A stretch of 31,478 bases of DNA from Saprospiraceae bacterium (GTDB lineage: Bacteria; Bacteroidota; Bacteroidia; Chitinophagales; Saprospiraceae). Positions 1-31,478 of this stretch are shown here, piece after piece (position 1 is the stretch's first letter; every line of letters starts with the position of its first letter). Under the pieces are notes generated by a model, which searched no databases, was not told the DNA's origin, and worked only from the letters and a program-made list of their open reading frames with translations. The DNA is taken from positions 1 to 31,478 of the forward strand of contig JAHDBO010000001.1 of NCBI GenBank assembly GCA_020630355.1. Direction: 5' to 3'. Made by a program: the position numbers and the translations under genes.

Positions 1-370
1 TCTCTAGGCAGTAGTCAAAGGCATCCAATAACTCTTTTTCACCTCTGATACACTCGCTTAGAATCGCCTCGGCATCATTCTGTGCAATGCTAGCCCTCAA
101 GTTCATCCAGGCTCTGTGTGCTCCCGCCATGATGGTGGTGTCGGCGCCTTCAGAGCTGCCACCAAGTATCAAAATGTCATTTTTAATCTGGTTTCTGAAC
201 CTCGCTCTTTCTAGCGATTTGGCTTCGAAATAACGTTTTAAACTGTTCTCATCAACTAGTTCCATGGCATTTTTATACCCTAGGCGTGCGTCCTCGCAGC
301 GATCCATTAGGTTTCTCAACCCTTTCTTCAATTCGTAATGTCCTGATTGTTTACTTTCTATTGCATTCAT
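1..370 (-). CDS. PA2169-family (DUF2383) ferritin-like four-helix-bundle protein, 3' end runs off the window
   Basis: Not in the ORF track; translated by hand from ATG at 370: MNAIESKQSGHYELKKGLRNLMDRCEDARLGYKNAMELVDENSLKRYFEAKSLERARF...AGAHRAWMNLRASIAQNDAEAILSECIRGEKELLDAFDYCL. The HRAWM and ECIRGE segments are typical of the family. Confidence 0.85.
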   Translation of the reverse strand, partial: MNAIESKQSGHYELKKGLRNLMDRCEDARLGYKNAMELVDENSLKRYFEAKSLERARFRNQIKNDILILGGSSEGADTTIMAGAHRAWMNLRASIAQNDAEAILSECIRGEKELLDAFDYCLE

Positions 371-396
371 AATTTCTATAATTTTTAAATTAATCC

Positions 397-427
397 ACTA
401 AAACAACGGTATTGTCCAACCGTTCTC
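397..427 (-). promoter_or_regulatory. ECF-type island promoter motif, copy 1
   Basis: Minus strand GAGAACGG-N14-TGTTTTAGT, 26 nt upstream of the PA2169-family ATG. Confidence 0.55.
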
Positions 428-697
428 ATTCTGTTTCTTAGTTTGTTTTTTATTTCAAAAGAAGGGAATCCTTTCCCTGCTTTCGCTCTTGGGTGAGGTC
501 TTTTGATTATCCCTATATTTTTTCTTAATCGGTGTGTTTTTCCTTTCATGGCTATCAATTTCCTGATAGTTTTATCTAATATCATGATAATATTCTGTTT
601 TTTGATTTTTGTATTTGTAAAACGGATCAATGCGATATATGTTTGATTTTGATTGAAAATATATTTTATAAAATATTCATTATTAATAATTTGTAAT

Positions 698-728
698 TAA
701 AACATTGAAAGAGCTTGTTCGTTATAGT
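698..728 (+). promoter_or_regulatory. ECF-type island promoter motif, copy 2
   Basis: TAAAACAT-N14-CGTTATAGT, 55 nt upstream of ATG 784. Confidence 0.55.
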
Positions 729-783
729 TAAGGAAAGTGTAGATAAAAAGTGTTTTATAAATTTAATAAAAAAGAAAAAAATA

Positions 784-1311
784 ATGGATACTAGTTATTT
801 AGAAAAAAGTATTGAAGTAGTCAAATCAAGCCCAAGGCAGAGACCAAAAAATAGGCTAAGAACCCGTCGTTTCCCCTTTTATGCCTTCGGTACTTTCGCA
901 GGGGTAGTTGGCGGTTTGGTCATGGTGTTTTATTTGGCGTTTTTAGGTCTTACGGGTTATCATGACGCTATTCATTTTAAGTTTTTTAAGTACTTGTTCC
1001 TGTTTGGTGTCCTTGTTTATGGGCTGTACCGTTACCGGTTGTATTTAAGGAAAGGGGCGTTTTTTAAAAATGGTATATTGTTAGGGATGTACATCTCTTT
1101 TGTGGCAGGTTTGACTCTCTTTGTTGGTAATTTTTTGACACAAGCACTAGCGGGGGACACTATTGTTTTCAGCAAGTTCAATACGATAGCCACAACCTTG
1201 CCAGAGTTTATTGTCATCAATGCAGTAATCTTTTTCGAGGTCATTGTTTTCGGTATGATTTCTACGTTCATTGCTTTACAGTTGATGAAAGATAAGGCTA
1301 GGGCCAAGTAA
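784..1311 (+). CDS. DUF4199-like membrane protein (about 4 TM helices)
   Basis: Four hydrophobic segments and a FKNGILLGMYISFVAG pattern. ATG 784 after an A-rich tract is preferred to the track's TTG 715, which overlaps the promoter motif. Confidence 0.6.
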   Translation: MDTSYLEKSIEVVKSSPRQRPKNRLRTRRFPFYAFGTFAGVVGGLVMVFYLAFLGLTGYHDAIHFKFFKYLFLFGVLVYGLYRYRLYLRKGAFFKNGILLGMYISFVAGLTLFVGNFLTQALAGDTIVFSKFNTIATTLPEFIVINAVIFFEVIVFGMISTFIALQLMKDKARAK

Positions 1312-1342
1312 TAAAAAGTGGCAAAACACTGTTCATGTATAG

Positions 1343-1373
1343 CCCCATTGGATTTATCCAATGGGGTATTTTT
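1343..1373 (+). terminator. Intrinsic terminator
   Basis: CCCCATTGGA-ttta-TCCAATGGGG (10-bp perfect stem) followed by TATTTTT. Confidence 0.65.
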
Positions 1374-1398
1374 ACGAAAAACATCCAAAATCAAAATT

Positions 1399-2496
1399 AT
1401 GAAAACAAGAAAATTAGCCTATTCGTCTATTGTGACTGTTTTTTTAGGCTACATGCTAGTTGCGGGGCAATCGGTGTTTATCCCGCTTTTCTTTGCTATT
1501 TTTTTTATGCTGATGCTTAGTCCTTTGTGTGGTTTTTTGGAGAGGAAAGGAATGGGGGGGGCTTGGAGTATTGTCACTGTTTTGCTGGGGGTGAATGTGT
1601 TTTTGGCCGGGCTAGCTGCGCTTCTGGGCAATGGGCTTATCAATGTTACGAGCAATGCTTCCGATATCGAAGGCAAGATACAATCTGCAATCAGCCAGAT
1701 TTTTAAATTGACAAATCAATATTTTGGTATTAGTAAAAACGAAGGTGTCAATTGGTTGTCCGAAAATATTGGCTCTGCCATAGGGACGCCTGTTGGTATG
1801 ATTGGGACTGGTCTGAGTTCTTCCACGGGAGTTTTGGCTAATATGTTATTGATGTTGGTTTTTACCTTTCTATTGTTGTTATACAGAAAACCTTTCAAGT
1901 CTTTTTTAATGCTTCAGTTTCCAAAAGAGCGTAAAAAGGAAGGACGGGAGGCTTTGCAGAGCATCCAAGAAGTGGTACAAGAGTACTTATACGGAACGTT
2001 AACGGTCATGTTGATTTTGGGTGTGCTGAATAGTGTGGGTTTGTGGTTTATCGGTCTAGAGTACGCTTTCTTTTGGGGTTTTATGGCAGCCGTACTTGCT
2101 ATCATTCCCTATGTGGGCACAGCCCTGGGGGGTATGCTTCCTTTTTTGTACTCTTTAGCAACCACTACTAATATGTGGGAGCCTTTGGCTATTTTGGGGC
2201 TCTATTTTGTTGTACAACAACTAGAAGGCAATTTTATCACCCCAAAAATAGTAGGCGACAGTGTTGATATCAATCCTTTCTTCGCCATCTTGGCTTTGTT
2301 GGTTGGTAATATGATTTGGGGCGTAGCGGGTATCATCCTGTTCTTGCCCTTGTTTGCTATTTTGAGGATTGTTTTTTCCCATATTGAACCTCTAAAACCT
2401 TTGGCAGTAGTAATGGGAAGTGATGTGTACGAGTCTACTCAAGAGCTAAAATCAATGGACGATAGAGATCATCGTATGAGCCAGCTTTTTAGTTAA
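1399..2496 (+). CDS. AI-2E family transporter (PerM-like)
   Basis: Multi-TM protein with IIPYVGTALGG, QQLEGNFITPKIVGDSVDINP and WGVAGIILFLPL motifs; ATG 1399 preferred to GTG 1318. Confidence 0.9.
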   Translation: MKTRKLAYSSIVTVFLGYMLVAGQSVFIPLFFAIFFMLMLSPLCGFLERKGMGGAWSIVTVLLGVNVFLAGLAALLGNGLINVTSNASDIEGKIQSAISQIFKLTNQYFGISKNEGVNWLSENIGSAIGTPVGMIGTGLSSSTGVLANMLLMLVFTFLLLLYRKPFKSFLMLQFPKERKKEGREALQSIQEVVQEYLYGTLTVMLILGVLNSVGLWFIGLEYAFFWGFMAAVLAIIPYVGTALGGMLPFLYSLATTTNMWEPLAILGLYFVVQQLEGNFITPKIVGDSVDINPFFAILALLVGNMIWGVAGIILFLPLFAILRIVFSHIEPLKPLAVVMGSDVYESTQELKSMDDRDHRMSQLFS

Positions 2497-2525
2497 GATT
2501 GCAATGGGCATTTGACAAAAAAATG

Positions 2526-2556
2526 AAGCCCTATCAGGTAATCCAGATAGGGCTTT
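2526..2556. terminator. Bidirectional terminator between convergent genes
   Basis: AAGCCCTATC-N10-GATAGGGCTT. Confidence 0.7.
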
Positions 2557-2580
2557 CAATATAGGGGTATTGGGCTTTTT

Positions 2581-3204
2581 CTACTCTTGCATCACGAATT
2601 TTCCAAAATCAACTTCAAAAGTCTTATTCTTCTTTAGCTGACCGTCCCTTTGCATCTCAAAAAAGGTGCTTTTTACAGTCGTTTTATGCTTTTTTGATAT
2701 TTTCTTCTTTTGAACGATATCTAGCATGCCGTCTTTGTTGACATCTATTACCCATGAATCAAGCTGATAGTTTTTATTTCGTTTGGTATATCTGTAGGAA
2801 AGTTTTTTCAGTTCTTTGAGCTTCTTCCCTTTCATGTCAAATAAGCCCAACGTACTCCCTTTTTTGGTAGGGTAGCGAATGATGTACAAATTACCATTTC
2901 TTGGCCCTTTTATATTAGATACAGCCCTTGGTGCTTTTGCGGTGGTCAGGATGTACCTGTTCAATGGCTTAGGGAGAACGTCAATGTGTTCCTTGGGGAT
3001 AATATTTCCAGCTAAGAAATAATCCTCCGTTATTTTGTCATTGGGTGGAGCGTATATGTGGAAGTTGCCCACGCTTTGGTGTTCAAACAGCGTTTCAAAC
3101 GAATCTTCTCCTTCTCCTGTTTCATCTTCATTCAGTACTGCCTGTTGAGCCAAGATAGACAAGGGCATCAACAGACAAATGAGTACTTTGCTCATCTTTT
3201 TCAT
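2581..3204 (-). CDS. Exported hypothetical protein
   Basis: N-terminal signal peptide (MKKMSKVLICLLMPLSILA) and a DVNKDGMLDIV Ca-binding-like loop; 31 nt downstream of the ECF sigma gene. Confidence 0.7.
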   Translation of the reverse strand: MKKMSKVLICLLMPLSILAQQAVLNEDETGEGEDSFETLFEHQSVGNFHIYAPPNDKITEDYFLAGNIIPKEHIDVLPKPLNRYILTTAKAPRAVSNIKGPRNGNLYIIRYPTKKGSTLGLFDMKGKKLKELKKLSYRYTKRNKNYQLDSWVIDVNKDGMLDIVQKKKISKKHKTTVKSTFFEMQRDGQLKKNKTFEVDFGKFVMQE

Positions 3205-3235
3205 CTTTTTAATTTATTGTGATAAGTAAATCGGA

Positions 3236-3763
3236 CTAGGCTCTGTAATGGCCTAGCGTGTTGCCATATCTGTTTAGCAACATCTTTTGTAATTTTTTCC
3301 TAGCGAAATAGATGCGACTTTTTACCGTTCCGATAGGTACATTGAACATGGATGAGATTTCTTTGTACTGATAACCTTGGTAAAAAAGTGTAAAAAATTC
3401 CTCTTGCTCATCAGGGAGGCAAGCTATCATTTTTTTGATTTCATGCATTAAGATAATGTCGTCAGGGTTATCACCTGATGGTCTTTCTTCTGCTAGGTGT
3501 ATGATGGGTTCAAGAGGTGTTTCGATGTTCCATCTGGTTTTGCTCTTTCGGTAGTGGTTGATGAAAGAGTTGCGCATGATGGTGGTCATCCAAGCTTTGA
3601 AATTGGTGCCTTTCCTGAAGTTGCCTTTGTTCTTGAATCCTCTCATCAAGGTTTCTTGCATAAGATCTTTGGCTTTGTCATGTGATTTGGTCAACCGCAT
3701 TGCAAAACCGTAGAGCAGTGTTTTGATTTCTTCAACTTTTGAATTGAATTCTAATGTGTTCAT
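3236..3763 (-). CDS. ECF RNA polymerase sigma-70 factor, no adjacent anti-sigma
   Basis: Region 2 (AKDLMQETLMRG...FKAWMTTIMRNSFINHYRK) and region 4 (YQYKEISSMFNVPIGTVKSRIYFARKKL); 175 aa. Confidence 0.95.
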   Translation of the reverse strand: MNTLEFNSKVEEIKTLLYGFAMRLTKSHDKAKDLMQETLMRGFKNKGNFRKGTNFKAWMTTIMRNSFINHYRKSKTRWNIETPLEPIIHLAEERPSGDNPDDIILMHEIKKMIACLPDEQEEFFTLFYQGYQYKEISSMFNVPIGTVKSRIYFARKKLQKMLLNRYGNTLGHYRA

Positions 3764-3971
3764 GTGAAAAAAATTTAGCGGTGAATGGGTTTCTTGTTGT
3801 TTAATGTATATTCAATAGTTGTGCCAATCTTTTAATGGTTTGATTATCAATGTTTTACAATGATTTATTGATGATGTTTTTATTTTATTTAATAAAAATT
3901 TATTTTAATAAATAAAATGCAAATTAAATGGATTATCGTCCCATATTTAAAGTGGAATTTTTTTGATTAGA

Positions 3972-4003
3972 TTGAACATCTGATTGTTATGTCCCGTTCT
4001 AGT
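3972..4003 (+). promoter_or_regulatory. ECF-type island promoter motif, copy 3
   Basis: TTGAACAT-N15-CGTTCTAGT, 157 nt upstream of ATG 4161. Confidence 0.7.
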
Positions 4004-4160
4004 AACGAATCCAAAAGCAACTAATCTGCGAAACCATATTTTAACGTTTCGATTCTCTTGAGTTGTTTTCCTATTAAATCAGGTTCAAATCACACCTATA
4101 AGTTTTCAAGTAACCACTTGGAACAGGGGCTGTAATTATTTAATGTAAAAAGAAAAGAAT

Positions 4161-4460
4161 ATGATTAATACAGAAAAGACTACTTCTCAGATGAAGCAAG
4201 AGTTGGTTTCCATCTTGAAACAACTCAATCAAAAAATAGATACTTATTCAAGGCATTATGCAAAAGGTCAAGCCAATAATGTCAAGAAAATATTAGGTGC
4301 TACCAATAAGCTGATTGGTCATAGGTTTGTGATACGAAATCTTAAGGATAGAATCGAACAGATGAAAAATCTACCAGAAGGATTAAGAGTTGAAATCAAA
4401 CAAGCTTACGAAAATGCAAAGAATGACTTAATGACATCAGATGTAGTCATTAATGCATAA
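4161..4460 (+). CDS. Hypothetical helical protein
   Basis: 99-aa ORF after an A-rich start region, first gene after promoter copy 3. Confidence 0.65.
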   Translation: MINTEKTTSQMKQELVSILKQLNQKIDTYSRHYAKGQANNVKKILGATNKLIGHRFVIRNLKDRIEQMKNLPEGLRVEIKQAYENAKNDLMTSDVVINA

Positions 4461-4585
4461 TACATACATGAAGGGGTGTTTGGACGAGGGCAGCTAGGCA
4501 ATGTATTCGTATAGAAGAGCCGCTTGTAGTGCCTTCCAACGCATAAACCTCAATATTTATTTAACAATTTAAAATTACAAAATCA

Positions 4586-5017
4586 ATGGAACAGAGAAAT
4601 TCAAACAGAACGTGGTTGGCCTTGGGTCTAGGATTGTTGGCAGGTAGTGCTGCTGCCATTTATTTGTCATCTGACGAAGGCAAAAGGGTGAGGAAAAAAG
4701 TGAGCGCGGATGTCAGAAACGCCGCCGAGATTGCTAAAAGAAATATACAGGAACAAGGGACTAAACTAGGCGCTCAGTTGCAGCAAGCAGCGGATAGCGC
4801 ACAGGTGTACATTAAAGACATAGCAGAGTCGACGAAGCAATATACTGAAGAAATTGCTTCTAAAGCAAAGAATGCCATAGCTCAAACTTCTGACCAAGCA
4901 GAGGAAGAAATCGAAGAGAAAGCGGACAGCTTCAAAAAAGGGGTCAATCGTGCAAAGCGTAATATTAACAGGAAGTTGGCAGAGGTTGAAACGGCATCCT
5001 CTAACGGCAAAGCCTAA
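4586..5017 (+). CDS. YtxH-domain membrane-anchored coiled-coil protein
   Basis: N-terminal LALGLGLLAGSAAAIYL then SSDEGKRVRKK and a long A/E/K/Q-rich helix. Confidence 0.85.
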   Translation: MEQRNSNRTWLALGLGLLAGSAAAIYLSSDEGKRVRKKVSADVRNAAEIAKRNIQEQGTKLGAQLQQAADSAQVYIKDIAESTKQYTEEIASKAKNAIAQTSDQAEEEIEEKADSFKKGVNRAKRNINRKLAEVETASSNGKA

Positions 5018-5029
5018 TCATCTTATGCT

Positions 5030-5167
5030 GTGTGAAATATAGGTTAAAAGGTAGAGGTGGCTTGTCCGAGTAGACAAGAACAGGGAGCAGGTTTTTAGGA
5101 AAAAGTTCTTTTGTAGAGGCTTCTGCTAAACACCTCCCTGATACCTCACTTTTGTTATATTTCACGC
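5030..5167 (+). other. Structured intergenic element (multi-stem RNA candidate)
   Basis: GTGTGAAATATAG pairs with TTATATTTCACGC; AAAAG/CTTTT, GAGGT/ACCTC, CTTGTC/GACAAG and CAGGGAG/CTCCCTG stems are nested inside. Confidence 0.45.
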
Positions 5168-5200
5168 AACTAGTATCAATCAAATTAATCCGACATAGTT

Positions 5201-5554
5201 ATGGAAAATCAAAGTGATCGCTTGTTAGAAACAGCAGGTGAAACCATCGCCTACGCTCAAGAGTACTGGATGGAACAAAAGCAGTTGCTCAAGCTGGAAG
5301 TCGCTGAGCGGACAGCAAAAGTAACGTCAAGCTTATTGTCTAGTGTGATTATGGGCTTAGCAGGAAGTATGGTCATTTTACTTTTGTCTATTGCCTTAGC
5401 TTTTGGGCTAGGCACCTACTTTGAGAGTATAGCATTAGGCTTTTTAGCAGTAGCAGGTATTTATCTGTGCTTTTTGGGATTGTTGATATTGTTTAAAAAC
5501 GAATGGGTAACCAATCCGATATTGTCAAGAATAATAGAGGATTTTTTTGATTAA
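5201..5554 (+). CDS. Phage-holin-like superfamily membrane protein (YqjE / Holin-X type)
   Basis: QLLKLEVAER helix followed by two TM segments; usual neighbour of YtxH/DUF883 genes. Confidence 0.8.
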   Translation: MENQSDRLLETAGETIAYAQEYWMEQKQLLKLEVAERTAKVTSSLLSSVIMGLAGSMVILLLSIALAFGLGTYFESIALGFLAVAGIYLCFLGLLILFKNEWVTNPILSRIIEDFFD

Positions 5555-5568
5555 AAAGTTGATGCATT

Positions 5569-6021
5569 ATGAAGAGTGAAATCAGAACATTGGCAGCGCT
5601 TCAGGAAGAAAAGAGGCGTATAAAAATAAAGTTGGGCATTATTGAGGATGAACTTTCTGATAAGGTGGAATCGGGTAAAAACCGTCTCAACCAAGTCAAA
5701 AATTCACTCAAGTGGGTCACACTGATTGGTGGTGTAGCAACTGCTGTAATAGGGGGTGGAGTACTTGCTAGTAAAGAAACCAAAATAGAAAAAGGCAATC
5801 ATCAAGGTTCGGCACGTCCTTCTTTTTGGGATTTGGTCGGACAACTAGCACCATTGGTTTTACCAGCGTTAATTCCTGTGATACAAGAACCATTGCTTAA
5901 CATACTGTCTCAAGAGCAACCTGCTCCTGATAGTGGAATTACAGGTTCAGGAGTACCCATTCAAAAGCAAGAAAAATTATCTGAAAGACATTACAGAGAG
6001 GAGATGCTTGAGTCGTTCTAG
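5569..6021 (+). CDS. Hypothetical membrane-associated protein (YqjK/DUF3618-like position)
   Basis: N-terminal coiled coil (LAALQEEKRRIKIKL), then a hydrophobic segment; third gene of the ytxH-holin-like trio. Confidence 0.6.
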   Translation: MKSEIRTLAALQEEKRRIKIKLGIIEDELSDKVESGKNRLNQVKNSLKWVTLIGGVATAVIGGGVLASKETKIEKGNHQGSARPSFWDLVGQLAPLVLPALIPVIQEPLLNILSQEQPAPDSGITGSGVPIQKQEKLSERHYREEMLESF

Positions 6022-6051
6022 TAGGAGACCTGCCTCTTCAAAAAAAGAAAT

Positions 6052-7017
6052 ATGTTCGCCATGTTATTCATAAATTATTATTTCCAAATCATAAAAAAGG
6101 CCATCTCGTCCTTTGTTGATAATAATTTATTCACCAATGCTGCTGCTTTGGCCTACTATACAGTGTTTTCACTACCGCCTATTTTGCTCATTGTGGTTTA
6201 TGCAACTTCCCTTGTTTATGACCAAAAGGCAGTCAACCAATTTGTTTTTGGCGAATTGGGGGAAATGATAGGCGAAGGGGGAGCGGCTCAGTTGTCCAAT
6301 GCCATAGAGCAATTGGGGATTTATCACCAAGATGTTTGGACGGCAATTTTGAGTATAGGCGTTTTAGTGTTCACGGCAACGACGGTCTTTGTGACCTTAC
6401 AATCTACGCTCAATAAAATATTCAACGTAAAACCAAAACCTGAAGGTTGGGGAATCGTGAAATTTATTAGGGATAGGATGCTTTCAGCTACTTTGTTGTT
6501 GGCGATTGCATTTGTACTCTTAGTATCTTTATCGGTCAATGCCGGTTTATCGGCATTTGCGGATTATCTGAGCAATAGACTCGGGGATATGTCGATAGCC
6601 TTGACACTTATCAGTTCGCTAGTGCTGCCCTTTGTAATTATCACGCTATTGTTTGCGGGACTGTACAAATGGTTGCCCGATGTTCATCTGAAGTGGAAGG
6701 ATGTCTGGACGGGAGCGATTCTGACAGCCGTTTTGTTCATGGTTGGCAAATATATTATCAGCTATTATATAGGGAGCAATCAAACCGCTTCACTGTATGA
6801 CGCTGCGAGCAGTGTTATCGTATTGATGCTTTGGGTTTTTTACGCTTCATTGATTTTCTTTTTTGGAGCGGAATACATTAGGGCCAGGTTGAAACACTTG
6901 GGAGAACCACTACCAGCTTCCGAATATGCGGTAAAAGTGCTGCAGGTTGAAGAGGAAGTCGAAGTACCAGAACACATAAGGGATTTAGAAACTAATAGGC
7001 TACTCAAAATAACGTAG
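6052..7017 (+). CDS. YihY/virulence factor BrkB family membrane protein
   Basis: AAALAYYTVFSLPP, YKWLPD and YDAASSVIVLMLWVFYASLIFFFGAE motifs. Confidence 0.92.
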   Translation: MFAMLFINYYFQIIKKAISSFVDNNLFTNAAALAYYTVFSLPPILLIVVYATSLVYDQKAVNQFVFGELGEMIGEGGAAQLSNAIEQLGIYHQDVWTAILSIGVLVFTATTVFVTLQSTLNKIFNVKPKPEGWGIVKFIRDRMLSATLLLAIAFVLLVSLSVNAGLSAFADYLSNRLGDMSIALTLISSLVLPFVIITLLFAGLYKWLPDVHLKWKDVWTGAILTAVLFMVGKYIISYYIGSNQTASLYDAASSVIVLMLWVFYASLIFFFGAEYIRARLKHLGEPLPASEYAVKVLQVEEEVEVPEHIRDLETNRLLKIT

Positions 7018-7076
7018 TTAGGTACGTAGTATAGTACTTACTAAGTCTTTATATTTAAATTTTAAAAAAAAGAAAA

Positions 7077-7490
7077 ATGAGAAAAATATTATCAATCATA
7101 TTCATCCTATTTAGTATTACAATGTTTTCTATTACGGCTTGTAATACACAAACACAAACAGAAGCAGAAAAGGCGAAAGAAGAGATTAATGAGGCGGGCG
7201 AGGCTATTTCGGATGCATGGGAAGCAGAAAGAGCCGAATTAGAAGCTGACATGAAACAAGCTCAAATTAGTCTCAATGCTCGTATCGACGAACTGCAGAG
7301 AGACTTGGAGGTGGCTACTGCTGAAGCGAAAGGAGAAATCCAAGAAGAATTGGACAAGTTGGAAACACAGCGTCGCAAAGCTAGCACACAACTTAAACGC
7401 TTTGGTGATGTTGTAGATGATGGTTGGAATGACTTTAAAAATGAGGTTGAGCTAACGATCACTGGCATCGAGCGCTCTATTGAAAAATAA
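7077..7490 (+). CDS. Coiled-coil lipoprotein
   Basis: Lipobox ITA-C at residue 22, then acidic heptad-rich helices. Confidence 0.75.
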   Translation: MRKILSIIFILFSITMFSITACNTQTQTEAEKAKEEINEAGEAISDAWEAERAELEADMKQAQISLNARIDELQRDLEVATAEAKGEIQEELDKLETQRRKASTQLKRFGDVVDDGWNDFKNEVELTITGIERSIEK

Positions 7491-7507
7491 TAACGATTAG
7501 TGGATTC

Positions 7508-7544
7508 AACCAGTCTTACCTATTAAGGTAAGGCTGGTTTTTTT
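7508..7544 (+). terminator. Intrinsic terminator
   Basis: AACCAGTCTTACC-tattaa-GGTAAGGCTGGTT plus a T-tract. Confidence 0.75.
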
Positions 7545-7557
7545 ATAAAATGGATTT

Positions 7558-8424
7558 ATGGAATTTATTGAAGATATTAAAAATAACATTACCAGTTATT
7601 ACGATGACCTGGTAGCGGTTGCCCCCAAGTTGGTTCTAGGGGTCGTACTGTTCTTAGTACTGGTTTTTATCGGTGCTCAATTATCGAAACTTACCCAGAA
7701 TCGGCTGAAATCTAGAATGGATGATCCTTTGCTCGCAAAATTTATCGCTTCGGTAGTAAAAGGAGTAGTAGGGCTCTTGGCACTTTTGGTGTTCTTAAAG
7801 ACCGTTGGTCTAGGGGCTGCGGCGGCAGGACTGTTAGGGACAGCAGGGGTAGGGGCTTTCGTGATAGGATTTGCGTTTAAAGATATAGGAGAACATTTTT
7901 TGGCCGGTATTATTATGGCGTTCAATCGTCCGTTCAGAGTAGGTGATGTTGTAGAATTGGATGGAGTGAAGGGTAAAGTGGTGACCTTGAACTTGCGCAA
8001 TACACACATCAAAAGTTTTGATGGCAAAGATATTTATATACCAAATGGGAACATCATCAAGAACCCATTGGTCAATTATACGATTGATGGATTTATGCGT
8101 TATAGTTTGGTGGTGGGTTTGGACTATGGCTCTGATATTGATAAAGCCGCAGAAATCATGCTCAATACAACCCGTGAGATTGATGGGGTGCTATTAATTG
8201 ATGGGAGATCACCAAGTGTTTCGGTCGAAAGCTTAGGTACCAGCACCGTAAATCTTGAAATATTATACTGGCTAGATACTTTCGATACGAGTTTCCCCGC
8301 TGTGAAAGTAAAGACCAGATTGGCGAAAGACGTACTTGACGCTCTAGAAAATGCAGGGTTCTATATGCCAAGTGACATTTTGGAAATTAAAAACTATAAG
8401 GATCAAGCAGCCTTGGTTTCCTAG
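7558..8424 (+). CDS. mscS: Small-conductance mechanosensitive channel family protein
   Basis: GFAFKDIGEHFLAGIIMAFNRPFRVGD and G.V..LNLRNT.I..FDG..IYIPN motifs. Confidence 0.93.
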   Translation: MEFIEDIKNNITSYYDDLVAVAPKLVLGVVLFLVLVFIGAQLSKLTQNRLKSRMDDPLLAKFIASVVKGVVGLLALLVFLKTVGLGAAAAGLLGTAGVGAFVIGFAFKDIGEHFLAGIIMAFNRPFRVGDVVELDGVKGKVVTLNLRNTHIKSFDGKDIYIPNGNIIKNPLVNYTIDGFMRYSLVVGLDYGSDIDKAAEIMLNTTREIDGVLLIDGRSPSVSVESLGTSTVNLEILYWLDTFDTSFPAVKVKTRLAKDVLDALENAGFYMPSDILEIKNYKDQAALVS

Positions 8425-8439
8425 TCTTCAATCATTGAT

Positions 8440-9783
8440 ATGAAAATAATTATTGCAGGAGCTGGCGCCGTCGGTCTGCATTTGGCAGAACTTTTGTCTA
8501 TCGAATTGCACGATTTGGTGTTGATAGATACGGACGAGCACCTACTGGATCAGATACGCCAAAGGATGGATATTATGGTTGTTCACGGTGACGCTGCCTC
8601 CCCGACTGTACTGATGGAGGCAGGTGTGAAACAATCTGATTTATGTATTGCTGCAACCACGTCGGAAAAAACAAATCTCCTAGTGGCAATAATGGCGAAA
8701 CAACTTGGAAGCCACAAAACAATAGCCCGTATCAACAACCCAGAATATTTGACTTGGACACAACTCCAACAGTTTGAATCATTGGGTATTGCGGCACTGA
8801 TTTCTCCCGAGCTACTAGCGGCCAAAGAAATATACGCCTTGCTTAGAAAAGCGGCCTATTTTGATTGGACAGCTTTCGAGTCGGGTCGAATTCTTGTGCT
8901 TGGTTTTGATATTAAAGAAGATTCCGATTTGATTGGACGCTCACTCAGGGAAATATCGGGACGGTTCAATAAATTGCCTTTTATAGTGGTGGCCATTCTC
9001 CGAAATCAAGAAACTATTATTCCAAACGGTAGCACGACTTTAGAGTCAGGAGACTATATCTATGTTTCCACCAACAAGAAAGAAGAAAAAAAAGTAAAAG
9101 AGACTTTTGCCATACCAGAAAGGAAAATCAGGCAGGTCATGGTAATAGGGAACACGAGTTTGTCTATACAAACAGCCCAACTATTAGAACAGGATTTTAA
9201 GGTGAAATTGTTACTTAGCGATGGGGTGCTGGCAGAACAAGCGAGCATTAAATGCCCTGCTGCGTCAACGTTGCTAGTGGAGTCCTTTGAAGCAAAATAT
9301 CTCAAAGAGGAAGGGTTGGGAAATATGGATGCCTTTATTGCAATATCCAATAATCTAGAAGCCAACATTGTTTTAGGTCTGATAGCGAAACAATTAGGTG
9401 TTTACAAGGTCATTGCTAAGGTCAATAATGAGCAATACTATGGTTTTTCTAGAGGTTTAGGTATTGATTCTATCGTCAATAAAAAACGCTTGGCAGCCAA
9501 TGAGATTTTCAGGCATATCCGTAGGGGCAATGTCGCCTCAGTCGTGAATCTACACGATGTAGAAGCGGAACTGATAGAGTTTGTAGTAGCAGAAGGTAGT
9601 CGGCTGGATGGCTTGAGTCTGGAACAAGCTGGCTTTCCCAAACATTCCATTGTAACAGGAGTGATTAGAGGGGATAAGGGGATCATTCCTAGGGGAGATT
9701 TTGTATTCCAAAAAGAAGATAAAATCGTGACGCTAGCTGCGAACGATAGTATATTGTCTGTTGAAGATCTCTGTTGTCAATGA
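8440..9783 (+). CDS. trkA: Trk system potassium transporter, NAD-binding subunit
   Basis: MKIIIAGAGAVG Rossmann motif; two RCK_N/RCK_C pairs; 447 aa. Confidence 0.95.
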   Translation: MKIIIAGAGAVGLHLAELLSIELHDLVLIDTDEHLLDQIRQRMDIMVVHGDAASPTVLMEAGVKQSDLCIAATTSEKTNLLVAIMAKQLGSHKTIARINNPEYLTWTQLQQFESLGIAALISPELLAAKEIYALLRKAAYFDWTAFESGRILVLGFDIKEDSDLIGRSLREISGRFNKLPFIVVAILRNQETIIPNGSTTLESGDYIYVSTNKKEEKKVKETFAIPERKIRQVMVIGNTSLSIQTAQLLEQDFKVKLLLSDGVLAEQASIKCPAASTLLVESFEAKYLKEEGLGNMDAFIAISNNLEANIVLGLIAKQLGVYKVIAKVNNEQYYGFSRGLGIDSIVNKKRLAANEIFRHIRRGNVASVVNLHDVEAELIEFVVAEGSRLDGLSLEQAGFPKHSIVTGVIRGDKGIIPRGDFVFQKEDKIVTLAANDSILSVEDLCCQ

Positions 9784-11243
9784 TAAACTATCAAATCATA
9801 GCACGCACAAACGGAATGGTGTTGTCTATTTTGGGGCTACTGATGATGCTCCCCTTGTTCGTCTCTTATTACTATGATTCGAGCGGCGATAATATGTTGT
9901 TTTTGTCGGCTGCTATAACATTTTTATCTGGAGAGACTTTGCGTTATTATGGCAAGTCGAGCACTGCTACCTCCATAGGAAGAAAAGAGGGGTATATCAT
10001 TGTTGTTTTGGCTTGGGTGAGCATGAGTTTGTTTAGTATACTCCCTTATTATCTAGGAGGATATATATCTGATTTTACAAAAGCTTTCTTTGAAAGCGTC
10101 TCTGGTTTGACAACTACAGGAGCAACGGTTATCAAAGATATAGAGTCCCTGCCCAAAGGGATTCTTTTTTGGCGAAGCCTCACACAATGGATTGGCGGCA
10201 TGGGTATTATCGTACTGACTGTTGCCATTTTTCCTTTATTCGGTCTAAGTGGGGTAGAATTGTACAGGGCGGAAGTGCCGGGGCCATCCAAAGAAAGGTT
10301 GCACCCTAGGGTGCTGGATACAGCACGCATGCTTTGGGGGGTGTATATCGGCTTAACCGTATTGTTGATTCTACTTCTCTTTTGTTTTGGAATGAGTTTT
10401 TATGATGCTATTAATCACGGCTTCACGACAATGGCAACAGGTGGCTTTTCTACCAAGAATGCTAGTATAGCCGCTTTTTCAGATAGGGGGATTCAATATA
10501 TATTGCTGCTGTTCATGTTTTTGGCAGGTAGTAACTATGCGATTGTCTTTTATGCATTGAAGCGAGAATGGAAAAAAGTATACAGGCATGAGGAGTTCGT
10601 TACGTACACTACCATAATGCTTCTTTTATCCCTATCGGTTGGTGCTGGAATTTACTTTTATCAGGATGTTGCTCTGGAACGTGCTTTTCGAGATGGTGCC
10701 TTCCAAGTGGTTTCGATAGTCACAACGACAGGTTTTGTATCTGCGGATTATACCCAATTTTTCCCTTCTAGTAGTGTATTGTTTTTCTTCCTTTTATTCA
10801 CGGGAGCCTGCTCTGGCTCTACAAGCGGGGGTGTCAAAATTATACGGCATTTAGTCTTGTTTAAACACATCAAAACAGTGTTTAGTAAGCTTGTGAATCC
10901 GAGATTAGTCGTTCCTTTACAGCTCCACGATAAAGCAATCAAAAAGGGTTATTTGCAACATATAACAGGTTTTATCGTCACTTATGGCTTCCTCTTTTTG
11001 ATAGGTTGTCTTTTAATGTCCTTTATTTTGTCAGGTACAGAAGATGTGTTTGAAACGGCGCTTACTGCTGTAGCGACCTGCTTAGGAAATGTTGGGCCTG
11101 GTCTGGGGGGCGTAGGGCCTACGGATAATTTCTCCGAACTGCCTCATACTGGATACTGGCTGCTTATTTTTTATATGTTACTAGGGCGGCTAGAGTTGTT
11201 TTCTGTTCTAGTATTGTTTTTCCCTTATTTTTGGAAGCAGTAG
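9780..11243 (+). CDS. trkH: Trk system potassium uptake membrane protein
   Basis: FESVSGLTTTG, TMATGGFS, VSIVTTTGF and GNVGPG pore loops; ATG 9780 overlaps the trkA stop (ATGA). Confidence 0.95.
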   Translation: MINYQIIARTNGMVLSILGLLMMLPLFVSYYYDSSGDNMLFLSAAITFLSGETLRYYGKSSTATSIGRKEGYIIVVLAWVSMSLFSILPYYLGGYISDFTKAFFESVSGLTTTGATVIKDIESLPKGILFWRSLTQWIGGMGIIVLTVAIFPLFGLSGVELYRAEVPGPSKERLHPRVLDTARMLWGVYIGLTVLLILLLFCFGMSFYDAINHGFTTMATGGFSTKNASIAAFSDRGIQYILLLFMFLAGSNYAIVFYALKREWKKVYRHEEFVTYTTIMLLLSLSVGAGIYFYQDVALERAFRDGAFQVVSIVTTTGFVSADYTQFFPSSSVLFFFLLFTGACSGSTSGGVKIIRHLVLFKHIKTVFSKLVNPRLVVPLQLHDKAIKKGYLQHITGFIVTYGFLFLIGCLLMSFILSGTEDVFETALTAVATCLGNVGPGLGGVGPTDNFSELPHTGYWLLIFYMLLGRLELFSVLVLFFPYFWKQ

Positions 11244-11370
11244 CAATTGTTTATGTGTTTTCCCTGTTTTTAATGTTAAAACATAAACAATTCGATGGTT
11301 TTTTAAACTATTCCTCATATTTTTAGTTACTTTACGTACCAGAGCCTATTATCTTGTTACATAGATATTC

Positions 11371-12666
11371 ATGTATTTCACATCCAACCCCAGTGGGCTC
11401 GGAAACATCACTAGTTTAGCTGATGAATCCAATCTAGTCATTATATTCTCGGATAAGTCGGGTAAAATTATTTGGAGCAACACCCAGATACACCATTTCT
11501 TTGGTATCTCATTAGTAGATGTAGTAGGCTATCCTATATTTCATTTCCTGCCAGAGCTTTCCTTGATGGATCTTTTAAAGAGCAACAAACAAGGTAGTGT
11601 TATATGTGTCAGCAGTCAATTGTTAGATGCTCATAAAATGCTCCATGATATTTATTTGTCTATCGCGCCAGTAAGCGTAAATGATAAGTTGGGTTACGGC
11701 TTTATAATCGGAATTGATGACAAAGCTAGAAATGTCCATACTTCTATAAGCAATGAATTTTTGAAAACCGTTCCCCGACAAAAATCTGATAAAGTTTGGT
11801 ATAATAAAGGGTTGAAGCCAAAAGGGGTTACACCGATAGGGCTCATCAATAGAGAAATCGTAAGCTATGGCATCTCTTACGGGAATATTTTACATCAAAT
11901 TGCGGACTATTGCGCTTTAAAAGAACAACATATTTTGATTTTTGGTGAAAAAGGTACGGGTAAAAAGCTTATATGTAAAACAATGCACCAATGCATGCAA
12001 GCAGAGGGAGAGTATCCATTATTGTTAGACTGCAACCTTCGCACCAACGAAGATAACGAACAAATGCTTTTTGGTGTACAGAGAGGCAGCACTATACAAG
12101 AAGGCCTTCTAGATAAAGTGGATAAAGGAGCCCTTTATTTGTGTAATATTGATTCTTTGGATATCCAGCTACAGGACAAATTAGTAGTAGCCTTGATGGA
12201 TAAACAATTTTATAGGTACAAATCAAAAGTATCTATACCTATAAATTTCAGGTTAGTGGCAACCTGTGAAGCATCTCCTAACAGCCTGTTAAGAAAGGGT
12301 AAGCTACACCCTGCTCTAGTCCGCTTGTTTAGGGAAACAACTATTTGTAATATCCCTCTTCGGGAACGTCGAGAAGACATCCCCTTACTTATTCAGTTTT
12401 TTATAAGACAGTATGGTATGAAATTATTTTTGAAAAAGGACTCTCTTTTTTCAGAAAAAGAATTGGAACGCATAATATCCTATGATTATCCAGAAAACAT
12501 ATCAGAGCTCGAACGGATAACACGACAGGCTATTAGTGATTTTCCAATCGAGCTAATGCATCCTATGGCGGTATTATTGAAGGAGTTGATAGATAAAAAC
12601 AAAACATCCGATGATGCGAGCACTTTGAGTGGCAATATAAGTTCTGACCTAGACAGAGCAGTATGA
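11371..12666 (+). CDS. PAS + sigma-54-activator-like AAA+ domain protein, catalytically degenerate, no evident HTH
   Basis: PAS-like N-terminus; Walker A GEKGTGK, PLRERREDIPLL retained; Walker B reads LYLCNID; GAFTGA absent. Confidence 0.8.
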   Translation: MYFTSNPSGLGNITSLADESNLVIIFSDKSGKIIWSNTQIHHFFGISLVDVVGYPIFHFLPELSLMDLLKSNKQGSVICVSSQLLDAHKMLHDIYLSIAPVSVNDKLGYGFIIGIDDKARNVHTSISNEFLKTVPRQKSDKVWYNKGLKPKGVTPIGLINREIVSYGISYGNILHQIADYCALKEQHILIFGEKGTGKKLICKTMHQCMQAEGEYPLLLDCNLRTNEDNEQMLFGVQRGSTIQEGLLDKVDKGALYLCNIDSLDIQLQDKLVVALMDKQFYRYKSKVSIPINFRLVATCEASPNSLLRKGKLHPALVRLFRETTICNIPLRERREDIPLLIQFFIRQYGMKLFLKKDSLFSEKELERIISYDYPENISELERITRQAISDFPIELMHPMAVLLKELIDKNKTSDDASTLSGNISSDLDRAV

Positions 12667-12923
12667 AATCAAAAATTTCCGAATGGGTTATTTATGGTTC
12701 CCCAACCGTTACCTTTTTGTTATAGACGGTAATATCTTTGTGGGGTACTCTAATTGGAGTATTGGGCTCTGTGGCGGCCCTCTTTGTAGTGTGCCGCCAC
12801 TATCTCAAATGCTGGGGATTAAGAGCTCAATTGGGTTGGTTCTTTGTAAGGGCCAACCTTTTTTTGTTGAACTTTTTTTGTTGGATAATCGAACAAACCA
12901 GGGCTTCAATCATTTTAGTGTAA
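12663..12923 (+). pseudogene. Possible small membrane protein interrupted by an in-frame TAG (alternative: intact ORF 12683-12931)
   Basis: ATG 12663 overlaps the upstream stop; MKSKISEWVIYGSPTVTFLL-TAG(12723-12725)-TVISLWGTLIGVLGSVAALFVVC... Confidence 0.3.
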
Positions 12924-12927
12924 ATGA

Positions 12928-13989
12928 ATGATGGTAGTTAAACCAAAAATAAACAATGCAGTAGGGGTGGTCAAAGCTTTGGGCGAAGCACTGGGACAAC
13001 AAACCCAAATCACAAACAAAGTATGTGAAATCGTTGTTCCAAAATCGAATGGAAGTGGTTTTGTCAGAGCATTTGAGTTTCCAATGGGGCTATCACTTTT
13101 AATGGTTGATATCCATCTCAGAGATAGTATTACTATTAATATCACAGACGCTTCTATCAAACCACTCTTATTTGTTTTCAATATAAAAGGTGATTTTATC
13201 CATCATCTTGATAACAATCATATCCAGTATCGGCTACCAATAGAGTCTTCTTCTATTGTGTCGAATGTCAAAGGGAGGAGTCAATTCATATATCTAAACG
13301 GCGGCGGTCAGCACCGGTTTATCATTGCTATGATTGACCGTTACCGCTATTTAGGCAAAATAGAATCGACCCTTGAAAACCTACCAGAGATATTAGTGTC
13401 TACATTCAAAGATATTGAAAGCCGGGTCTCATTTTTCTATATGAATGCTTACAATATTTCTTGTACGGAGTGCATTAAAAAAATTTATAATAAAAGAATA
13501 CCGGGCTTGGTCAACTATACCTACAGCGAGGCCAAGACGCTAGAACTAGTGGCTTGTCTGATAGACCAATACTGTGAAGAGGTGGAGGGTAGGAACCTGG
13601 TTTTAAATTATAAACCTTCAGACTTAGAAGCTATCAAAAAGGCAAAACAATATATACAAGACAACCTTTCCGTCACAACAACGATTCCAGAGCTCGCAAA
13701 AATTGTTGGATTGAATCAACAAAAACTCAAAAAAGGATTTAAAGATTTATACCAAAAAACAATCAGGCAATTTCTTCGAGAAGAACGCTTGGAAAGGGCA
13801 AGTGTGCTCATACTGAGAAATGAAATGAATATAGGAGCAGTGGCAGAAGAAGTAGGGTATCAGAATAAGAGCCACTTTGCCAAACGATTCAAGGAAAGAT
13901 ATGGCGTACTTCCGAAAGACTTTCTCAGTTCTTCACGAGATAAATGGCAGAAAAATGCCGAAACGCATGAACAGAGTCATGTTCTATAA
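12928..13989 (+). CDS. AraC family transcriptional regulator
   Basis: C-terminal double HTH: TIPELAKIVGLNQQKLKKGFK...IGAVAEEVGYQNKSHFAKRFKERYGVLP. Confidence 0.93.
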   Translation: MMVVKPKINNAVGVVKALGEALGQQTQITNKVCEIVVPKSNGSGFVRAFEFPMGLSLLMVDIHLRDSITINITDASIKPLLFVFNIKGDFIHHLDNNHIQYRLPIESSSIVSNVKGRSQFIYLNGGGQHRFIIAMIDRYRYLGKIESTLENLPEILVSTFKDIESRVSFFYMNAYNISCTECIKKIYNKRIPGLVNYTYSEAKTLELVACLIDQYCEEVEGRNLVLNYKPSDLEAIKKAKQYIQDNLSVTTTIPELAKIVGLNQQKLKKGFKDLYQKTIRQFLREERLERASVLILRNEMNIGAVAEEVGYQNKSHFAKRFKERYGVLPKDFLSSSRDKWQKNAETHEQSHVL

Positions 13990-14009
13990 TCGAAATCTTT
14001 GTCAATAAG

Positions 14010-14049
14010 ACCAAAAGAGTTTGGATTTTTAAATCCAAACTCTTTTGGT
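14010..14049. terminator. Long near-perfect palindrome / terminator after araC
   Basis: ACCAAAAGAGTTTGGATTT-tt-AAATCCAAACTCTTTTGGT (19-bp arms). Confidence 0.7.
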
Positions 14050-14080
14050 TTGTATATAGTGGTTTTAGCACCTATTTTTG
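14049..14080 (+). promoter_or_regulatory. Bacteroidota housekeeping sigma promoter (-33/-7)
   Basis: TTTG(14049-14052)-N20-TATTTTTG(14073-14080) fits TTTG-N19-21-TAnnTTTG. Confidence 0.6.
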
Positions 14081-14086
14081 AGGTAG

Positions 14087-14251
14087 TATAAAACTGATAC
14101 ACAAAATAAAAGTTAATTATATTTCTGGGGTAGGTTCTTTATCTAAACTATCCATAGAGCGGCATAATCGTTTTGTGCTAATAAAAATTTGAGCAGTGTT
14201 TTGGTCACTTTGACCAAATTCAGGGGATCCTTGTGGGAGGGTCCCCTTTTT
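14087..14251 (+). ncRNA. Candidate ~165-nt sRNA or terminated leader
   Basis: Bounded by a consensus housekeeping promoter and an intrinsic terminator; no ATG inside; internal hairpin TTTGGTCA-ctt-TGACCAAA. Confidence 0.45.
14222..14251 (+). terminator. Intrinsic terminator
   Basis: AGGGGATCC-N8-GGGTCCCCT followed by TTTT. Confidence 0.7.
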
Positions 14252-14262
14252 GTTTTAAATAA

Positions 14263-14293
14263 TTGAACATCAGAGGGGAATGACTGTTTTAGT
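14263..14293 (+). promoter_or_regulatory. ECF-type island promoter motif, copy 4
   Basis: TTGAACAT-N14-TGTTTTAGT, 35 nt upstream of ATG 14329. Confidence 0.65.
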
Positions 14294-14328
14294 GGTGGAT
14301 AATTGCAATGATTTAAACACTAAAACGG

Positions 14329-15558
14329 ATGAAAATGAAAGATAAATTGTATTTGAGTGGTTTACTCCTATTTTGCCTCATGCAAATAGTAACAGCACAA
14401 GGTCTTGACAATGAACAAGGGTTTAAATTAGAGCGAGCCGATGATTATTTTTTAATGGATGAAGATGTTGCTTTTTCTATGTTGGATGAAGAGGTGATTT
14501 CTAATCCTTACTCGGTAGAAGCACTGATTAAAAGGGCGAAATTAAAGATGCGCTATGGTCAAGCTAGCGAGGCAAAAAAGGATTTGGATAGGGCGCTTCA
14601 AATCAACCCCTTTGCGCTATATTTATATGATTTTTATGGAAAAAAAGGAATTATAGCACTACTAGAAACAGAGCCGAATAAAGCTCTGGTCTCCTTAACC
14701 GTAGAGGATCGGGTGGATGAGTATCGAGACTACCTAGACAATATGTTCGACAAAGAACGTTTTTCAGGAGGTAGTTTTGAGTTTTTTATGAGTATTCTAA
14801 ATTTGATAGAATTGGAAGAATATCAGGAAGCAGTTGACCAAACAAACGCTTACCTCACCAATTATCCGGATTCTAATTATGCGATGGATTTGAAAGCCTT
14901 CGCTTTGATAGAACTTGGAGAAATACAAACAGCAAAAGCGGAACTCCTAAAAGCACTTTCTTACAATATCGAGAATGCAATGACCTACTATAAACTAGGT
15001 AGAATCGCCCGTATTGAAGGGGATGAAGAGACCGCGCTGGATTATTTTAACCGTTCCATTTCTATCAATAGCGCAATGGGGAAAGCCTATTTTGAAAGGG
15101 CAAAGGTTCACAAGAGTTTGGGGCAGTATCTTATGGCGGTGAGAGATTACTCTAAAGCAATGGAGAAAAGTGATTTCACTAAATCCCCTTCTTTAATCAA
15201 TAGAGGGCTGACCAGTAAAATGTTAGGTGATTTCAATAGGGCACATTCAGATCTTTCAAAGTCTATTAGGCTATATCCGAGTAATGCCTTATTGTATAAA
15301 AACCGAGGAAATATAAGCTTCTTGATGGGCGAGTTGGAGGAAGCACTTCGTGATTATGATAAAGCTATCAGCTTAAATGAAGATCTAGCAGAGGCTTATT
15401 ATAATCGCTCATTAGTGCATTATAAGTTACAAAACAAAGATTTGAGTTGTGAGGACTTGGCACGTAGTGCGGCACTAGGGATTACAAAAGCCGCTACAAA
15501 AAAACAGATTTTATGTGACCCCATTGATACAGGTATTCGAGTGACTAATAAACAATAA
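14329..15558 (+). CDS. Exported tetratricopeptide repeat protein
   Basis: Signal peptide ending VTA-Q; many TPR units (e.g. AEAYYNRSLVHYKL, LYKNRGNISFLMGELEEALRDYDKAISLN). Confidence 0.9.
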   Translation: MKMKDKLYLSGLLLFCLMQIVTAQGLDNEQGFKLERADDYFLMDEDVAFSMLDEEVISNPYSVEALIKRAKLKMRYGQASEAKKDLDRALQINPFALYLYDFYGKKGIIALLETEPNKALVSLTVEDRVDEYRDYLDNMFDKERFSGGSFEFFMSILNLIELEEYQEAVDQTNAYLTNYPDSNYAMDLKAFALIELGEIQTAKAELLKALSYNIENAMTYYKLGRIARIEGDEETALDYFNRSISINSAMGKAYFERAKVHKSLGQYLMAVRDYSKAMEKSDFTKSPSLINRGLTSKMLGDFNRAHSDLSKSIRLYPSNALLYKNRGNISFLMGELEEALRDYDKAISLNEDLAEAYYNRSLVHYKLQNKDLSCEDLARSAALGITKAATKKQILCDPIDTGIRVTNKQ

Positions 15559-15581
15559 CGTCGTTGGTAGGATACATTGTT

Positions 15582-15624
15582 AAAGAGCCGCTTTAAACTT
15601 ATGTTTGAAGCGGCTCTTTTTTTA
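15582..15624 (+). terminator. Intrinsic terminator
   Basis: AAAGAGCCGCTTTAAAC-ttat-GTTTGAAGCGGCTCTTT plus a T-tract. Confidence 0.85.
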
Positions 15625-15786
15625 TAAATAAAAAGCTAGGGAAATATTCTCCTTTTTCTCAAAGGGTTATCTTATACCAATACATAGTTAGAATGTCAAT
15701 TAAATTCATTTGTATTTTTCTGCTTGGACAAGGCTGGTTCCCAAATCGTCAACTTGTTTTTCGTCCGTTACTAAGTATATGTAAAA

Positions 15787-15817
15787 TCGAACATATAACA
15801 GCCCTAGCCGTTGTAGT
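15787..15817 (+). promoter_or_regulatory. ECF-type island promoter motif, copy 5
   Basis: TCGAACAT-N14-CGTTGTAGT, 43 nt upstream of ATG 15861. Confidence 0.7.
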
Positions 15818-15860
15818 TTAAAACTATATCTGACAATAGTTAGATTATAAAACATTGGTT

Positions 15861-16187
15861 ATGGCAATGATCGTTTTTGTAAAGAACACAGCAGGTCTAC
15901 CCAATAAATATGTACGTTTTATTAAATGGAAACTCAGAACTGTAAAAGAGAAATTTCAATGGCTCAATGAGGCTCGGGTTTTCTTGAAAAAAGAGGGTGT
16001 AAAAAGACCGATATACAAAGCAACTGTAATGTTGAAGGTTCGTGATAAGGTACTAGTATTAAATCAAAAATCAGAACATCTGCCCAGGCTATGGAAGGAG
16101 ATGTATGAAGAAACACAACGGTCTTTAAGGAAATACAGGGACAAAAAACGCCAATCAAGTAAAGATGCATTGAAGTCAATAATTTGA
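15861..16187 (+). CDS. Divergent short HPF/RaiA (S30AE) ribosome-associated protein
   Basis: Aligns by eye with short HPF: RFIKWKL..VKEKF..LNEARVFLKKE...YKATVMLKV....LVLNQKSE......QRSLRKYRDK; very basic; start could be 15867. Confidence 0.7.
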   Translation: MAMIVFVKNTAGLPNKYVRFIKWKLRTVKEKFQWLNEARVFLKKEGVKRPIYKATVMLKVRDKVLVLNQKSEHLPRLWKEMYEETQRSLRKYRDKKRQSSKDALKSII

Positions 16188-16522
16188 ACACACAAAAATT
16201 ATACACTATGATTTACACTTCGAAAAGGAATATAATAGATGGAATTAATCGGGCCAGGGCCAAGGGGTACAAAAAATCTTTTCTTTTCAACGGTAGCCAT
16301 TTAGTGGACAAAGACAGCCTTAATGTTTATGACGCATGGGATTGCGAAATAGTTGAAGAAGAGACATTTGTAGAGGGGCCCTCTTTTGCATTATTTTGGT
16401 TTCGTTGTAAGGATGGCATAAAAGGATATTTAACAAAGCCTCTTAAAGGAGAGCTGAATGATAAGCTGTCCCAATTTCTGAAACGGGTTCAAAACAAGGA
16501 ACAAAGTCTAAATTCGTACTGA
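16184..16522 (+). CDS. Small conserved-looking hypothetical protein
   Basis: IDGINRARAKGYKKSF...EIVEEETFVEG...GIKGYL recalls a Bacteroidota small-protein family often mislabelled as PRPP synthetase (recollection, unverified); TTG start overlaps the HPF-like stop; alternative ATG 16208. Confidence 0.65.
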   Translation: MNTQKLYTMIYTSKRNIIDGINRARAKGYKKSFLFNGSHLVDKDSLNVYDAWDCEIVEEETFVEGPSFALFWFRCKDGIKGYLTKPLKGELNDKLSQFLKRVQNKEQSLNSY

Positions 16523-16541
16523 GTCTTTGGCTCAAACGTAC

Positions 16542-16579
16542 AAAAAGGGGACCTGAGTTGATTTAGCTCAGGTCTTTTT
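16542..16579 (+). terminator. Intrinsic terminator
   Basis: GACCTGAGTT-gattt-AGCTCAGGTC plus TTTTT. Confidence 0.75.
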
Positions 16580-16587
16580 CATTGGAA

Positions 16588-16618
16588 TCGAACATGTACC
16601 CATACTTTCCGTTTTAGT
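16588..16618 (+). promoter_or_regulatory. ECF-type island promoter motif, copy 6
   Basis: TCGAACAT-N14-CGTTTTAGT, 139 nt upstream of ATG 16758, just after a terminator. Confidence 0.7.
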
Positions 16619-16757
16619 TATGTAGCGTTACCCGACGCCAATTTCCAGTTAAACAACACATTAGTAATTAATTGAGTTCAGGACTGTTGACACAGGTCAA
16701 CTAGTCCCCCGGTGTGATTATAACATATATTTTAAATAAAAAAATACAGAAGAAAAG

Positions 16758-17915
16758 ATGGAATTAAATCATGAAATTTTAAGTCAACTGATTAGTGAAA
16801 AAGGAAATTCAATAGAACCTTGTATCAGTATATACGTGCCCACGTCAAGAGCAGGTACTAGCCAAGAAGATAGGATAAGATTGAAAAATGCACTATCTAA
16901 AGTTGTAGAAAAGCTAGTGGATAAGGGTTGGACTAAAAAGGATAGCCTAAAGTATTTGGCAGAAGCGTACGCACTACATGACGACGAACAGTTTTGGTTG
17001 TATCAATCAGATTGCTTGGCGATTTTCTTGAAAGGAGAAAAATGCCACTATTTTAGGTTGCCTGGTGTAGAACGCAAGATGGTACACATAGACAATCAAT
17101 TTTTCATCCGGCCTTTGGCAGGTAAAATTCAAGAGGATAAACGCTTTTTTATATTGGCATTGAGTCAAAACGAAGTTCGTTTTTTTGAAGGCCATCCGAA
17201 TCATATCATCCCTGTAAATATCAAAGATATTACGCCACAGAATTTAGAAATGGCGATAGGGGGAGATGGTACGACATCCTCACATGTCAAGCAGCATAAT
17301 AATGGTAGCAATGTATTTTATCATGGACAAGGTGCAGGGAAAGATGATAAAAATGAAGAGCTAACGAAGTATTTTCGATTGATTGACAGTGGCTTGATGG
17401 AGATGTTGCACGATGAAAAGGCGCCCTTGGTGATTCATGCCGTCGACTATCTCGTACCTATATATAGGTCTGTCAGTCAATATAGCAATATCGTCAACAA
17501 TCATGTAAGTGGGAATCCTGAAAATGATGACCCCGTCTTGATACACGAAAAGGCTTGGTCGGCAATACAGCCTTATTTTGAATCAAAATACGAAGCAGAA
17601 AAAAACCTATTCCATAGCTATCGCTCTAGGAATTGGGCCAGTACTTTTTCGCAAGAAATTATTCCAGCCTCTATAGAAGGTCGAGTAGACGTACTTTATA
17701 TTCAAAAAAATACGAAGCGTATTTGGGGTAAATACGAGCCTAAAAGCCACACGGTAAAGTTCCATTCCAAACGGAAACAGAAAAGCGAAGCCTTATTGGA
17801 GCTTGCGGTAAGAGGAGTGTTGAATAGTGGCGGCGTAGTGCATTGTGTCGAAGAGTCAGATATGCCAGAGAAAAATGTACCAATATGTGCCGTATACAGG
17901 TATGCTCGTTCGTAA
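16758..17915 (+). CDS. Bacterial archaeo-eukaryotic release factor homolog (baeRF family 3/7-like; Balon-like)
   Basis: CISIYVPT...DRIRLKNAL, FW...DCLAIF, FFILALSQNEVRFFEG, YHGQG, YFRLID, HVSGNP and a C-terminal L7Ae-like IPASIEGRVDVLYI...GGVVH...AVYRY. Confidence 0.85.
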   Translation: MELNHEILSQLISEKGNSIEPCISIYVPTSRAGTSQEDRIRLKNALSKVVEKLVDKGWTKKDSLKYLAEAYALHDDEQFWLYQSDCLAIFLKGEKCHYFRLPGVERKMVHIDNQFFIRPLAGKIQEDKRFFILALSQNEVRFFEGHPNHIIPVNIKDITPQNLEMAIGGDGTTSSHVKQHNNGSNVFYHGQGAGKDDKNEELTKYFRLIDSGLMEMLHDEKAPLVIHAVDYLVPIYRSVSQYSNIVNNHVSGNPENDDPVLIHEKAWSAIQPYFESKYEAEKNLFHSYRSRNWASTFSQEIIPASIEGRVDVLYIQKNTKRIWGKYEPKSHTVKFHSKRKQKSEALLELAVRGVLNSGGVVHCVEESDMPEKNVPICAVYRYARS

Positions 17916-17944
17916 TTGATTAAAAAAAACAGAAATACAAAAAT

Positions 17945-18871
17945 ATGTGGAAACAGTTCAATGAATCTTGGGATAATCTGGTAAGTAAGTTAGAGGGGTG
18001 GTTAGATGGTATTATTACCAATTTGCCCAATATAATACTAGCGGTGCTAGTAATGAGTGTCGCTTTTTTTCTGTCAACTTATATTAAGAAAATAGCTCAA
18101 AAGGGGCTTAGGAAAGCGACGAAAAACGACACCGTTACAGGTGTACTGTCCAATATAGCGACGGCCGCATTCATGCTTTTGTCCTTGTTTTTAGTATTGG
18201 GAATCCTAAATTTGGATAAAGCATTGACCTCCTTGTTGGCGGGTGCTGGTGTCGTTGGACTGGCCATAGGTTTGGCATTGCAAGATCCGATGGTCAATCT
18301 CTTCTCGGGCGTCCTGATGTCCGTAAGAGATTATTATTCGGTTGGAGATTTAGTCGCAACAAATGGTTTCGAAGGGAAGATCAAGTCGATCAACCTGCGC
18401 TCTACAATCATTGACTTACCCGACGGGCAAGAGGTGATTATTCCGAATAAAGACGTCCTTCAAAACCCCCTCAAAAATTATTCGCATACGCCTAGAAGGC
18501 GTATTGAGGTCAATTGCGGAGTAGCTTATAATGATGATTTGGAGAAGGTCAAGGACACTGTAGTTAACGCGATTGAAAACAATATAGAATTTATAGATAG
18601 CAAACCTGTAGCATTGTACTTTACAGAATTTGGAGATAGTTCTATTAACTTTACAGTACATTTTTGGCAGCGCATCGTGACCCATGCGGAATATAAATCC
18701 GCTAGAAGTAAGGCGATTATTGCGATCAAGAAGGCATTGGATAAGGAAGGGTTCACAATACCATTTCCAATACGAACCTTGGATTTCGGTGTGGAAGGAG
18801 GAGTGCGCATTGATGATATTTATCCTAAAAAAGCACTTTTAAGCTCTACTAATGGGAATGGTGAAAACTAA
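17945..18871 (+). CDS. mscS: Second MscS family mechanosensitive channel
   Basis: GLALQDPMVNLFSGVLM, G.IKSINLRSTII..PDGQEVIIPN, FGDSSINF motifs. Confidence 0.93.
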   Translation: MWKQFNESWDNLVSKLEGWLDGIITNLPNIILAVLVMSVAFFLSTYIKKIAQKGLRKATKNDTVTGVLSNIATAAFMLLSLFLVLGILNLDKALTSLLAGAGVVGLAIGLALQDPMVNLFSGVLMSVRDYYSVGDLVATNGFEGKIKSINLRSTIIDLPDGQEVIIPNKDVLQNPLKNYSHTPRRRIEVNCGVAYNDDLEKVKDTVVNAIENNIEFIDSKPVALYFTEFGDSSINFTVHFWQRIVTHAEYKSARSKAIIAIKKALDKEGFTIPFPIRTLDFGVEGGVRIDDIYPKKALLSSTNGNGEN

Positions 18872-19235
18872 TATAGGTATCAGACTTTTTTACAAAGCAA
18901 TTTCACTAAATTGAAAAATAATAATTTCCGTTTGAACGCCGAATTTTTTGAGTCCGTAGCTCGGTTATGCGCCAAAAAAACGAAGTCCTTAAAAGGAAAA
19001 ACTCAATGCTCACTTTAGTGACTATATGAACTAGTCTATTAGACATTATTCTATTTTCGATTTTGGTGAAAACAGTAGGCTATAAAAGAATGATTTTCAA
19101 TCTAATACCTAAAGACTAATATCTGATTTTAGAATAAAAGCTATTATTTGCTAAGTCCCTTATCTAATAACTATAAAGCTACAAAATCTTGTTTTTCAAT
19201 GAAGCATATAAAAATAAGATCTAAACCTAATATCA

Positions 19236-19709
19236 ATGAAGTTCTCTAACCTTTTCGGGTGGTCGCTTAAGGCGACCACTTTTATTGGTATAATAGGAAT
19301 TGCCCTATTGGCGATAGGAATTGAATGGTATGCCTTTATAAAGATTGCCAATATCTTTGAACTGATTTTCTCTGCAGCATTAGATGGGGATGTGGTCGTC
19401 AAAAAAGTATTGCATACGCTTGATATGATTTTGATAGGGATTACCCTTTTTACAATCGCTATCATGCTTTATGAGCTTTTTATAGATAAGATAAATGGTT
19501 TGCCAGCTTGGTTGGTTATATCTAGCATGGACGAGCTAAAGGGGATTATCGTCAAGATGATTATTGTGGTATTGGGGATTTCCTTTACAGGAAAAATTAT
19601 CACGTGGGATGGACAGGCTGATTTGATGGGATATGGTGTCGCTCAGGCACTTGTGATAGTTTCGCTCAGTTATTTTCTAGTTGTCAAAGCAAAGAAAGAA
19701 GAAGCTTAA
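19236..19709 (+). CDS. YqhA family (UPF0114) membrane protein
   Basis: VLHTLDMILIGITLFTIAIMLYELFI and PAWLVISSMDELK motifs; 4 TM. Confidence 0.88.
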   Translation: MKFSNLFGWSLKATTFIGIIGIALLAIGIEWYAFIKIANIFELIFSAALDGDVVVKKVLHTLDMILIGITLFTIAIMLYELFIDKINGLPAWLVISSMDELKGIIVKMIIVVLGISFTGKIITWDGQADLMGYGVAQALVIVSLSYFLVVKAKKEEA

Positions 19710-20041
19710 GCAGCTTCCATGTTAAAAGTGTCTTCTATGAGTTCAAGAATCTCTGATTCGGCAACCAGGCCGCTTATTTCGTTTATCAAATCCCCTTTCT
19801 TGAAGAACAATAAGGTCGGGACACTTTGTATGCCCATTCTCTGAACCAATACAGGATGGCTGTCTTTGTCAATTGCAAAGAAGCTAATATTACGTGGTTT
19901 ACTATCTGAAATATTATCCAACATTCTGCGCATAATATGGGATTTGCCCGACCAACGGGTAAAAACACAAACGACACATTGCAGTTGTTGTTGTACAATG
20001 AGTTTGTCGAATAATGCAGGATTTAAAAGTAGTTTTTCCAT
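19706..20041 (-). CDS. Thioredoxin-fold protein lacking the CXXC active site
   Basis: FTRWSGKSHIM in place of F.A.WCGPC..M; GIQSVPTLLFFKKG cis-Pro segment retained. Confidence 0.85.
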   Translation of the reverse strand: MEKLLLNPALFDKLIVQQQLQCVVCVFTRWSGKSHIMRRMLDNISDSKPRNISFFAIDKDSHPVLVQRMGIQSVPTLLFFKKGDLINEISGLVAESEILELIEDTFNMEAA

Positions 20042-20119
20042 TTTCAGTTCTTCCGCTGTAAATTATAAACCCATACCATCTAGGAATTTTAACTTGTTTC
20101 TAAATGCACTTTGAGCATT

Positions 20120-20150
20120 ACTAAAACTCTGTAGGTTATGAGATGTTCAA
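20120..20150 (-). promoter_or_regulatory. ECF-type island promoter motif, copy 7
   Basis: Minus strand TTGAACAT-N14-AGTTTTAGT, 78 nt upstream of the thioredoxin-like ATG. Confidence 0.65.
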
Positions 20151-20172
20151 TGGACCTCTGAGAATGATGAAA

Positions 20173-20204
20173 TTGAACATACCTGGTTTTCAAGCCGTTC
20201 TAGT
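20173..20204 (+). promoter_or_regulatory. ECF-type island promoter motif, copy 8
   Basis: TTGAACAT-N15-CGTTCTAGT, 19 nt upstream of ATG 20224. Confidence 0.7.
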
Positions 20205-20223
20205 GGTAAAATAAAGTAAAAAG

Positions 20224-20925
20224 ATGAAAAAAATAATCATAATGTTTTTGTTAACTGTTCCGGTCATCGTTTGGTCGAATAGTATATTTGAAATGGAAAA
20301 AGGAGAATGTAACCATGAAGGGGATATTGTGTCTTCCTTTAATGTCAGATTTGAGATGGACGTGGCAAAAGCAAAATCTTATTGGAACGATTTTATGGAA
20401 GATGAGAATGACAACGATATTAGTGGATATGGCTTATTCAGAAAAAAAGACCTTTTGGAAACAGAAATGACGCTGATGCCAGAGCTGAGTAATGAACCGC
20501 TTAAATTATTTGCCCACTTCCGACAACTTGGCGAGTATGCTGTGCTCCATCTTTATGCAAAGGACAAATCGGGTACTTTCATTGCCGAAGATAGCCATCC
20601 CAATACCTTCAAAAACATCCAGCGGTTGGCACAACGGTTTGTCAAATATACAGTGCCGTTGCACTGTGAAAATCTGCTTGATGAGGCACAGGATAAACTG
20701 AAGGATTACCAAAAGCAAAGAGAACGAAAACAGGATGACATCGAAGATATGGAAGAAGATATAACCGAGCATCAGGAAGAAATCCAAGACCTGAAAAAAG
20801 AAATCCAACAAGGGAAAATCTCCTTAGAAGGTATCGACCAAAATATAGAAAGTGCCAAAGCCGATTTAGAAGCGAAGGAATCGCTGTATGATTCCATCAA
20901 GAAAGAACTAGCGGAGATTAAATAA
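20224..20925 (+). CDS. Exported protein with C-terminal acidic coiled coil
   Basis: MKKIIIMFLLTVPVIVWS signal peptide; about 85-aa heptad-rich C-terminus. Confidence 0.8.
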   Translation: MKKIIIMFLLTVPVIVWSNSIFEMEKGECNHEGDIVSSFNVRFEMDVAKAKSYWNDFMEDENDNDISGYGLFRKKDLLETEMTLMPELSNEPLKLFAHFRQLGEYAVLHLYAKDKSGTFIAEDSHPNTFKNIQRLAQRFVKYTVPLHCENLLDEAQDKLKDYQKQRERKQDDIEDMEEDITEHQEEIQDLKKEIQQGKISLEGIDQNIESAKADLEAKESLYDSIKKELAEIK

Positions 20926-21106
20926 GCAATACGAGTTAATTGAGTGGGCAGATTTCAGGGGAAACAGCGGTAAAAGACTACTTTAAACGCCCCATCAATT
21001 GGCTTGTATTTACTTGATTAAAAGGCCCAAAAAAACATCAGTAATTGGCAGTAATTCCATTTGCTGATCTTACAAATCATATATTAAATTAAGCAAAAAA
21101 ATTAAA

Positions 21107-21310
21107 ATGAAAAATCTAAGCAAACTCAGCGTTCAATTGGTAACCTTATTAGTGTTACAAGTCGTATTTGTAAACCAAATCTCTGCACAACTGATAGATG
21201 TAGATGTCAATGAAGGAGGTGGGGAACTTTGGTATCAGAATCCTTACGTAGTTGTCATTGGCGTACTCGTAGTCCTTTTGGTTGCAGTTTTGGCTATGAG
21301 GAAAAAATAA
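21107..21310 (+). CDS. 67-aa signal-peptide + single-TM microprotein
   Basis: Signal peptide to ISA-Q, DVDVNEGGGELWY linker, TM, RKK tail; followed by a strong terminator. Confidence 0.75.
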   Translation: MKNLSKLSVQLVTLLVLQVVFVNQISAQLIDVDVNEGGGELWYQNPYVVVIGVLVVLLVAVLAMRKK

Positions 21311-21337
21311 AATATAGATTGTGACAAATAGGCCATT

Positions 21338-21378
21338 ACGAGTCGTCCTGCTTTTGAAGTAGGACGACTCGTGTTGTT
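21338..21378 (+). terminator. Intrinsic terminator marking the island's right end
   Basis: ACGAGTCGTCCTGCTT-ttg-AAGTAGGACGACTCGT (16-bp stem). Confidence 0.8.
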
Positions 21379-21568
21379 TGAATATGTAATGTCCCAATTC
21401 TAGTTTACTTTGCGGAACTAAACTTGTCTGAGGAAAGTTTTTTTTAAAGATGATCATACATTCGTTTTTAGTGTAATCAGAAAGTTGTAAAACAGTGATT
21501 CTCAATCTAAAAATGAACTGCCAATCTCTAAAATATGATTTTGGAATAAAATCTAATACAGAATAAAC

Positions 21569-21576
21569 TATTTTTG
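21569..21576 (+). promoter_or_regulatory. Housekeeping sigma -7 element for glnS
   Basis: TATTTTTG(CA) 27 nt upstream of the ATG. Confidence 0.6.
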
Positions 21577-21603
21577 CAATCTTAAACCAATTAAGCGATA
21601 CCA

Positions 21604-23268
21604 ATGGAGGAAAAGGAATCCTTACACTTTATAGAACAAATCGTAGAAGAAGACTTAGCAGCAGGCAAAAATGACAAACGAGTACATACCCGTTTCCCGC
21701 CTGAGCCCAATGGCTATCTTCACGTTGGGCATGCGATGTCTATTTGCTTGAATTTTGGCTTGGCGCAAAAATACGGCGGTAAGACCAATCTCCGCTTTGA
21801 TGATACCAATCCAGCGACAGAGGAAACGGAATTTGTAGAATCAATCATGAACGATGTCAAATGGTTGGGTTTTGAATGGGCTGGTGAGCCGAAATTCGCC
21901 TCGGACTATTTTGACCAATTGTATGCACATGCAGTTGATTTAATCAAGCAAGGCAAAGCTTATGTGGATGACTCTTCGGCAGAAGAAGTGGCAGAAATGA
22001 AAGGCACACCTACCGTGCCTGGGACGGAAAGCCCTTATCGCAATCGCTCCGTAGAGGAGAATTTACGCTTGTTTGAAGGAATGAAAAACGGGGAATTTGA
22101 AGACGGCTCGAAAGTACTGCGTGCTAAAATCGACATGGCAAACCCCAATATGCATTTGCGTGACCCTTTTCTTTATCGTATCAAAAGAGTGCCACACCAC
22201 CGTACTGGCGATAAGTGGAATATCTACCCGATGTACGATATGGCGCATGGTTATTCGGATTCTATCGAAGGCATCACACATTCCATCTGTACTCTAGAAT
22301 TTGAGGTGCATCGCCCATTATATGATTGGTTGATCGATCAAGTAGAAGTCTTCCATCCACAACAAATTGAGTTTGCTCGACTGAACGTATCGTACATGAT
22401 TACGAGCAAGCGTAAATTGAAACAATTAGTCGAACAAGGCTTTGTAGCAGGTTGGGACGACCCACGTATGCCTACGATTTCAGGGATGCGACGCAGAGGC
22501 TATCCAGCAGCGGCACTGCGTGCCTTTTGTGATAGAGCAGGGATTTCCAAGCGAGAACGCTTGAATGAGTTGTCCATGCTAGAGTTTTTTGTACGGCAAG
22601 ACTTGAACAAGACGACGACTCGTGTCATGGGCGTGCTTGACCCTGTGAAAGTGGTCATTACGAATTACCCAGAAGACCAAACAGAGGATTTGGAGGTAAT
22701 TAATAATCCAGAGGATGAGTTGGCTGGTTCGAGGAAAGTGCCATTCTCTAGAGAATTATACATCGAAAGAGAGGATTTCAAAGAGGAAGCCAATCGTAAA
22801 TACTTCCGAATGGCACCGGGGCGTACTGTGCGCTTGAAAGGTGCTTATATCGTCCATTGTGAAGGATGTGTCAAAAACGAAGCGGGCGAAATTACAGAGA
22901 TTCACTGTACCTATTATCCAGATAGTCGTAGTGGTTCGGATACGAGCGGCATCAAGGCAAAGGGGACGCTGCACTGGGTCTCCATAGAGCATGCTTTGAC
23001 GGCAGAGGCTAGGATTTATGATACTTTGTTTACCGATCCACAACCGACAAATCATGAAGACAAGGACTTTCTAGAGTTCTATAATGAAAACTCCTTAAAA
23101 GTACTGGATAAAATATATGTAGAACCCTATTTGGCGGAAGCCAAAGTGGGGGAAAGGTTCCAGTTTATGCGTAAAGCCTATTTCTGCGTAGACCCAGACT
23201 CTGCGCCTGGGCACATGGTCTTCAATCAAACGATTACCTTGAAAGACGGCTGGAAAGGGAAGAAATAA
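21604..23268 (+). CDS. glnS: Glutamine--tRNA ligase
   Basis: TRFPPEPNGYLHVGH, LRFDDTNP, THSICTLEF, ITSKRKL, GWDDPRMPTISGMRRRG. Confidence 0.98.
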   Translation: MEEKESLHFIEQIVEEDLAAGKNDKRVHTRFPPEPNGYLHVGHAMSICLNFGLAQKYGGKTNLRFDDTNPATEETEFVESIMNDVKWLGFEWAGEPKFASDYFDQLYAHAVDLIKQGKAYVDDSSAEEVAEMKGTPTVPGTESPYRNRSVEENLRLFEGMKNGEFEDGSKVLRAKIDMANPNMHLRDPFLYRIKRVPHHRTGDKWNIYPMYDMAHGYSDSIEGITHSICTLEFEVHRPLYDWLIDQVEVFHPQQIEFARLNVSYMITSKRKLKQLVEQGFVAGWDDPRMPTISGMRRRGYPAAALRAFCDRAGISKRERLNELSMLEFFVRQDLNKTTTRVMGVLDPVKVVITNYPEDQTEDLEVINNPEDELAGSRKVPFSRELYIEREDFKEEANRKYFRMAPGRTVRLKGAYIVHCEGCVKNEAGEITEIHCTYYPDSRSGSDTSGIKAKGTLHWVSIEHALTAEARIYDTLFTDPQPTNHEDKDFLEFYNENSLKVLDKIYVEPYLAEAKVGERFQFMRKAYFCVDPDSAPGHMVFNQTITLKDGWKGKK

Positions 23269-23291
23269 TCTTTATCTAAAGGAAAGAAAAT

Positions 23292-23330
23292 AAGGGCATT
23301 TCGATTGAATTCGGAATGCCCTTGCTTTTT
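23292..23330 (+). terminator. Intrinsic terminator
   Basis: AAGGGCATTTCGA-N6-TCGGAATGCCCTT then GCTTTTT. Confidence 0.8.
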
Positions 23331-23363
23331 GATTTTCTTGAAAATTAAATCCCTACCATTCTC

Positions 23364-23371
23364 TATCTTTG
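23364..23371 (+). promoter_or_regulatory. Housekeeping sigma -7 element for gcvT
   Basis: TATCTTTG 27 nt upstream of the ATG. Confidence 0.65.
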
Positions 23372-23398
23372 TGCTGCCTTGACCAAAAATAAAGAATC

Positions 23399-24517
23399 AT
23401 GGAAGCATTAAAACATACACCGCTCACTGCAAAGCACATTGCACTAGGCGCAAAAATGGCGAGTTTTGCAGGCTATAATATGCCTATCGTTTATACCAAT
23501 ATCAAAGACGAACACGAAGCGGTTCGGAGCAATGTCGGTGTCTTTGATGTGTCCCACATGGGAGAGTTTATCGTACGTGGTAAAGAAGCAGCAAAGCTGG
23601 TACAAAAAGTAACGAGCAACGATGTCAACAAGTTGGAGATAGGAGACGCACAGTACTCCTGTCTGCCCAATAATGAAGGGGGCATAGTTGATGATTTGCT
23701 TGTATACCGCTTGCCAGAAGATTATTGCTCTGAAGGGGAGCAGGCCTTTATGTTGGTGGTCAATGCTTCCAATATTCAAAAAGATTGGGATTGGATAGCG
23801 TCGCATAACGACTTTGATACCGCCATGATTGACATTTCCTCGAAGACAGGACTTCTGGCGGTACAAGGACCGAATGCGGCGAAGGCTATGCAGTCTTTGA
23901 CCAGCGTTGACTTAGAGAATATGAAGTACTATACCTTTGAGAAAGGGACTTTTGGAGGGGTTGAGAACGTGTTGATTTCAGCCACTGGATATACGGGTTC
24001 TGGAGGTTTTGAGCTATATGTGGCAGAAGATAAACTAGAGCAAATCTGGGAGGCTATTTTTGAAGCGGGTCAAGCAATGGACATTCAAGCGGTCGGACTA
24101 GGCGCTAGGGATACCTTGCGCTTGGAAATGGGCTATTGTTTGTATGGGAACGATATTGACGATACGACCTCTCCTTTGGAAGCAGGCTTGGGATGGATTA
24201 CCAAGCTCAAGAACGAGGATGACTTTGTATCCAAAGATTATTTCATTGCCCAGAAAGCGGAGGGTCTGAAAAAGCGCTTGGTGGCTTTTGAATTGGAAGA
24301 CCGTCGTGTGCCAAGGCAGGGATATGAGATTGAAGATATGGAAGGCAATGTGATTGGAAACGTCACTTCTGGTACGCAGTCCCCTTCGCTGGATAAGCCG
24401 ATTGGGATGGGCTACGTTGCTACTGGATTCCACAAAACAGGGACGGAGATTAATATCGCTATCCGCAAGAAGAAATATAAAGCCACTGTGGTTAAAGCGC
24501 CTTTTTATAAGGGCTAA
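23399..24517 (+). CDS. gcvT: Glycine cleavage system aminomethyltransferase T
   Basis: GVFDVSHMGE, LAVQGP, TGYTGSGGFE, GLGARDTLRLEMGYCLYGND. Confidence 0.98.
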   Translation: MEALKHTPLTAKHIALGAKMASFAGYNMPIVYTNIKDEHEAVRSNVGVFDVSHMGEFIVRGKEAAKLVQKVTSNDVNKLEIGDAQYSCLPNNEGGIVDDLLVYRLPEDYCSEGEQAFMLVVNASNIQKDWDWIASHNDFDTAMIDISSKTGLLAVQGPNAAKAMQSLTSVDLENMKYYTFEKGTFGGVENVLISATGYTGSGGFELYVAEDKLEQIWEAIFEAGQAMDIQAVGLGARDTLRLEMGYCLYGNDIDDTTSPLEAGLGWITKLKNEDDFVSKDYFIAQKAEGLKKRLVAFELEDRRVPRQGYEIEDMEGNVIGNVTSGTQSPSLDKPIGMGYVATGFHKTGTEINIAIRKKKYKATVVKAPFYKG

Positions 24518-24605
24518 ACAGTGATAGTATACTGGTGTAAATCACTCTTTTGAGACAATAGGGTGATTTGCTTCCAAAGAAAACACCTCATTTTTTTAGG
24601 TTCTT

Positions 24606-24639
24606 TCGGGATTCAAGGTAAATTTACCTTGAATCCCGA
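24606..24639. repeat. Perfect 34-bp palindrome
   Basis: TCGGGATTCAAGGTAAA|TTTACCTTGAATCCCGA with no spacer, ending 2 nt before the TTG start at 24642. Confidence 0.95.
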
Positions 24640-24641
24640 TT

Positions 24642-26960
24642 TTGGTTTTGAAGCAGCAATTATTCATATTCTATATTCTTCTCTTTTTTTGCCTTTCGGC
24701 AAATGCACAAGATTTTGATGAAATTCCGCTACGGGTAGAATTTTTACAAGCAGGTGGTTACTACGATGTGCCACAGCAAATCAAACTTCATGCAGACCAA
24801 GCACGCATCCATTACACGCTGAATGGGAATATCCCTTCGGTAGAATCCGCTAAATATGATGGTGCGATAACAATTGACAAAACAACCGTTATCCGAGCGG
24901 CTGCTTTCCGAGATGATGAGAAGAGCGCTGTTGTCACGCAGACTTTTTTTATCAACGAACCTGAGACGAATTTTCCCACGATTTCCATTGCGATTACGCC
25001 CTATCTTTTATTTGATGAAGAAAAAGGGCTCTTTCAAAAAGGACCTAAAGCAGACACGACGATAGCGCGCTATGGGGCAAATTTCTGGAGTAGGCAAGAG
25101 GTTCAAATCAATACGGAGTTCTATGAATCTGATGGACGGCAGCTGTACAACAGTATCTCTGGAATGCGGGTTTTTGGTGGTTTGAGCCGAGTTTTTCCAC
25201 AAAAATCGCTCGCACTCATTTCTAGGAAACGGTACGGCACAAAACGATTCAAATTCCCCGTTTTCAAAAATCAGAAACTAAAAAAATACAAATATCTCGT
25301 TCTGCGCAATTCAGGTAGCGATTTTGGGAAGAGCCATTTTCGAGATGCTTTTATGACGGGGCTGCTCGACCATTGGGATATAGAAAAACAGGCTTACCGA
25401 CCCTCTCATGTCTATATCAATGGCGAATACTGGGGAATTTACAATATCCGTGAAAAGGTGAATACATACTTTATCGCTTCTCACCAAAATGTACATCCTG
25501 ATAGCATTGATTTGCTAGAACATAAAGGTTATGTAAAAAAAGGGAATGGGCGTCACTATTATCGGATGCTGGATTTTATGAAGGAGAAAGATATGCGTCT
25601 TCCTGAAAATTATGCCTCGATCCAGACACAAATGGAAGTGGACAACTTTATGAATTATCAGATTGCTCAAATCTTTTTTGGGAATACGGACGCAGGTGGT
25701 AATATCAAATTTTGGCGACCGCAGACAGAAGGAGGCAAATGGCGTTGGATTTTGTACGATACGGATGTAGGTTTTGATTTGTATGATAGAAAGACGTATC
25801 GCAATGATGCCTTGGCGTTTTTTACGGAAGAAGACGGACCGTATTGGCCCAATCCGCCTTGGAGTACCTTTGTACTCCGTTCTTTGTTGGAAAATGAAAC
25901 TTTCAAACAAGAGTTTGTCAATCGTTTTGCGGACCATCTGAATACGACTTTTGATAAGCAAAGAATGCGTGCAAAATTCGACGCCATGTTGTCGGATTTA
26001 GCTCCAGAAATAGGCAGGCATCACCAACGTTGGAACCTATCCTCGAAGCAATGGGAACGGCATTTAGAAGTCATGCGGACTTTTATGGAGAAGCGCCCAG
26101 TTTATATGAAACAGCACTTAAATAAGATGTTTCAAACGGGGAAGATGCATCGGTTGAAGGTACTGGTAGAAGGAGAGGGCAAAGTGAGTCTGAATAACTA
26201 CATCAAAATCAAAGACTCGTTTGAGGGGGATTATTTTCAAAATATTCCTGTAAGACTGGAAGCAAGCCCAAAACTAGGTTATCAATTTTCTCACTGGGAA
26301 ACAGCACAGGGTGTCGTATCCGACAAGGCGATAACCTTGAGTTTGAAAAACGGGCCCAAAACAGTGAAAGCCGTCTTTGAGCGCGCTGAATACGCGCTGG
26401 AAGACCAGATTTTTATCAATGAAATCAGTTCTAACCACAAAAAATCTGGCGATTGGCTCGAATTGTACAACGCTTCCTCCGAAAAGGTGGATTTGGAGGG
26501 TTGGGTCTTAAAGTCCAAAAAGAAAAGTTTTATTTTACCTAAGCAAAAACTAGCGTCAAAATCCTATTTGGTCTTATGTGAAGACACCTTAAAGTTTAGG
26601 AAGCATTTCCCCGAAGCAGGGACGGTAGTGGGGAACTTTCAATTTGGTATCAATAAAGTAAAGGAAAGCTTGGAGCTGTACACTGGCGATTTGGAGTTGG
26701 TTGATAGAGTAGCTTACCAAATGGAAGCGACAGACACGCTATTTACTTTAGATTTATTAGCACCAAATTTAGACAATAGCAATTTAGAGAATTGGCAACG
26801 CAACTATGGGCAGGGTAGCCCGAACGAGCCCAATCCTGTCTATTTGGCCTCAACGGTAAAAAACGACCAAGAACGCTGGTTTATCGCTGGGCTGCTCGGT
26901 TCGTTTCTGTTGGTTTGTTTTATGGTTTTTTTCATGCGTCAAAACCGCCCCGTAATATAG
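24642..26960 (+). CDS. CotH kinase family protein with N-terminal Fn3-associated/CHB_HEX_C-like domain, B-repeat-like and lamin-tail domains and a C-terminal TM anchor
   Basis: Signal peptide; IHYTLNGNIP; VYINGEYWGIYNIREK; WILYDTDVGF; GYQFSHW; FINEISS...DWLELYN; C-terminal WFIAGLLGSFLLVCFMVFFMRQ. Confidence 0.88.
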   Translation: MVLKQQLFIFYILLFFCLSANAQDFDEIPLRVEFLQAGGYYDVPQQIKLHADQARIHYTLNGNIPSVESAKYDGAITIDKTTVIRAAAFRDDEKSAVVTQTFFINEPETNFPTISIAITPYLLFDEEKGLFQKGPKADTTIARYGANFWSRQEVQINTEFYESDGRQLYNSISGMRVFGGLSRVFPQKSLALISRKRYGTKRFKFPVFKNQKLKKYKYLVLRNSGSDFGKSHFRDAFMTGLLDHWDIEKQAYRPSHVYINGEYWGIYNIREKVNTYFIASHQNVHPDSIDLLEHKGYVKKGNGRHYYRMLDFMKEKDMRLPENYASIQTQMEVDNFMNYQIAQIFFGNTDAGGNIKFWRPQTEGGKWRWILYDTDVGFDLYDRKTYRNDALAFFTEEDGPYWPNPPWSTFVLRSLLENETFKQEFVNRFADHLNTTFDKQRMRAKFDAMLSDLAPEIGRHHQRWNLSSKQWERHLEVMRTFMEKRPVYMKQHLNKMFQTGKMHRLKVLVEGEGKVSLNNYIKIKDSFEGDYFQNIPVRLEASPKLGYQFSHWETAQGVVSDKAITLSLKNGPKTVKAVFERAEYALEDQIFINEISSNHKKSGDWLELYNASSEKVDLEGWVLKSKKKSFILPKQKLASKSYLVLCEDTLKFRKHFPEAGTVVGNFQFGINKVKESLELYTGDLELVDRVAYQMEATDTLFTLDLLAPNLDNSNLENWQRNYGQGSPNEPNPVYLASTVKNDQERWFIAGLLGSFLLVCFMVFFMRQNRPVI

Positions 26961-27453
26961 ATTGGATAAAATCATGTTTCCCCTCCGTGTACGCTTTTCT
27001 ATCATTGGGAAAGCGTTTCAGTAAGTCCTGTTTTAATCGATTATAGGTTTGAATCGCTGCGGGGTTTTGTCTCAAAGCATCTCTAAAGCGGATATGATTT
27101 TCAAAAATGGGATGCCCTTCAAGCGTTAGGTGTACGTGGAAAGTAGTCGGCTTGCCTTTGGTGAAAAAATGCCGATCTTCAATACCATTTTCTCCTTTGT
27201 AAGTGTAGCCGAGGTCTTCCATCGCTTTTGCAATAGCTTGAATATTATCAAACGAAGCCAAAGTTCCTGCTATATCAATGATAGGTTTGGCGACAAGCCC
27301 TTTCACGGAAGTGCTGCCGATATGTTCTAAAGGGAGTGTTTCGTTGTAGAGGGCTTGCTGGATACGTTTGGATTCTATTAAAAAATAATCCTCCCAATGT
27401 GCATCATGCATTACAAGCCGAATTGTTCCTTTCTCTAGGCCAAGATTATTCAT
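26932..27453 (-). CDS. GrpB family (UPF0157) nucleotidyltransferase-fold protein
   Basis: EHIGSTSVKGLVAKPIIDI, FHVHL, FRDALR, YTEGK. Confidence 0.93.
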   Translation of the reverse strand: MNNLGLEKGTIRLVMHDAHWEDYFLIESKRIQQALYNETLPLEHIGSTSVKGLVAKPIIDIAGTLASFDNIQAIAKAMEDLGYTYKGENGIEDRHFFTKGKPTTFHVHLTLEGHPIFENHIRFRDALRQNPAAIQTYNRLKQDLLKRFPNDRKAYTEGKHDFIQSILRGGFDA

Positions 27454-27482
27454 AGTATAAATGTTGAATGACTTCGATGAAA

Positions 27483-27513
27483 AAGACCTAAGAACAATTT
27501 GCTCTTAGGTCTT
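27483..27513. terminator. Terminator hairpin after the bacilliredoxin gene
   Basis: AAGACCTAAGA-N9-TCTTAGGTCTT. Confidence 0.7.
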
Positions 27514-27558
27514 CTTATTTTTTTAAAATGGATTGCCTTTAGCTTTGAAAGGCTAGTA

Positions 27559-27972
27559 TTAACAGTACTGGTCGTAAGCCATTTTTAAGTTGGCGGCAAT
27601 GATCTCTGCCGAGCGGCCCTCAATGTGGTGACGCTCTAAAAAATGAACTAATTTTCCATCTTTGAACAATCCGATAGATGGAGAAGAAGGAGGGTAAGGC
27701 AACATATAAGCCCTGGCTTTATCGGTTGCAGCTTTATCCACACCTGCAAACACTGTTACGGCTTTTGCTGGCTTCTTGTCATTGTCCATTGAAATCTTCG
27801 CACCTGGACGTGCATTAGCAGCCGCACAGCCGCATACAGAGTTGACAACAACTAATACTGTTCCTTCTTTTTGACCCAATACCTCCTCTACTGCTTCTGG
27901 AGTTTGAAGAGATTCAAACCCATAATCTGTCAAGTCTTTTGCCATTGGGGCAACCAAATCTGCTGGATACAT
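27559..27972 (-). CDS. BrxA/BrxB (YphP/YqiW) family bacilliredoxin
   Basis: VVVNSVCGCAAANARPG, VTVFAGVD, PPSSPSI.LFKDG.LV...ERH.IEGR. Confidence 0.95.
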   Translation of the reverse strand: MYPADLVAPMAKDLTDYGFESLQTPEAVEEVLGQKEGTVLVVVNSVCGCAAANARPGAKISMDNDKKPAKAVTVFAGVDKAATDKARAYMLPYPPSSPSIGLFKDGKLVHFLERHHIEGRSAEIIAANLKMAYDQYC

Positions 27973-28031
27973 CTTTTTATGATTGAAAATGAGAAATAAT
28001 TAATGAAAAATGATTTTCATTATTGCTTGCG

Positions 28032-28039
28032 CAAAAATA
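28032..28039 (-). promoter_or_regulatory. Housekeeping sigma -7 element for the bacilliredoxin gene
   Basis: Minus strand TATTTTTG(CGC), 59 nt upstream of the ATG. Confidence 0.55.
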
Positions 28040-28084
28040 GCTAATTTCTATACAAATAAACCGCCCAAATAGTTTGGAGGGGCA

Positions 28085-28254
28085 AAACAAAAAATAGCCT
28101 CCCACTTCTGGAAGGCTATTGGATATATTGGTGACAAATTGAAAAAGCTTGTTGTTGAGATGTTTTTTAGGAAAATAACCGGTCGGCGCCCCGACCGATT
28201 ATTTTATTCCATAAACCAAAATCAAAATTAGTATGAAAAACTCTCACTAGTTAT
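28085..28254 (-). ncRNA. Candidate ECF-dependent ~170-nt sRNA
   Basis: Starts ~6 nt after promoter 28260-28289; 15-bp hairpin at 28172-28205 and terminator at 28086-28120, both with G-U on the minus strand but C-A on the plus strand; the only ATG reads ATG GAA TAA. Confidence 0.55.
28086..28120 (-). terminator. Minus-strand intrinsic terminator
   Basis: Minus strand AATAGCCTTCC-agaagtg-GGAGGCTATT followed by TTTTGTTTTG. Confidence 0.75.
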
Positions 28255-28259
28255 TTATA

Positions 28260-28289
28260 TACACGGAGTAGGTTTCAAAAGGGTTGCCT
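28260..28289 (-). promoter_or_regulatory. Second ECF promoter motif, downstream copy
   Basis: AGGCAACCCTTTTGAAACCTACTCCGTGTA (GCAACC-N16-CGTGTA). Confidence 0.7.
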
Positions 28290-28305
28290 ACACCAAAAAT
28301 ATTTT

Positions 28306-29742
28306 TTAAATATTATATAAAATGGAGGCTTTTACCCCGTATAAATTGGGTATAGAAGCGGATTCTTTTTTAATATTTGTATTGTAATATCCCTCCAATT
28401 GCAACATAAAGTCCCTAGAGAAATTATATTCCATCCCTGCATTGATATTGACCGTATTGTAAATAAAAGAACGGTCCTTGGTTTCCAAGTCTGTTTCGGC
28501 CGTTTCGGAGGTGATTAAGTTGGTATAATTGTATTTATATTTTTGGTTGGAAGTGAGTTGGGATGAGAAGCCAGTGCCCAAAAACGGTTGCCATGCAGCC
28601 TTGCTATCGAAGAAATACTTCATTCCAAGTGTGTATTGATAGAAGGTCTGATTCAAGACGACTGCATCTAACTTGAATTCTGGGCCAGGGGACTCGATGT
28701 CGGGAACCGCCGTATTGTCAAAATCATCGGTCCAGCGATTGATGTTCATGTATTCCAAGTCAGAGTACAATCTCAAATCTCCAGCAAAATCAAACTCAAC
28801 TCTTAAACCTGCATTCACTGCGCCTTCTACGACCTCATTGTAATCCTGCTGCATGAATTTGTTGCTGATTAATCCTGCTCCAACGACAGAGCCAACATTG
28901 ACACCCACCAAGCTGAATGGACTATACGTTTGTTTATTGTTCTCTTTTTCTTGGATTAAGTGTTTTTCTTTCGATAATGCTTTTGCTGGCTCGGCATCCA
29001 CGACATCTGGCTTGTCGAAGTCGATGCGCTTTTTATCTTGCTTAAATTGTTGTTTCTTCTGAGCTTGCTGGATTTCATTATAGTCCAAAACTTGATTGAG
29101 CAAAGCTTTCTGATAAGGGTTCAAGTCTGACGTAGAGGTCGTTGAAGGATTTTGTTTTTTATTAGAAAAAAGATTTTTATTGGCGACGCCTAGTTGGATG
29201 CGAGCACCATTTGAGATGCCAGGGGCAGTGTTGATATTCGGTGCCTTAAACTTTTGACCAGTCCAAAGTGGCATAAAGGTCAAGGAGCTGTTTTCAGCAA
29301 ATGTAAAGGTCTTTTTAGGTTTTTGAACGGTTTTTGCAACAGCAACAGCTCGTGGAGTTTGACTTGTTGAAGGTGCTGCCACTTGAGAGACAACTGTATT
29401 TTTACGAACATAAGCAACTGGTGTAGTGATAGCTGTACTTGTAGTTGCGGGCTGTTGTCTAGCTTCTTGCACGGCAGCTATTTGCTGCGACTGCTCCATA
29501 ATACTAGCACGAATGTCTTGTAATTGCCCTTCAGAATGATTTAATCTATACAAAGTATACCCATTGGCCAAAAGCAACATGGCTACAGTTGCGGCTACTA
29601 GATAGGCTTTGTACGGAATGATGCGTACTTTGTCTCGTTCGAGTCGTGGGAGCAAATTCTCCCAGTCTTCGTTGGCGGTTTGAAAAGATTGGGTTTCCCC
29701 TAGCTTTTCGCCGAATAGCTTATCAAAATCTTTATCCAGCAT
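28306..29742 (-). CDS. Dual-membrane-spanning anti-sigma factor-like protein (Dma/Reo architecture)
   Basis: Short N-terminal DKDFDKLFGEKL...DWENL domain, one TM (YLVAATVAMLLLANGY), T/S/A/P/Q-rich tether, C-terminal beta-barrel ending GVKASILYNI; ATG 29742 overlaps the sigma 3' end by 11 nt. Confidence 0.8.
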   Translation of the reverse strand: MLDKDFDKLFGEKLGETQSFQTANEDWENLLPRLERDKVRIIPYKAYLVAATVAMLLLANGYTLYRLNHSEGQLQDIRASIMEQSQQIAAVQEARQQPATTSTAITTPVAYVRKNTVVSQVAAPSTSQTPRAVAVAKTVQKPKKTFTFAENSSLTFMPLWTGQKFKAPNINTAPGISNGARIQLGVANKNLFSNKKQNPSTTSTSDLNPYQKALLNQVLDYNEIQQAQKKQQFKQDKKRIDFDKPDVVDAEPAKALSKEKHLIQEKENNKQTYSPFSLVGVNVGSVVGAGLISNKFMQQDYNEVVEGAVNAGLRVEFDFAGDLRLYSDLEYMNINRWTDDFDNTAVPDIESPGPEFKLDAVVLNQTFYQYTLGMKYFFDSKAAWQPFLGTGFSSQLTSNQKYKYNYTNLITSETAETDLETKDRSFIYNTVNINAGMEYNFSRDFMLQLEGYYNTNIKKESASIPNLYGVKASILYNI

Positions 29743-30289
29743 GTTTACTTTTTTTTCCTTCAATAGACTGTATCATAGCGCGCAATTTTAATCTGGCTTT
29801 CGCCAAATTAGATTTGGATGCCCCTACAGAGATACCTAGTTTTTCTGCAATTTCTGGATGTTTAAAACCTTCGACTGCGTGGAGATTGAATACGACACGA
29901 TAGGCTGGTGGTAATTGTCTTACCATTCCCATCAATGTTTCATAATTCAGATTATGGACAGCATCTGCTCGTGTTTCATAATGCTGTGCATGCGCAATAT
30001 CTACAATCGTTGGTTTGCTCTGGTGTTTCCTGTAATGGTCAATAGCAGTGTTTACCATAATACGGCTCAACCACCCTTTAAAGGAAAGATTGGAATCGTA
30101 TTTGTCAATTTTGGTAAAAACCTTAAGGAAGCCATCATTTAGGATTTCTCTTGCTTCATCTGAGGTCTTGGCGTAACGGCTGGTTATGCTTAGGGCATAA
30201 TTGTGAAAGTGATGGTACAGTTTTTTCTGTGCATCACGGTTGTTCGCCTTGCAAGCTTTGATGATATGGGATAGAGCTTCACCCGTCAT
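29732..30289 (-). CDS. ECF RNA polymerase sigma-70 factor paired with the Dma-like anti-sigma
   Basis: AQKKLY, EILNDGFLKVF, FKGWLSRIMVNTAIDHYRK, YRVVFNLHAVEGFKHPEIAEKLGISVGASKSNLAKAR. Confidence 0.95.
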   Translation of the reverse strand: MTGEALSHIIKACKANNRDAQKKLYHHFHNYALSITSRYAKTSDEAREILNDGFLKVFTKIDKYDSNLSFKGWLSRIMVNTAIDHYRKHQSKPTIVDIAHAQHYETRADAVHNLNYETLMGMVRQLPPAYRVVFNLHAVEGFKHPEIAEKLGISVGASKSNLAKARLKLRAMIQSIEGKKSKHAG

Positions 30290-30300
30290 ATACGCTAAAA

Positions 30301-30330
30301 TACACGTAATTGTATAGGAAAGGGTTGCCT
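30301..30330 (-). promoter_or_regulatory. Second ECF promoter motif, autoregulatory copy
   Basis: AGGCAACCCTTTCCTATACAATTACGTGTA (GCAACC-N16-CGTGTA), 11 nt upstream of the sigma ATG. Confidence 0.7.
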
Positions 30331-30370
30331 CAGAGGCTTTATTAATAGGATTTTAATAGGAATCTTTTAG

Positions 30371-31399
30371 TTAATCATCTACCCAGACCGTACAGCCTTC
30401 CGTACAATTGGTGCAAATATCGATTTGGTCTCGACCTTGTAAAAGCTGTTGCCGAAAATGTTGATAAGCCTCTCCGTGCCATAATTCTTTGAAAGAAGTC
30501 TTTTTCAAATCACCTAATCGATGGGTTGCATCCTTGTCAAAACAACAAGGAACAACCATTCCGTCCCAAGTGATGACACAAGAGTGCCAAAGTTTCCAGC
30601 AGTGATTCAGGAGTTCGTTTTTGACACGATAAGTGCCATCTTCTTGCTGGGCATACCTTGAATATTTGGAAATGGTCGGGATGAGTTCATTCCCGTTTTC
30701 GTAATCATACACTTGAGCCGTTTTGAGTTTTACCTCATCGATGCCGATTTCCTCGGCAAGTTTATATATTTCTGGTATTTGATGCTCATTTGGTTTGACC
30801 ACCAAAAACTGGAAAATGATATGCGGTTTTTTAGCTCCTAGTTTCTTTTTCCATTTGACGATATTGCGTGCTCCTTGCAAAACGGATTCAAGTTTACCCG
30901 CTTTTCTGTAATTTTCATAGACTTCCTGTGTGGTACCGTCAACAGAGATAATAAGTCGGTCCAACCCTGATTCAATTGTTTTTCTTGCATTTTCATCATT
31001 CAAGAAATGCCCATTGGTCGAAGTAATCGTATAGATACCTTTTTTGTGAGCGTAGTTTACCATTTCCAAGAAGTTAGGATTGATATAAGGCTCTCCTTGA
31101 AAATAGAAAATCAACCAAGTCAAATCCTTTCCCATTTCATCGATGGTCTCTCGGAAAAAATCTTCTTTAAGATTGCCGGTCGGCCGAGTGAATGCCCGTA
31201 AACCGCTAGGACATTCTGGGCACCGTAGGTTGCAGGCAGTAGTGGGTTCGACCGAAATGGTGAATGGCATACCCCATTGGATAGGCTTCCCCGTCCATTT
31301 AGTCGCATAGAAAGAACCATAGACTTTAGATATATTCCACAATCGACGAGGGGTCAATTTGGATATGAAATTCATTGTATCTTTAAAATAGAATGCCAT
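30371..31399 (-). CDS. Radical SAM protein with SPASM/Twitch domain
   Basis: CNLRCPEC cluster motif, FQGEP, STNG; C-terminal CWKLW...VPCCFD...CTNC. Confidence 0.92.
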   Translation of the reverse strand: MAFYFKDTMNFISKLTPRRLWNISKVYGSFYATKWTGKPIQWGMPFTISVEPTTACNLRCPECPSGLRAFTRPTGNLKEDFFRETIDEMGKDLTWLIFYFQGEPYINPNFLEMVNYAHKKGIYTITSTNGHFLNDENARKTIESGLDRLIISVDGTTQEVYENYRKAGKLESVLQGARNIVKWKKKLGAKKPHIIFQFLVVKPNEHQIPEIYKLAEEIGIDEVKLKTAQVYDYENGNELIPTISKYSRYAQQEDGTYRVKNELLNHCWKLWHSCVITWDGMVVPCCFDKDATHRLGDLKKTSFKELWHGEAYQHFRQQLLQGRDQIDICTNCTEGCTVWVDD

Positions 31400-31478
31400 A
31401 GTTGTTCTACTGGGTGCTTAGAAAGATAAAGGTAAAGGGTTTGGATTAAATGCTATATCATATTCTTGTCATTAAGTG

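Follow-up and report, generated by a model that had tools for sequence, protein, structure and literature searches.

Which sigma factor reads the bipartite motif that recurs across a gene island of a Saprospiraceae bacterium, and does that motif mark a general stress regulon in the Bacteroidota, a phylum that to our knowledge has neither RpoS nor SigB? The window analysed here is a 31,478-nt stretch of a 2.31-Mb metagenome-assembled genome (MAG) that is 64% complete and fragmented, leaving regulon size and contig membership uncertain. The MAG comes from an algal metagenome for which three sequencing runs, all of DNA, are listed, and the lineage is marine. A sequence-only reading of the window had proposed that its left 21.3 kb form a self-contained general-stress island whose promoters are read by an ECF sigma factor lacking an anti-sigma factor, encoded at 3236-3763.

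Motif copies and genes in the window

The motif is T(T/C)GAACAT-N14/15-(C/T)GTTNTAGT. Among the eight copies described earlier, six matched exactly, whereas those at 397 and 698 were degenerate in the −35 box and are weak sites, the spacer of the former forming a hairpin; that list may also be incomplete, as a possible weak extra copy with two mismatches precedes the AraC gene. The features of the window are as follows:

397..427, minus strand: degenerate copy, GAGAACGG-N14-TGTTTTAGT, 26 nt before a DUF2383 gene (2-370, minus strand)
698..728, plus strand: degenerate copy, TAAAACAT-N14-CGTTATAGT, 56 nt before a gene for a 175-aa unknown protein (785-1311)
1318-2496: AI-2E family transporter gene, after the 785-1311 gene
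2581..3204, minus strand: gene that follows the sigma gene, for a 207-aa protein with a signal peptide and no likeness to anti-sigma factors
3236..3763, minus strand: ECF sigma factor of 175 aa limited to regions 2 and 4, the candidate motif reader
3812..3826, minus strand: sigma-54-type −24/−12 element TGGCAC-N5-TTGA, with ~60 nt from the start of its TGGCAC box to the ATG of the sigma gene
3972..4003, plus strand: exact copy, divergent from the sigma gene and 157 nt before a long stress operon
4161..13989, plus strand: row of genes in one direction after the 3972 copy (Pfam and NCBIfam annotation)
12889..12919, plus strand: candidate weak internal copy with two mismatches, 8 nt before the AraC ATG
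14263..14293, plus strand: exact copy, 35 nt before a TPR gene (14329-15558)
15787..15817, plus strand: exact copy, followed by two coupled genes (15861-16522) for proteins of 108 aa, weakly HPF-like, and 112 aa
16588..16618, plus strand: exact copy, 139 nt before a baeRF gene (16758-17915), with an MscS gene (17945-18871) next
20120..20150, minus strand: exact copy, 78 nt before a thioredoxin gene (19706-20041, minus strand)
20173..20204, plus strand: exact copy, back to back with the preceding one, 19 nt before a 233-aa coiled-coil gene (20224-20925)
21107-21310: 67-aa ORF, after the coiled-coil gene

The row behind the 3972 copy opens with genes for a 99-aa protein, a YtxH-like protein, a holin-X/YqjE-like protein, a 150-aa protein and YihY/BrkB, continues with an sll1863-family stress protein, MscS, TrkA and TrkH, and ends with a PAS pseudo-enhancer-binding protein (11371-12666), an 82-aa protein and the AraC regulator; the row may be divided by a strong terminator at 7508-7539. 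Copies also follow terminators as had been described, one lying directly before 14263 and a strong one after the TPR gene, upstream of 15787. The cargo is indeed of general-stress type, except that the HPF assignment proved weak, the HPF model giving the 108-aa protein 19.2 bits, under the cut-off of 23.7.

A scan of the whole MAG gave eight exact copies (TYGAACAT-N15/16-GTTNTAGT) against none for the reversed control pattern, and five one-mismatch copies against two. All eight exact copies and four of the five one-mismatch copies were intergenic, and every exact copy was directed at an ORF starting 8-157 nt downstream, which bears out the reported placement. Six of the eight exact copies fell within the window, 1.4% of the assembly, where a shorter core pattern matched six times against 0.14 expected from shuffles. 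Since spacers and flanks were unlike from copy to copy, the copies are not repeated DNA. The regulon is not self-contained as had been claimed, with seven further sites on five other contigs (Dps, Usp-like, alpha/beta hydrolase and others).

To the right of 21.3 kb, no copy was found even at two mismatches or fewer, as reported, and the GlnRS, GcvT and disulphide isomerase genes there carry TAnnTTTG at −35 to −67. No island gene has TAnnTTTG within 140 nt of its start, so that the island genes should be silent without the sigma factor. The other ECF of the window has a different motif of its own, present twice. GAAC-N16/17-CGTT is the usual form of ECF promoters, and the bipartite, directional and intergenic character of the motif, with its fixed spacing, supports its reading as the −35/−10 promoter of an ECF-type sigma factor; its counts and orientation are observed, and the transcription start sites that they imply are predictions.

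The sigma factor and its paralogue

The 3236-3763 protein matched Pfam Sigma70_r2 (59.2 bits) and r4_2 (51.7 bits) and scored 90.9 bits against TIGR02937 (sigma70-ECF, cut-off 42.9), which places it among the ECF (group 4) sigma factors. Its best-scoring model, NF058625 (the GFO_1088/PG0214 ECF family), gave 94.9 bits, below the curated cut-off of 130, and an assignment to ECF257 ("AAA ATPases and ABC transporters") was ruled out, that being a Firmicutes group. The protein belongs to a narrow Saprospiraceae subfamily (174-176 aa, 50-63% identity), of which a sample of 400 Bacteroidota genomes gave no member at E ≤ 1e-45. The genome contains at least 19 ECF genes, among them a paralogue (contig C23, 62% identity) whose regions 2 and 4 are near-identical in sequence, so that reading of the motif is not attributable to 3236-3763 alone.

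The description of this sigma factor as anti-sigma-less was supported: neither a conserved anti-sigma factor nor any other conserved partner lies beside the gene, the adjoining genes differing in all 11 related contexts, and the downstream 207-aa protein had no Pfam or NCBIfam match and a homologue in none of the 11. Small ORFs upstream of the sigma genes of some relatives were considered as NepR-like anti-sigma factors and rejected, those of 47-62 aa being barely alike and those of 137-141 aa being mutually homologous, with no homologue in this genome. No motif copy was found upstream of 3236-3763, and the usual internal proof of a reader, autoregulation, is therefore missing.

Motif and sigma subfamily in other genomes

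On 11 independent contigs encoding 50-59%-identical sigma factors (200 kb), GAACA[TA]-N14/15-YGTTNT[AG]G matched 12 times, nine of them intergenic, against zero for the control, and the genes behind it encode MscS, Dps, Usp-like proteins, SOD, Hsp20 and thioredoxin. The same motif gave no match in 1.66 Mb around a ~41%-identical sigma family. Orthologous genes carry the motif in several places, namely those for Usp-like proteins (G000:C98, L206 and L214), MscS (the window, L206, L217 and L218) and Dps (G000:C138, L214 and L220). Cargo of the window's type also surrounds subfamily sigmas on other contigs, with none at the loci of the 41% family, and AraC is among the genes that recur in such islands. 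These distributions support the conclusion that the sigma subfamily and the motif travel together across genomes.

In 40 family- and order-level relatives the strict motif occurred zero to two times, equal to controls, in line with its link to the subfamily; against that link, it was not enriched in G020 and G023, two family relatives with ~50%-identical sigmas. More distant sigma relatives (~40-47%), from genome and metagenome contigs, proved to belong to a different system, having neither shared cargo nor motif. DNA-level synteny with 25 relatives was absent outside the trkH and mscS regions, and the island is absent from a same-genus genome. The proposal that 3236-3763 reads these promoters gains from the co-occurrence of subfamily and motif, but the C23 paralogue could read the same sites.

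A sigma-54-type element upstream of the sigma gene

The element at 3812-3826 had been overlooked in the sequence-only reading. Upstream of 3236-3763, the strand of the sigma gene carries neither TAnnTTTG nor the ECF motif, and at 13 of 14 subfamily loci TTGGCAY-N5-TTG(A/G), or a form with a T-rich −12, stands before the sigma gene or its leader ORF, against ~0.05 expected. The −12 in subfamily loci is TTGA, TTGG or T-rich and never TTGC, the canonical GC missing, and the putative −12 at the C23 paralogue is TTCT. Of the 27 TGGCAY-N5-TTGA matches across this genome, 6 were intergenic (background 6%), and TTGC forms were never intergenic. The genome has rpoN, and similar sigma-54-type elements at its HtpG and ClpB genes agree with the sigma-54 chaperone regulon mapped experimentally in Flavobacterium psychrophilum (PMC9723704).

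A gene for a GAFTGA-bearing PAS enhancer-binding protein adjoins the sigma gene in most relatives (6 of 11 contexts, in divergent orientation) and also stands beside the C23 paralogue. The window's own sigma has no such neighbour, and the window holds a paralogue, the pseudo-enhancer-binding protein at 11371-12666, which lacks GAFTGA, Walker B and the HTH. The divergent enhancer-binding protein together with the conserved −24/−12 element suggests an HrpL-like cascade, in which sigma-54 would appear to drive the sigma gene; conservation of the element is observed, and sigma-54 dependence and the inducing signal are predictions.

Proposed regulon and alternative explanations

We consider it probable that the motif is an ECF promoter read by the anti-sigma-less island sigma factor together or interchangeably with its C23 paralogue, and that it governs a stress regulon with sigma-54/PAS input. 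The sigma factor with RNA polymerase core would transcribe at least 13 units in the 64%-complete genome, six to eight of them in the island, for osmotic, oxidative and dormancy-type protection through two MscS channels, TrkAH, YtxH-, YqjE- and sll1863-like membrane stress proteins, YihY, DUF2383, thioredoxin, Dps, and Usp-like, baeRF and weakly HPF-like proteins. Given that no anti-sigma factor is present, sigma activity would be set by sigma amount, and the TGGCAC-N5-TTGA promoter would be opened by the PAS-domain enhancer-binding protein with sigma-54. More tentatively, a three-tier cascade (multi-PAS activator and sigma-54, then the ECF, then ~15 high-information promoters) might serve as the general stress and dormancy switch of a Saprospiraceae clade, the pseudo-enhancer-binding protein from the ECF-driven operon feeding back on the activator, a scheme that we regard as possible rather than probable.

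It appears rather unlikely that the ECF promoter is read instead by the C23 paralogue alone or by one of at least 17 other ECFs, such as an ECF114/SigH-type sigma reading PM2-like promoters, with the island sigma serving a separate regulon. The near-identity of the paralogue in regions 2 and 4, the intact enhancer-binding protein beside it, the number of ECF genes and the missing autoregulatory copy would all fit such a reader, as would a broad AAC-N16/17-YGTT class with ~85 sites above background in the same genome. The strict motif, however, is distinct from this class, adding a G before AAC, a C before GTT and the TAGT extension; moreover, the sigma gene itself has a copy divergent from it, 11 unrelated contigs carry the motif along with the subfamily, and both are missing around the 41% family.

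A role of the motif as an operator for a DNA-binding regulator such as the island AraC, in place of a core promoter, is very improbable. In its favour, the AraC gene recurs in related islands and the copies at 20120 and 20173 are paired in inverted orientation; against it, all copies face their own gene at promoter distance, the two boxes lack symmetry, keep a fixed 14/15-nt spacer and have the ECF GAAC/CGTT form, and no other promoter is recognisable at the targets. Hardly any credence is due to clustering as an effect of assembly or chance, or as a duplicated promoter cassette without common regulation: the source is a fragmented MAG, but control matches were zero, spacers and flanks are unrelated among copies, and the motif is kept before orthologous genes in other assemblies.

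The motif could help to annotate stress and dormancy genes of uncultured Saprospiraceae, including those for baeRF, HPF-like ribosome factors and small unknown proteins. Description of a Bacteroidota general stress response has just begun, through PM2 and SigH-1 in one gut species, and the locus offers an unusually clean computational case from a free-living marine lineage, in which one promoter is sharply defined, the regulon is physically clustered, and both a candidate reader and a plausible signal route (sigma-54 and a PAS sensor) are at hand. If true, the three-tier cascade would tie the Bacteroidota sigma-54 proteotoxic-stress regulon to an ECF general-stress regulon, and both the reader and the input of PM2-type stress promoters would be identified for one lineage.

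Comparison with known systems

The EcfG (ECF15) system of Alphaproteobacteria resembles the present one in its GAAC-N16/17-CGTT promoter form, its paralogous sigmas and its broad general-stress regulon (Dps, Usp, MscS and small membrane stress proteins). Written as GAAC-N16/17-CGTT, TYGAACAT-N14/15-CGTT fits the EcfG promoter GGAAC-N16/17-CGTT, but this form is common to many ECF groups and so does not show EcfG membership. The link to EcfG as a system, drawn earlier, fell away: NepR (PF18557) had no match in the 64%-complete genome, the sigma neighbours being a secreted protein and a divergent stress operon, PhyR (PF22233) matched only two ORFs of ECF size (210 and 187 aa), and the phylum is wrong. 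With control here apparently by synthesis rather than sequestration, the resemblance is one of function, not of membership.

In Pseudomonas syringae, HrpR/HrpS and sigma-54 switch on HrpL (ECF32), an anti-sigma-less ECF cascade (PMC8999054, PMC5263251). Like the arrangement proposed here, it combines an ECF gene under a sigma-54 promoter, paired paralogous enhancer-binding proteins and one box before a clustered regulon. The proteins and phylum are unrelated, however, and the output there is type III secretion, whereas here it would be stress protection; in addition, the sensor here is multi-PAS, the second paralogue lacks GAFTGA, Walker B and the HTH, the −12 is non-canonical, and the cascade here is a prediction from sequence.

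The nearest relatives in kind are stress regulons of Bacteroidota already published, which makes the earlier statement that no such system was described for the lineage outdated: the PM2 promoters of Bacteroides thetaiotaomicron, from 2020 (PMC7366714), and the anti-sigma-less ECF114 sigmas SigH-1 (BT1197) and SigR-1, from 2025 (PMC12596196), with which Porphyromonas gingivalis SigH, likewise ECF114, is grouped. As is also proposed here, these are Bacteroidota ECFs without an anti-sigma factor that are controlled through their own transcription, and PM2 is a non-canonical −30/−10 promoter before genes of stationary phase and oxidative stress, thioredoxin genes among them. The present motif, compared with PM2 by description and not letter by letter, is richer in information (~15 fixed positions and the TAGT extension) and marks ~13-15 units against ~75-80. 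The sigma factor here belongs to a narrow Saprospiraceae subfamily whose likeness to ECF114 is one of description and of the shared lack of a partner gene. SigH-1 is described as a stress relay, with Cur and (p)ppGpp as its input (PMC7366714, PMC12596196), whereas the input here is apparently sigma-54 with a PAS enhancer-binding protein.

A strict promoter-like motif concentrated in the island

Six exact copies of the bipartite promoter motif TYGAACAT-N15/16-GTTNTAGT (hereafter the strict motif) were found in the window, all intergenic, directed at genes and placed where the sequence-only reading had put them; the two others needed for its total of eight, at 397(−) and 698(+), are degenerate in the −35 box. 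The core pattern GAACAT-N13-16-GTTNTA gave six matches in the window versus 0.14 expected. A whole-genome scan with the full consensus returned eight exact copies versus none for the reversed pattern, and five one-mismatch copies versus two, and the window holds six of the eight. Every exact copy is intergenic and directed at an ORF start 8–157 nt away. The copies do not stem from repeated DNA, since neither their spacers nor their flanks resemble one another. The strict motif is a real feature and is statistically secure. The genome scanned, to which the window belongs as contig C229, is a metagenome-assembled genome of 2.31 Mb in 408 contigs, 64% complete, from an algal metagenome. Contrary to the proposal, the regulon is not self-contained in the island (1–21310), as further copies lie on five other contigs:

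C98: exact copy, 8 nt ahead of a 284-aa Usp-like gene
C138: exact copy, ahead of a 126-aa unknown gene
C138: one-mismatch copy, ahead of Dps
C28: one-mismatch copy, ahead of an alpha/beta hydrolase gene
C23: one-mismatch copy, after a pseudo-enhancer-binding-protein gene
C237: one-mismatch copy, at the contig end

The genes beyond 21.3 kb had been assigned a different box, TAnnTTTG, and this Bacteroidota box indeed occurs at −35 to −67 in the housekeeping genes right of the island (GlnRS, GcvT and disulphide isomerase), whereas none was found within 140 nt of any island gene start. The island carries the following cargo:

DUF2383 protein, AI-2E family transporter, YtxH-like and holin-X/YqjE-like proteins
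YihY/BrkB protein, sll1863-family stress protein
two MscS channels, TrkA/TrkH
PAS protein with a degenerate AAA+ domain, AraC regulator, TPR protein
weakly HPF-like protein (19.2 bits, under the cut-off)
baeRF, UPF0114, thioredoxin and coiled-coil proteins, several unknowns

The HPF previously named among the cargo is a weak assignment. A strong terminator with a 14-bp stem (7508–7539(+)) lies inside a long co-directional row, 18 nt before MscS-TrkA-TrkH; as no promoter could be recognised for these three genes, their transcription would need read-through or an unseen promoter. A ~110-nt element between the MscS and UPF0114 genes (19029–19150) recurs at least ten times, at ~90% identity, elsewhere in the genome on other contigs, and resembles a dispersed repeat of MITE or REP type.

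Co-occurrence of the motif with a sigma subfamily

The candidate reader of the strict motif is a 175-aa ECF sigma factor (3236–3763(−)) with regions 2 and 4 as its only domains. Its description as anti-sigma-less was borne out, as the adjoining downstream gene encodes a signal-peptide protein and not an anti-sigma. Among at least 19 ECF genes in the assembly, a paralogue on C23 shares 62% identity and differs very little in the sequences of regions 2 and 4, and the two sigmas together would form a probable reader pair. A second ECF sigma in the window (29732–30289) has a motif of its own, GCAACC-N16-CGTGTA, in two copies (28260–28287(−) and 30301–30328(−)): one lies ahead of this ECF gene, the other behind the downstream 485-aa gene, where it faces no ORF.

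Family- and order-level relatives of the genome carry sigma relatives only 39–52% identical and show no motif excess, and no close homologue (E ≤ 1e-45) was found in 400 sampled Bacteroidota genomes. A large protein collection contains hundreds of sigma-like proteins of 174–176 aa at 50–63% identity, and the taxon labels of sigma relatives, where given, are Saprospiraceae or Lewinellaceae. On the 11 distinct sigma-bearing contigs (200 kb) used to represent this subfamily, the sigma surroundings repeat the window cargo (MscS, thioredoxin, DUF2383, baeRF, Usp-like, Dps, holin-like, YihY, AI-2E, TrkAH, AraC, Hsp20 and SOD genes); none of this cargo was found in the 61 long loci of a more distant, ~41% identical sigma family. 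GAACA[TA]-N14/15-YGTTNT[AG]G occurs 12 times in the 200 kb (9 intergenic; control 0) and not once in 1.66 Mb of ~41% family loci. These sites lie ahead of MscS (three loci), Usp-like (two), Dps (two), SOD, Hsp20 and holin-like genes, orthologues of the motif-carrying genes of the window's genome. One subfamily genome (L206) has three sigma paralogues and five strict motif copies, four of them intergenic. The motif would thus belong to the sigma subfamily; the main support for this assignment is the co-occurrence, which is a correlation.

In a relative's genome (locus L016), a 43%-identical sigma has GTGAACAG-N14-TCGTTGAGG 59 nt ahead of its own gene, and CTGAACAT-N14-CTGTTCAAA lies ahead of a YtxH-like gene; from these sites, more distant sigma relatives may be autoregulated, using a −10 box without TAGT.

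A probable sigma-54/PAS input to the sigma gene

Upstream of the sigma gene we found no TAnnTTTG within 200 nt and no copy of the strict motif. TGGCAC-N5-TTGA lies ~60 nt ahead of its ATG, and TGGCAC-N5-TTCT upstream of the C23 paralogue. TTGGCA(C/T)-N5-TTG(A/G), or a form with a T-rich −12, precedes 13 of 14 subfamily sigma genes or their leading small ORF, versus a chance expectation of ~0.05 for such a −24/−12-type element. In 6 of the 11 contexts the sigma gene has as its divergent neighbour the gene of a multi-PAS enhancer-binding protein (GAFTGA, HTH_8); the C23 paralogue has one as well (712 aa), and rpoN is present in the genome. Sigma-54 with this PAS protein is a probable input, a step that stays inferred because the GC is missing at −12. 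TGGCAY-N5-TTGA is enriched in the intergenic DNA of the genome, where the canonical TTGC form never occurs, and the −12 box of this lineage seems to read TTGA or TTGT in place of TTGC. HtpG and ClpB (C84 ~5188(+) and C251 ~2582(+)) have TGGCAY-N5/6-TTG(A/T) elements 61 and 120 nt upstream, in line with the chaperone regulon that has been mapped for sigma-54 in Flavobacterium psychrophilum (PMC9723704).

A pair of paralogous PAS-AAA+ proteins (34% identity) have retained Walker A but have neither GAFTGA nor an HTH:

11371–12666, window (431 aa): inside the long ECF-driven operon
4241–5455, L003 (C23): directly behind the intact enhancer-binding protein gene

Speculatively, the GAFTGA-less paralogue may modulate the intact activator. 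At two other loci (L215:3320–6673 and L218:3516–6808), a bacteriophytochrome histidine kinase, a receiver protein and heme oxygenase lie near the sigma in place of the PAS enhancer-binding protein, which hints at light input in some lineages.

Comparison with known systems

Our interpretation, as distinct from the sequence statistics, is inferred throughout: the locus is best read as the clustered core of an ECF general-stress regulon, probably read by a pair of sigmas and probably receiving its input through sigma-54 and a PAS protein. The clustered general-stress regulon proposed earlier is supported by motif–subfamily co-occurrence and stress cargo, but its reader cannot be pinned to 3236–3763 alone, given the near-identical regions 2 and 4 of the C23 paralogue. 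The motif resembles EcfG promoters in its GAAC-N16/17-CGTT form; the EcfG partners NepR and PhyR were not found in the 64%-complete genome, and EcfG membership was rejected on this ground. The logic of sigma-54 and an enhancer-binding protein acting on an anti-sigma-less ECF is common to HrpL (PMC8999054, PMC5263251).

In Bacteroides thetaiotaomicron, promoter motif 2 (PM2) marks stationary-phase and oxidative-stress genes (PMC7366714), and a 2025 study connected two ECF114 sigmas that lack an anti-sigma, SigH-1 and SigR-1, with PM2-like promoters, terming SigH-1 a stress relay (PMC12596196); the earlier view that no such system was known to have been described for this lineage is outdated because of these publications. 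AAC-N16/17-YGTT occurs at 107 and 90 sites in the intergenic DNA of the window's genome versus ~55 at other spacings (~2×), and most of these sites form an (A)AAC..TGTT class that differs from the strict motif. The genome may therefore have a second alternative-sigma regulon, PM2-like and larger than the first. The strict motif would thus be a sharper, lineage-specific variety of a phylum-wide promoter theme.

Follow-up and report, generated by a model that had tools for sequence, protein, structure and literature searches.

The window, a stretch of 31,478 nucleotides (positions 1 to 31,478 of contig JAHDBO010000001.1, Saprospiraceae bacterium, assembly GCA_020630355.1), contained a stress-gene island in which two adjacent units were found (Table 1). 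Gene content was directly established: the four open reading frames of the preliminary description were all confirmed in position, and its statement that each unit carried its own copy of the island promoter also held (P1 and P2).

Table 1. Features of the two units and of the surrounding island (positions in the window).
Feature	Position	Strand	Description and evidence
Two-unit region	15785-18871	+	ORFs and promoter copies within the stress-gene island
Unit 1	15785-16579	+	Promoter P1, HPF-like gene, small gene (unk2), terminator
Unit 2	16586-18871	+	Promoter P2, baeRF gene, MscS gene
ORF1	15861..16187	+	Divergent protein of predicted HPF/RaiA fold, 108 aa, pI 10.5
ORF2 (unk2)	16208..16522	+	Conserved small protein, 104 aa, predicted PH-like fold
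ORF3	16758..17915	+	Balon-family (baeRF) three-domain aeRF1-like protein, 385 aa; Pfam, NCBIfam and PDB matches
ORF4	17945..18871	+	MscS-type mechanosensitive channel; predicted co-transcription with the Balon-like gene
Upstream TPR gene	14329-15558
Terminator of the TPR gene	15582..15619	+	Intrinsic; 17-bp stem, then T run
Terminator of unit 1	16550..16579	+	Intrinsic; GACCTGAG...CTCAGGTC, then TTTTT; read from the sequence, kept in sister contig L100
baeRF 5' leader hairpin	16681..16707	+	GGACUGUUGAC-loop-GUCAACUAGUCC; in MFE and centroid folds
Promoter P1	15785..15816	+	AATCGAACAT-N13-CCGTTGTAG; about 45 nt 5' of ORF1; score 18/18
Promoter P2	16586..16617	+	AATCGAACAT-N13-CCGTTTTAG; about 140 nt 5' of ORF3; score 18/18; kept in L100
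Promoter copy before the TPR gene	14261..14292	+	Score 17-18/18; intergenic, facing gene
Promoter copy	611-648	-	Score 17-18/18; intergenic, facing gene
Promoter copy	3970-4002	+	Score 17-18/18; intergenic, facing gene
Promoter copy	20171-20203	+	Score 17-18/18; intergenic, facing gene
Island ECF sigma factor	3236..3763	-	Candidate reader of the promoter copies; Sigma70_r2, r4_2 and ECF domains

The baeRF and MscS genes were separated by 29 A-rich, terminator-free bases, and an alternative TTG start of ORF2, at 16184, overlapped the stop codon of ORF1. The stem of the baeRF leader hairpin was retained in L100 (GTTGAC/GTCAAC) with a different loop, and an Rfam scan of positions 15400-19400 gave no match near the gathering score. 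The stretch was found in three DNA runs of one algae-metagenome study, with no RNA run among those listed.

The island promoter motif, AATYRAACAT-N13/14-CCGTTnTAG, had a -35 block (GAACAT) and a -10 block (CCGTT), with 16 nt between AAC and CGT; its repetition and its conservation were directly established. Five matches were found, against 0.86 expected in shuffles. An 18-position consensus, derived from five of the window sites with the TPR site at 14261 left out, recognized six sites scoring 17 or more in the window and one in the other 2.28 Mb. In sister contigs L098 and L100 both blocks of P1 were invariant and its spacer differed; these contigs retained the order HPF-like gene, unk2, terminator, promoter and baeRF gene, with invariant promoter blocks and diverged flanks. 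In relatives, the motif lay 53-72 nt upstream of 5 of 20 baeRF orthologues (background, 2.5% per interval searched) and was also present 5' of unk2, Dps and ECF genes.

No convincing autoregulatory motif was found upstream of the island's own ECF sigma gene, a point in favor of a motif that is not a promoter at all (a remnant of a repeated mobile sequence, for instance), in which case the two units would not be co-regulated. This was considered extremely unlikely, because every copy was intergenic, faced a gene and had a fixed spacing, the two blocks alone were conserved, the motif recurred 5' of orthologues in other genera, and the block spacing fitted the SigW-like ECF promoter type (TGAAAC-N16-CGTA). 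Both operons would be driven by the same ECF-type promoter, so that both should switch on upon release of an island ECF sigma factor. The preliminary description had placed them “under one ECF sigma”: the common promoter type stood, but the single sigma factor became uncertain, because a 62%-identical paralogue was encoded on contig C23. Homologous ECF genes adjoined baeRF or HPF-like genes in relatives, and the identities between island-type and pump-type ECF proteins (35-62%) do not settle their orthology. We infer both the sigma factor reading this promoter and the inducing stress.

ORF1 scored below the curated cut-offs of both HPF models: 19.2 bits against Pfam S30AE (PF02482, cut-off 23.7) and 21.4 bits against TIGR00741 (cut-off 40.9). 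As a single sequence it matched nothing in the PDB, where a family profile was needed: with this profile (A1), 20 of 22 hmmsearch matches were HPF/RaiA/YfiA chains, the best being P. urativorans RaiA (8rd8_D, E 1.8e-5), and E. coli HPF was aligned over its full length (E 6e-5). PF02482 was matched by 7 of 11 members of the ORF1 family (best E 3.9e-8), some of which passed the cut-off, and hhalign of the family against six canonical Saprospiraceae HPFs gave a probability of 97.9% (E 4.6e-13). The AlphaFold2 model of ORF1 (pLDDT 89) showed the beta-alpha-beta-beta-beta-alpha order of the HPF fold, and the best 35 matches in a Foldseek search of the PDB were all HPF/RaiA/pY chains, mostly with TM values of 0.65-0.88. 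Profile homology, hhalign and the predicted fold thus bore out the earlier description of the 15861 protein as a divergent HPF, and homology of ORF1 to HPF/RaiA is supported at the level of sequence profiles and of the model. Of the analyses proposed there, structure prediction returned the HPF fold, and the HMM search was divided: baeRF families 7, 6 and 3 were matched, but S30AE stayed below its cut-off.

By these sequence comparisons, the ORF1 family is a new HPF subfamily missed by the standard models. It comprised 55 representative clusters at E <= 1e-10 among 1.84 billion, with members found only in Saprospiraceae or Chitinophagales records. Its proteins were very basic (pI 10.2-10.6), and the VPG turn, kept by the rest of the subfamily and by canonical HPFs, was lost in ORF1. 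Like the short HPF/YfiA (RaiA) family of PF02482 and TIGR00741, ORF1 had the length, fold, basic helices and profile-level homology of a hibernation factor, but it differed in failing the curated cut-offs and in carrying a motif of its own, NKYVRFxKWK, invariant in the subfamily and missing from canonical HPF. These two differences, together with a genomic context unlike that of canonical hpf, would suit a protein that kept the HPF fold without binding the ribosome and turned to a different function in binding RNA or protein, for example to regulate or assist the efflux operon that its gene usually heads. Such a role is quite unlikely, since all fold matches with E < 0.01 were ribosome-bound or ribosome-binding HPF/RaiA/pY chains, the two invariant helix-1 lysines of canonical HPF aligned with K24 and with the conserved basic position that follows it, and the strong positive charge was retained throughout the subfamily. 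As a very basic, divergent HPF/RaiA paralogue produced from operon 1, ORF1 is predicted from its fold and homology to lodge in the 30S channel for mRNA and tRNA, where it would block initiation.

The HPF-like gene had also been described as additional to a core hpf gene. This fitted the relatives, as each of the 24 genomes searched from the same family had a canonical hpf, and those with the HPF-like gene had both; in this 64%-complete assembly, however, canonical hpf was not found, including by tblastn with six canonical Saprospiraceae HPFs, a search which also failed to recover ORF1 itself. Because of that completeness, absence of core hpf from this genome cannot be claimed.

ORF2 had no family match in Pfam or NCBIfam. 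Its model (pLDDT 82) gave only weak PH/PTB-like matches in the PDB by Foldseek (TM about 0.4), TM values of 0.6-0.8 to uncharacterised Bacteroidota proteins among the AFDB clusters, some of them named “phosphoribosylpyrophosphate synthetase”, and unnamed Bacteroidota clusters in the protein atlas. The gene also followed the HPF-like gene in four other loci (L049, L061, L098 and L100). A predicted complex of the two proteins scored 0.01, which counts neither for nor against their pairing. Operon 1 would encode a small, putatively PH-like protein co-translated with the HPF/RaiA paralogue.

ORF3 matched the Pfam baeRF families 7, 6 and 3 (E 2e-40 to 2e-35) and the Balon family model NF052287 over its full length, with 143 bits against an equivalog cut-off of 330; on these scores it is a distant Balon subfamily and not an equivalog. 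The single sequence matched Balon of the 8RD8 structure by phmmer (8RD8_B, E 5.3e-18, residues 16-382 against 10-369), and the family profile reached E 7.5e-71 against this chain and 8e-7 against the Balon protein MSMEG_1130, with no aeRF1 or Pelota match in the profile search. The earlier reading of the baeRF protein as Balon-like was confirmed by this full-length homology, and the sequence comparisons support its assignment as a Balon-family homologue. ORF3 had no NIKS motif, its sole NIK string (NIKD, around residues 154-157) falling at an alignment position that was not conserved and lay beyond the N domain. In a comparison directed at the N-domain HP motif with which Balon contacts A1492/A1913, ORF3 had T-S-R-A-G-T (P-T-x-R-[AS]-G in the subfamily) where Balon has T-H-R-E-H-P.

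GGQ was also missing from ORF3, and the loop aligned to the GGQ region read HGQG. Together with the report that a few baeRF families retain a conserved Gln (Burroughs and Aravind, PMC6514570), this loop might point to catalysis, with ORF3 hydrolysing peptidyl-tRNA independently of stop codons as a rescue factor, in place of silencing of the Balon type. That activity is very improbable: the motif is not GGQ, Balon was by far the closest relative of solved structure, and the loop position was not fixed among 27 close homologues. Q stood there in 14 of them and H in 9, with N, K and R in the others, around the constant residues H-G-x-G-x-G-K-D; such variation would be expected of a non-catalytic factor of the Balon type. 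On its homology to the solved Psychrobacter factor, ORF3 is predicted to bind idle or stalled ribosomes at the A site, with EF-Tu as its probable partner.

ORF4 contained, in order, PF05552, PF21088, PF00924 and PF21082 (transmembrane helices, beta domain and C-terminal domain) and was homologous to NF047602 and NF007662, under both cut-offs. It may serve as a channel for osmotic downshock, made alongside the Balon-like protein from operon 2.

The two putative hibernation genes were not a fixed pair. Among 401 Saprospiraceae genomes, the HPF-like and Balon-like genes occurred together in 13 (12.1 expected) and shared a contig only in this one. Selection for joint action is not evident from such chance-level co-occurrence, and the “accessory two-factor hibernation system” proposed earlier was not upheld as a dedicated system. 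Among roughly 60 HPF-like loci of reference genomes, 2 showed an association of HPF-like and baeRF genes, which was also seen in the sister contigs of this lineage. The conserved context of the Balon-like gene is the present type of island (DUF2383, MscS and ECF sigma genes): baeRF orthologues adjoined homologues of ECF, DUF2383, MscS2, AI-2E transporter and BrkB genes, baeRF and MscS2 co-occurred in 51 genomes (22.8 expected), and in 15 genomes of the family, this one included, the MscS and baeRF orthologues were no more than 15 kb apart.

The conserved context of the HPF-like gene is normally a TetR-controlled ABC-HlyD-TolC-like efflux operon. Of 24 loci in other Saprospiraceae, about 19 had the gene directly 5' of ABC (546 aa), HlyD and OEP genes, 12 of these with a divergent TetR gene, and in many of these pump-type loci a palindrome (TAGTAATACTA) was found between the promoter and the HPF-like gene. 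In the genome analysed here, the orthologous pump operon, at the end of C23 and the start of C138, was without the HPF-like gene, and the TetR orthologue lay apart, on C211. All this speaks for an HPF-like protein that primarily answers drugs or toxins, shielding or idling ribosomes while the pump clears the compound, with the Balon-like neighbor resulting from a secondary rewiring to the ECF regulon. We regard this as rather unlikely, as the window had neither pump nor TetR gene, the TetR-operator palindrome of the relatives (AGTAATACT) was absent before its HPF-like gene, and the promoter was of the stress-island type; moreover, this account shares ribosome binding with the preferred one and differs only in the physiological trigger. 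Type I secretion of the HPF-like protein by the adjacent ABC-HlyD-OEP system was set aside as an idea, the protein being highly basic and predicted to have the HPF fold. A literature search for HPF paralogues tied to TetR or efflux gave nothing directly relevant.

Some general-stress regulons include hpf, as in the case of the SigB/SigH-dependent yvyD of B. subtilis. The island resembled such a regulon in that Dps, YtxH-like, DUF2383-type, thioredoxin and channel genes would be induced along with a hibernation factor by an alternative sigma factor, and it differed in its ECF sigma factor, its occurrence in Bacteroidota, its clustering in one island and the inclusion of a Balon homologue. In relation to the short HPF/YfiA family, the HPF-like gene was distinguished by its coexistence with canonical hpf in relatives and by its usual context next to the pump.

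Balon genes most often adjoin raiA and sit in stress operons, and Balon and RaiA are sterically compatible on one ribosome of P. urativorans (PDB 8RD8; Helena-Bueno et al. 2024, PMC10901736). As in that species, a full-length, three-domain aeRF1-like homologue was encoded beside a gene of the HPF/RaiA fold in a stress context. ORF3 differed from P. urativorans Balon, however, in its identity (about 20-25%, below the equivalog cut-off), in its loop (HGxGxGKD, not that of Balon) and in having TSRAG for THREHP; its neighbor was a sub-threshold HPF paralogue and not the core raiA, and the genes lay in separate operons with ECF-type promoters and a predicted co-transcribed MscS gene. The association of baeRF and HPF genes, and the prediction that such baeRF proteins are non-catalytic blockers of the A site, had been reported by Burroughs and Aravind (2019, PMC6514570). 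ORF3 resembled their baeRF-1 clade in its Pfam matches, but in Saprospiraceae the association was rare and involved a lineage-specific HPF paralogue. The pairing described here is real but of a published kind (2019, 2024), and relatives do not keep it as a fixed unit.

The reading we prefer, with a probability of about 0.6, is that of two separate stress-island operons with the same ECF promoter, whose HPF/RaiA paralogue and Balon-family factor act in parallel and not as an obligate pair; the two are probably co-induced hibernation genes. Parallel action on the same ribosome pool is probable because the predicted binding sites differ and the known ribosome structure with Balon and RaiA accommodates both factors without steric conflict. 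We infer that ORF1 and ORF3 bind ribosomes, as well as any synergy between them. Each factor would be encoded by an accessory gene that moves independently of the other, and in this lineage both would have come to lie side by side under one promoter type. Counted against this reading were, for ORF1, the scores under both HPF cut-offs and the lost VPG turn; for ORF3, 143 against 330 bits and TSRAGT for THREHP; and, for the locus, the chance-level co-occurrence, the sigma gene lacking the ECF motif and the sigma paralogue on C23.

A further proposal, speculative and in our opinion doubtful, is that the NKYVRFxKWK proteins are a lineage-specific HPF paralogue acting as a ribosome shield co-expressed with the TetR-controlled pump (“pump plus ribosome idling” against a translation-targeting compound), which in this algal-associated lineage was freed from the pump and placed under a general-stress ECF promoter beside a Balon homologue, so that one signal would close both ribosome sites.

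The gain in knowledge is incremental, because an HPF gene beside a Balon/baeRF gene in a stress context had already been published. The first description of Balon dates only from 2024, and outside Psychrobacter and mycobacteria its regulation is poorly understood. The locus makes this regulation open to test in Bacteroidota, through a sharply delimited ECF-type promoter that the Balon-like gene shares with genes for an HPF paralogue, MscS, a Dps-like protein and DUF2383. Homologues are present in cultured relatives, that of the Balon-like gene in Neolewinella aquimaris being annotated only as a hypothetical protein. The conserved link with efflux operons suggests that hibernation-type factors may also serve in drug or toxin responses.

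The four open reading frames at 15861-18871 were confirmed by family searches, terminators and promoter copies to form two units, each with its own promoter, in the order promoter, ORF1, ORF2, terminator, promoter, ORF3, ORF4. The two-unit anatomy follows from terminators 3' of the TPR gene and 3' of ORF2, and from the lack of one in the A-rich gap of 29 bases between the baeRF and MscS genes. The window is a stress island, contig C229 of a 2.31 Mb assembly (408 contigs, 64% complete) whose relatives by sequence are Saprospiraceae (Bacteroidota); its DNA was present in sequencing runs of one algae-metagenome study. Besides the genes listed in the table, the island encoded YtxH-like, holin-X-like, BrkB/YihY, MscS, TrkA/TrkH, AraC, TPR, UPF0114, thioredoxin and coiled-coil proteins, and the left edge held one gene without assigned function and an AI-2E transporter. 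The sigma-54-activator-like protein recurred at no more than a few kb from the Balon-like gene in 4 relatives (L042, L078, L086, L096).

Positions of the features discussed, in window coordinates
Feature	Position	Strand	Assignment
DUF2383 gene	2-370	-	ferritin-like four-helix; left edge
ECF sigma	3236-3763	-	island gene
o7077	7077-7490	+	coiled-coil gene
Sigma-54-activator-like gene	11371-12666		AAA+ protein; island gene
Palindrome TAGTTTAAAACTA	15812-15826		candidate operator
ORF1 (HPF-like)	15861-16187		sub-threshold HPF match
ORF2 (unk2)	16208-16522		
Leader hairpin	16681-16707		
ORF3 (Balon-like)	16758-17915		baeRF families 7, 6, 3 at E 2e-40 to 2e-35
ORF3 HGQG loop	17275-17400		residues about 187-200
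ORF4	17945-18871		MscS channel, family match

ORF1, called a highly divergent HPF-like protein in the preliminary description, was indeed the most diverged member of its subfamily, having lost the VPG turn kept both there and in canonical HPFs, and scored under the curated cut-offs (19.2 bits vs. 23.7 for Pfam, 21.4 vs. 40.9 for TIGR00741). An NKYVRFxKWK motif was invariant across a family of 11 homologues, seven of which matched PF02482. Of 22 PDB sequences matched by the family profile, 20 were HPF/RaiA/YfiA; RaiA from the ribosome structure with Balon and RaiA (8rd8_D) ranked first at 1.8e-5, and E. coli HPF aligned with the profile over its full length. With hhalign, comparison to six canonical Saprospiraceae HPFs gave 97.9% (E 4.6e-13). 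The AlphaFold2 model (pLDDT 89) had the order beta-alpha-beta-beta-beta-alpha, and when it was searched against the PDB with Foldseek the 35 best matches were all HPF/RaiA/pY, mostly at TM 0.65-0.88. Given these HPF-only fold matches and the profile homology, the alternative that ORF1 lacks the HPF fold is contradicted as far as prediction reaches, and ORF1 is a predicted HPF/RaiA-fold protein. Its subfamily is strongly basic (pI 10.2-10.6) and comprised 55 representative clusters at E 1e-10 or better among 1.84 billion. A possible operator is the TAGTTTAAAACTA palindrome, which overlaps the -10/start region in the promoter of the HPF-like gene and persists in part as AGTGTAAAACTAT in two sister-lineage metagenome contigs (L098 and L100).

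No family match was found for ORF2 in Pfam/NCBIfam searches; it is one of a small family of Bacteroidota proteins whose predicted fold is PH-like. Some database entries of this family are named “phosphoribosylpyrophosphate synthetase”, probably an annotation error, and some AlphaFold DB entries carry the matching fold within a longer protein annotated as hemerythrin domain-containing or NADP-dependent oxidoreductase. In relatives, the homologue usually lies between an uncharacterised membrane protein and an AI-2E transporter, beside Dps; it follows the HPF-like gene in the window, L049, L061, L098 and L100.

The description of ORF3 as a Balon-like baeRF was upheld. Its match to the NCBIfam Balon family was full-length (143 bits, below the cut-off of 330); its single sequence matched Psychrobacter urativorans Balon (8RD8_B) at residues 16-382 (E 5e-18), and a profile of 11 Saprospiraceae homologues did so at 7.5e-71, also finding mycobacterial Balon MSMEG_1130 (8e-7) and no aeRF1 or Pelota. 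At the level of sequence, ORF3 is a Balon homologue. It contains neither GGQ nor NIKS and, in the comparison made for Balon's “HP motif”, has TSRAGT where Balon has THREHP. Its HGQG loop lies within the subfamily motif [FY]HG[QH]GxGKD, and among 27 close homologues the constant part was H-G-x-G-x-G-K-D, the Gln position being Q in 14, H in 9, and N, K or R in the others. With Gln alternating with His, this residue is probably no counterpart of the catalytic GGQ, and its variability argues against hydrolase activity. A hairpin occupies part of the Balon-like gene's 135-nt leader; its GTTGAC/GTCAAC stem is kept in L100 with a different loop, and Rfam gave no match for it.

Both units were preceded by a shared motif, AATYRAACAT-N13/14-CCGTTnTAG, whose spacing (16 nt from AAC to CGT) is of the ECF type. 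Further copies preceded the DUF2383 gene, the gene at 4161, the TPR gene and the gene at 20224, with a weaker site before the thioredoxin gene; scores of at least 17/18 occurred 6 times in the window vs. once in the remaining 2.28 Mb. The two short sister-lineage contigs (76-80% protein identity) kept the order ORF1, ORF2, terminator, promoter, baeRF, and the two promoter blocks alone were invariant, spacer and flanks varying. In other genera, the motif lay 53-72 nt before 5 of 20 baeRF orthologues (background 2.5% per window), and also before unk2, Dps-like and ECF genes. These observations give good support to the putative co-regulation of the ORF1 and ORF3 units by an ECF sigma. The earlier proposal of one ECF sigma is uncertain, as the promoter may be read by the island sigma or by its 62%-identical paralogue on contig C23; no such motif was found upstream of the island sigma gene. 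Two PAS-domain proteins accompany the paralogue, and the orthologous ABC-HlyD-OEP operon lies downstream of them (C23:10368-15554, C138:1-4056).

In other Saprospiraceae (L014, L015, L017 and L058-L075; for example L060:6218-12138), the HPF-like gene heads an operon of ABC exporter (546 aa), HlyD and OEP genes, which lay directly downstream of it in about 19 of 24 loci, with a divergent TetR gene as a further conserved neighbour and a TAGTAATACTA-type palindrome about 40-60 nt before its start codon. This palindrome was absent from the window. The orthologous pump operon of the own genome, at the C23 end and C138 start, lacked the HPF-like gene and had an ECF-like motif ahead of it (TCTTGAACAA-N13-CTCGTTCTAG); the TetR orthologue (C211:2001-2717) had a TAGCAATACTA palindrome upstream. 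That the HPF-like gene is additional to a core hpf was borne out in relatives, with canonical hpf above the Pfam cut-off in 24/24 same-family genomes searched and both genes in carriers; the own draft, 64% complete, yielded no canonical hpf.

The two-factor hibernation system first proposed was not supported, as a dedicated system, by a census of 401 Saprospiraceae genomes, in which kinship makes co-occurrence ratios descriptive only. The HPF-like subfamily (bimodal scores, with the canonical HPFs following at around E 1e-9) was present in 58 genomes and the Balon-like gene in 84; they occurred together in 13 (12.1 expected if independent) and on a common contig in the own genome only. In a further MAG (L068), baeRF, MscS, TetR, HPF-like and ABC genes lay within 7 kb. 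The Balon-like gene is assigned by its neighbours in relatives (ECF, DUF2383, o7077, AI-2E, BrkB and MscS2, the ORF4 type) to the stress island; it co-occurred with an MscS2 orthologue in 51 genomes vs. 22.8 expected, at most 15 kb apart in 15. In L078, L082, L085 and L039, o7077 and DUF2383 lay directly upstream of it in an apparent operon; in the window they were dispersed, each close to a promoter copy.

A persistent baeRF-HPF gene association, with non-catalytic A-site blockers predicted, was described by Burroughs and Aravind 2019 (PMC6514570), and Balon and RaiA were solved on one ribosome by Helena-Bueno et al. 2024 (PMC10901736), where Balon genes most often adjoined raiA and occurred in stress operons; HPF beside Balon/baeRF in a stress setting, the central idea here, is therefore already known. 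The pairing of HPF-like and Balon-like genes is real; both are probable ribosome-hibernation genes of an ECF stress island and are probably co-induced. What is new is an HPF subfamily that scores below the family cut-offs, is restricted to one lineage and occurs in an efflux-operon context; the sharply delimited promoter of ECF type that joins this subfamily to a Balon homologue; and a recurrent Balon-MscS linkage in Saprospiraceae.

Follow-up and report, generated by a model that had tools for sequence, protein, structure and literature searches.

In Proteobacteria, ECF-driven small RNAs (sRNAs) that cut the synthesis of outer-membrane proteins are a textbook feature. To our knowledge, Bacteroidota have no Hfq, and no ECF-driven sRNA was found for this phylum in the literature searched. 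In Bacteroides, the sRNA FopS binds beside the susC start codon and blocks translation (bioRxiv 10.1101/2023.12.22.572801). The outputs described for the Dma systems are proteins (NigD1, NigD2 and BT_1287) and vesiculation, and the main regulon member, NigD2, is encoded beside dma1 and das1; sRNA is not mentioned in these papers (PMC10927553, PMC13088901). The window analysed here (the whole stretch of 31,478 nt) comes from a Saprospiraceae genome labelled G000, and the other G and L labels below denote related genomes and loci. It probably contains, in our judgement, an envelope-signalling module with an RNA output, in which an ECF/Dma-type pair is joined by an sRNA that would act on SusC as a repressor arm resembling that of sigma-E and RybB.

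The sigma/anti-sigma operon and its two promoter copies

The ECF sigma factor (Table 1) scores over the cut-off of the NCBIfam sigma70-ECF model. The ATG of the anti-sigma gene (29742) overlaps the stop codon of the sigma gene (29732-29734), which places both in one operon, and the same pairing of ECF sigma and anti-sigma genes is found in L018, L019, L098, L099, L100, L101 and L103. In the AF2 model of the anti-sigma factor, helices at residues 4-37 and a helix at residues 45-96 precede a disordered linker (pLDDT below 50 across residues 101-203), and residues 278-477 form an outer-membrane beta-barrel of the 8-stranded type with pLDDT above 90. Moreover, 39 of 49 homologues match Pfam OMP_b-brl, and Foldseek relates the barrel to OmpA, Ail, OmpX and OprF (E 1e-7, probability 1.0). 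A complex of anti-sigma residues 1-45 with the sigma factor was predicted in silico with a score of 0.85, versus 0.01 for the best control; this score is attained by 51 of 78 solved complexes and by 2 of 108 mismatched pairs, and the predicted contacts of the N-terminus fall on sigma regions 2 and 4. As modelled, the anti-sigma factor is Dma-like in architecture: a predicted sigma-binding N-terminus is followed by a single transmembrane helix, and a disordered linker leads to the C-terminal barrel. This agrees with the Dma-type assignment made in the preliminary description of this DNA. A query with the anti-sigma protein gave no match in G004 and G022 at E 1e-8.

Table 1. Features of the operon and of the predicted sRNA unit in the window
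Feature	Coordinates	Strand	Basis or remark
P1, autoregulatory ECF-type promoter of the sigma/anti-sigma operon	30301..30330	-	AGGCAACC (-35), 16-nt spacer, CGTGTA (-10)
ECF sigma factor gene, 185 aa	29732..30289	-	Pfam Sigma70_r2, Sigma70_r4_2
Dma-like anti-sigma factor gene, 478 aa	28306..29742	-	AF2, Pfam, Foldseek
P2, second ECF-type promoter copy	28260..28289	-	AGGCAACCCTTTTG...CGTGTAT
Predicted sRNA, long form of ~169 nt	28084..28252	-	Conservation start, fold
5' seed AACUAGUGAGAGUUUUUCAUACUAAU	28227..28252	-	Antisense to the start-codon region of a SusC-type transporter (-2 to +21)
U-rich single-stranded stretch UUUGAUUUUGGUUUAUGGAAU	28206..28226	-	Invariant in all four ECF-linked copies
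Hairpin 1, GC-rich 15-bp stem, then UUAUUUU	28172..28205	-	Compensatory pairs, terminator scan
Poorly conserved linker, ~52% identical	28150-28171	-	Comparison of window, L018 and L019
Second conserved block (block 2) AGCUUUUUCAAUUUGUCACCAAUAUAUCC	28121..28149	-	Identical in window, L018 and L019
Intrinsic terminator, 12-bp stem (28093-28120) and U-run to 28084	28084..28120	-	Terminator scan

Classic ECF promoters have an AAC in the -35 box and, 17 nt away, a CGT in the -10 box. The motif GCAACC-N16-CGTGTA had been noticed before the sigma gene and again after the anti-sigma stop, and the pattern scan returned just these two matches (P1 at 30301-30328 and P2 at 28260-28287), both on the minus strand, and none in 100 shuffles of the sequence. 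They are also the only two occurrences in the 2.3-Mb assembly, and they have the extended form AGGCAACCCTTT...CGTGTAT in common. Since the sigma ATG (30289) lies only 11 nt past the -10 element of P1, the leader of the operon would be very short, while P2 starts 16 nt past the anti-sigma stop (28306). The stricter pattern GGCAACC-N15-17-CGT occurs in G000 at the sigma gene, at the sRNA and at one further site (contig C276), which lies inside an MscS-like ORF on the opposite strand and was rejected as a chance match. Furthermore, GCAACC-N16-CGTG is present upstream of the sigma orthologues in five more loci (L018, L019, G001, L098 and L099), so that the spacing is fixed and the spacer sequence variable upstream of six orthologous sigma genes. 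P2 is likewise kept, with a variable spacer, in L018, L019 and an unlinked copy in G001, and in the distant relatives L099, L100 and L103 a second motif copy also lies 3' of the anti-sigma gene. On sequence grounds, the promoter of the sRNA is of the same type as that of the ECF sigma gene itself.

The predicted sRNA unit and its conservation

Downstream of P2 there is no ORF of at least 20 aa in the sense direction, as the preliminary description had stated. A small peptide from the unit was also considered and rejected, the sense ORFs having at most 8 codons and the antisense strand reading MKNSH-stop. The 181 nt 3' of P2 fold with -51.9 kcal/mol (z -5.4) on the minus strand versus -43.2 kcal/mol (z -3.1) on the plus strand. 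Hairpin 1 and the terminator each contain one G-U pair which becomes C-A on the plus strand, and the earlier observation that both pair fully on the minus strand only was thus confirmed. Transcription would start near 28252, where conservation sets in 7 nt past the -10 element in three of the four copies (the distance from the -10 box to the conserved seed being 12 nt in L019 instead of 7) and where ECF-independent homologues begin with the same AACUA. Hairpin 1 may be structural, or it may terminate a shorter isoform of ~80 nt. In the RNAalifold consensus, block 2 possibly forms pairs with the seed, and fold and consensus suggest that block 2 or the linker may keep part of the seed sequestered. 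The terminator scan found no terminator between the anti-sigma gene and the sRNA, and read-through of the operon may therefore also yield the RNA as a 3'UTR. Among the sequencing runs listed in searches with the sequence, all were of DNA and from a single algae metagenome sample, with no RNA run among them.

Two related contigs (L018 from DRR671603 and L019 from ERR13858651) have the same unit 3' of the same operon, so that the succession of promoter, hairpin and terminator after a Dma-like gene recurs elsewhere. No part of the locus is better conserved than this unit: its seed and block 2 are 94% and 90% identical to L019, respectively, compared with 70–85% for coding DNA and 44–60% for the flanking spacer. 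The seed AACUAGUGAGAGUUUUUCAUACUAAU is identical in the window, L018 and L019, with one change in G001. In L019, hairpin 1 has two compensatory pairs (A-U to G-C and U-G to A-U), and a U-G pair of the terminator is changed to U-A. In the same-genus genome G001, a version of the sRNA of ~85 nt with the same promoter lies at an unlinked site, on a contig other than that of the sigma gene, between unrelated genes and with no operon upstream. GGCAACC(C)TTTT occurs only twice in that genome, and one of these sites is the promoter of the sRNA. Searches of 201 genomes of the family with a combined promoter and seed pattern gave true matches in G000 and G001 only; three other matches were discarded as chance-like, the control counts being similar. 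JGI metagenome contigs contained no match to the exact 35-mer, and nine matches of the combined pattern there were GC-rich and taken as chance. As judged from these alignments, the unit 3' of the anti-sigma gene shows a conservation pattern of the sRNA type. From its promoter and conservation, we infer that it is expressed as the sRNA arm of the ECF/Dma-type system and depends on the ECF sigma factor, as had been proposed.

In the window and in L019, the next gene 3' of the sRNA encodes a bacilliredoxin (Pfam Disulph_isomer, E 4e-62), and the related EcfO/Reo pair of B. fragilis is linked to oxidative stress in a study cited in PMC10927553. Both points would fit an arrangement in which P2 chiefly drives the bacilliredoxin gene through read-through, as already considered in the preliminary description, and in which the structured RNA acts as the regulated leader of that gene. 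However, we consider this arrangement very improbable. L018 has no bacilliredoxin gene downstream and a convergent DHFR gene sits there instead, which argues that P2 is not there to serve bacilliredoxin, and the G001 copy stands between unrelated genes. In addition, two terminator-type hairpins lie in between, and the bacilliredoxin gene has its own TAnnTTTG box, as had been noted (TATTTTTG at 28032-28039, kept in L019).

The wider sRNA family and the predicted SusC target

The sRNA belongs to a family that is present in at least 15 of 201 Saprospiraceae genomes, as found by pattern searches with scripted classification, which were used instead of a covariance model because the terminators of two subfamilies do not align. 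In most genera, the member is an RNA of ~70 nt situated 3' of the gene for a LuxR-type response regulator and preceded by a housekeeping-type TTTG box. Conservation in the family is highest over the 5' 26 nt, the terminator is always in the sense orientation, also at unlinked sites, and the genes are multicopy or tandem in G004 and G110. Since the homologues elsewhere are not linked to an ECF gene, ECF control appears to be lineage-specific (four loci and looser parallels). It seems that the ECF promoter and a new 3' half were gained in the lineage of the window and that the sRNA gene usually came to lie behind the anti-sigma gene.

Several copies in other genera have GTTGCC-N8-10-GGCAAC inverted repeats upstream, which resemble the GGCAAC half of the motif. 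This resemblance, the position of the sRNA behind a LuxR-type gene elsewhere and the missing terminator after the anti-sigma gene could mean that the repeated motif is the site of another regulator and that the RNA comes from a different promoter or only from the processed 3'UTR of the operon. We think this quite unlikely, because AAC and CGT stand at the 17-nt distance that is classic for ECF promoters, the spacing is fixed before six sigma orthologues while the spacer sequence varies, and the unlinked G001 copy retains both boxes with no operon upstream. The 3'UTR route, moreover, would be ECF-dependent all the same.

For the seed, 2088 crude start regions of the window genome were scanned, and the top target was a SusC-like start with -24.4 kcal/mol against a background of -9.3 kcal/mol (sd 2.4). 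The statistic from this genome alone is modest, since the best of 30 shuffled seeds reached -22.8 kcal/mol, and a better target could be absent because the assembly is 64% complete. The target gene (contig C355) encodes a conserved SusC/RagA-type TonB-dependent transporter with CarboxypepD_reg, Plug and TonB-barrel domains and has a SusD-like neighbour. The duplex predicted for the window lineage spans 22 nt, is interrupted by one mismatch and one bulge, includes two G-U pairs and is weaker than in other genera. In G001, the predicted duplex of the sRNA and the SusC start region of the same genome has -25.4 kcal/mol, and this start is the sole site in the genome within 3 mismatches of the 26-mer. 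In eight other genomes, unlinked pairs of sRNA and SusC gene reach -31 to -43.5 kcal/mol over ~30 nt, and the sRNAs co-vary with the unlinked SusC 5'UTR, with compensatory changes in the untranslated part (CCAA/UUGG, CCGAU/AUCGG and CUGU/ACAG). The predicted partner of the seed is thus the start of an mRNA for an outer-membrane protein. A search for close SusC orthologues from the L018 and L019 organisms found none, the best database matches being only 55–60% identical. Lewinella and Neolewinella carry the MKKLSLVL orthologue of SusC. A generic role of the whole RNA against start regions was rejected, as only the first 22 nt give an outlier target.

The RNA could also be real and ECF-driven and have a main job other than SusC repression: the U-rich stretch or block 2 could direct it to other mRNAs, or it could titrate an RNA-binding protein or another RNA. 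The two further invariant single-stranded blocks without a predicted target would speak for it; the complementarity of the U-rich stretch (nt 20–46) and of block 2 to start regions was not enriched relative to intragenic or antisense controls. The weaker SusC pairing in the own lineage would speak for it as well, as would a conserved intergenic element in G000 (C370) and G001 (C55), which presents the anti-seed in a large hairpin loop and might act as a decoy or as another pairing partner. Nevertheless, such a main job is unlikely, given that the 5' 26 nt are what is conserved family-wide and co-varies with the SusC 5'UTR in other genera, and that the SusC start ranks first in G000 and is the only close gene-start site in G001.

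As a separate observation, the seed is the reverse complement of the SusC start minus one A, which gives the MKNSH-stop reading on the plus strand. On this ground, the unit might be taken for a non-functional relic, an inverted 5' fragment of SusC beside a duplicated promoter. This is hardly credible, as conservation of the unit exceeds that of coding DNA, its stems carry compensatory changes, and the family occurs at unlinked sites and in at least 15 genomes, always with a sense-oriented terminator.

Proposed function and comparison with known systems

Taking SusC as the target of an ECF-driven sRNA, the module could act as follows. Inactivation of the anti-sigma factor would free the sigma factor to transcribe its own operon and the sRNA from about 28252, and the RNA may in addition be made as a 3'UTR when the operon is read through. 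Nucleotides 1–22 of the sRNA would then pair with the SusC mRNA from -2 to +21 and cover the AUG, by which translation initiation would be blocked. The outcome would be less synthesis of a large outer-membrane barrel under envelope stress, the same logic as that of sigma-E with RybB, MicA and MicL and of the FopS-on-susC mechanism. More tentatively, a Dma-type anti-sigma factor spanning both membranes might report outer-membrane trouble, and the near-sole extra output of the sigma factor might be an sRNA that silences the cell's major, conserved SusC-type barrel, which would make the system an independently evolved equivalent of sigma-E/RybB that arose by capture of a response-regulator-linked family of anti-SusC sRNAs.

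For a Dma-type system, the locus thus supplies a concrete candidate for an output in the form of RNA, with SusC as the specific predicted target. The predicted SusC target, the wider family not linked to ECF genes and the possible short form of ~80 nt go beyond the preliminary description. The Saprospiraceae family is undescribed, its pairing with the unlinked SusC 5'UTR is backed by the compensatory changes, and one seed has apparently changed from one kind of regulator to another, the two being a response regulator and an ECF sigma factor. Post-transcriptional control of a conserved SusC would matter because SusC/SusD systems dominate nutrient uptake in these algae-associated bacteria.

Compared with RybB, MicA and MicL of E. 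coli and Salmonella and VrrA of Vibrio, the window system is alike in that the sRNA promoter is of the sigma factor's autoregulatory type. It also shares with RybB, MicA and MicL a seed at the extreme 5' end directed against start regions of outer-membrane proteins (here predicted), and, as with MicL, the RNA is located at a gene's 3' end and has an ECF promoter to itself. However, an Rfam search with the window RNA gave no match to the RybB, MicA or MicL family at E up to 10, and there is no sequence relation, so the system would function like these sRNAs without being a member of them. Besides belonging to a different phylum, the sigma-E system senses through RseA with DegS and its sRNAs target porins or Lpp, whereas the window has a sensor with the architecture of a Dma-type double-membrane anti-sigma factor and a predicted target that is a 22-strand SusC transporter. 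Unlike that of sigma-E, the motif-defined regulon is apparently the operon and the sRNA only.

FopS, GibS and BTnc231 of B. thetaiotaomicron (RF04319, RF04182 and RF04180) likewise have a 5' single-stranded seed with G.GUUUUUCAUA, the anti-AUG-AAA element common to their alignments and the window RNA. Complementarity of the seed to the susC start-codon region (in silico here) and multicopy or tandem genes are further likenesses to the FopS type. The Rfam comparison yielded only sub-threshold alignments to these families: the alignments of the window RNA to the models of GibS and BTnc231 are end-to-end, and the scores for FopS, GibS and BTnc231 were 20.1, 33.8 and 27.9 bits versus gathering thresholds of 56, 115 and 80.4, respectively, while the short Saprospiraceae homologues gave zero Rfam matches. 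The hosts of these sRNAs belong to a distant bacterial family, and the promoters differ, being of the housekeeping sigma type for FopS and a PM2 motif for GibS, whereas the window RNA has the promoter of the neighbouring ECF sigma gene.

With Dma1-Das1 and Dma2 of B. thetaiotaomicron and Reo-EcfO of B. fragilis, the window shares an ECF sigma gene in one operon with a barrel anti-sigma gene. As with NigD2 beside dma1 and das1, the candidate main regulon member is a neighbour of the operon. The anti-sigma factors resemble one another in an N-terminal segment for sigma binding (in the window a predicted one), in having a transmembrane helix and a disordered linker, and in their 8-stranded C-terminal barrel. 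The likeness is one of architecture, and to the protein outputs known for the Dma/Das systems the window adds a candidate RNA output.

Repeated putative promoter motif and sigma/anti-sigma genes

The motif GCAACC-N16-CGTGTA, which the preliminary description had placed both before the ECF sigma gene (copy P1) and after the Dma-like anti-sigma gene (copy P2), indeed occurs twice on the minus strand of the window, with none of 100 shuffles matching. Both copies share the extended form AGGCAACCCTTT...CGTGTAT; P1 ends 11 nt before the sigma ATG, and P2 starts 16 nt past the stop of the 478-aa anti-sigma gene. A genome scan, one of the checks proposed earlier, found no further copy in the 2.3-Mb, 64%-complete MAG assembly of the window (G000). 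The stricter GGCAACC-N15-17-CGT has three sites there, at the sigma gene, at the sRNA and in an MscS-like ORF (opposite strand), and six, about the control level, in G001, a same-genus Saprospiraceae MAG, where GGCAACC(C)TTTT is common to the sigma and sRNA sites only. Moreover, GCAACC-N16-CGTG precedes the sigma orthologues in L018, L019, L098, G001 and L099, whose anti-sigma proteins are 66, 65, 33, 29 and 26% identical to that of the window, and the boxes are fixed while the spacer sequence varies. Since the -10 box lies just 11 nt from the sigma ATG, likewise in L018 and L019, the operon mRNA would be nearly leaderless (about 4-5 nt). The radical SAM/SPASM gene directly upstream of the sigma operon is conserved in synteny in L019.

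The sigma gene encodes 185 aa with Pfam r2 and r4_2, and the anti-sigma start overlaps its stop. Homologues of the anti-sigma protein form about 300 clusters of similar length and are conserved in the N-terminus and the last ~170 residues, and OMP_b-brl matches were found by Pfam in 39 of the 49 aligned members. Its AlphaFold model contains helices at residues 4-37, a long helix at 45-96, disorder at 101-203 and, modelled with confidence, a C-terminal barrel (278-477), which resembles OmpA, Ail, OmpX and OprF in Foldseek structure comparison. Residues 1-45 are predicted, with a high score, to clamp the sigma factor across regions 2 and 4; the best control scored close to zero, and the same mark is attained by 51 of the 78 solved complexes used for calibration but also by 2 of the 108 mismatched pairs. 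This architecture is that described for Dma1 (PMC10927553). Furthermore, three distant Dma-like operons (L099, L100 and L103; 26-30% identity) carry a second copy of the sigma promoter directly after the anti-sigma stop. In L099 and L100 the sequence behind this copy is non-coding, and in L103 the copy leads into a 332-aa gene of unassigned function. The non-coding sequence of L099 contains a seed-like ACUAGUGAAAGUGGUUUUCUCAUGCUUAG, which is antisense to an MRKPLSLV start, and a terminator.

Coordinates of features in the window and the compared loci
Feature	Location	Strand	Remark
P1	window 30301-30328	minus	
P2	window 28260-28287	minus	
-10 box to sigma ATG	window 30289-30306	minus	
Radical SAM/SPASM gene	window 30371-31399	minus	
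Radical SAM/SPASM gene	L019:972-2000		
Hairpin 1	window 28172-28205	minus	15-bp GC-rich stem
Terminator	window 28084-28120	minus	stem and U-run, terminator scan
Second promoter copy	L099:2902-3185 (region)		
Second promoter copy	L100:2872-3100 (region)		
Second promoter copy	L103:2788-2815		
Predicted SusC target gene	G000 C355:4973-8140		CarboxypepD_reg, Plug, TonB-barrel domains; SusD-like neighbour
Anti-seed element	G000:C370:2940-2983		contig end
Anti-seed element	L036 = G001:C55 ~227250-227400	minus	

Predicted RNA unit after the anti-sigma gene

P2 is followed by no ORF and instead by hairpin 1 and the terminator. Each stem holds one G-U pair that the plus-strand RNA would replace by a C-A mismatch, and the minus-strand preference noted earlier is borne out by folding energy (-51.9 kcal/mol, z -5.4, vs -43.2, z -3.1, for the plus strand). 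P2 is unlikely to serve the bacilliredoxin gene further on, since that gene has its own TATTTTTG box, as previously noted, and the gene after the unit in L018 is a convergent DHFR gene. P2 would rather drive a ~170-nt sRNA under the control of the ECF sigma factor. The search for the same unit elsewhere succeeded in L018 and L019, where it follows the orthologous operon in the same order of promoter boxes, 5' block, hairpin 1, linker, second block and terminator. The 5' block AACTAGTGAGAGTTTTTCATACTAATTTTGATTTTGGTTTATGGAAT and the second block AGCTTTTTCAATTTGTCACCAATATATCC, the latter preceded by a poorly conserved linker, are invariant in the three units. Identity to L019 is 94 and 90% in the two blocks, compared with 70-85% in the genes, 52% in the linker and 44-60% in the spacer past the terminator; hairpin 1 of L019 has two compensatory pairs, and the terminator stem shows a U-G to U-A change. 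In G001, promoter and 5' block are followed by a different terminator, giving a predicted ~85-nt RNA between unrelated genes on another contig than the sigma gene.

Complementarity to SusC starts and a wider sRNA family

In other genera, the BLAST matches proved to lie antisense to gene starts. Read as its reverse complement, the 5' block gives GUAUGAAAAA(A)CUCUCACUAGUU, with which a SusC/RagA transporter gene begins; among the 120 best homologues of this transporter, 54 have the N-terminus MKKLSLVL. For the first 25 nt of the sRNA, the SusC start ranks first among 2088 crude start regions of G000 (-24.4 kcal/mol; background -9.3, sd 2.4; best of 30 shuffled seeds -22.8), with a duplex spanning -2 to +21 of the mRNA, AUG included. 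The G001 pair reaches -25.4 kcal/mol, and a search of the complete G001 genome for the 26-mer, with up to 3 mismatches allowed, yields this SusC start and no other site. Beyond the first ~22 nt, the conserved sRNA parts have no excess complementarity to start regions. From its complementarity, the sRNA is predicted to repress this conserved transporter.

Many genera keep the nucleotide sequence GGATTAGTATGAAAAAACTCTCACTAGTT at the start of the MKKLSLVL SusC orthologue, even in synonymous positions (L041, L063, L065, L072, L086, L088-L090 and others), which would fit selection for sRNA pairing. In addition, a conserved intergenic element ACAGCCC..AAAA(T/C)TCTCACTAGTTT bears an anti-seed that matches the first 17 nt of the sRNA perfectly or with G-U pairs; in G001 a 10-bp hairpin, AAAACAGCCC/GGGCTGTTTT, holds it in its loop, a RecQ-like gene lies downstream, and no ORF starts at the element. 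Its role may be that of a decoy or sponge or of a second target, or it may represent a rearranged SusC 5' fragment.

Of 201 Saprospiraceae genomes, 40 contain the seed pattern TGAGAGTTTTT-N0-3-ATACTAAT, for which the controls gave no match. Most classified places are antisense SusC starts, and sRNA-type copies (seed, then GC hairpin and U-run within ~70 nt, no antisense ORF) are present in at least 15 genomes of at least 12 genera, in tandem in G004 (L060, seeds at 1501 and 1770) and G110 (L055). In these wider-family copies the ECF motif is absent, the sequence leading into the RNA being ...TTTGG|AACUA, and a ~212-aa LuxR/NarL-type response regulator gene lies 40-270 nt upstream in the six loci inspected (L045, L051, L055, L060, L064 and L066). 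GTTGCC-N8-10-GGCAAC inverted repeats stand upstream of several copies. The ~70-nt RNA consists of the seed AACUA.UGAGAGUUUUUU(U)CAUACUAAUCC and a terminator (the six loci, L080-L084, L087 and L094). ECF-linked and ECF-free copies share the 5' end, which supports an sRNA start near 28252. Same-genome sRNA/SusC duplexes in eight of these genomes reach -31 to -43.5 kcal/mol over ~30 nt; pairing in the lineage of the window is shorter. The untranslated part of the pairing site co-varies between the unlinked loci: AAUCCAA with UUGGAUU (G117, G089, G176), AAUCCGAU with AUCGGAUU (G015) and AAUCUGU with ACAGAUU (G213), for sRNA and SusC 5'UTR, respectively. Of all observations, this co-variation speaks most strongly for true pairing of the family with this SusC mRNA.

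Comparison with known systems

The proposed sRNA arm of a Dma-type ECF module is thus supported and sharpened by a predicted SusC target, the sRNA being apparently the neighbouring and only motif-bearing output. Rfam assigned the window RNA to no family at its threshold, and it aligns end to end, below threshold, with three Bacteroides families, GibS (33.8 bits; gathering threshold 115), BTnc231 (27.9; 80.4) and FopS (20.1; 56), sharing a 5' G.GUUUUUCAUA motif with them. The short homologues had no Rfam match, and the ~70-nt Saprospiraceae family is undescribed. The Dma papers (PMC10927553, PMC13088901) nowhere mention an sRNA, and no Bacteroidota sRNA driven by an ECF sigma came up in our literature search; ECF recognition has been proposed for PM2 promoters, for example that of GibS. 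FopS sRNAs stop susC translation at the start codon (bioRxiv 10.1101/2023.12.22.572801) and have housekeeping promoters, whereas the window sRNA has a copy of the promoter of the ECF sigma gene. Its predicted mode of action resembles that of RybB, MicA and MicL and that of FopS, although it belongs to neither group.
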